A stretch of DNA of 40,736 bases, taken from Jimgerdemannia flammicorona (taxonomy: Eukaryota). The position numbers and the translations under genes are program-made. The notes beneath the pieces were generated by a model that was not told the DNA's origin, ran no database searches, and saw only the letters and a list, made by a program, of their open reading frames with translations. The stretch is from the NCBI GenBank assembly GCA_003990765.1, contig RBNJ01000118.1, forward strand, positions 1 through 40,736, given 5' to 3'. Numbering within the stretch: the stretch's first letter is position 1; the number at the start of each line of letters is the position of its first letter. This document shows positions 1 through 40,736 of this stretch, piece by piece.

Positions 1-2
1 GG

Positions 3-482
3 GTCGATTGCAATCCTATAGCGCTTTATTTCTCGAGAATACGTCATCAAGACAAGATCCATTCGAGCATGGCGGACGTGGAGGTCAATCGCCTTCAGTT
101 CGGCGATTTCATCATTTTGGCCCCTTTCCATCCAGCACTGGACTTCGTTGGGTACACTGTGAAAGGAACGCTAGTTCTTGGTCAGATCTCCATATCGAAA
201 TACTCTGGGACGGACCGACATTCGGTAGAGATCCTGTTCCAGAAGGGGAAATTGGGCACTCGGGATAACATAGCTGACTTCTACCTTCAGTGCGCCGGTC
301 TACCGCTACTCACTCGCAAAGATCGGGAAAGTAAGAAGTTTCCAAACCATGCATTATTTCTGTATATAACGACCTCAACTGATTATCTCTCTACCTCACA
401 ACATTGTGATGACGCAGTATTTGTGATCGATCGAAATGTATTAGTTAGATACTTTGGGTATCCAGAGGAACTGGTCAATTAA
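3..482 (+). CDS. 3' part of a probable host gene, open from the window edge; resembles Crinkler/RHS-type restriction-endonuclease-fold C-terminal domains
   Basis: The frame of the 69..482 ORF has no stop back to position 3. CpG is frequent here, unlike in the TE block. PFHPALDFVGY...LVLGQISISKYS...H fits the D-x(n)-Q-x-S/T pattern I recall for CRN/RHS REase domains; family call is from memory only. Confidence 0.5.
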   Translation, partial: VDCNPIALYFSRIRHQDKIHSSMADVEVNRLQFGDFIILAPFHPALDFVGYTVKGTLVLGQISISKYSGTDRHSVEILFQKGKLGTRDNIADFYLQCAGLPLLTRKDRESKKFPNHALFLYITTSTDYLSTSQHCDDAVFVIDRNVLVRYFGYPEELVN

Positions 483-899
483 GTAAACCGGAAGACGTAG
501 GTAAACTAGGCTAAGTGTAATATATACTAATGAAAACAAATTAGAGACACTCCGGAATATTTGTGGAATATATAAAAGAAGAGCTTTTAAGATTTTCTCT
601 TAAAGTGGGTGTTTTTTTATTTCTAATCTTTTTCTTTTAAATAAACTATATTTAAGTCAGATGATTATATATATTGTAACATAGTGGATGTGTAACTGGA
701 TAAGTACATTGAATTTCTGTATCTTGAAAACTTGATTCTCTTTGACTCTGCAGAGTCTTCAGGATGCAGGAGTGAGTAAGTTCAAAGTATAACTGCCTAC
801 AGGCTTACTAGTTCTCTTGTTTTCTCTTTGCTTTAAACTATTTTGATTTAAGGTTTATTTTCTTTAGATACCGGGGATATTTATATAAGTTTGCTAGCT

Positions 900-1377
900 G
901 AATATTGGGGAGTATTTGGGGGTATAGAGTAGGGGACCTGGTGTGTGGGGGTGGTAGGAGGATTTGAGAGACAGACTGGTGGGGGGGGTGAGAAAGGAAT
1001 GGCTCATGCTAGGCTGGGCTCTGGCCATTTGGATAGGGTTAGCCAGCCACTGGTTATTTGTTTTCAAGGATGAGAGGAGACTGGGCTTAGAGGTCTAGAT
1101 GTGACAGTGGCATAGCCTTATAGAGGACACCTTGATGGGCTGGTGGCTTGGTTGGGGGATGCAGGGGGGTTGGAGGCATCATTTGGTGGAGAAAATTTAT
1201 AGGCAGAGTGGGGGAAGGGTAGGAGTGGTTGGGGAGAAGGTGATCTTTACTTGAGTTAGAGTGAGGAGGGGTCCCCCTATGGAGATTGGGTAGTGGGAGG
1301 AAGACTGTATATTTAACAATAGACTGGTAATAAATGGCGGAGTCCAAGTGACTATAAAAAAAAAAAAAAAAAAAAAA
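900..1377 (+). mobile_element. Family A LINE copy A1, 5'-truncated (3' end only)
   Basis: Matches the 3' ends of A3/A4. AATAAA 1329-1334, terminal AGTCCAAGTGACTAT plus poly(A), 13-bp TSD AAGTTTGCTAGCT at 887-899 and 1378-1390. Confidence 0.93.
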
Positions 1378-1445
1378 AAGTTTGCTAGCTATAAGATAGC
1401 TAAGTTATGACTATGTTTTCTGTAAGTTATGCTTTATAAGTATTA

Positions 1446-1555
1446 AATTCTTTGATATCTGCTAAATCTTTAATGATTGTCTAAACTTTAACATCTGTAA
1501 GATCTTTAATATTTGCAAAGAGTTTAATATTTGCTAAAACTTTAATATTTGTAAA
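1446..1555. repeat. Degenerate ~18-bp tandem repeat, about 6 units, consensus near AAACTTTAATATTTGCTA
   Basis: Consecutive units such as AGATCTTTAATATTTGCA, AAGAGTTTAATATTTGCT and AAAACTTTAATATTTGTA. Confidence 0.75.
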
Positions 1556-2126
1556 ATATGATTGCTATTTATAAAGCTATATTATATTGGAGAATTAGAT
1601 TCAGATACTATAATTAAATATCTATTCCTCTAATTCATATTCCTAATTTGAATCAACTATCATAACTTCTTTCTAAATAAGTGATTTATTTCTAAAAGTA
1701 TCCTATTCATTTGAACTCCCAAGCTTCTACAATTTATATCTCTTTATACTATATAACTTGCATCATTATATACTTTCAATAATATCTCTTAATATATCAA
1801 AAGACTTTTGAGACTTTTCTATAAAAATGGGCTAGAGCTGGCTCATTATCTTTGAATAACTTATTAACTTATTTGGCAATTGTGATCTGAGTATGAGAGA
1901 GCTAGCACTCTCTAATCTAGTCTTCTATTCTCATCTCTGACTGTGAATTTAGTAGCTATCTCAACTTGAGTATATTTGAAACTCAGTTCTATTCTGATAG
2001 ATATTAAAGTACAAGATTTACAATAAGTGTATTTTTTATTTCCCATCCTTTCTCCAGTAACTTTCAGATTATACAATCTTCTAACAATACTCACAATATA
2101 GTTTTTAGACAAACAATACTAGTAAC

Positions 2127-4099
2127 ATAGTAAGTGACAAGTATTTCAAAGTGTATACTGGGCAGAGTGGTCCAAGTATATTTAATTAGTAGCATCTAGG
2201 GAGAGGCTTGGGCTTGGAGGGAAGTATGAGAGGCTTGCTAGTGGGTGGATAAAGAAGAAGAGAGAGCAGTATTAGAGAGTAGAGAATCAGAAGAGCAAGC
2301 TTTGCAGATAAGGTAAAGGAGAGATAGCTGGCAACTAAACTGGAGGGCTGGCTGAGAAAGAGCAAGGAAACAGTAAAGAATGTGGAGCAGTAGTAGCTGG
2401 GGGGAGCCTTACTAGAAAACCAGAGTAGGGGGGCTGGCAGTATAGTGACTGAGAGAGTGACTGCTGATGAGAGTGTAATAGGCAATCTGGAAAAAATCTA
2501 GATGAGACTGCTGATAGTAGACTAAGTTATAGGACAAGTATGAGGCCTAGTGATCTGACTGATAATGTAATGAGACTGGCAGCAGCCCCATTACTCAAGA
2601 AGTCAATTTCAGAGTTTGCAGTCACTTGGTGCTTCTGGGGCTTAGTGGAGATAGCAAAAATAGTCTTGGGGCTAATCACAAAGCAGATGAGTAGCATGGT
2701 ATCTGTTAAGTTTCTAAGAGGCCTAGAAGAGATGAAGGTAGGCATTGAGGAGACTGGGCCATTAGTGTGTGTCCCAATAGCATACTGCCTAAGATGGGAT
2801 CTCAGAGCAGTACAGCTCTTAGTGAAAAGAGTTCCTATGGTGACTGTAGTAAAGATAAGGAGGAGAGTAGAGAAAGTCATGGCTGAGTATAGGGAGGTGA
2901 TCAATATTAGATTCAGGGTGTGGGAAGGAATCTCCTTCTAGGCAGAAAATGGTGATATCCAGATTCAGTTGGTAAAAAGGAAGACTACTGGGAAGGCTCA
3001 GAACTGGCCTTCAGTGATAGTGTGGGGAGCCTTTATATATAAGGTGATGAGAGTGAAGAGGAGTGAGGAGGAGGAAGAGGACTTGTTGAAGATACTAAAG
3101 GAGTTGAGTAGTATAGTAGAGTGGAGGGTAAAGGCTTGGAAGGTATTTGGGGAGTCAAGATGCCTAAAGAAGATAGATAGAAAGTGGGTCTATGTCAATA
3201 AGGGGCTGAGAGAGATCCCAAGAAGAATGTAGGAGATAGAGAGAGTTGCTGGCAAAAATTGAGAAAGAGGCAAAGAGGAATGCTGGTAATAGTGAAGATA
3301 CTGGAGGTACCAAAGTGAGTATCTGGATCAGTGGAAGTAAAGGGAATGAGAAGGTGGATTGAGAGGAGACCAGGAAGATACTGAACAAACACCTGTATGA
3401 GGATGGTACTTTTGAAGTCTGGGAGGATATACCTCCCCCTCTTATCAGGTGGAGACCAGTTGCAAGAAGCCAGGTGATGGAGGATATACCAATGCATAGT
3501 ATCCAGAAAGTGCACTTCAGAGTTCCTAATATAGCAAAGGGGGGACTGATAGTGGTAGCTAGTGAAGAGAAATTGGTAGATGTCCTGGAGGGGGAGTGAG
3601 ATAAGTCTGTAAGTGCAGGGACCAATACCATGCTGGATAGAGGAAGACCAGAAACTCCAGAGAGGAAAGAGGTAGAGAACTTACTATGGATGTGCTGGAT
3701 AAAGAACAACTTAGTGGCTAAAGAGTTGGGGGAAGTGGACCTTAGAGTGATGAGTGATGAGCATTATATACAGATTCTATGAGGCAATGGAGTGATGGCA
3801 ACAATGAAGGTGGAAATATTTATAGTATACTGGAGAAGAAAGAGTATGAGGTAGATAATGAGAGAGAGGCCAAGCTGGCAGTTGTTGCTAGTGAGTGGAC
3901 CTCCTACTGTTAGACTAAGTGTCATAGATTGAATTTCTGGCAGGAGGTCTGCCAGAGTATCATAAATATTTTGAGAAAAAGGAGGATGGGGAGATGACTG
4001 AGTTATAGGTGAGATTAGAGGCTAAGAGGGCTGAAGAGGAGGAGGTGTCTGTGGATCACAATCTAAATATGGCACAGAAGATATTAAATATAAAGTAGT
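2127..4099 (+). pseudogene. A2 ORF1 (gag-like) remnant
   Basis: Start codon appears mutated to ATA (2127). SFADKV and PLLKKSISEFAVTWCFWGLV are shared with A3/A4. Many stops. Confidence 0.8.
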
Positions 4100-4132
4100 A
4101 GAGAATATACTTGATATTATACAATTTTTGTT

Positions 4133-7100
4133 ATAAATAGTATAACCAATATTGTTTCATTAAATGTGAATAGGCTATGGGGGTCTTTTTAGCAAAAGAA
4201 TATTTTCATTTAGCTGAAGAAATTGGAGACTGATCTCTTTCTTTTGTAGGATGTCAGATGGGAGGATAATTTAGATAGGCTGGAATAGACAAAGGAATAT
4301 TGAGGTAAGATAGTTTGGAAGGGTAAGATTGGAATTCTGGTTTGGAGAGATAGAGGGGAGATATGTAATATGAGGAGCTGAGGAGACAGATTTATTTCAA
4401 GAGAGTGGATATCAATAGGTTGAAAGCTGGTTACAGTGGATTCCTGCTCTTGTCCTACTGTATAGAGAGAGTATATAGATTGGATGAAGGGTATCCAGGA
4501 GGTGGGGCCCTTGCAGAGACTAGAGTGGATACATATGCTTGGTGGGGACTTCAATATGGTCAGGAATATACTGGTAGATAGAACTGATAGTGGGCAGGGG
4601 GCTGAGGGTAGGAGTGGAGGGCTGGAGGTATAGGAGGACATAGAAAAAATAAGTGCTCTGATGAATGGTAGCAGGGAGTTCTGGGATAATAGAGGGTATA
4701 CACAATTGGGTAGGTGGCCTTGGGATGAGGGTTGACTGGATTTTAATAGTGAGCTACTGGGGTTTGGAGGTTTGGAAGTCACTAGAGAAAGAGTGATATC
4801 TATAATCAAATCAATATAGGCTATTAGAGCAGAATCATTTTAGTGGAAGTGGAGATAAGTCTGGATATTGGTGCCTCAATTTCTCTTTATTAGATGACAA
4901 GCTGTTGTGGGATAAGTAGGCCAAGGATATTCAGCAGAAGGTGGAGGGCTGGATATAGAAAGGTATCTCAATTGGTACTCATGGATGAGGATAAAAGAGA
5001 CTGCTAGAGCCTACTAGTGTGAGGCTGGCAAGATGGCTAGTAGACAGAGAAGGAGAAGAGTAAGATGGACTTCTGCTAGACTGACTAGACTTCTGAAAGA
5101 TTGACTGGGTCTGGTGGTACAGGAGGGGGGGGAGGACTGGAGATTAACATGGTGAAAATAGGATTGGGGAATTATAACATGTGTTGTAAGAAGAGGAGAA
5201 GGCACAGGTGTAGAGTTTGGTGGTACAGCTACGTTAGCAGGGGCTGGAGGAAGGAGAGAGGCCTTCTAAGTATCTCACAAGGGCCCTTTGGACAAGGAGA
5301 GTAAAGCAGAGGTGAGAGGGGGTATTAGATTCTGATGGTCTGCTAATATATAGTATATAAGACATTCTCAGATCATTAAAGAAGAGATGGAGTGGATTAT
5401 AGAGTAAGAAGAAAGATGGGGCTGATACTGTCATTATTGATAATACTTTAGAAAATTGATACCGATCACAAGCAGAAGGGCTGGGTGGATTGGTATATCA
5501 GTATAGAAAGAGGACATTAATCAGATTCTTATCACAACTATGCTGGGCACAGCACCAGGGAAAGATGGTCTGCTCTGGGACTTCTGGAAGAAGATGGTGA
5601 GAGTTTCTGAGGTACTGGGAGAGCTGATGATACTGTTTAACTTAATACTACAGTCAGGGAGAGGGTTGGAGAGCAGGACCTAGAGTTAGTGTTACTGCTT
5701 TATTAGAATAAAAGAAGGAGGGAGGACTGGAAGAACTGTCAGCCAATTATGCTGCTGGATATGGACAGAAAGTTGGTTACTAAGATAGTGGTTACATGGT
5801 TGCAGAAGGTGGTCTAGTAAGTTTTAGGTATATAGCAGAGGGATAGGAGACTAACTTATTAGAAATGGCATGGCTTAGTATATAGTATTATTGAAGGAGT
5901 AAGAACCTGTGGACTGGATGGGTAACTGGTCTTTCTAGATCAGAAGAAGGTATATGACCAGGTTTGGCAGGTCTGATTAATAAAGGTATTGGATAGGATT
6001 GGTGAACCATACCAGTTTCAGTTAGTAATGATCAGTCTACTAGAAGAGAGTAGGACAACACTCATATGTAATAGACATAGAGGGGTTACATTCTCCCTAA
6101 GTAGAGGTATGTCTCAGAGAGATCTACTGTCTCCCATTATGTATGCTCTTTCTCTAGAGTCTTGGATAGGAAGGATTAGATGAAAGATAGTCAGACTCTT
6201 AGTTTTTGGAATTGGGTGAAAAGTTGGAGCCTTTGCAGACAATATAATAGTTGGCCTGAGATCAATTACTAATGTTGAGGAGCTCAGAGAGACAGTGGAG
6301 TAGTATGAGGTGCACTCTGGAGCTAGGCTCAATTGGTACAAGTGTGAAATAATAGTATTAAGCAATAGTCAGGTTGGAGGGAATATCATTGGAACAATTG
6401 TCCCTAGTATAAGCAGAGAGTTACAATCTGAGGGGAGGCCCAGCAGAGTTGGAGAGGACACCACTTATCTCTAGTAGTGCATATTTTGATTATAAACATC
6501 TCCTACTGTCAAAGCTATGATATTTGGCCTATTATCTAGACTTCTTAGTCTGAGTGGAGAATAGACTAATGAAATTGGCCAAAAGGTAGATCTGGGCTAG
6601 GAGAAGGAGTCAGATCAGCTGGGAGGTCTTGTCTTTATTAGTAGTAGAGTGGGCCTTGGGCTGGTTGATTTTCAAAGAGGCTATACTATCTGAGAGCATG
6701 GTGGCTGAAGAGAGTGATGGAGTTGAGAGAGAATAGCTAGGTTCCCCTGATACAAAAAGTCTGGAAGGTGAAGTTCTCACCAAAAGGCTCTACAGGAGAT
6801 CTATTGTTCTTGGTTGGGCTTTAGAACAATGAACTCATGCAGTATAAAGGCTTCATAGTAGATGGGATGTACTATATTGAAATTTGCTAACAGAGAAATA
6901 AAGGGAAGATGCCTTGAGATCTAGTAATATGGAGATGAGATTGAGTGTTTTTGGAGAGCATCCCCTTAGTTGATTTCATTAATAGTGATGGAATTGAGTT
7001 CCAGAGAGAGCCAGGACAGAATGTATGGCTCAGCAGATAGTAGCTAACAGATATTGAAGAAGAGTGAGATGGGAACAGAGTTTGGACCTGAGTGCTGAGA

Positions 7101-7620
7101 TAAGGTAGTAGATACCACTGAAGTATTGAGTGGTCTGGTTGTACATACTGCTGAGGAATATCATACTCAACTTCTGCTTAGGATATCTTATTAAGGGGAG
7201 AAGATTCAACTGTGAGGAGTGCTATAATATAGGACAGAAAGAGTAATTTGTGCAGATATCAGAACATTGGCTAGGAGATTATGAGGAACTTAGTAACTTT
7301 TGTTTAGTAGTTGGAGATAAATTATATATTATATATAGGGGGATAGTATATGGGATCAGTGGGTGGATTTGAGAGAAAGATTATTGTGAGGGGTGAGAAA
7401 GGAGTGGCTTACTTTAGGTTGAGTATTGATAGTTTGGGCAGAATTAGTAGGTCACTGGTTATTTGTTTTTGAGGAAGGAAGGAGCATGAGTTTGGGGTTA
7501 TAGCTGTTAAGATAGCAAGAGCTAATGGAGGACATTATGATGGGCTGGTAGCTTGGTTGAAGTTTGCAGGATGGCTGAAGACATCACTTGATGGAGAAAA
7601 CCTATAGGCAGAGTATAGGG
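4133..7620 (+). pseudogene. A2 ORF2 (APE endonuclease + reverse transcriptase + zinc knuckle) remnant
   Basis: (M)NSITNIVSLNVNRL from 4133, TTT GCA GAC AAT (FADN) at 6232-6243, CEEC...EHWLG near 7210-7280. Many stops and frameshifts. Confidence 0.88.
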
Positions 7621-8091
7621 AGAGTTAGAGTTAGGCTTCAAGTAAGAGTTTGTTTATAGTAAATAAGATAAGATATATTGGAGCAATAAATAGCAAAAAC
7701 TTCTAAGATAAGAAAAGGAAAAGTAGTCCAGGCTATTGTGAGACAAGAATACCTTAGCTAGGCTAGAATATAAAAAGCAAAAAGAGGCCAGTGAAGTAAA
7801 CAACTAGCTAAGAAAATCAAACAAAGACCATAGAGGTGACTACTCTATAGATGGGCTAAATAAATCATTTTGTTATAGCTGTAAAGAAAATAAATACAAA
7901 AGCAAAAAAAAAGAAAAGCTAAGATAGAATATTCAAATACCCAGCACCAACTATAGAAATAATATTGACACCTAAATGCCAAATAACTAACATGAGATAT
8001 ACATATAACTCAATGGGCACTCAACAATAAGGAAACCAATCAAGGTGAATAAGGAGAGAGAAAGAAATAAAGAAAATATATGATCACTCAA

Positions 8092-11000
8092 TTACTCAAG
8101 TATCTTCATAATCTCAGTTAAACAAAACCCAACTATAAGGTGGCCATCAGAATTATATATAGCATCAATAGTGTGGTAGGCTGTCTCATGATGAGCATGA
8201 AGAGGGTAGGTGTGAAGTTCTTCCTACCATTCATTATTAATAAACCAATTGAGCTATTCATTATGATCAGAATTATCTTAGAAAGTAGAATATAAACTAT
8301 TAAGAAGACTATACCTAAGGAGATAGTCATGATGAAACTTATCTTTACGGAGGCAGAAGAGCAAAATTGGCCAAAGTAGCCTTAATGCCAGGTAAGTACA
8401 GAATACACAAGCTGGGGGAGGAAGGTGAGGACATGATCAGCTCTTCTTGCCCATAAATAGCCTTTAGGAGTAATATACCAAATGAGGGCCTGAGAGGAGG
8501 AGGCCCATTTCTGCAATAGTAGGTTTCAGAGAAATAACTAGAGGAAGGAGCAGAGTAAGTGAGTCTTGCAGATCTAGAGACAGAGGTCTCAGTACCAGTT
8601 GAGGAAGTCAAGCCAATGCCAGAACTTATCAATAATAGAACCTGGAAGATATGTGACAAAGTACTTACTAAGAGGGCTGATGGAGTTGTTGCCAGACTTG
8701 CTATACCAATTTAGATAGACTTATAACATATAGTAGAGGTCCAACATACAATAAAGGAAGGAAGAGAGACCAAGAATCAAACTACCAAGCAGAGGCTGGC
8801 TAGAAAATCCAATTGCCCAAGTGACAGTATTATCAGTGACCTTCTCAGAATACTTCAATATATAAAGCTCCATAGTAGTAGCTGGACAGAAAGCTTATAG
8901 AAGTAGAAGGCCATACTCCAGCTGAGGCCTAATGAAGATATATATAATAGTCAGCTTAACTATTGGAGACCAGAGGGGACCATAGGTATGGCAGAACTCA
9001 AGAGTTCATTCTGTCTTTACTACATTCTGCACTGTAAGATTAACAAAGTCAAATCCTTTATTAATATATGGTATGCCCAGATATATTTAGGAGAGTGGTC
9101 AGGCAGGGCTCTCTCCTAATCAGGACAGTACAGTCAGCAGAGCCAACATAACTACACTTCTTGGGGTTGAGTTTCATACTATTCACTGAGAGCCAATCCT
9201 CACAAAAGTCAATCATTCTCTGTCCTTTTGCAGCAGTGTGGGGGGTGAGAGCAATATTGTCAGTAAAGAAAAACCCAAAAGAAAAGTCATACTCCATAAA
9301 CTACTCATCAAAGGAGGTGGTAAGGGGGTCAATGAATATATCAAAGAGGCAAAGAGAGAGGAGAGAGCTCTGGAAGAGACTATGCTCAGTGGGGACTAAG
9401 GGGTGACAAGGCTATTAACAATCATCTGATAGAAACAATGGTTAAACAGACTTTAGATAATACTAAGGAGAGCTGCATCAGCTCCTTGCACCTTAAGTTA
9501 GAAAAGAATAAGCTTGAGGAGGACTCTAACATATGTCTGCTAGAGGTCAAGAAAGACATGGCAGCCTCATCTCTTAGCTAATATCTTATATGAGAGCAAA
9601 ATATAGGAAAGTGACAAGAAGTGGGTTTGGAAGCTAGCTTGACAGTAAGACATTTCAGTCAGACTACTTCAGCTCTTGATATAATCTTCCAAGCACTACT
9701 CAAAGAGTCTACAAAATATCTTTATAAGTGTGATCTGATGAAACCTATCAATTGTCCAGGATTTCTCCTAATTGGAGAATGTGGAAATAATGGTAGAGTT
9801 CTAGTTGTAGGGAGTGAGCCCCCAGACCATGGCTTTCGACAGACTATGGAGAGTATCCTTCTTACCTGCCATCACCCAAAGGATCCCAACATATAAGAAG
9901 TCAGCTCTACAGGCCTTTGTGAGGGGGTACCTATAGATGGCCCTCTAAACTGCAGGCTGGTCAAACCAGAACTGCAGCCCAAGAGCTCCTACATCAAGAG
10001 AGAAGATGTCCTCAGAGTCATTAAGATGCAAGGAAGCCTTCAGCTAGCAGAAGATAGTGGTAAAATGAGCAATCATATCATCAAATATAGAGAAGTAAAA
10101 TTGAAAGAGAGTGGGGGAGATAGAGCAGTATACTCACTTAAAGCCATGGATGATATTGGAGATCAGCAATGTACTGTAAAGGAGGTCCTGCCATAGTAGT
10201 GGTGCTGCCCTGATTTCTCTAGCATTATATGAGCCCAGAATGTCCTCACAGACAGACTATAGACCAGAGGTCAAAAGGGAGTCAAGGAAATCCACAAACT
10301 ACTGGTAATCTTCCATAGGGTAAAAGCCAGTGATGTGGTCCCAGATGGAATATATGGACCTGACAATGATATTACAAATGATATCTACTAATTTCCAAAG
10401 ATGAGCTTGAATGACCAGATTGGTCAGATAATTTGCAGAGTAATAGTAGATACTAGACAAAGTAGTAACCAGTAAGGGAGAGAAGGAGAAGGAGAGAGTA
10501 AGAAGAGAGGGGTGGTTGGTGGCAACAGTGGTGGTATAGCAGGTGAGGGATACATGAAGGGATACAGTGATAAATACATGATCAATGTATATAAGACCGG
10601 CCACTGGAGTCAGGTGGTTTAATAACTACATAATCAGAGAGATATCAACAATATCCATTTTATTCCAAGGACTAGAGTTGATGTTATCAAGATAGATACT
10701 AAAGTAGATATTAATGTTACTGATCAAAAGAGCCTTAGTCAGGAAGGGACCAGATATAAGATTACAGAATCCACTAATAGGAAGAGAGGGGGGGACATAT
10801 ATCCTAAGTAAAGCCAGACCCTGAAACATGAGTTGGATATGGAAGAGATCAGTAGAAGATCTAAAAATAAGTAGTACCAAATAATTTAACATAAGGACTA
10901 TGAGACTACTATTCTGGTGACTTACAATTCTGTATAATGCTAGAAGAGAAGACGTATGAATGAGCAGAGAGGGATATAGTAGAATATGTCATATTCTATA

Positions 11001-11096
11001 TATGAAAAGAACATCAAGTGCAGGACAAATCAACTGACTGAGTATATTGAACTTATCCTGAGTTAGTCTATATACATTGAGAAACCTGACTCTCAT
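8092..11096 (-). pseudogene. B1 ORF2: APE + RT + C-terminal CxC..H..C knuckle, about 1000 codons
   Basis: Starts MRVRFLNVY (compare B3 VGFLNIHGL), then IYVPPS, YIDHVF, FFTDNIAL, MKLNPKKC; ends KILE-stop at 8092-8094. Confidence 0.85.
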
Positions 11097-12585
11097 TGTG
11101 GGCCAGGCATACTAGCACTAACAGCATGAGAAGCACCTGAGGAGAAAGTCTCAACTTTCAAATCCATCACCATCTCCCCTGTCATAGTAATAGTACCACC
11201 TGTCTTTGACCAATAGGGGGGTAAGAGAGGAGAAGTGAGGCCAAGTTCTACAGCCCATATCTTATAGAAGTTCAGCAACTCAGACCTCTTTACAGTAGCA
11301 TTGATAGCTAACCACTGGACCTGAGCATAGAATGATTAGAGGACCTATACCTTCACAACCTCTATGGCATTCTTGTTTCAGGGGAGTATAGGGTCCTAGG
11401 CTGAGAGCATCAAGAACCTGAGTACCTTCATCTTCTTTTGGAATACCATGATATTATTAGAGTGCAAAAGAAATTTAATAGTTAATACCAAAATGTATGA
11501 CATATTAAAGACCTTGGACAATATCACATAGATATTGTATAAGTTCTTCTAGATTGTCTCAATCTTAAGATGAGGAAATCAATCAATATAAATATACTGC
11601 AACCAGACACCTCTCTTAGATGGTGATAAATGAGAGGTTAGCTTGTGGGTTATATATAAAATTACTATAATAATGGCAGCTCTTTCCATCTCAGAATAAG
11701 CCTAGGTCCTATCCTTGATAAAAACCTTCTTATCAGTAGTGATATATAATTTAGAGAAGGTGAGAGTCAAAGCATGAGATGAAGATTGAGCAGTGGTACT
11801 GAGTCCCATAGGTGTAGCCTGAGATACTGATACAGGGGCCTTGCTTTTGCCCTTTTTAGAGAGTGCAGCTTTACTGGCCAAAGGTGCTGCTGTGAGAGTT
11901 ATCTCCTTTGATAGTATACCAGACTGTGATACAGTAGCTTTAGCAGCCTACTTATCTATTTAATTCTAGGCTTTAGATTACATATTTGTGGCAGGACTAG
12001 TAAGAGGGAGGGCTGAAGACTTGGGGGGAGTAGATATAGATAGGACAGTGGGGGTACTTTCCAAAGGAGTACTAGATGATATAGGAGTAGTGGGTACCAA
12101 TTATACAGTGAGTCATACTATTAGCTGAGTACTAATCTTAGCCAAATTGGTCACTTAAGTCAGCAGATCTGAGATCTGCTTCCTCATTATGGCTATCTTC
12201 ATAACCACATCAGAGTCAGCTGAGGGGACTATAGGATCAATAGTCAGATTCATTCCCAAACTAATATTTAGATAGCTATACTTATTCTGATTAATAGATA
12301 TAGGTATGGAAGAGAATATCAGACACTGGATATCATGGTCTAAATCAGAAGAGATTGTGATCTCTTCATCATCTTCTGTATCATGCAGAGAAGATAAATA
12401 TACCAATATTAGTCATATGTATATCTCCATATAATCTGCACATCACCATAAGATTATCCTTACTGAAGTTGAGGGAAAGGAGACCAATATCATAACATTT
12501 AGCTTAGTGGAGAGAATCACTGAAGTATATGAAGAGGTGGGTGGTATTTGAGTTATTGCTAATAATGGAAGAGGTGGCTGATATT
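11093..12585 (-). pseudogene. B1 ORF1 remnant
   Basis: Collinear with B3 ORF1: acidic DTEDDEEI segment, coiled-coil-like RKQISDLLT, Pro/Thr/Ser linker, ends PGPQ-stop. Start position approximate. Confidence 0.7.
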
Positions 12586-15582
12586 GCCAAATTAGATAAA
12601 GGTAGGTTTGTTTATTTGTTTGAAATTATAAAATATTAGTCATATGACCTTTGTTTGTTTAATAAAAAAATAATAAAGAAGGGGGTATTTATATCCAATG
12701 AGAGGCTTAGCTAATCAAAGTGACTGCTTTCTTAATTTGGAATAGCTTGGGGTCATAAAGCTAAATCTAGTCAAATAGATATGTTGTGTAAGTGGCTGAG
12801 GTTAGAGTTAGGCTTTAAGTAAGGATTTATTCATTATAGAGGAGATAAGATATAGCAGAGTAACAAATAGCAAAGACTCCTAAGATAAGAAAAGGAAAAA
12901 CAGTCCAGGCTATTATGAGATAAGGATTGCTTAGCTAGGCCAGAATGTAAAAAGCAATAAGAGGCCAGTAAAGTAACCAACTAGCTAAGAAGTACAAAAG
13001 AAAGGTCATAGAGGTGATCACCCTATAGATAAACTAGATAAACCATTTTGTCATAGTCATAAAGATAATAAATGTAAAAAGCAAAGAAGAGAGAAGCTAA
13101 GATAAGATATAGAAATACTTAGCACCAACTATGAGAATAATATTAACACCCAAATACCAAATGACTAATATGAGATATATAACTCAATGTACTCTCAATA
13201 ACAAGGAAATCAATTGAGATAAATAAGAGAAAAGCAAGAAATAAAGAAAATATACAATTGCTCAATTACTTAAGTATCTTCATAATTTCAGTCAGATAAA
13301 ACCCAACTATAAGATAGATACTAGAACTATACATATTATTAATAGTATAGTAGGCTGTCCCATAAAGAGCATAAAGAGAGTAGGCATGAAGTTCTGCCTG
13401 CTATTTATTACTGATAAATCAATTAAGCTATCTATCATAATTAGAATTATCTTGAAAAGTAGAATATGAGCATCAAGAAGACTGAACCTATAAAGATGGT
13501 CATGATAAAACTTATCTCTATAGTGGCAGAGGTAAGATTGGCCAAAGTAGCCATAATACCAGAAAGAGCAGAATGTACAAGCCACAATAGAAAGAAGAGG
13601 ACATGATTGATCCCTCTAGACCATAAGCAGCCTTTGGGGGTAATGTACCAAAAGAGTGTCTGGGAAGAAGAGGCCTATTCCTGAAGCAGCTGGTCCTAAA
13701 GAAATGACTAGAAAAAGAAGCAGAGTGAGTGAGTCTTATAGACCTGGAGATAGAGGTCTCAGTACTAGTCAAGGAAGTCAAGCCAGAAAGTCTAATGCTG
13801 AGACTTGTCAATAATAGAACTCAGGGGATGTATGATAAAGCACTTGCTAAGGAGGCTGATGAAGTTGTTACCAGAATTGCTACATCAGTCCAGATGGGCT
13901 TAGAACATATAGTAGAGGTCTGATATATAATGAAAGATAAAGGAGAGGCTAAGAATTGAACTATTAAGTAGAGGTCAGCCAGAAAACCCAACTGCCCAAG
14001 CAATAGCATCATCAAAGACCTGGTTGGGATTCTTTAACACCTGAAGCCCCATAGTAGTAGCCAGATAGGAAGCTCATAGAAGTGAAAGACTGTACTTCAG
14101 CTAAGGCCTAATGAATATTCATATAATGGCCAGCTTAACTTTTAGTAACCAGAGAGGACTATAGGCATAGCAGAACTAAGAGTTCATTCTGCCTTTACTA
14201 TATTCTACAATACTAAACTGATAAGTCAAATCCTTTGTTGGTATATAGTACATATGTCTAGGTATATAGAAGGGGGGTTGTGAACAGGGATTGCCTCTAA
14301 TTAGTATAGTAGAGACAGCAGGGCTGAGATAACTACACTTCTTATGATTGAGCTCTATACCATTTACTATGAGTCAATTTTCATAGAGGTAAATCATCCT
14401 CTATCTCTTTGCAACAGTATAGGAAGTGAGAGCAATATCATTAGCAAAGAAAAGCCCAAGGGAGAAGTTACACTCCTTAAATTGATCATCAAAAGAGGAG
14501 ACAAGAGAGTCAATGAACATATCAAAGAGCTAAGGAGAGAAGAGGGAGTCCTGAAAGAGGCCACACTCAGTGGAGACCAGAGGGATAATAAGGCTATTAA
14601 CAACTATCTAATAAGAACAGTGATTGAAAAGACTTCTGATGATGCTGAGAAGAGCTGCATCAGTAATGTCTTAAGCCAGGAAAGGATGGGCCTGAGGAGG
14701 ACTCTATCATATGCCTGCTAGAGGTCTAGAAAGATATGATGGCTCTACCTCTTGGCCCACATCTCATACAAAAGCAAGACATAAGAAAGAGATAAGAAGT
14801 GGGTTCAGAAGTCTTCTTGGTAGTATGACATTTCTGTTAGGCCACTTCAGCTCTTCCTATAATCTTCCAAATACTACTCAGAGAGTTGGTGAAATATCTC
14901 AGTAAGAGCAATAGAGTGAAACTCATCAATCATCTATAACTTCTCCTTCCTTGAAGTCAGAGAGATAATAACAGAGTTCCAGCAGTTAAGAGTGAGTATA
15001 TACAACTGAAAGAAAAGAGACATGGCTTTCAAAAGACTATAGAGAGCATTCTTCTTTCCAACCATCACCAAAAGGATTCAGACATATAAGAAGTCAGCCC
15101 TATAGGCCTTTGTGAGAGGATAGCTATAAATAGCCCTCCAAACTACAGACTGGTCAAACTAAGACTGCAGTCCAAGAGCCCTAACACCAAAGGGGAAGAT
15201 ATCCTCAGAGTCATCAAGATATATATAAGAAAGTATTCAGTTGACTGAAGATAGTGGTGAAATGAGCAACTATATTATCAAATACAGAGATAGTAGAGGA
15301 GTAGAATTGGAGAAGAGTGAGAGAAGTGGAGTAGTATACTTGCTTAAAATTATAGATAGCATCAGAGGCTAACAATACATTATTAAGGAGGTCCTGCTGT
15401 GTGAGCAGTACTGCCACAATTTCACTTGCATACATGAGCCCAGAATGTCCTCACAGATAGACTGTAGACCAGAGATCAAAAGAGAGTCATGAGATTGCCA
15501 CATCTTTCACTGGTAACATTTGGGTGATACAAAACTCAGACAACACTTTTCACTATGTTTTTGGTGTCTGATAACTATCAAC

Positions 15583-17493
15583 ATAGATGGCAATGATCAA
15601 ACTGGTGAGCATACTGACCAGGAGGGTGGCAGTGCCTTTGGCTGGCAGCAGGTGGGAAGGAGGGGAGATGGTTTGGAGATGCCAGGGACCTCAATGGCTA
15701 GCCGAGGCCCTAGTGGGGGAGGGAGGGGTGGTCTGAGGCAGAGAGGAGGAGAGAGGTCGACCTTTGCTGATAAGGTCAGAATGGGGAAGATGGCCTCTGG
15801 TCTGGATGGTTGGCTGGGCCTGGGGAAGGCATCGACAGCTACTGCTGGGGGACAGAGAGGTGTGCCCAGGGGAGTTTCAGATGGTAGGAGAGGAGCAGGA
15901 GTAGGGGCAGAAGATGTGACTGTTGATGGGGCTGTAACTGGGGATTTGGCAAAAAATCCAGATGTGACAGTGGTTGACAATTCAGGATAGGGAGTGGGTA
16001 TGAGGCCTGGGGACCTGGCAGATGGAGTGACAGGCATGGTATCAGCCCCATTACTCAAGAAGTCGAGGTTGGAATTTATGGTCACAATGTGTTTCTGGGG
16101 CTTGGTGGTGATGGCAAGGATGATTTTGAGGCTGATGGCACAGGAGGCAAAGGGAGCAGTGTCAGTGAAGTTTTTGAAGAGGAAGGAAGGGGTTGAGGTG
16201 GGGTTCAAGGAGGAAGATGCATTGCTGGCAGCTTTGGAGAAAGGGGTGACAGTTGGTGGGGTTGTGGTCCCTATGGCTAGGTACATGTGCTGAGACCCCT
16301 GAGTGGTGCAGTTGATGGTGTTGGATCTCTCTATGGTGTCAAAGGAGAGGACCAGAGAGTTGGTTGAGGAGGTGATCAAGGAGTATGGCGAGATTGTGGA
16401 TGTTGGGTTCAGGGTCTGGGAGGGTATGGAGCTTCGGACTATTGACGTCAATGTCAGAGTGAGGCTGGCCAGAAAGGAGAATACAGAGAAGTCAAGGGAC
16501 TGGCCAGCAATATTGAGGTAGGGACAGGTGGAGTGCAAGGTCATGAGGGTGAAGGGGATCCAGGAGGAGGAGGAAGACCTGTTGGAGGCTCTGGAGGATC
16601 TGAAAGGGGTGGTTGTGAGGAGGAGATTGGCCTGGAAGGAGTTTGAAGCCAGGACAGTGGTGGGGGAGGTGGATGGGAAGAGGGTCTGGATGGAGAGGGG
16701 GGCCTGGGAGAAGATGCAGGGGAGGAAAATTCAGAAAGAGCTGCTGGCGAAGTTGGGTGGGGGTGGTGCTAGTGGAGGCTCAGGAGAGGGGGTTGTGGGA
16801 TTGCAGGAGAGCACCTGGGCTGAGGGGGGTGAAAGGGCCTGGGGTGGGGCTCGGATTGGAGTGAAGGAGGAGAGGGAAGGCAATATGGAGGCAGATGTGG
16901 AAATGAGTGACAGTGTGCGCCCTCAGTATAGTGTCCCAGGTGGAGTGGAGGGGGAGGAGGAGCTGCTGGATGTGCCGGATGAGGAGTGGGATGAGTCAGT
17001 AAGAGGGAGCATGCTGGTGGACCCTGAGGTGGATGGGGGCCAAATTGCTCAGGGTGTAGTAGAGGTGGTGGATAAGGAGAAGTAGATGTGGAAGACCCTG
17101 GAAGGGGTAGTAGCAGAAGAGCTGGGGGGAGAGGATTTCAGGGTTATGGAAGAGAGGCATTGGGAGGAGATCCTACAGGGGGAGGAGGTGCCAAGGAAGA
17201 TGAAGAATGAGATCCTGGCTATTCTCCTGGAGTTGGTGGAATATCAAGTTGATGATCAGAGAGAAGAGAAGCTTAGGAGGATTGTGAGTGACAGGGCATT
17301 ATATTTGTGGAACTCAAGGAAGGGACTGAAGAAGTGGCATGCTGTCGACTATCAGTCAGAGATGGCGATAGTGGACAGAGTGGAATGTCAGGAAATCTTG
17401 GAGGCACTAGATGCTCAGGCTAATGCAGAGGGTGACTTAGAAGCTGAACAGTGCTTGTATCTGACTGGGGATGAGATGAGCATGAAATACTAG
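15583..17493 (+). pseudogene. A3 ORF1 remnant
   Basis: ORF-track pieces 15520-15990, 15994-16293, 16303-16521, 16528-17085 and 17086-17493 are in one frame, separated by in-frame stops. Confidence 0.85.
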
Positions 17494-17523
17494 GCTGGGG
17501 TTGCTATTGCAATATTCTTCAAT

Positions 17524-20500
17524 ATGAATAGTACAACTAGGATATTCTCTTTGAACATAAATGGGTTGCAGGGGGCAGCTAGGAGGCAGAATATATTAGG
17601 ATAGCTTAAGGGACTGGATGTGGATCTCTTCTTGTTGCAGGATGTTCATTATGAGGCAGATGTGGATTTACAGGATTGGACTAAGGAATGGGGGGGGGCA
17701 GCAGTATAGAGGGGGAAGGTGGGTATTCTCATGTAGAAAGGGATGGAGGACATTGGGGACATTGGACATTGGGGGTCTCAGGTGGTGTAGGGAGTGTGAA
17801 AGAGACCTGGATGGGGCTTGCTGACAGTGGGGTCTTGCTACTGCCCAGCTGAGAGAGGGGAGAGGGTGGATTGGATTCACAGGTTGAAAGAGGGTGGTGT
17901 TTTGGGAGAGGTTGGGTTGGACTACATGGGGTGTGATTTCAACATGATATGGGATAAGGAGAGGGATAGAACTGATGGAGGGAGAGACATGTAGGGTGAA
18001 AGTTGTGGGTTGAGTGACTGGTTGGAGACAGAGAGGTTGAGATCTTTAGTGGACTCAGGAAGACAGTTCTAGGGCAATTGGAGGGTGTACACTCACTGGG
18101 TGGCAGGGCTGGGCTCCAGGATTGACTGGGTTTTGACAGTGGAGTGTTGGGGAGCAGATGTCTAGATGGTGCTGGCAGTAGTCTGGTGTCTGTGGTCTGA
18201 TCACTGGGGGCTGCTTGGAGGGGGGAGGTTTGGGGGAAGAGAGGATAGGCCTGGACATTGGTGGCTAAATTCTTCCTTGTTGGAGGATAGGGCTTTGTGG
18301 GAGGGTTGGGAAACAGAGGTTGTGAGGAATGTCTGAAGGTGGTGGGAACAGGGCCTGGAGATTGGAGACCACTGGAGGAGACTGAAGGTGAATGCTCAGG
18401 GATATTGGAAGGAGGCAGGGAAAGGAAGGTGTGTTCAGCAGTGGCGGCAGGTGCTGTGGGCCTCACGGCATCTGGCAGCACTCATGGGGAGATGGGCAGG
18501 TGTGCTAGAGGATAGGGAGGTGACTAATTGGCATAATGTGTGAATCCGAAAGGAGGTGGAGGAGCTTCAAGGAGTGTTACAAAGAGAGGAAGAGGTGAGA
18601 CTGCAGGGGATAGTGGCCTGACTGCGGTGGCAGAGGCTTGAGGAGGGGGAGAGGCCTACTAGGTTTTTGACATAGTTGTTACAAGTATGACGAATGAAGC
18701 AGCAGTGGGAGGGAGTTCTGGATGCGAATAGTGAGCTGGTAGTGGGGACTCTGGCAATTCTGGGCTTACTGAGGACCCACTGGGAGAATCTGTGGAGTGA
18801 GGAGGAAGGAGGAGTGGATGCCTTAGACATTGAAAGGCAGCTGGGGGATTGGCACCCAAACTCTGTGATAGGCCTCAGGGCCTTGGGGGACCTAGTGAGT
18901 GGAGAGGAAATTTGCAAGGTTGTGGCCTTGGTGAGTAAGGGGACAGCTCTGAGAGAGGATGGACTTCCCTGGGATTTCTGGAAGAAGATGACTGGGGTGG
19001 GAGAGGTGTCAGAGGAAATGACTGCTATGTGTAATGAGGTTCTTCAGTCTGGTGCTTGGATTGGGGGCCAGCACCTAGGGCTAGTCTCCTTGCTCTATAA
19101 GAATAAGGGGAGACAGGAAGATCAGAAGACCTGGCAGCTGATCATGCTACTTGACATGGACTGCAAACTGGTGACAAAGATCTTGGTGATGAGGCTGTAA
19201 GGAATTGCTCAGCAGGTGCTTGGGGTAGAGCAGCGTGGGTTTGTCGGTGGCTGGTTGATTCATGATAGGACAGCTTGGGTACATAGAGTGATTGAAGGTG
19301 CCCAGGCTATAGGGGTGGATGGCTGGTTGGTATTTCTGGATCAAGAGAAGGCATATGATAGAGTGTGGAGGATTTGGCTGGAGGGAGTACTGAAACAGAT
19401 TGGTATCCCCCTGGGATTCTGAAGATCATTGATCAGCCTTTTGGAGGACAGTCAGGCAGTATTGGTCATTAATGGCCACAGGGGGGTGACCTTTTCCCTG
19501 GGGCACAGGGTGCCGCAGGGAGACCCCTTGTCACCCATATTGTATGCCCTCTCCTTAGAGCCCCTACTGAACAAGATTCGGCATCAGATTGGGGGTTTGG
19601 ACATTTTAGGGATTCATTGGAAGATGGGAGCCTTTGCTGATGATATAGTGGTCGGGCTGGGCTCCTTGATGGATATGGGGGAGTTACAGAGGTTGGTGGA
19701 ATAGTATGAGGGGGGTTCTGGTGCTAAACTAAACTGGTACAAATGTGAGACTTTGGTGCTAGGTGCTGGAATCATTGGGGGTGATGTTATTGAGATAGTG
19801 GTACTGGCTAGTAAACCAGTGCATTATTTAGAGATCTACTTCTCAGTGTTCAGATCTCTTCTTTCCCGTGTATGGTGGAATCGACAACTCCTGAAGTTGG
19901 GAAATGTTCTGCTGTGATGGGGAGGTCAGCATATGTCCCTAGCCAGAAGGGTGATGGTGCTGAATGTGTATTGGATGCTGAAGCTGTGGTATGAGAGATA
20001 TTATTTGAATTTCCCACCCTGGGTGGTCAGGGGGCTGTTGAAGATGGCGAGGTCATGGATCTGGGGAGGGAAGTGAAGCCAAGTGGGTTGGGAGGTACTC
20101 ATACTGCCTGTGGAAAGAGGTGGGCTGGGCTTAGTTGACTTTACTAAGCAGCTTCACTGCTTGAGAGCTTGGTGGTTGAGGAGGGTGAGTGAGCTGAGGG
20201 GCCAGGAGTGGGTGCCAGTCATGCAGAGGGTGTAGGAGGCTCAGTATTCCCCTCATAGTGACTCTGGTGACCTGCTTGTGATGGTGGCCATGGATGGGAG
20301 CAGGAAGATGAGGTTTACAGGCTTCTGGGGGGGAGTGGTGGATGGTGCTAAGGAAATTGGACTCCAGTGGTGGGGTGATGAAGCCGAGGAGGATTGGGGA
20401 CCACAGATGTGGTGGTGGGACAGACTTCTACTGGGTGGTGTTCTGGTGGAGGATTTTCAGCTTGGCGAGGGTGTGGAGTGTCTGCAGGGATTGGGTGGAG

Positions 20501-21211
20501 ACCTGTGGCCTGAAGCCTGGCAAAGGGTTGGAATTGGTGAGAAGTGGGATTGGAATGGTCTCAGCTTTGGAGCAAAAGGGTGAGACAGTGGCTGCCCCCC
20601 AAGTTTGGGTGGTGTGGTGGCAAGTACTATGGCAGAATGTGATGTTGAACTATCAGTCTGGGCATTTGGTGGATAGTGGAGTATTTGAGTGCGAGGAATG
20701 TTTCAATGTTGATCAGGAGGGAAGAGCAGTACAAATACCTGAACATTGGCTTGGCAAGTGCGAGGTTCTGGAGAAGTTTTTGAAATGTATTGGGGACTAT
20801 TTAGGGCTGTGTGCCTTAGAGAGAGGGAAAGGGGGGAGATGGGGAGATCTCTGCTGGAGACTGGTGGGTGGGGTTGGGGATGAATGGCTGACTCTTGGTT
20901 GGGCTCTGGCCATGTAGATTGGATTGGCTGGACATTGGGTTTATGTATTTGAGGACGGATAGTGGGTTGGGGTTGGGGCCAAGGTAGTACATTGGAAATG
21001 GTTATTATTGGACATTTTGAATGGTTGGTGGCAAGGGTGGGGACTGGGTGGGGGGAATCACAGAGGTTTGGTACAGTACTTCTCCTGGAAGAGTGATGGG
21101 AGGATTTAGGTAGTGGGTGACTGGGTGGTGTTTGGGCAGAAGAGAGTTGAGGGGGGAGAGTTGGGTCCATGGGGCATTGGTTGAGAGTTTGGGGTGATAT
21201 TGTATTTTTAG
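17524..21211 (+). pseudogene. A3 ORF2 (APE + RT + zinc knuckle) remnant
   Basis: MNSTTRIFSLNINGL, LLQDVH, CDFN, SDH, EEGERPTRFL, FLDQEKAYDRV, PQGDPLSP, FADD (19633-19644), CEEC-x14-H-x4-C. Confidence 0.93.
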
Positions 21212-21546
21212 AATTATAGATGGTAGTAATAAAGGGCAGTCTAAGGGACTAAAAAAAAAAAAAAAAAAAAATCAAAAGAGAGTCAAGGGAATCCACAATC
21301 TGCTAGTTATCTTCCACAGAGTAAAAGCCAGTGATTTGGTTCCAGATAGAATAGATGGATCTAACAATAGTATCATAACTGATATTTACTAATTCCTGAA
21401 GGTAGGCTTGAATAATCAGATCTATCAGATATTTTTCAAAATAGTGGCAGATATCAGCCTAGATAGCAATCAGCAAGAGAGAGAAGAGATAGGAGACAGT
21501 AAAGAGGGAGGAATGGTTAGTGGCAACAGTGGGGATAAAGTAGGAA

Positions 21547-21794
21547 AGAGGTCTAATATACAATGAAGAAATAAAGAGAGGCCAAGAATCAAACTGCCAA
21601 ACAAGGACTAGTCAGAAAATCTGATTGCCCAAGTAACAGTATTATCAAAGACCTGCTTAGGATACTTCAATATCTGAAGCCTCATAGTAGTTTCTGGACA
21701 GAAGGTTAGTAGAAGAGAAAGGTCATACTTCAGCTGAGGTCTATTAAAGGTACATATAATGGCCAACTTGATTATTGACAACCAGAGGGGACCC
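21547..21794 (-). mobile_element. Isolated internal fragment of family B (post-RT region)
   Basis: Collinear with B1 ~8735-8982 (translates LSIIKLAIICTFNRPQLKY). Joined to B2 at AGAGG. Confidence 0.8.
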
Positions 21795-22586
21795 CTTGGA
21801 GGGGGTAGAGATGGGTTTTGAGAAGGTGGGTTCACTGGAGGAGGCTTTGAAAACTGGTATAGCTGTAGGAGAGATAGTGATCTCTATAGTATAGTGTTTG
21901 AGGTAGGACACTAGAGTGGTTCAGTTGCTAGTGAGGGGGGTACTTATGGTGATAGTGGCTAAGAATAGAGGAGGTGATGACAGAGTATAGTGATATGTTT
22001 GATATCAGCTTCTATGTATAGGTGGGGACTACTTTCAGGACAAAGAAAATTGATGTCAGGATTAGACTAGTAGAGAGATAGGCTATGGGGAAGATGAGTG
22101 ACTGATCTTTAGTAATAATATGGAGAGTTTTTATCTGTAAGGTGTTGAGGGTGAAAGGGTATAAGGAGGAGGAGAAGGACTTGTTTGAGATGCTGAAGAA
22201 GTTGAGTAGAGCAGTAGAGAGAAGAGTGAAGGTCTGAAAGATATATATAGAGTTGACACATCTGGAGATTATAGATGGAAAATATATTTGTACTAATAAG
22301 AGATAGTGAGAGAGAGCTCAAGAGTACAGAAAGCAGAAGGAGCCACTGAAAAGCATAGAAGAAGTTGTGAAGAAGAATATTAGAGGCACTGAGAAGTTTG
22401 AGGGCATAGAAGTGAGTGTCTGGACTAGTAAGAGAGGAGGAGATATAGAGAAGGGCCTGGATGGAGCAAAGAAGGTACTACTCAAGAACCCATTTGCTAA
22501 TAGTATATTCAAAGTCTGAGAGTCAGTCTTAAAAGATACTCCCCCTCTGGTCTGGTGGGGTCTAGCAGCAAGGGGTAGGGCAGCAG
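21795..22586 (+). mobile_element. Isolated internal fragment of family A ORF1 (A5)
   Basis: Collinear with A4 ~31085-31890, for example AAGAACCCATTTGCT and CCCCCTCTG. Neither terminus is present. Confidence 0.8.
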
Positions 22587-22994
22587 AGGGTTAGGGTTAG
22601 GCTTCAAGTAAGGGTTAATTCATTGTAGAGAAGATAAGATATATCAGAGCAACAAACAGTAAAGACTCCTAAGATGAGAAAAGCAAAACAAGGTCAGTGA
22701 AGTAAACAACTAGATAAGAAGTACAAAACAAAGATCAGAGAGGTGACCACTCTATGGACAGGCTGGATAAAAACCATTTTGTCATAGCTGTAAAGATAAA
22801 AGATGCAAAAAGCAAAGAAAGGGGAAGCTAAGATAAATAGACAACTACCTGGCACTAACTACAGGAATAATATTGACACCCAAACACCAAATAACTGACA
22901 TGAGATATATAACTCAATATGCTCTCAATAATAAGGGAACCAACCAAGGTGAGTGAGGGGAAAGAAAGAAGTAAAAAAACTTGTGATTGCTTGA

Positions 22995-25148
22995 TCACTC
23001 AAGCATCTTTGTAATCTCAGTCAGATAGAACCTAATGACAAGGTGGTCACCAGAATTATGCATTGTATCAATAGCATAGTAGGCTATCATATGAAGAGCA
23101 TGAAGTGGGTAGGCATGAAGTTCTTCCTGCCATTCATCACTGATAAACTAATCAAGTTGTTCATTATGATCAGAAATACCTTGGAATGCAGAATAGGAGC
23201 CATTGAGAAGACCATATCTGAGAAGATGGCTATGATGAAACTTATCTCCCAGAAGTAAGAGCAAGGTTGGCCAAAGTAGCCATAGTGCCAGGGTGAGAGC
23301 AATATCATAAGCAAAGAAGAGCCCAAGGGGAAAGTCATACTCCTTAGAGATGGCAAGGGGGTTGATAAAGACATCAAAGAGCCAGAAAGAGAGGAGGGAG
23401 CCTTAGAAGAGGCCATGCTCAGTGGGGACTAAAGGGGTGATGAGGCCATTAACATCTACCTGATAGAAACAGTGATTGAACAGACTTTGGATAATGCTAA
23501 GGAGGGCTACATCAGTATCTCACACCTCAAGTCAGGAGAGAATGAGCTTGAGGGGAACTCTATTATTGTCAAGAATAACATAACAGCCCCACCTCTTAGT
23601 CCACATCTTGTATGAGAGCAAGACATCAGAGAGAGATCAGAAGTGGGTTCAGAAGCCACCTTGGCAGTGTGACATTTCTGTCAGGCCACTTAAGCTTTTG
23701 ATATAAACTTCCAAACACTTCTCAAAGAGTCTACGAAACATTTTGGTAAGAGCAATAGGGCAAAATCCATCAATTATCTGAGATTCCTCCTTCTTGGGAA
23801 CTGGGATAATAATGGTAGAATTCCAGTGGTAGGGAGTAAGCCCCCAGACCACACATATCTGAAAGAAGAAGGACAGGGCTTTGGACATGCTATAGAGAGC
23901 ATTCTTCTTTCCTACCATCTCCCAAAGAATCTGAACATGCAAGAGTCAGCCCCACAGGCCTTTAAGAGGGGGTAGCTGTGGATAGCCCTCCAGACTGCAG
24001 ATTGGTTAAATCAAAACTGCAGTACAAGAGCACCTATGCTGAGAGGGAAGACATCCTCAGAGTCATCAAGACAGCGAGAGGCGTTTGGTTGGCTGAAGAT
24101 AGTGGTAAAGTGAGCAACCACATTGTTAAAAACTGAGATAGTTGGGGAGCAAGATTGGAGGGGGGTGAGGGGGGTGGAGTGGTATACATGCTTGAAATCA
24201 CAAATGGCATTAAAGACTGAAGATGTACTATGAAGAAGGTCCCACCAGGGGAGTGGCACCACTCTAATTTCTCTTGCATCATATGAGCCAAGAATGTCCT
24301 CACAAACTGACTGTAGACCTGAGGTCGAAAGGGCATTGAGAGAATCAACAAATTGTTGGTGATCTTCCATAGAATGAAAGCCAGCAATATGGTTTCAAAC
24401 AGAGTGATGGACCTGACAATAGTATCACAAATGATATCTGCTAATTTCTGGAGGTGAGCTTGAACAACTAGATCAGTCAGGTATTTCACAGAGTAACACT
24501 GAATGCCAGTCAAGACAGCAACCAGTGAGGGGGAGAAAGGAAAGGAGATAGTAAGGAGAGAGGAGTAGTCAGTAGTGATAGGAGGAGTGGTATATATGAA
24601 GGATACATAGAGGGATATAGTGGTGAATGCATGGTCAACACATGTATATCCAGCCACCAGAGTTAGTTAGTTCGATGACCACATCATCAGAGAGGTATTG
24701 ATGATATCCATCCAGTCCCTAGGAGCAGAGTTGATATCACCAAGGTGAGCACCAAAGTAGATATTGATGTTACTGATCAAAAGAGCCTTACCTGGGAAAG
24801 GGCCAGATATAAGATCCTGAAAACCACTAATGGGAAGAGAGGGGGGGACATAAACCCCAATCAAAGCCAAGCTCTGGAACATGAGCTGGATATGGAAGGA
24901 GTTGGCAGAGGACTCGGAAATGAGTAGGGCAAAACAGTTTGACACAAGGACCATGAGACCACTATTTTGGTAACCCACAATCCTATATAATGCTAGAGGA
25001 GAGGACATGTGAATGAGTGGAGAGGGATGTAGTGGAATATGCTATATTTCACATATAAAAAGAGCATCAAGGGCACGACCAATCAACTGACTGAGCATAT
25101 CAAACTTGTCCTGAGTTAGTCCATGTATATTGAGGAATCCGACCTCAT
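22995..25148 (-). pseudogene. B3 ORF2 remnant with internal deletion
   Basis: ORF-track pieces 24667-25008, 24034-24657 and 23649-23942 carry APE and RT motifs. Confidence 0.85.
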
Positions 25149-26645
25149 TGTAGGCTGGGCATATTAGTACTAACAGTGGGAAGCACCTGAAGAAGAAGCC
25201 TCAGCTTCCAAATCCATTGCCATCTTCCCAGTCATGACTACTGTACCACCTGCCTTTGAAGCAGGGCCAGCCAATAGAGGGGCAAGAGAGGGAAGGGCAA
25301 GGCTGAGTTCTGTAGCCCATGCCTTATAGAAGATCTTCACCTTGAGTCTCTTTGCAGTAGTATCACCAGCCAACTACCAGACCCAGGTATAGAAGGATTG
25401 GAGGAGCCGAGCCTTCATGGCCTCCATGGTGTTCTTGTTGTAGGGGAGTGCAGGGTCTCAGGCCATGATCACAAAGAACCCAAGTGACTTCATCTTCTTT
25501 TAGAATACTATGACTTAGTTAGAGTTAAGGAGGAATTTGATAGTTGATGCCAAGATATGTATATGATATGTTAAGAACTTTTGACAATATCACATGGACA
25601 TTGTACAAGTTCTTTTAGATCTGCTCAATCTTCAGATAGGTGAATCCATTAACATAAATATACTATAGCCAGGCACCTCTCTCAGTCAGTGATAAATGAG
25701 AGGTTGGCTTGCAGGTCATACACAAAAGAGCAGTAGTGGTGGCTGCTCTTTCTATCTCAGAGTATGTCTGGGTCCGGTCCTTAATAGAAACCTTCTTAGC
25801 AGTAATGGTATACAATTTAGGGGGGGCAGGAGTTGAAGTGGGAGATAAAGACAGACTGGCAGCACTGGGTCCCACAGGTGTAGCCTGGGGCACTGGTCCA
25901 AGGGCTTTGTTCTTGCCCTTTTTAGAGAGTGTATCAATAGTGGCTTAAGGCACTACTGTGGGAGTTGACTTCTTTGGTAGCATACTATACTGCAATGCAG
26001 CAGCTTTAGTGGCCTTCTTGTCTACTTGCTTCTGGGTCTTAGACTGCTTATTTGTGACAGAACCAGTAGGAGGGGGGGCTGAGGACTTGGGGGGGGCAGA
26101 TGTGGAAGGGGTGGCAGAGGTACTTCCCAAAGTAGTATCAGATATTGAGGGGGCAGTGGGTGCTGAGTGTGCAGCAAGCTATACCATCAGCTGAGTATTG
26201 ATCTTGGCCAGTTCAGCCACTTGAGTCAGTAGATCAGAGATCTGTTTTCTCATCATGGCTTCTCTATGGCTAGATCAGAGTTGGCAGAGGGGCCTGCATA
26301 ACTGGTAGTCTGGGTTATTCCCAAACTAGTATTTGGGTGACAATACTAGTTTCGATTGAGGGGTGAGGGCATAAGAGAGAAGGGTGGACACTGGATATCA
26401 TGGTCCAAATCAGAAGAGATCATAATCTCTTCTTCATCTTCCATATCATGCAGAGAAGATAAATATGCCAATATTGGTCATACATTCCTGTACAACCTGC
26501 ACATTGCCATAAGGCTACTCTTGACAAAACCAAGAGAAAGAAGACCAATACTATAGCACTTAGAACAGTAAAGAGAAGCACTGAAGTGCATGAAGAGGAA
26601 GGTGGCATTGCTATCATCGCTGATGATGGAGGAGGTGGCCAATAT
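25145..26645 (-). pseudogene. B3 ORF1 remnant
   Basis: N-terminal YCSKC...MCRL, acidic patch, Pro/Ala/Lys linker (TSAPPKSSAPPPT), C-terminal IYVNGFTYLKIEQI.KNLYNVHVILSKVLNISY. Start position approximate. Confidence 0.72.
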
Positions 26646-26859
26646 TGCCAAAATAAGTATAGGTGTATTTGTTTGATTTTTTTAAGAAATTGTGAAATGC
26701 TAGTTATATGACCTTTATTTATACAATAAAAAAATAATGAGGAAGGGGAGTATTTATACTGATGGGAGGCTTAGCAAATCAAAGTGACTGCTTCTTAATT
26801 TGGAATAGCTTCAGGCCATAAAGCCAAGTCTAGCCAAAAGGAGAAATCATGTGAGTGGC

Positions 26860-29800
26860 TTAGATTAGGCTTCAAGTAAGGATTTATTCATTATAGATAA
26901 GAAAAGTACATTAGAGTAATAAATAGCAAAGACTCCTAAGATAGAAAAGAGAAAAGGCAGTTAAGGCAAAGCAGTCCAGCTTGTTGCAAGATAAGGATGG
27001 CTTAGCTTAACTATAACACAAAAAGCAAAACAAGGCCAGCAAAGTAAACAACTAGCTAAGAAGAACAAAACAAAGGCCAGAGAGATGACCACCCTATGGA
27101 TGGGCTGGATAAGACTGTTTTATCACAGCTATAAAGATAATAAATACAGGAAAAAGCAAAGAAAAGTGGGGTTAAGATAAATTACACAAATGCTCAATAC
27201 TAACTATAGGAACAATATTGATAACCAAACATCAAATGACTAAAATGAGATGTATATCTCAATGTGCTTTCAACAACAAGGGAACCAATCAAGGCAAATG
27301 AGGGGAAAGAAAGAAGTAAAGAAAATATGCAATCACTTAATCACCTAAGTATCTTTGTAATCTCAGTCAGACAGAACCCAACTATGAGATATCTACCAGA
27401 ATTATATATAGCATTAATAGCATGATATACTGTCTCATAAAGAGGGTAGGCACAAAGCTCATCCTGCTATTCATTATTGGTAAACCAGTCGAGCTGTTCA
27501 GCATGATCAGAGTCACCTCAGAATGCAGAGTAAGAGCTATCAAGAAGACTGCACAGAGGAGATAGATATGATGAAACTTATCTCTACAGAGGCAGAGGTG
27601 GGGTTGGCCAAAATAGCCATAGAACTACACATGTGTAGAGTATATAAGCCAGGAGGGAAAGGAAAGGACATGGTTGGTACCCCAAGACTGCAAATGTCCT
27701 TTGGGAGTGATATACTAAATGAGTGCTTGGGAGGAAGAGGCCCAGTCCTCGAGCAGCTGATCCTGGAGAAATGATTGGAGAAAGGCATGGAGCAAGCAAG
27801 TCTTGTGAACCTGGAGATAAAGGTCTCAGTACCAGTCAAGGAAGTCAAGCCAAGAGGTCCAATATCAGAACTTATCAATAATAGAACCTAGGGGATATAT
27901 GACAAAGTGCTCACTAAGAGAGATGATGGGGTTGTTGCTAAACTTGCTACCCAATCCAGATGGGCTTGGAACATGCAGCAGAGGTCTAATGTGTGATGAA
28001 GGAAAGAGAAGAGGCTGAGAATCAAACTGCCAAGTAAGGGATGGCCAGAAAACTCAACTGCTCAAGTGACAACATTATCAAAGACCTGCTTAGGATGCTT
28101 CAACACCTAAAGCCCCATAGTAGTAGCTGGGAAGGAAGCTCATAGGAGGGAGAGGCCATACTCTAGCTGAGGTCTGATGAATGTCTATAAGATGGCCAGC
28201 TTGACTATTGGTAACCAGAGGAGATCATGGGCATGGCAGAACCCAAGAGTTCATTCTGCCTTTACAACATTCTATAATGCAAGGTCAATAAAGTGAAACC
28301 CTTTGTTGGTATACAGCACACCCAGGTATATATAGGAGGGGGGTCATAGGTATGGCTTGCCCCCAATCTGCACAGTATAGTTGACAGGGCCAATATAACC
28401 ACACTTCTTGAGATTGTGTTCCATACTATTTGCCAAGAGCCAATCTTCACAAAAGACAACTATCCTCTGCCCTTGTATGGTAGTGCAGGGAGTGAGAGCA
28501 ATATTATCAATAAAGAAGAGTCTGAGGGAAAAGTCATGCTCCTTAAACTATTCATCAAAGGAGGCAGTGAGGGGGTCAATAAAGACATCAAAGAGCCAGA
28601 GAGAGAGGAGGGAGTCTTAGAAGAGGCCATGCTCAGTGGAGACTGAAGGAGTGAAGAGGCCATTAATAATCACCTCATAGAAATAGTGGTTGAACAGGCT
28701 CTGGATAACGCTAAAGAGAGCTGTAACAGAACCTTGTACCTTAAGCCAGGAAAGAATAAGCTTGAGGGGAACTCTATTATATGCCTGCCAGAGGTCAAGA
28801 AATATATAGTGGCCTCACCCCTTAGCTCACATCTTGTGTGAGAGCAAGACATGAGAGAGGGATGAGAAGTAGGTTCAGAAGTAATCTTAGTAGTGTGATA
28901 TTTCTGTCAGACTGCTTCAGCTTTTGACATTCCCTTCCAAATACCACTTGAAGAGTCTATGAAATATTTCAGTAAGAGCAATAGGGTGAAATCCATCAAT
29001 CATCCAAGATTCCTCCTTCTTGGGAACCAGAGTAATAATGGCAGAGTTCCAGTGGTGGAGAGTGAGCCTTCAGACCATGCACATCTGGAAGAAAGATAGG
29101 GCTTTGGACAGACTACAGGGAGCATCTTTCTCACCTACTATCACACAAAGGATTCAGACATATAAGGAGTCAGCCCCACAGGCTTTCCAGAGAGGGTAGC
29201 TATGGATAGAGCTCTAGACTGCAGGTTGATCAAACCAAGACTACAGTATAAGAGCACCCATGCTGAAGAGGAAAATATCCTCAGAGTTATTGAGGTGGAG
29301 GGAGATGTTCAGTTGGCTGAAGATAGAGGCGAAGTAAGCAATCTCATCATCAAAAACCAAGACAGTAGGAGAGCAAGATTGGAGGGGGGCAGGGGGTGGA
29401 GCAGTACATATGTATACTTGAAACTACAAATGGAATTAGAGACTGATGATATACTGTGAAGAAGGTCCTGTTAAGGGAGTGGCACTGCCCTAATTTCCCT
29501 TACATCATATAAGCCAAGAATGTCCTCACAAACTAACTGTAGACCTGAGGTCAAAAGGGCATCGAGAGAATCTAAAAATTGTTGGTGATCTTCCACACAG
29601 TGAAAGCCAGCAATATGGTCTCAAACAGAGTAGATGGACCTGACAAAGGTATTATAAATGATATCTGCTGATTCTTAGAGGTGGGCTTGAACCCTTGGAT
29701 CAGTCATATATTTTGCAGAGTAATACCAGATGCCAGTCAAAGTAGTAACTAGTGAGGGGGAGAAGAAAAAGGAGACAGTAAGGAGGGAGAAGTAGTTAGT

Positions 29801-30324
29801 AGCAACAGGAGGAGTGGTGCATATAAGAGATCCATGGAGGGATACAGTGGTAAACACATGGTCAACATATGTGGATCCAGCCACCAGGGTCAGGTAGTTC
29901 AATGACCATATCATTAGAGAGGTATTGACAATATCCATCTGGTCCCCAGGATCAGAGTTGATATCACTAAGGTGGGCACTAAAGTGGGTATTGATGTTAC
30001 CAATCAAAAGGGCCTTACCCCGGAAGGGGCCAGATACAAGATCCTAGAAAACACCAATGGGAAGAGGGAGGAGATGTAAACCCCAACTAAAGCCAAGCTC
30101 TGGAATATGAGCAGGATATGGAAGGGGTCAGTAGAGGACCTGGAAATAAGTGGGGTGAAATGGTTTTACACAAGGACCATGAGACCACCATTTTCATTAC
30201 TCACAATCCTGTATGATGCTAGGGAAGAGGACATGTGAACAAGCAGAGAGGGATATATTAGAATGTTCCATGTTTCATATACAAAAAGAATGTCAAGGGC
30301 AGGATCAATCAACTGACTGAGTAC
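26860..30324 (-). mobile_element. Family B LINE copy B4, 5'-truncated near the start of APE
   Basis: TTAGATTAGGCTTCAAG at 26860. Collinear with B1 ORF2 up to LSQLIDPALDILFVYETW. Followed immediately by AGGGTTAGGG. Confidence 0.92.
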
Positions 30325-30334
30325 AGGGTTAGGG
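30325..30334 (+). repeat. Telomere-type repeat AGGGTTAGGG at the 5' truncation point of B4
   Basis: Read directly: CTGACTGAGTAC|AGGGTTAGGG|TGAAGG. Confidence 0.75.
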
Positions 30335-30476
30335 TGAAGGTTATGGAGTTTAAGCAAAGTTTTGTGCAAGAAATCGACAGAGTTGAGTAATAGCCATCTT
30401 TCTCTGGTAACATTCAGGTTACACAATCTTTTGGCAACACTTTCGACACAGTTTCTGGAGACAAGCTTCTAGTATC

Positions 30477-32518
30477 ATGGCGATCAACGAGCATCCTGAG
30501 GTGCATACTGAGCAGGGTGGCCCTGGAAAATTCAAATGGCAGTAAGTGGGGAGAGGCCCTGGCTTGGGGAGAAGCATGAGGGGCCTGCTGGTGGGAGGAC
30601 GTGGTGGAGGAGGGGGCAGGGCTGGAGGTCAAGGGGCTGCAGGCAGCAATGGGGGAAGATCTGGGTTCCTGAGCTTCGTGGACAAGGTCAAGGGGAGTGG
30701 GTGGCTGGCTGGTAATAGGGCTGGTACTACTGAGGGAAAGGGCAAGGTGAGCCTAGGGAGGGGGGGTGATGCAGCAGCTGGGAGTACAGGAGTTAGGGCT
30801 GGAGGAGCAGTGGCTGGAGGTGTAACTGTTGATGGGAGTGTGACGGGGAATCATGAGAAAAAAAGAGATGTGACAGCTGATGGCCAGGAGGGACAGGGGT
30901 TCCCAATGTGGAAGGGGGACCTGGTGGATGGGGTAACAGAGCTGGCAGTGACCCCATTGCTCAAGAAATCTATCTTGGAGTTCACTGTGACCTTGTGCTT
31001 CCGGGGCTTGGTGGTGATAGCGAGGATGGTTCTGGGGCTTATTTTGAAGCAGGTGGCTGGGGCAGCCTCAGTGAAGTTCTTGAAGGGTCTGGAGGGGGTC
31101 AAGGTGGGCTTTGAGGAGACAGGCCCCCTAGATGAGGTGGTGAAGACTGGAGTCATGGTTGGGGAGGTGGTGGTCCCCATGGTGAGGTGCTTGTGATGGG
31201 ACCCCAGAGTGATGCAACTTCTAGTGAAGGGGGTGCCCACGGTGACTAAAGAGGAGACATGGAAGAGAGTGGAGGAGGTGATGATTGAGTATGGTGATAT
31301 GGTGGACATTGGCTTTCAGGTGTGAGAGGGGATGACAATCAGGATGGGTGATGTTGATGTCAGAATTAGGCTGGCAGGCAAGGAGGCCACGGGGAAGGCA
31401 AGTGACTGGCCTTCTGTGCTGATGTGGGGGACATTCATCTGTAAGGTGTCGAGGGTGAAGAAGAATGAGAAGGAGGAGGAAGATTTGTTGGAGGCGCTGG
31501 AGGAGATGAGTAGAGCTGTGGAGAGGAGGGCAAGGGCTTGGAAGAGATATGAGAAGTTGACGCATCTGGAGGTTGTGGAGGGGGAAGCATATCCACATGG
31601 ACAAGGGGCAGTGGGAGCAGGTGCAGGGGCACAGAAGGCAGAAGGAGCTACTGGTGAGTATGTCAGTAGAGGCAGAGAAGAAGGTAGTTGGGGCTGAGGT
31701 GTCTGGGGGTGCTGAAGCTAGTGTCTGGGCTAGTAAAGGGGTAGAGGAGGTGGAGGTGGGCAAGGAAGGAGATGGCAAGATGCTGAGCAAGGACCCTTTT
31801 GCAGATGGCACCTTTAAGGTCTGGGAGCTGGAATTGGATTCCACCCCCCCTCTGATCAGGAGGGGCCTGGCTGTGAAGAGAAGAGCAATAGAGGATGTGC
31901 TAATGCAGGGGGCCCAGCAAGTGCATTTTGGAGTCTCTGATGTAGCAAAGGGGGGCCATGTGGTGGCAGCTAGTGAGGATGAGCTGGTGGATGTCCCTGA
32001 AGAGGAGTGGGATGAGGCTGCCAGTGTGGGTGCTGACACCACAATGTTGGAGGTGGGCCAGCCTGGAACTCCAGGAGGGAAGGAGGTAGGGAACTTGCTG
32101 TGGATGAGCAAGGTGATAGACAACCTGGCAGTGGATCCATTGAGTGAAGTGGACTTGCGGGTTATGCCTGAGGAGCATTGGGAGTGGATTCTGCATAGTG
32201 ATGGAGTGGTGGAGGTGCTGAGGGGGGAGATTCTTGCAATCCTCATAAAGGAAGAGGGGTATGAGGTCGATGAGGTGAGGAAGGCAGAGCTGGTGGTGGT
32301 TGTGGGCGAGCAGGCAACCTACTGTTGGGCTGAGCATCATGGTTTGCAGTTCTGGAGGGAGGCCTGTCTTGAGTACTGAGAGGATTTTGAGGAGAAAGAG
32401 GATGAGGTGATGGTTGAACTTCTGGGAGGGTTGGAGGCAAGGGAAGCTGGGGAAAAGGAACTAGCTACTGAACGTGAATTGGACTTGGTGCAGGAGGAGC
32501 GGAATGTGGACTTGTAGA
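30477..32518 (+). pseudogene. A4 ORF1 remnant
   Basis: ATG at 30477 is in frame with the 30546-31196 ORF. Gly-rich N-terminus, SFVDKV motif, acidic C-terminal half, a few stops and a frameshift near 31573. Confidence 0.85.
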
Positions 32519-32548
32519 GGATGGGATTGTTTTCTGATATTATTCCTT

Positions 32549-35500
32549 ATGAACAGTACAACTAACATTTTCTCTCTGAATGTGAATAGATTGAGGGGCT
32601 CTGGACATCAGAAGAATATTTTTACTTGGCTCAAGGGATTGGAGGCTGATCTCTTTTTACTACAGGATGTTCAGTGTGATGATGAGAATGATCAGGTAGA
32701 ATGGACTAGGGAATGGGGTGGGGCTACCACTTGGTTTAGAAAGGTGGTGATTCTGGTAAAGAAGGGTAGAGGAGATTTGGAGGGAATCAAGAGCTGGAGA
32801 AATCGCTTGGTCTGGGGTGAATGGTACTGGCCAGGGTGGGAATCAGTGAGGGTGGGCTCTTGTTACTGCCTGGCAGCTAGGGGAGAGAGGATTGCATGGA
32901 TTAAGGAGCTCCTAGAGGAGGGCATTCTCTTGGAGGAAGGGGTCAATGTTCTTGGTGGTGATTTTAACATGGTTCGAGATTTGTGGCTAGATAGGACTGA
33001 TGGAGAGAGGAATGCAGGTGAGAGGAGTTGTGGTCTGGATGCATGGGAGGAGGTGAAAAACCTTAGCTCTTTGGGGGATATGGGCTGAACATGGTGGGGT
33101 GACTCCAGGGTCTATATGCACTGGGTGAATGGCTTAGGGACAAGGATTGACTGGATTCTGACAGCTGAATGTTGGGGTGCTGATGTTTGAAAGACTTTGG
33201 AGGTGGTGTGGTGCCCGTGGTCTGATCACTGGGGACTGTTTGGGCAGGGGCAGTTTGGGGGGAGTGGAGATGGACCAGAACATTGGTGTCTTAACTCCTC
33301 CCTGCTGGCTGAGAAGGAGTTGTGGGATTCATGGGCAGAGGATATCCAGGCAAAGATTCTACTTTGGAAGCGAGAGGGTCTGTCTGTGGGTGTCCATTGG
33401 ATGAGATTGAAGGAAGCTGCGAGGGTCTATTGGGATAGAGCTGGTAGAGAGGCAGGGAGATGGAGGAGGAGGCGAATACAGTGTGCTTCCAATAAGCTAA
33501 GGAGACTGCAGTTGGAGTGGGCGGATTTGCTCACATCTGATGAGGTGGAGGATTGGCAGTTAGAGAGGGTGAAATTGGAATTTGTCGAACTGCAACAGGT
33601 GTTGAGAGAGGAGAAAGAGACTCATATGCGAGGAATGGCAGCCAGGCTATGATGGCAGGGGCTTGAGGAGGGGGAGTGGCCTACTAGATACTTGTCTAGG
33701 CTCCTCAATGCCAGGCAGGTGAGACATTGGTGAGATGGGATCTTGGATGCTGAGGGAGAGTTGGTGCATGGTATGCAGCAGATCCTGAGAGTATTGAAGG
33801 AGAATTGGTGGGGTCTGTGGAGTGAGGAAGAAGGGGGTACTGATGCAGAGGTGATTGGTGACACACTGGAGGAGTGGGAGCTGTTGCAGTTAGAGGGGTT
33901 GGGTGACTTAATCTTACCAGTCCAGGAGGAGGAGATCCAAGGGGTCCTGGCAGCGACTAAGCTTGGGACAGCACCAGGGGAGGATGGGTTACCATGGGAC
34001 TTCTGGAAGAAGATGGTGAATGTCCCTGGGATGCTAGGAGAGATGGCGGCCCTCTGTGACTATGTTCTGCTAAATGGCATGTGGGTTGGAGAGCAGGACT
34101 TAGGGCTGGTAGCCCTATTGTACAAAGAAAAGGGCCAGCATGAGGATTGGAAGAATTGGAGGCTGATCATACTTCTGGATATGGATCGGAAGTTGGTAAC
34201 TAAGGTGATTGTTGCAAGGCTACAGAAGGTTGCTTAACAGGTGCTAGGTGAGGAACAGTGGGGCTTTGTAGGTGGTAGACTTATCAGAGATGGAACTGCC
34301 TGGGTGCATGGCATCATTGAAGGAGCCTGGGCTTGCAGACTGGATGGTAGACTGGTCTTTTTGGACCAGGAGAAGGCCTACGACTGTGTTCACCAGGTTT
34401 GGCTGGGCAAGGTACTGGACAGAATTGGTGTTCCGCCACAGTTTCAGGCCTCTATGTTGAGTTGGTTGGAAGGGAGTAGAGCAGCGCTGATGTGTAATGG
34501 TCACAGGGATTTGGCATTCCCCTTGGAGAGAGGCATCCCTCAGGGGGACCCACTGTCCCCTATTCTTTATGTACTCTCCTTGGAACCTTTGATAGATAGG
34601 ATCTATAAGAGGGTGACTGGGCTTTCTGTGTATGGCATAGAGTGGAAGGTGGGGGCCTTTGCAGATGATATAGTAGTTGGACTTGGATCAGTAGCGGATG
34701 TAGAGGCTCTTTGGGGAATAGTGGAGTGGTATGAGGAACACTCTGGAGTGAAGCTCAACTGGCATAAGTGTGAGACAATGGTGGTGGAGAATAGGCTAGT
34801 GGGAGGGGATGTCATTGGAACAATTATCCCTACAAGAGAAGTAGTGTGGTATCTTGGTATATTCCTCTCTATATATGTATCAGTCCTACCACGGATATGG
34901 TGAGAGAGGAGGGTGAACATTTGGGGGGAGGCTCTAAAAGGTTGGGGGGGTCGTCACATTTCCCTGGCAGGGCAGGTGGTGATTCTGAATGTATACTGGT
35001 TCCCCAAGCTATGGTATGTGGCATATCACTTAGACTTTCCTACTTGAGTGGTGAAGAGGCTGATGAAACTGGCTAGGGATTGGATTTGGGCAGGTAGAAG
35101 GGCCCAGATCAGTTGGGATACTCTTGTTGAGCCAGTGCTTAGGGGAGGCCTGGGTCTTGTTGATTTCCCTAAGTGCCTACACTACCTGTGTGCTTGGTGA
35201 TTGAGAAGGGCTGTTGAGCTACAGGGTGGAGGTTGGGTACCATTGATGAAGAAGGTGTGGGAGATGAGAGTCTCCCCCTGGGGGTCCTTAGGGGATCTAC
35301 TCTCTTTGGTAGGTCTGAATGGAAGCTGATGGCTACAGTATAAGGGCTTCTGGTGGAGAGTGGTCGATGGGATGCACCAGATAGACTTGCGCTGGCATGG
35401 CAATGAGGGGGAGGTGGTATAGGGTCCAGCTATGTAGAGATGGGACTGTCTGCTTCTAGGGGGAGTTCCACTCACTGAGTTTGACATTGGAGATGGTGTG

Positions 35501-36240
35501 AAGTGTCAGTGGTGAATTGGCCAGGATCTCTGGCTGAGTAGTTGGCAGGTGGTGAGGATTGGTGAGGAGTGAGACTGGGCAGAGATCTGGTCTTGGAGCA
35601 CAGAGGTGTGGCAGTGGCTTCCTCCCAAGTTCTGGGTAGTGTGGTGGCAAATATTGCAGAGAAATGTTATGTTGAACTTCTGTGCTGAACATTTGGTAGA
35701 GGGTGGTCAGTTGGATTGTGAGGAGTATTATAATGTTGGACAAGTTGGGGGAGTTGTACAAATGCCGGAACATTGGCTGGGGGAGTGTGAGGTGTTGGGG
35801 GACTTTTGGATAGCTGTAGGGGACTGGCTAGGAGTTGAAAGGAGACCAGATAGAGAGAGAGGTCGCTGGGAAGATCTGGAAACTAGACTTGTAGGAGGTG
35901 TCAGCAATAGGTGGCTTACTGTAGAGTGGGTTGTGGCAGTGTGGGTGGGGTTGGCCAGACATTGGCTCTTTGTTTTTGAGGAGGGGTGGTAGATAGGGAT
36001 ATGGGAGAAGTTGTTGAGATGGGAGGAGTTGGTGGCAGATCTGCTGATGGAGTGGTGGGTTGGATGGAGACCACAAGGTGGGCAACATCACTGACTTGTG
36101 GAAGGGATCTGTGAACAGAGTAGTGGGTGGGTGGAAATGGTGTTGGATAAAGTGGTCTTTTATTGAGAAGGGGTAGGGGGGAGGTGGGGAAGGGGTCCCT
36201 AGGGGGATTGGGTAGAGGTGGGGCACTGTGTATTATATAG
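32549..36240 (+). pseudogene. A4 ORF2 (APE + RT + zinc knuckle) remnant
   Basis: MNSTTNIFSLNVNRL, LLQDV, GGDFN, RIDWIL, SDH, APGEDG, NWRLIILLDMDRKL, FLDQEKAYD, PQGDPLSP, FADD (34658-34669), LGI. End position approximate. Confidence 0.94.
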
Positions 36241-36590
36241 AAGCTAGACAGGCATATTGGTTTAATAAAGGGTGGAGTCCAAGTGACTATAAAAAAAAAA
36301 GAGTTGAGTAATAGCCATATTAGATCATAGAAATCTTTCAAACATCTCTCATTAGACTTACTATTGCTTAAATATTTTTCAATTGTCTATTTCAGACTTA
36401 GCAATTGATTACTGTTGGATACAATGTAATATGAAATTAATCATGAATGAGAGTGAATTACTTCTCAGGTTTCACAATCAGATAGCTTTGATCTACTGAT
36501 CAAATTGTATTAAAATAAAATTTTAATTAAGTTGTAATTATATTACTAAGTGATTTTTCTTTATGATTAGGGTCAGGTGCATCCTACTGA

Positions 36591-37846
36591 TTAGGGGTTA
36601 GGCTTCAAGTTAGAATTTATTCATTGTAGAGAAGATAAGGTACATTGGAGTAACAAATGACAAAGACTCCTAAGATGAGAAAAGTAAAATGAGACCAGAG
36701 AAGTAAACAACTAGCTAGGAAGTACAAAACAAAGGCCAGAGAGGTGACCACTCTATGGATGGGCTGGATAAAACCATTTTGTCATGACTGTAGAGATAAT
36801 AAATGCAAAAGCAGAAAAGAGAAACTAAGATAGAATATACAAACACTTAGTGCCAACTATAGGAACTAGATCAACACCTAAATACCAAATGACTAACATG
36901 AGATAAATAACTCAATGTGCTCTCAACAACAAGGGAACCAACTGAGGTGAATGAGGGAAAAGAAAGAAATAAAGAAAATGTGCAATTGCTTGATTACCCA
37001 AGTATTTTTGTAATCTTGGTCTGGTAGTACCTGATCATGAGGTGGCCACTAGAATTACACATGGCATCAATAGTGTGATAGGCTGTCTCATGAAGAGCAT
37101 GAAGAGGGTAGACACGAAGTTCTTCCTACTATTCATCATTGGTAAACCAATCAAGCTGATCATCTTGATCAGAAGTACCTCAGAATGCAGAATGGAACCA
37201 TTGAAAAGACCATACCTGAGGAGATGGCTATGATGAAACTTATCTCTACAGAGGCAGGGACAGGGTTGGCCAAAGTAGCCATAGCACCAGGCAAGCACAG
37301 AGTGTACAAGCTGGGGGGAGAAGGAAAAGATACAATCAGTACTCTGAGACTGCAAGCAGTCATTGGGAGTGATGTATCAAACAAGAGTTTAGAAGGAAGA
37401 AGCCCATTCCTGAAGCAACTGATCCCAAAGAAATGACTGAAGGAAGGAGTAGAGTAAGCAAGGCTTGTGGACTTGGAAATGGAGGTCCCAGTATCAGTTG
37501 AGGAAGTTAAGCCAAGAGGTCCAATGCCAGAACTTGTCAATGATAGAACCTGGAGGACATATGACAAAGCACTCACTAAGGGGGCCAATGGAATTGTTGC
37601 CAGACTTGCTACACCAATCCAGGTGGGCTTGGATCATACAGCAGAGGTCTGATGTGTGATGAAGAAAAGAAGAGAGGCTGAGAATCAAGCTGCCAAGCAA
37701 GGGATGGTCAGCAAATCTGACCACCCAAGCAACAGCATCTTCAAAGACCTGCTCGAAATGCTTTAATACCTGAAGCCCCATAGTAGTAGCTGGGCAGGAG
37801 GCTCATAGGAGAGGGAGGCCATACTCCAGCTGAGGCCTGATGAATG
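36591..37846 (-). mobile_element. Family B LINE copy B5, 3' ~1.25 kb only
   Basis: TTAGGGGTTAGGCTTCAAG at 36591, 3' UTR, and C-terminal GYFGQPCPCLCRDKFHHSHLLR. Ends at the poly(T) of A6. Confidence 0.92.
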
Positions 37847-39209
37847 TTTTTTTTTTTTTTTTATAGTCACTAGGACTTCCTTTCTTTATTATGCCCATCT
37901 ATCTATACAAAATTACAGTGAATCTACCCCCTATCTGATCCCTCTAGGGGGGTCCTCTCCCCCTATCTCTACTTACCGAAAGGCCACTTTGTCTAATACT
38001 ATCTCTACCCTCCCACCACTCTGTTCATAAATCCTTTCCACTAGACTGTAACATCACCCCCCTGAGGACCCCAACCCACCCACCATCTAGTCAGCAGATC
38101 TCCCAATAACTCCTCCCACCATAATACCTTCTCCTATAGCCCCATCTGCCACCCCTCCTTGAATTCAAAAAGCCAATGACCAGCCAGTCCCACCTATACT
38201 ACTAATATCCACTCTATAGTGAGCCAACTATCATCTACACTACCTACTAGCTAAGATCTCAAATCCTCCCAATGGCCTCTCACAACTGCTGGCCTTCACT
38301 CTACACCTAGCCTATTCCCTACTTCTGCCCAAAAGTCCCCCAAAACCTCACACTCTCCCAGCCAATGTTCTGGTGTCTGTACAAATCCCCCAGCTTGCCC
38401 AATATTGTAACACTCCTCACAATCGAAATGGCCACCCTCCATCAGATGTCTAGTACAGAAGTTCAGCATGATATTTCTCTATAGCATCCTCCACTATACT
38501 ACCCAGAACTTGGGAGAAAGTCACCTCCACACCTCAGCACTCTATGATCAGACACCTGCCCAGTCCCACTCCTCACTGATCTCTGCTACCTGCCAGCCAC
38601 TTGGCCAAAGATCCTGGCCAAGACCCTGCTGACACTCTACTCTATCCCCAATATCAAACTCAGCAAGCAAAGCACTCCCCAGGAGTAGTCTATTCCATCA
38701 CTATATATCTGGACCCCACATTACCTCCCTCTCATTATCTTGTCAGTATCAGCCAATTCAGTGTGCACCATCTACCACCCCCTATCAAAAGCTCATAAAC
38801 TGCAACCATCAAATTCCATTCAGCCCCACCAAAGAGAGCAGATCTCCCAAGGACCCTTGAGGGGAGGTTCTTATCTCCTACACCTTCTGCAGCAGTAGTA
38901 TCCAACTCCCTCCCTGCAGTTCAGCAGCTCTCTTCGACCATCAGACTCACAGACAGTACAACCTTTTAGGGAAATCCACAAGGCCAAGACCTCCCCTAAC
39001 CACCAGTGTTGCAAGAGTATCTCAACTAATCTGGGACCTTCTCTCTGCCCAAATCCAATCTCTAGCCACCTTCGTCAGCCTCTTCACTACTCAAGCTGGG
39101 AAGTCTAAGTGATAGGCCACATACTATAGCTTGGGGAATCAGTAGATATTCAGAATCAATACCTGCCCTACCAGAGAGATATGGCAACCCCCCCAACCTT
39201 TAAGAGCCT
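37847..39209 (-). mobile_element. Family A LINE copy A6, 5'-truncated, opposite orientation to the other A copies
   Basis: Poly(T) 37847-37862, then ATAGTCACTAGGACT and TTTATT 37885-37890. Its reverse complement is collinear with A4 ~34930-36290. No TSD found. Confidence 0.92.
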
Positions 39210-39618
39210 AGGAATATACTCTGTGATAATACCACTTTGCCTTTGCAGACATTGCAGACAGTCTGTCTTTAGAGTTTATCTATCAAGAGATACTAGTAAA
39301 CAACTGGCTCTCTGAGATGGCTTCATATCTATCATTCTTGTTCCAGTACTTGGAAAAACAAAAATCACAAATGCAACATGCACATTGTTGCAACCCTCTG
39401 ACATTTTCCACAATGGTCTTAAATGTTGATGGGGATATGTTCATTAGTCCATCAATAACCAATCACTATCATTGGCCAGAAATCCTTAGCCATCATTTCT
39501 TTCTCTTCACTCTACTTGTTGGTTTGGCCCAATCCTTCTTTGCTTGTATAGCATTGTGCAATCTTGTTTTGGTGTTGCAGAATCTCAGATATCTGAGTTT
39601 CACAACCTGATATACCAT
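39210..39618 (-). pseudogene. Possible decayed coding remnant of unknown type
   Basis: One minus-strand frame reads MVYQVVKLRYLRFCNTKTRLHNAIQAKKDWAKP... with TGA/TAG stops that could derive from CGA/TGG/CAG. The region is CpG-depleted. No recognisable motif. Confidence 0.25.
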
Positions 39619-39766
39619 ATTGTTGACCCTTGTATAGTCCTGCCATCAGATAATTAGCTTTTGAAATATTGATTAAATATCCCTTGAATATTTTATTACA
39701 CTTTAACTATTAAGTGAAAATGCCCAAAGTGCAATGAGATCTTTTTGCAAAAGAATTAGCTCATAA

Positions 39767-39767
<1 letters not shown>

Positions 39768-39809
<42 letters not shown>
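39768..39809 (+). repeat. 42-nt poly(A) tract
   Basis: Read directly. Not preceded by a family A terminus. Confidence 0.95.
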
Positions 39810-39810
<1 letters not shown>

Positions 39811-40219
39811 ATCTGAAGCTCATGACGTGGGAAATCCGATTCAAGAAAGGCCATCAATAATGGATTTCACAAATCTTACTATCTTGGGCATAAATACTTT
39901 ATGGAGTATTCATTGAGAATATCAGAGTGTTTTTTTTCTATCTTAAAGAAAACGGGTAATTGAATAACATCATTCTAATATACTGCAAGGGTCATGCAAC
40001 AGCCCCATACATAATAAATAATGAATTTATGTGAGTATTTACATATAGAAAAAAGCAAAAATACAATTTCTCTAGCTTCAAGATCAAAGGCTACCACTTC
40101 CCATGCCAGAATGGCGATGGATTACAGCATATATCTATAATCACTCCAATGACCTTGCCTGTCCAGAGGACCCAACCATGTTGGCAAACAGACAGAACTA
40201 GGTTAAGGTTATACTAGGG

Positions 40220-40540
40220 GCAGTTTGACATAGCAAACTGTTCAACAGACTGGCAAATCCGTGAGGCAACCTCGAGGCTGCTGTCTGACACAGGGGTACC
40301 AGAGAGGTGGCAGAGACCATTGTCATTAAATGCCAATTGAAAGACATTCGTGAACTGCAGCGAGTTTAAGCGGCGATCACTGAATCCCGAGATATCCTTG
40401 TACCTTGTGATGACATGACACCCCAAGAGTGTCAGCAAGGACTCTAAAACAGTGCAGAAGGGGTACATTGAAGAGGCGTGCACAGCTATTGAGCTGGAAC
40501 ACCTCAAGACATTGACCAACGCAGATGATCACAGTCCATG
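40220..40540 (+). pseudogene. Possible decayed ORF of unknown function upstream of the minisatellite
   Basis: A + frame reads QFDIANCSTDWQIREATSRLLSDTGVPERWQRP...KGYIEEACTAIELEHLKTL with TGA interruptions. The minus-strand 101-aa ORF is an alternative reading. Confidence 0.3.
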
Positions 40541-40577
40541 ATATGGTCAAAGCATAGTTGGGTATTTGAGCTAGAAC

Positions 40578-40736
40578 ACCTTGGAGATCGGCAGGAACTG
40601 GGAAGTCGGCGGAACCTTGGAGATCGGTGGATCCTTGGAGGTCGGTTGGACCTTGGTGGTTGGCGGGACATTGGAGGTCAGCGGTTGGAAGTCGGCAGGA
40701 CCTTGGAGGTCGGCGGAACCTTGGAAATTGGCAGGA
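40578..40736. repeat. 18-bp minisatellite, consensus ACCTTGGAGGTCGGCGGA, at least 9 units, runs off the window
   Basis: Units begin at 40578, 40596, 40614, 40632, 40650, 40668, ~40685 (short), 40700 and 40718. The + strand translates as TLE(V/I)G(G/R) hexapeptides. Confidence 0.9.

Follow-up and report, generated by a model that had tools for sequence, protein, structure and literature searches.

The window, the whole 40.7-kb stretch of probably fungal DNA that was analysed, holds copies of two LINE families: a poly(A)-tailed, L1-like family (A) and a second family (B), which are accompanied by an AT-rich stretch of ∼360 bp (U) (Table 1). B is a decayed family of predicted LINEs of ∼5.2 kb, with two ORFs and with the sense on the minus strand, and is known here from five copies in one window, all of them heavily mutated. 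The 3' end is common to all five copies, B2, B4 and B5 are truncated at the 5' end, and the 5' ends of B1 and B3 coincide to the base in the alignment. B1 is heavily transition mutated. Among the alignment columns of the B copies, 639 C/T and 486 A/G transition-only columns stood against 271 others, and the transitions showed a CpG/CpA (RIP-like) context, in agreement with a preliminary description of this DNA that had named G>A as the dominant mutation.

Table 1. Positions of LINE copies, tails and associated features in the window.
Feature	Position	Strand	Description
A1	2040..7624	+	L1-like LINE, target of B1; last ∼150 bp and poly(A) missing
B1 tail	7625-7635	-	+ strand reading TTAGAGTTAGG, then CTTCAAGT at 7636; sense CCTAACTCTAA; joined to A1 sequence ending GGGAGAGT (alignment)
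B1	7636..12796	-	Predicted full-length LINE: 5' UTR, ORF1, ORF2 with APE and RT, 3' UTR (self-BLAST, in-frame pieces, RT Pfam match)
B2 tail	12802-12812	-	+ strand reading TTAGAGTTAGG, then CTTTAAGT
B2, 3' part	12813..15489	-	Interrupted by A2, resumes at 21286-21544
A2	15490..21271	+	L1-like LINE with poly(A), inserted in B2
A2 TSD	15476-15489 and 21272-21285		TCAAAAGAGAGTCA
B2, continuation past A2	21286..21544	-	Stops at B consensus position ∼2270
B6	21547..21793	-	Internal B fragment without tail; matches B1 8735-8981
A fragment	21797..22590	+	Target of B3; matches A3 31090-31894; ends CAGAGGG(T)
B3 tail	22591-22601	-	+ strand reading TTAGGGTTAGG, then CTTCAAGT
B3	22602..26859	-	Full-length 5' end; internal deletion of ∼0.9 kb
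B4 tail	26860-26869	-	+ strand reading TTAGATTAGG, then CTTCAAGT
B4	26870..30325	-	5'-truncated within APE domain (consensus ∼1771); best-preserved RT
Degenerate telomere-like tract	30326..30348	+	GGGTTAGGGTGAAGGTTATGGAG; at B4 5' junction, left end of U
U	30326-30394 and 36319..36590	.	∼360-bp AT-rich stretch between B4 5' end and B5 tail
A3 TSD	30376-30394 and 36300-36318		AGAGTTGAGTAATAGCCAT
A3	30395..36299	+	Best-preserved L1-like LINE, inserted in U; APE 32465-33085, RT 34238-34900, poly(A)
B5 tail	36591-36602	-	+ strand reading TTAGGGGTTAGG, then CTTCAAGT
B5	36603..37848	-	3' 1.25 kb of B
A4	37849..39209	-	5'-truncated inverted A copy; poly(A) is a T run ending at 37862, adjoining B5 5' end

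The copies are arranged head to tail in two chains (B1-B2 and B3-B4-U-B5-A4) and are separated by tails; the 3' tails of all five B copies and of A4 point left. The tail of B2 lies on the 5' end of B1 and that of B4 on the 5' end of B3, both joints occurring at ...GTGAGTGGC. Transversion distances (B3-B4, 0.030; B1-B3, 0.047; B2-B4, 0.051) indicated that the B1-B2 and B3-B4 dimers are not copies of one dimer. Clean target site duplications (TSDs) were present in both testable A copies (A2, 14 bp; A3, 19 bp); none was seen for A4.

Identity of the B family

RT Pfam matches were obtained on minus-strand frames of three of the four copies scanned (B1, B2 and B4), but not in B3, which misses part of its RT. 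The RVT_1 match in the B4 frame reached 8e-6, and those of B-family relatives ranged from 1e-24 to 1e-31. A profile built from 11 pieces of the window matched 4527 proteins in a search at E<=1e-3, with the best full-length match (1.3e-88) aligned from its residue ∼2-50. In an alignment of 33 relatives, the APE residues N10, E36, Y106, D131, N133, H180 and H207 were invariant, together with FADD. The B-family profile from these relatives matched human L1 ORF2p end to end (residues 6-824, 5e-50), through the RT, and L1 EN crystal chains matched at 5e-7 to 7e-6. Pfam Exo_endo_phos was detected in 2 of 12 relatives scanned; no Pfam APE match was obtained for the B copies, which retain these motifs in mutated form (NIHGL, YETW, GNIN/SNIN, VDH, TDY/TNH). 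B is thus, as far as its sequence tells, an APE-type LINE, with a LINE-type RT carrying FADD and an N-terminal AP endonuclease with catalytic residues; the preliminary description had arrived at the same class and strand.

The predicted coding layout comprises an ORF1 frame, an N-terminal APE in ORF2 and a C-terminal CCHC only. This layout differs from that of the CRE/REL telomeric LINEs, which have a restriction-like endonuclease downstream of the RT and a single ORF, and the APE in ORF2 sets B apart from the endonuclease-deficient Penelope-like elements. A Myb-like domain between EN and RT is a feature of R1-clade telomere LINEs; none was found in the 12 B-family relatives scanned, and the EN chains of TRAS1 and R1Bm were absent among PDB matches to the B-family profile at E<=0.01. 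In an RT tree of 46 hand-picked rows, which held no reference members of the named fungal LINE clades (Tad1, Deceiver and Inkcap; PMC4427930) and no R1 RT, B fell into a clade of 18 rows (SH-aLRT, 98) apart from the L1-like rows. The sister of this clade was a group that has Exo_endo_phos_2 and RNase H domains and that includes the rows from Penicillium, Fusarium and insects. Judged by this tree, B belongs to a fungal clade separate from L1.

A telomere-like tail at every B 3' end

On the + strand, direct reading and alignment revealed TTAG(G/A)(G)TTAGG in place of poly(A) in all five B copies, directly followed by a shared terminus, CTT(C/T)AAGT; no A/T run was found at the 3' end of any of the five by direct reading. 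The preliminary observation of telomere-like ends before a common terminus therefore held for every copy. The tails are nearly constant in length (10-12 nt, ∼1.8 telomeric C-strand repeats, sense CCTAACCCTAA), and their departures from TTAGGG are G>A changes plus one missing and one extra G. Similarity among the five copies ends at the tail, beyond which aligned flanks differ unless the flank is another B 5' end. With a 28-nt terminus probe and up to 3 mismatches, four copies were recovered in the window versus none in 100 shuffles; the fifth, B1, has more mismatches than the 3 allowed. Telomere-like 11-mers (<=2 mismatches) were not enriched window-wide (15 matches versus 17.3 expected), and it is their placement at every B terminus that is non-random. 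The consensus fold of the 3' UTR was weak (-3 kcal/mol), with no useful covariation.

The tail is missing at the B1 site from the four remaining A copies, which serve as paralogous "empty" sites, and from A copies at the B3 site, where two (A3 and A1) align clearly. Hence, the 10-12 nt tail comes with the B element. That the tail is instead pre-existing telomere-like target DNA (compare TRAS in TTAGG arrays), or consists of repeats added by telomerase at a nick, is highly improbable: the A site hit by B1 does resemble telomere sequence (GGGAGGGTAGAGGT in paralogues) and could have supplied a few bases of that tail, but TTAGGGTTAGG is missing from the A paralogues at either insertion site, and the tail is of near-equal length in all five copies despite four different flanks.

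Insertion sites and priming of B

Both B insertions into A sit right after (G/A)AG(G/A)GT, a motif resembling the telomeric G strand. Similarity to A runs up to GGGAGAGT at the B1 junction and up to CAGAGGGT at the B3 junction, with the exact positions uncertain by a few bases because the aligned A copies are only 63-67% identical. The definition of the motif came after inspection of the junctions; it is present at three of the five, being missing at B4 and B5. B2 is preceded by GAGGT, and five extra bases, TGAGG (12797-12801), stand before its tail. Within A1-A3, [AG]AG[AG]GT occurs 65 times on the + strand (∼0.38% of + strand sites) versus 6 times on the - strand. Its position before the insertions into A fits priming by a CCCUAA-type RNA end that would pair with the target.

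Flanking TSDs were seen neither at the B1-B2 and B3-B4 chains nor at B5, where later rearrangement is possible. An intact target on the downstream side was located for none of the B insertions, and A sequence is missing beyond both points of insertion. Ordinary two-nick target-primed reverse transcription (TPRT) is therefore not demonstrated for B. The flanks of B in the window are LINE A sequence, U and B 5' ends rather than TTAGGG arrays, and the window contains no long TTAGGG array, so that telomere targeting by B is no more than plausible. Of the earlier proposal that the B RNA end primes on a TTAGGG 3'-OH, the pairing step is in keeping with both insertions into A, each placed directly behind GAG(G/A)GT; TTAGGG arrays are missing at the B flanks, as are long ones from the window as a whole.

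We favor, with a probability of about 0.6, a scheme in which the APE LINE B primes through a CCCUAA-type RNA end on G-rich half-sites and the chains follow from this mode of priming. The B transcript would end in CCCUAA-type sequence, and TPRT would start where a G-rich DNA 3' end, ...(G/A)AGGGT, pairs with that end, which would be aligned on the primer much as the telomerase template is. B would thereby land on telomere-like half-sites, here provided by LINE A on its G-rich sense strand, and the strand of these half-sites would fix its orientation. The RT would then tend to move on to the 3' end of another RNA, or a new copy would be attached to the 5' end of the one before; either way, the outcome would be head-to-tail chains in which every joint has a tail. 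This chemistry would also operate on true TTAGGG arrays or G-overhangs, of which the window holds no case.

It is improbable that B is an ordinary LINE with a short simple-repeat tail whose telomere likeness is non-functional, its chains and missing flanks being due to template switching and later rearrangement in a RIP-hit, repeat-rich region. Many LINE families, such as the I factor and CR1/L2 types, do carry short 3' repeats in place of poly(A); in these two, the 3' repeat is templated and priming is helped by a few matching target bases. The observed B targets are non-telomeric, and the region is visibly rearranged. However, the B repeat, unlike those of the I factor and CR1/L2 types, is the telomere repeat itself, and 11 nt in exact telomeric register at the very terminus are improbable by chance. 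Moreover, the motif before both insertions into A continues the same register, and a telomere-like tract is also found at the B4 5' junction.

The missing A sequence and the lack of TSDs, as opposed to the TSDs of A2 and A3 (14 and 19 bp), would also suit terminal addition, in which B RNA pairs with a telomeric G-overhang or an eroded G-rich chromosome end and is copied onto it, no nick being needed. In that case, successive additions would have built a subtelomeric array, now fossil in the window, whose former telomere lay on the right. The uniformly leftward tails of the five B copies and A4, the head-to-tail order with variable 5' truncation in both chains, and the degenerate telomere tract GGGTTAGGGTGAAGGTTATGG that follows B4 at its truncated 5' side (GGGTTAGGG has just two occurrences on the + strand of the window) point the same way, and the layout is like that described in PMC4522978 for family 4 of Zymoseptoria tritici, a subtelomeric family with TTAGGG tails. 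Terminal addition nevertheless appears rather unlikely, given that 40.7 kb contain no long TTAGGG array, that the family keeps an APE with catalytic residues which a purely end-primed element would not need, and that the tails are near constant (10-12 nt) instead of varying in tract length. In addition, the tailless B6 and the opposite-sense A fragment inside the chain require extra events, and further DNA of ordinary composition lies to the right. Possible, if tentative, is a role of B as a portable telomerase template: its CCCUAA-ended RNA would be copied onto telomeric overhangs or eroded G-rich ends, and the window would represent fossil terminal arrays (A1 followed by B1-B2, and the A fragment followed by B3-B4-U-B5-A4) built by repeated end healing, with U and A4 RNAs captured.

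Relation to known telomere-associated elements

Literature searches retrieved telomere-tailed PLE-like and REL-type fungal elements and no APE LINE with such a tail. Endonuclease-less Penelope-like elements have been reported with telomere-repeat tails, and REL-type fungal LINEs with such repeats around them; in each case this has been taken as a step linking retroelements to telomerase. An APE-bearing LINE of a different clade that carries the same tail would represent an independent, third route to telomere mimicry. It would offer a simple system for weighing RNA-primer pairing against endonuclease specificity in LINE target choice, and would bear on whether LINEs heal chromosome ends in telomerase-bearing organisms; if B is simply dispersed, it still provides a clean natural case of microhomology between tail and target in TPRT.

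With Z. tritici family 4 and the endonuclease-deficient Penelope-like elements Athena and Coprina (as covered in PMC4522978, citing Gladyshev & Arkhipova 2007), B shares telomeric 3' repeats (theirs one to three hexamers in C-strand sense), tandem truncated and full-length copies in uniform orientation, and a proposed base pairing between the RNA end and a G-rich 3'-OH. In the tandem family 4 copies, the tail points away from the telomere (PMC4522978). With a length of 3.4-3.5 kb, those elements are PLE-like, described there as lacking an endonuclease and established as subtelomeric, whereas B has 5.2 kb, ORF1 and an APE-RT ORF2 and is known only from this window.

MoTeR, FoTeR and Cnl1 are presented in PMC12857005 as fungal telomere-targeted LINEs of the CRE clade, which bears out the CRE/REL placement of MoTeR and Cnl1 given in the preliminary description. 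Like B, these elements of fungal hosts have telomere repeats at their ends, head-to-tail arrays and RIP decay (PMC12857005). They carry a restriction-like endonuclease, lie inside telomere tracts and have 3-7 repeats after the 3' end, in contrast to the N-terminal APE, the fixed ∼1.8-unit tail and the non-telomeric flanks of B in the window.

APE-type telomere LINEs had been taken to be insect R1-clade elements only, which was too narrow, as Tx1-1_ACar, Zepp and HeT-A/TART are listed in the review PMC10088271. B resembles TRAS/SART (R1 clade, Bombyx) and Tx1-1_ACar as an APE-type LINE tied to telomeric repeats, and in these elements pairing of the RNA 3' end with the target is important for initiating reverse transcription (PMC7265360, PMC10088271). 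They carry a poly(A) tail, and their insertions fall at one fixed base within (TTAGG)n or (TTAGGG)n; neither a poly(A) tail nor fixed-base insertion in a telomeric array was seen for B in the window. The HeT-A/TART/TAHRE elements of Drosophila have oligo(A) tails, a host without telomerase and a proven location at chromosome ends, but are like B in their head-to-tail chains, variable 5' truncation and lack of TSDs (PMC5537684). Their chains run with the 3' ends towards the centromere (PMC5537684).

Telomere-repeat-like 3' ends of family B

Self-comparison resolved the window into a nest of two LINE families: A, which lies mostly on the plus strand and ends in a poly(A) tail, and B, a decayed family of ~5.2 kb on the minus strand. 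When read and aligned, all five B 3' ends carried TTAG(G/A)(G)TTAGG directly ahead of CTT(C/T)AAGT, and none of the five had poly(A), confirming the TTAGGG-like, poly(A)-less ends claimed in the preliminary description. The tails are 10 to 12 nt long (~1.8 telomeric units), and their only differences from TTAGGGTTAGG are G>A changes and the loss or gain of a single G. Most deviations are G>A, as had also been proposed, and single-G indels make up the remainder. Telomere-like 11-mers showed no overall enrichment across the window (15 observed versus 17.3 expected), and neither a telomere-repeat array nor additional B termini beyond the five were found in it.

The 3' untranslated regions of all five copies have kept an invariant TCTTAGGAGT, with the tail following ~65 nt downstream. 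In the RNAalifold fold, UUAGG from this segment pairs with CCUAA in the tail, weakly (-3 kcal/mol) and with no covariation, and Rfam had no match anywhere in the window.

Positions of family A and family B features
Feature	Position	Strand	Remark
A1	2040-7614	+
A2	15490-21250	+
A3	30395-36290	+
A4	37863-39209	-
A AP-endonuclease	32465-33085		Pfam 7e-6
A RT	34238-34900		Pfam 4e-20
A2 TSD	15476-15489 / 21272-21285		14 bp, clean
A3 TSD	30376-30394 / 36300-36318		clean
B1 tail	7625-7635
B2 tail	12802-12812
B3 tail	22591-22601
B4 tail	26860-26869
B5 tail	36591-36602
TCTTAGGAGT in B 3' UTRs	7665-7700, 12842-12877, 22631-22666, 26898-26933, 36632-36667	-

Target sites and chains of B copies

B1 is inserted in A1, ~150 bp ahead of the expected A poly(A) position; in the four other A copies this site reads GGGAGGGT-AGAGGT..., without TTAGGGTTAGG. 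The B3 insertion lies within a fragment of A, and the corresponding site in A3 and A1 reads AGAGGAT-GTGCTAATG. Since other A copies have no tail at either site, the final 10 to 11 nt arrived with B, and derivation of the tail from the target or from telomerase, which we ranked among the less likely explanations, appears highly improbable. The A sequence just ahead of the B1 and B3 tails ends GAG(A/G)GT, continuing the telomeric register. Within A1 to A3, [AG]AG[AG]GT occurs 65 times on the plus strand versus 6 times on the minus strand, a bias that accounts for the antisense orientation of B relative to A. The motif was defined after the junctions were known; at ~0.38% of plus-strand sites, two matches in two are nevertheless unlikely by chance. 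B2 is preceded by GAGGT, and the B4 and B5 junctions have no GAG(A/G)GT-type bases before the tail. A merely coincidental likeness between the tail and the telomere repeat was likewise ranked lower, and we consider it unlikely.

We favor, with a probability of roughly 60%, the reading that B is an APE LINE whose RNA would end in a CCCUAA-type sequence, whose reverse transcription would start where a G-rich DNA 3' end pairs with that RNA end, and whose head-to-tail chains would arise through template jumping or successive additions. Together with five extra bases, the B2 tail adjoins the 5' end of full-length B1, and the B4 tail adjoins the B3 5' end; the B1 and B3 5' ends both lie at ...GTGAGTGGC. 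Transversion distances (B3-B4, 0.030; B1-B3, 0.047; B2-B4, 0.051) indicated that B1-B2 and B3-B4 are two separate dimers. A single dimer duplicated in a ~14-kb repeat unit was ruled out by unlike 3' flanks, unlike 5' extents, and the pairing of B3 with B4 rather than B1. Truncation of the B2 5' end at 15489 was also rejected: A2 is inserted there with its TSD, and B2 resumes at 21286.

To the right of truncated B4 lies GGGTTAGGGTGAAGGTTATGG, which contains one of only two plus-strand GGGTTAGGG, followed by U (a stretch between the B4 5' end and the B5 tail) and the B5 tail; beyond truncated B5 lies the inverted A4, its poly(A) end first. In this order, B3-B4-U-B5-A4, all 3' ends point leftward. 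Downstream of B1 and of B3, the expected continuation of A was not found in the window, and no B insertion showed a TSD. A stronger reading, in which B was added to telomeric or eroded chromosome ends, would explain why flanks are missing, why the orientation is uniform, and why a telomere-like tract lies at the B4 5' end; however, the window has no telomere array and the APE is retained, and we regard end addition as possible but doubtful. Between the two chains, a tail-less internal B fragment (21547-21793) and a sense-oriented A fragment count against a simple story.

U comprises 360 bp of AT-rich sequence (30326-30394 plus 36319-36590). Its assignment to A or B was rejected, as local alignment scores were no better than those of shuffles. 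One edge is a telomere-like tract, and the other has GATTAGGGTCAGG...CTGA beside the B5 tail. No second copy occurs in the window. One possibility is that U is a short, non-autonomous retroelement riding in the chain.

Coding content and relatives of B

A majority alignment of the B copies (5220 nt), used solely for frame finding, contained open frames at ~139-1218 (ORF1) and 1705-5007 (ORF2). In the five-copy alignment, 639 C/T and 486 A/G transition-only columns stood against 271 others, with substitutions clustered at CpG and CpA/TpG; this mutation spectrum is a RIP-like pattern. Taken with the fungal relatives, it points to a fungus as the likely host. A profile built from 11 in-frame pieces of the window, with X at stops and 3 of 14 rows (misaligned C-terminal pieces) left out, matched 4527 proteins at E<=1e-3, of which 177 reached E<=1e-30, and full-length matches of ~1000 aa aligned from their first residues onward. 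The 33 chosen relatives (28 near-full-length matches and 5 from a second search) all had the invariant residues of the APE, FADD, and a CCHC at the C terminus. Their profile matched human L1 ORF2p (residues 6-824, 5e-50) and L1 endonuclease crystal chains (5e-7 to 7e-6), while TRAS1 and R1Bm endonucleases were absent from its matches at E<=0.01. Pfam detected Exo_endo_phos in 2 and RVT_1 in 11 of 12 B-profile matches scanned; on single ORF fragments (34 from B regions, 33 from A or other sequence) it returned almost nothing for B, and a single-sequence PDB search with the N terminus of the matched protein P0002 gave no match. The proposed APE-type LINE identity was supported by the APE residues and RT of the relatives and by APE motifs present in mutated form in the B copies; the preliminary interpretation as a whole was supported in part.

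Another matched protein, P0001, is a 212-aa fragment from an 813-bp public contig that resembles unmutated B (2e-91); it matches the B EN-RT linker nearly residue for residue, with transition damage absent, and hints that this species or a close one may hold intact B copies. Scanning genome contigs with the B-family profile yielded 34 loci of no use for 3' junctions, all distant LINE contaminants in MAGs (22 to 33% identity). In a rapid RT phylogeny built from 46 hand-picked rows, B4 fell within an 18-row clade (SH-aLRT 98) that includes Calcarisporiella and Sporobolomyces proteins. The sister group of this clade held Penicillium, Fusarium, and insect rows, and the L1-like rows stood apart from the clade.

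One study describes a subtelomeric 3.4-kb family of Z. tritici whose 3' end carries one to three TTAGGG and whose truncated and full-length copies stand in tandem; the family was read as a Penelope-like element lacking an endonuclease (PMC4522978). MoTeR, FoTeR, and Cnl1 are REL-type (PMC12857005), the telomeric LINEs listed include TRAS, SART, Tx1-1_ACar, Zepp, and Gil elements (PMC10088271; PMC7265360), and subtelomeres also harbor Hebe, an APE LINE that has poly(A) (PMC2861651). An APE LINE with a telomere-repeat tail was not found in the open literature searched, and earlier cataloguing in Repbase, Dfam, or a subscription journal is possible.

Family A and the rest of the window

Relatives of A are L1-like with zf-RVT, the named ones coming from Rhizopus, Mucor, and Agaricales at 32 to 35% identity at best. 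The A sense strand is strongly G-rich and C-poor (G, 0.30 to 0.39; C, 0.12 to 0.14), and inverted A4 is its mirror image. A strand-wide mutational skew was ruled out, as purine richness tracks each element's own strand and A4 is C-rich on the plus strand. Read-through of A3 ORF2, whose stops are mostly TGA, gave 7.9% Trp and 10.8% Gly, versus 1 to 3% and 3 to 8% in relatives.

A 42-nt plus-strand A run (39768-39809) closes an unclassified stretch (39210-39767), and the two together are probably another poly(A) retroelement. DNA to the right of the run is of ordinary composition, CpG included. At 40578-40736, an 18/36-bp tandem repeat of ACCTTGGAGGTCGGCGGA (~8 copies) reaches the window end within an open minus-strand frame (40377-40736); Pfam gave no match for this frame, which may belong to a host gene of repetitive sequence. 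An AT-rich 18/36-bp tandem repeat also occupies 1450-1556, within the spacer that separates A1 from the A0 poly(A).

Follow-up and report, generated by a model that had tools for sequence, protein, structure and literature searches.

Head-to-tail joining of two L1-like LINE copies through a telomere-like tail in Jimgerdemannia flammicorona

How does the 5' end of one retrotransposon come to lie directly against a neighbour's tail, without any intervening host DNA? Polar retrotransposon rows at or near chromosome ends constitute a classical case of mobile DNA assuming a host function, and a junction of this architecture, between two copies (B1 and B2) of a decayed LINE, occurs in a 40,736-nt stretch of the early-diverging fungus Jimgerdemannia flammicorona (contig RBNJ01000118.1 of assembly GCA_003990765.1; hereafter the window). 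In this study we describe the joint and the row of elements to which it belongs, we characterize the element, and we assess the contrasting roles of sequential retrotransposition, template jumping and recombination in the formation of the row.

The B1/B2 junction and the row around it

Along the + strand, the joint runs from the last bases of B1, GTAAGTGGCT (12788-12797), through GAGGTTAGAGTTAGG (12798-12812) into CTTTAAGTAAG..., which is antisense to the conserved 3' end of B. The two copies are thus separated by 15 nt alone, all of which belong to the B2 tail and correspond to 2.5 degenerate TTAGGG units, and the claim of an earlier note on this DNA, that B1 and B2 are joined precisely, head to tail and in one polarity through the tail of the next copy and without intervening host DNA, was borne out. 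The B1 terminus at 12797 matches to the base that of the full-length copy B3 at 26860, in which the homologous end GTGAGTGGCT (26851-26860) precedes the tail TAGATTAGG (26861-26869) and further B body. Because B3 stops at the homologous base and is likewise followed by a tail and B body, 12797 is the true, complete 5' terminus of B1. The tail, in turn, marks a genuine limit of the element, as opposed to a motif inside some longer unit, since non-B DNA adjoins three of the five tails of B (those at 7625, 22591 and 36591). The joint is non-random. In an ungapped scan, a 22-nt motif made of tail plus body occurred four times at up to three mismatches, against 0.00 expected from 100 shuffles; the fifth tail, that of B4, carries a 1-nt deletion and was consequently missed. 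No poly(T) is present at the B1/B2 joint. Misassembly of the junction appears unlikely, given that the B copies are only 74-80% identical and their sequence is hence unique.

The features of the window are collected in Table 1. Polarity is uniform, with all seven B or C pieces (B1-B5, Bf and C) on the minus strand, and four of the six tails (B2, B4, C and B5) lie directly against the 5' end of a further tailed unit that has the same orientation; both complete 5' ends (B1 and B3) adjoin a tail. Unit C belongs to a different family from B. The points of 5' truncation vary (B1-equivalent 11044, at about 30323, in B4; about 8936 in B5; about 340 bp in unit C), and such variation is typical of separate target-primed events. 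B3 is, besides, internally deleted at B1-equivalent about 8392-9243.

Table 1. Positions of the junction, of the B and C units and of the A-type LINEs in the window
Feature	Position	Strand	Evidence and remarks
Flagged junction	12788..12813	.	B1 5'-end last 10 nt 12788-12797; 15-nt B2 tail 12798-12812; first B2 body base 12813
B1, full-length decayed L1-like LINE, 5173 nt	7625..12797	-	self-BLAST; tail 7625-7635; complete 5' terminus 12797
B1 ORF1 remnant (predicted)	about 11914-11255	-	match to ORF1 of relative L003, E=2e-8
B1 ORF2 (APE+RT) remnant (predicted)	about 11099-8808	-	RVT_1 E=5.9e-4; tblastn P0003 aa 5-760, P0006 up to aa 808
B2 3' part (tail + body), interrupted by A2	12798..15488	-	self-BLAST, 75% identity to B1
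B2 continuation beyond A2	21285..21545	-	stops at B1-equivalent 10543, no tail next
Bf, internal B fragment (B1-equivalent 8735-8981) in scrambled stretch	21547..21793	-	self-BLAST
B3, second copy with complete 5' terminus (26860)	22588..26860	-	tail 22588-22601; self-BLAST
B4, joined to B3 5' end by its 9-nt tail	26861..30325	-	tail 26861-26869; self-BLAST; RVT_1 E=8e-6
B5, 5'-truncated copy (about B1-equivalent 8936)	36591..37848	-	tail 36591-36602; self-BLAST
Unit C, left part: tail GGGTTAGGGT and different 3' end	30326..30397	-	same design: TTAAAC, 13 nt, tail
Unit C, right part, up to B5 tail	36319..36590	-	resumes past A3 insertion
A1, A-type LINE cut exactly at B1 tail start	2085..7624	+	last roughly 170 nt and poly(A) missing
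A2, APE+RT LINE unrelated to B, nested in B2	15489..21270	+	20-nt poly(A); 14-bp target-site duplication 15475-15488 / 21271-21284
A3, poly(A)-bearing A-type LINE inserted into unit C	30398..36300	+	identical 19-nt target-site duplication 30379-30397 / 36300-36318
A4, inverted 5'-truncated A-type LINE	37850..39209	-	poly(T) adjoins truncated 5' end of B5
A5, A-type LINE fragment, right side cut exactly at B3 tail start	21797..22589	+	self-BLAST; A-type protein tblastn

The left flanks of two B copies are interiors of another LINE (A1 and A5). The missing 3' remainder of A1 was not found anywhere in the window, and neither this remainder nor that of A5 was found to the right of the rows. A-type and B elements are unrelated at the sensitivity of tblastn, since an A-type protein searched against the window matched no B copy. 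One frame of A2 matched Pfam RVT_1 (1.2e-24) and Exo_endo_phos (2e-3); of its 1927 codons, 39 are stops. That the region has undergone rearrangement is evident from the scrambled stretch at 21545-22590.

The earlier note had also likened the row to arrays at chromosome ends, a link which finds no support within the window: it contains no telomere tract, the linkers measure 9-15 nt, no tract longer than about 2.5 telomere units flanks any B copy, and the row is not at the window end, at least 1.5 kb of non-array DNA (39210-40736) lying to its right. No recognisable gene appears in the ORF list of this right flank.

The element and its tail

By its sequence, B is a decayed L1-like LINE, in which a predicted ORF1 is followed by an ORF2 with a putative N-terminal APE endonuclease and a reverse transcriptase (RT). 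Its relatives are proteins of about 1000 aa, whose tblastn alignments to B1 begin at aa 3-5 (11099/11096) and reach as far as aa 808 (8808); RVT_1 was detected in all ten that were scanned and Exo_endo_phos in four of them. The APE-motif positions N10, E36, D131, N133, D206 and H207 are invariant across 20 aligned relatives. The best match of the relatives' profile to a solved structure in the PDB was human L1 ORF2p, over both endonuclease and RT (E=5.7e-54), and the L1 endonuclease 1vyb was also matched (E=3.7e-8), whereas R2 proteins were matched over the RT only (E about 1e-35 to 1e-33). No silkworm TRAS1 or R1 endonuclease occurred among the 20 PDB chains listed at E<=0.01. The relatives carry a separate upstream ORF1 of 451-665 aa, without any Pfam family in the five that were scanned (5/5), and the ORF1 of L003 matches B3 in addition to B1. 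No B copy is intact, and the endonuclease of B, together with its specificity, is that predicted from these relatives.

Several other assignments were considered and rejected. An alternative genetic code does not account for the state of the B frames, no strand or frame being open under table 1 or table 6, so that the copies are simply decayed; in the Pfam scans of these frames, stop codons were read as X. An ORF2 of the R1 clade (TRAS/SART kind) was ruled out by the PDB profile, to which L1 ORF2p and the L1 endonuclease are closest. A CRE-clade element would bear a restriction-enzyme-like (REL) endonuclease and no APE, but the predicted APE is N-terminal and RVT_1 and Exo_endo_phos are the only families found by Pfam, and an endonuclease-deficient Penelope-like element (Athena/Coprina) is incompatible with an L1-like ORF2 containing an APE domain. 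Every Rfam family stayed below its gathering score in this stretch, hence no hammerhead or other known RNA was detected. With regard to a RIP-type dinucleotide signature, 106 of 224 inferred C>T changes among the B copies lie in CpA context, but the majority-rule polarisation behind this count is unreliable with five decayed copies and RIP is not claimed.

Read in sense, the 3' ends of all five B copies consist of AATAAA, 13 nt and then about two C-strand telomere repeats, in tails of 9-15 nt which share a common phase, GAAG followed by CCTAAC. The same design was found in four of the ten closest metagenome loci, where AATAAA and 12-23 nt are followed by CCCTAACCCTA at up to two substitutions and then by non-telomeric DNA. 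Poly(A) ends none of the five B copies and none of these four relatives, about two CCCTAA units standing in its place. The strict pattern was unmet in the other six: L001 has a degenerate version of the tail and assembles as a circularly permuted 5460-bp unit, a perfect repeat unit; L002 has only 123 nt downstream; and a scan for AATAAA plus repeat revealed no tail in L006, L008, L009 and L010. In L007, three tails occur in succession, in a row of truncated copies. As read from these loci, the tail design is a trait of the family.

Formation of the row

The relationships among the copies were assessed by the transversion-only comparison that the earlier note had proposed. Over 1945 shared columns, 17 informative sites grouped B1 with B2 and B3 with B4, two grouped B1 with B4 and B2 with B3, and none grouped B1 with B3 and B2 with B4 (binomial p=6e-7). 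Neighbours hence share their source lineage; of the 17 transversions in support, 14 are concentrated in B1-equivalent 9785-10542, and local gene conversion between neighbours could contribute to this signal. When transitions are included, the sister neighbours now differ by about 24% (B1/B2) and 19% (B3/B4), so that near-identity of neighbours cannot be read off. Private substitutions do not differ significantly within pairs (B1 138, B2 155, p=0.35; B3 103, B4 124, p=0.18), and the pooled excess in the right-hand copies (279 vs 241, p=0.10) would, if it means anything, suggest that the left copies are younger. An age order based on these counts was rejected, being not significant, and the same result is expected for a dimer made in a single event.

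We infer that the B1/B2 junction is, with fair probability, a retrotransposition joint, built unit by unit through sequential tail-primed events. A DNA 3' end finishing in G-strand telomere-like sequence (...GGG or TTAGGG) would pair with the B tail and prime reverse transcription, each integrated copy would leave a fresh TTAGGG-like site of 12-16 nt at its own 3' boundary, and the subsequent event would be primed at that site or on an exposed end beside it. With a new site at each 3' boundary, a complete or truncated 5' end would come to adjoin the next tail without host DNA. Two sub-variants, which differ in the direction of growth and which we consider about equally likely, may be distinguished. 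The endonuclease might nick within the tail of a resident copy, in which case B1, the left partner, would be younger than B2; alternatively, the new copy might be added to a free or broken end, in which case B2, the right partner, would be younger than B1. Each has its cost: plain insertion needs an extra deletion to explain why no remainder of A1 or A5 was recovered on the right side of the rows, and end addition needs a later rearrangement, the row being neither at the window end nor provided with a telomere tract.

A bolder view, which we put forward tentatively and hold to be rather unlikely, is that chromosome ends were healed again and again and that the rows are the scars of this process, in which any end finishing in ...GGG was extended by a whole element without telomerase. 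The tail of the element RNA would imitate the product of the telomerase template, the extendable ends would include breaks within other transposons and the 5' end of a preceding unit after its erosion, and the right-hand truncation of every unit, the opposite-strand LINEs A1 and A5 included, would reflect erosion before the next capping. If true, the element would be an L1-like, endonuclease-bearing counterpart of HeT-A/TART, coexisting with TTAGGG telomeres in an early-diverging fungus.

Sequential tail-primed growth has to be weighed against explanations in which neighbours arose together or by copying of DNA. If the RT, having reached the 5' end of one B RNA, went on from the 3' end of a second one within a single event, B1+B2 and B3+B4 would be dimers, and the sister relation of neighbours (17:2:0), the statistically equal private loads within pairs and the full length of the first-copied (left) partner next to a shorter second one, seen at both B-B junctions, would all be expected. 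However, the row goes on with joints of truncated head to tail (B4/C and C/B5), C being of a different family, so that template jumping would call for a series of jumps, each leaving from an internal position and landing on an unrelated RNA. Moreover, the AATAAA 13 nt ahead of the tail predicts a polyadenylated RNA, yet the joint lacks poly(T) and an end-to-end jump would have to begin inside the RNA, and the evidence for such jumps comes from R2 and not from an L1-like enzyme; we therefore regard template jumping as unlikely.

Expansion of one tailed copy or short row through unequal crossing-over or replication slippage is in our judgement very improbable. The sister relation of neighbours, the rearrangement in the scrambled stretch and the assembly of L001 as a perfect repeat unit all speak for recombination, but B4 stops at B1-equivalent 11044, where the tail of another kind of unit follows, and B3 runs its full length, so that the two do not represent copies of a single insertion. 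Homologous exchange would also have very short substrates in tails of 9-15 nt, and recombination leaves unexplained the recurrence of a family trait in unrelated organisms. That a B-B dimer, once formed, was duplicated as a segment, or that the joint is an artefact of assembly, might be suggested by the single BLAST alignment that spans both junctions (9243-15482 vs 23291-29557, 73.6%). Duplication is nevertheless rejected by the splits, none of the 19 informative sites supporting B1+B3 against B2+B4, and by the transversion distances B1-B3 (0.048) and B2-B4 (0.051), which are among the largest of all pairs; the linkers are of unequal length (15 vs 9 nt), and copies 20-26% diverged are unlikely to be collapsed or mis-joined. 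We consider that either has almost no chance of being correct.

Comparison with known systems

The earlier note had invoked R2, whose RT can join templates end to end, with head-to-tail tandem products in cells, as described in PMC11371274. The analogy proved loose: R2 is a REL-endonuclease element of rDNA whose sequence is related to that of B in the RT fold alone, whereas B is L1-like with a predicted N-terminal APE endonuclease. TRAS1 and SART1 of Bombyx mori are, like B, APE-type LINEs in polar rows, and they use telomere-repeat sequence as their integration site, as B would on the tail-primed reading. They belong to the R1 clade, have poly(A) tails and are located inside long telomere tracts, unlike B, whose relatives' profile matches L1 ORF2p and the L1 endonuclease and whose copies are not flanked by a telomere tract here. 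SART1Bm requires a minimum of three TTAGG units (about 15 nt), in the account given in PMC7265360, a length close to the 12-16 nt of the B tail. An APE LINE of L1/Tx1 type, Tx1-1_ACar of Anolis, is described as telomere-specific in PMC10088271; by that description it is comparable to B in type, and its host is a vertebrate.

According to the description in PMC10088271, the rows of HeT-A, TART and TAHRE in Drosophila have a single polarity and are joined head to tail, their units being truncated to varying degrees at the 5' end and their 3' ends pointing toward the centromere. The B/C row shares with them its uniform polarity, its head-to-tail units and its variable 5' truncation. The Drosophila elements are of the Jockey clade, have poly(A) joints and no telomerase repeats, and their arrays are the chromosome terminus itself. 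In fungi, MoTeR, FoTeR and Cnl1 group with CRE/SLACS and have their restriction-enzyme-like endonuclease at the C-terminus (as reported in PMC12857005). These are non-LTR elements associated with telomere repeats, from which B and its relatives differ by their predicted N-terminal APE.

The known routes to polar rows at or near chromosome ends are thus poly(A) joints (Drosophila), endonuclease-free Penelope-like elements (rotifers and some fungi) and REL-type LINEs (MoTeR, FoTeR and Cnl1), to which an L1-like APE LINE with two telomere units in place of poly(A) would add a further, independent route to the same architecture. All B copies in the window are dead, and the B1/B2 junction nonetheless supplies a usable test, in which transversion-only splits show that neighbours have a common source lineage and that the rows did not arise by block duplication. 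A B-type element would rebuild its own landing site at every insertion and, because each copy carries its own target, rows could form away from real telomeres. B is also comparable to site-specific LINEs with a target-repeat tail, for example those of R1 and Tx1 type that target microsatellites, in which the 3' end copies the target repeat instead of poly(A) and the RNA tail can thereby pair with the nicked target; B differs from these in having the telomere unit as its repeat and an early-diverging fungus as its host.

The B1/B2 junction and the surrounding row

The earlier note described a head-to-tail join between B1 and B2, two copies of the B family, in which the 5' end of B1 is complete; our analyses confirm this join, and the junction is real and non-random. 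On the + strand, positions 12788-12797 read GTAAGTGGCT, the end of B1, and are followed by GAGGTTAGAGTTAGG (12798-12812) and, from 12813, by the B2 body, which starts with CTTTAAGTAAG. Comparison of the window with itself revealed one repeated element B, present as five copies and one fragment in a single orientation, with a pairwise identity of 74-82% among the copies. Because the minus strand gives weak RVT_1 matches (B1, E=5.9e-4; B4, E=8e-6), the B elements are minus-sense and position 12797 is the B1 5' end. This terminus is complete: B3 has the homologous 5' end, GTGAGTGGCT (26851-26860), which breaks off at the identical base, and there too a tail (TAGATTAGG) and a further B body come next. 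Three of the tails (at 7625, 22591 and 36591) adjoin non-B DNA, which shows that B elements really do end with the tail. With up to 3 mismatches allowed, four occurrences of the tail-plus-body motif were found, whereas 100 shuffles gave an expectation of 0.00; the fifth B tail carries a 1-nt deletion and falls outside these four occurrences.

Telomere-tailed units and nested A-type LINEs of the row (+ strand positions; B copies and fragment located by self-comparison)
Feature	Position	Strand	Left neighbour of tail	Remarks
B1	7625-12797	minus	A1 interior	
B2	12798-15488 + 21285-21545	minus	complete B1 5' end	
Bf	21547-21793	minus		B fragment
B3	22588-26860	minus	A5 interior	internal deletion
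B4	26861-30325	minus	complete B3 5' end	
B5	36591-37848	minus	truncated C 5' end	
Unit C	30326-30397 + 36319-36590		truncated B4 5' end	~340 bp; between truncated B4 5' end and B5 tail; revealed by removing A3 in thought
A2	15489-21270			splits B2; 14-bp target-site duplication, 20-nt poly(A)
A3	30398-36300			nested in unit C; 19-nt target-site duplication, 30379-30397 / 36300-36318

Four of the six tails in the window abut another tailed unit, with constant polarity. The row mixes at least two telomere-tailed families, since unit C combines a B-like design (TTAAAC, 13 nt and its own tail, GGGTTAGGGT) with a different 3' sequence. Nested in the B row are members of the A family, LINEs unrelated to B with APE and RT, poly(A) and target-site duplications. 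The A3 duplication is 100% identical while the surrounding B copies are at least 20% diverged, which suggests a far more recent date for the A-type insertions than for the B row. A2 (5.8 kb) keeps a single frame over its whole length, interrupted by 39 stops (TGA 20, TAG 16, TAA 3) and with no frameshift between its APE and RT matches, having decayed by point mutation only; G is strongly enriched on its sense strand (GC 0.52, GC skew +0.50). In A4 (37850-39209), an inverted A-type LINE, the poly(T) abuts the truncated B5 5' end, the polarity being head-to-tail like that of the B units.

The segment 21545-22590 (B2 end, Bf and A5) is scrambled and without a tail: B2 stops at B1-equivalent position 10543, an internal B fragment (8735-8981 equivalent) and, after it, an internal 790-bp A fragment come next, and none of the three pieces is joined through a tail. 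The non-array right flank contains a perfect 42-nt poly(A) (+ strand 39768-39809), possibly the tail of another retroposed sequence. Tandem repeats of 18 bp with differing units occur near both window edges (1450-1556, CTTTAATATTTGCTAAAA-type; 40578-40736, ACCTTGGAGGTCGGCGGA-type).

Identity of B and design of its 3' tail

No open frame was found in B under table 1 or table 6, and differences among B copies favour transitions over transversions by ~4.5 to 1. The B4 RT region, read through with X at stops and searched against a representative protein library, matched 1378 proteins at E<=1e-3, the best of ~1000 aa with the RT at about residues 430-760; among ten of these scanned, all contained RVT_1 and four an N-terminal Exo_endo_phos. 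Along B1, alignment of the relatives' proteins starts with residue 3-5 at 11099/11096 and extends to residue 808 at 8808; B2, B3 and B4 are covered in like manner. Residues N10, E36, D131, N133, D206 and H207 (first-sequence numbering), which we take to be APE active-site motifs, are invariant across 20 aligned relatives. The profile of this alignment matched human L1 ORF2p at E=5.7e-54, spanning endonuclease and RT, and the isolated L1 endonuclease 1vyb at E=3.7e-8; R2 proteins matched it in the RT only, and no silkworm TRAS1 or R1 endonuclease was among the 20 matches listed at E<=0.01. An ORF1 of 451-665 aa lies upstream in the relatives and showed no Pfam family; that of L003, one of the ten metagenome loci closest to B, matches B1 at 11914-11255 (E=2e-8). 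The ORF1 and APE/RT alignments, the L1 profile match and the closed frames together identify B, on sequence grounds, as a complete but dead L1-like LINE of 5.17 kb.

In all five B copies the sense 3' end comprises AATAAA (or a mutated form), 13 nt and GAAG directly followed by the tail CCTAAC(C/T)CTAACC, which is 9 to 15 nt long (9 nt in B4); poly(A) is absent from all five. No TTAGGG-like sequence beyond ~2.5 units was found at any junction in the window, and on the left two tails are flanked by the interior of another LINE: the homology of A1 to A2 and A3 persists as far as GGGAGAG (7618-7624), where the B1 tail follows, and the A5 fragment extends to CAGAGG at about 22589, followed by the B3 tail. 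For these reasons the B tail is best read as a part of the element templated by its own RNA, rather than as what is left of a telomere tract. A2 has a telomere-like motif, GGGAGGATTTAGG, at the site equivalent to the A1 cut.

A scan of metagenome contigs yielded 79 loci, of which the ten closest (L001-L010) were examined. In four (L003, L004, L005 and L007), AATAAA, 12-23 nt and CCCTAACCCTA with no more than 2 substitutions immediately precede non-telomeric DNA or the contig end; the L001 tail is a degenerate version as judged by eye, L002 has just 123 nt downstream, and no tail of this kind was seen in L006, L008, L009 or L010. In L007 three tailed 3' ends follow one another, which makes it an array of copies with strong 5' truncation. 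L001 (1-5583), with intact ORF1 (628 aa) and ORF2, is circularly permuted, its first 123 nt equalling its last 123 nt at 100% (unit of 5460 bp); this is the form that an assembler yields from near-identical head-to-tail copies, and L001 probably stems from a relative with a young head-to-tail array. Since these relatives show tails, a row and a permuted unit, tail design and head-to-tail joining are traits of the lineage, not accidents of the window locus. B belongs to a little-known L1-like LINE lineage, the tail design of which explains the junction.

Kinship of the copies and formation of the row

A single BLAST alignment spans both B-B junctions (9243-15482 vs 23291-29557), which could suggest duplication of a B-B dimer. 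Neighbouring copies were compared by transversions only, as the earlier note had proposed, over the 1945 columns common to B1-B4. Splits grouping B1B2 against B3B4 numbered 17, B1B4 against B2B3 two, and B1B3 against B2B4 zero (17/19 vs one third, binomial p = 6e-7), with 14 of the 17 supporting transversions concentrated within B1-equivalent 9785-10542. Dimer duplication is thus rejected, and neighbours (B1/B2; B3/B4) are each other's closest relatives. Transition splits are ordered alike with heavy parallelism (95 for B1B2 against B3B4, then 52 and 65). The 65 and 52 sites back splits that transversions reject, and parallel transitions indicate mutational hot spots of a deamination- or RIP-like kind; of 224 C>T changes inferred in the B copies, 106 fall in a CpA context. 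The identity of neighbours at birth is not readable because they now differ by ~24% (B1/B2) and ~19% (B3/B4). Private substitutions did not order the partners (B1 138 vs B2 155, p=0.35; B3 103 vs B4 124, p=0.18), nor did the pooled counts (241 on the left vs 279 on the right, p=0.10). No significant age gradient was seen in the window, nor does the row take a terminal position there.

The anatomy of the row fits successive rounds of target-primed reverse transcription: a DNA 3' end with G-strand telomere-like sequence at its terminus would pair with the CCCUAA-type tail of the RNA, and each B copy would leave a new 12-16-nt site at its own 3' boundary; for scale, SART1Bm requires at least 3 TTAGG units (PMC7265360). 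Nicking inside a resident tail would make the left copy the younger, which agrees with conservation of the endonuclease, with linkers of minimal length and with the 9-nt B4 tail if this is taken as split; as an extra event, it would need sequence to have been deleted where the row ends on the right. Addition to a free or broken end would instead make the right copy the younger. It accords with the opposite-strand A1 and A5 being cut exactly at the B tail start (7618-7624 and 22583-22589), their downstream remainders not being found to the right within the window, and would need a later gain of the non-array DNA at 39210-40736.

For the two full-length joints, B1/B2 and B3/B4, template jumping has to be taken seriously as an alternative: at both, the left partner is complete and the right one shorter, and R2 proteins are reported to jump from full-length cDNA onto further templates, with head-to-tail transgene repeats arising in cells (PMC11371274). 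However, the B4/C and C/B5 joints would demand serial jumps from internal positions, and AATAAA predicts a poly(A), yet the joint has none. Unequal recombination as the builder of the row is disfavoured: the 5' extents of B3 and B4 are unequal, and upstream B4 has a tail of its own. The interpretation in the earlier note is partly supported: among the mechanisms that it offered, sequential addition or insertion into a tail fits the anatomy and template jumping stays an alternative for the two full-length joints, while direction is not ordered by private substitutions.

Comparison with known telomere-associated elements

The telomere-associated retrotransposons known to the authors of one paper are SART/TRAS, GilM/GilT, Zepp, MoTeR1, Tx1-1_ACar and Athena (PMC10088271). 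No APE-type telomere-tailed LINE of fungi was found in the titles and abstract openings listed from the openly available literature, which is weak evidence of absence. Of the elements described, the Tx1-type telomere-specific one of Anolis probably comes nearest to B, going by its description. With TRAS/SART, B has the enzyme class in common, but neither the clade nor their poly(A). The fungal telomeric non-LTR elements MoTeR1, FoTeR and Cnl1 belong to the REL-endonuclease CRE/SLACS group (PMC12857005); they and B have their behaviour in common, whereas the enzyme is different.
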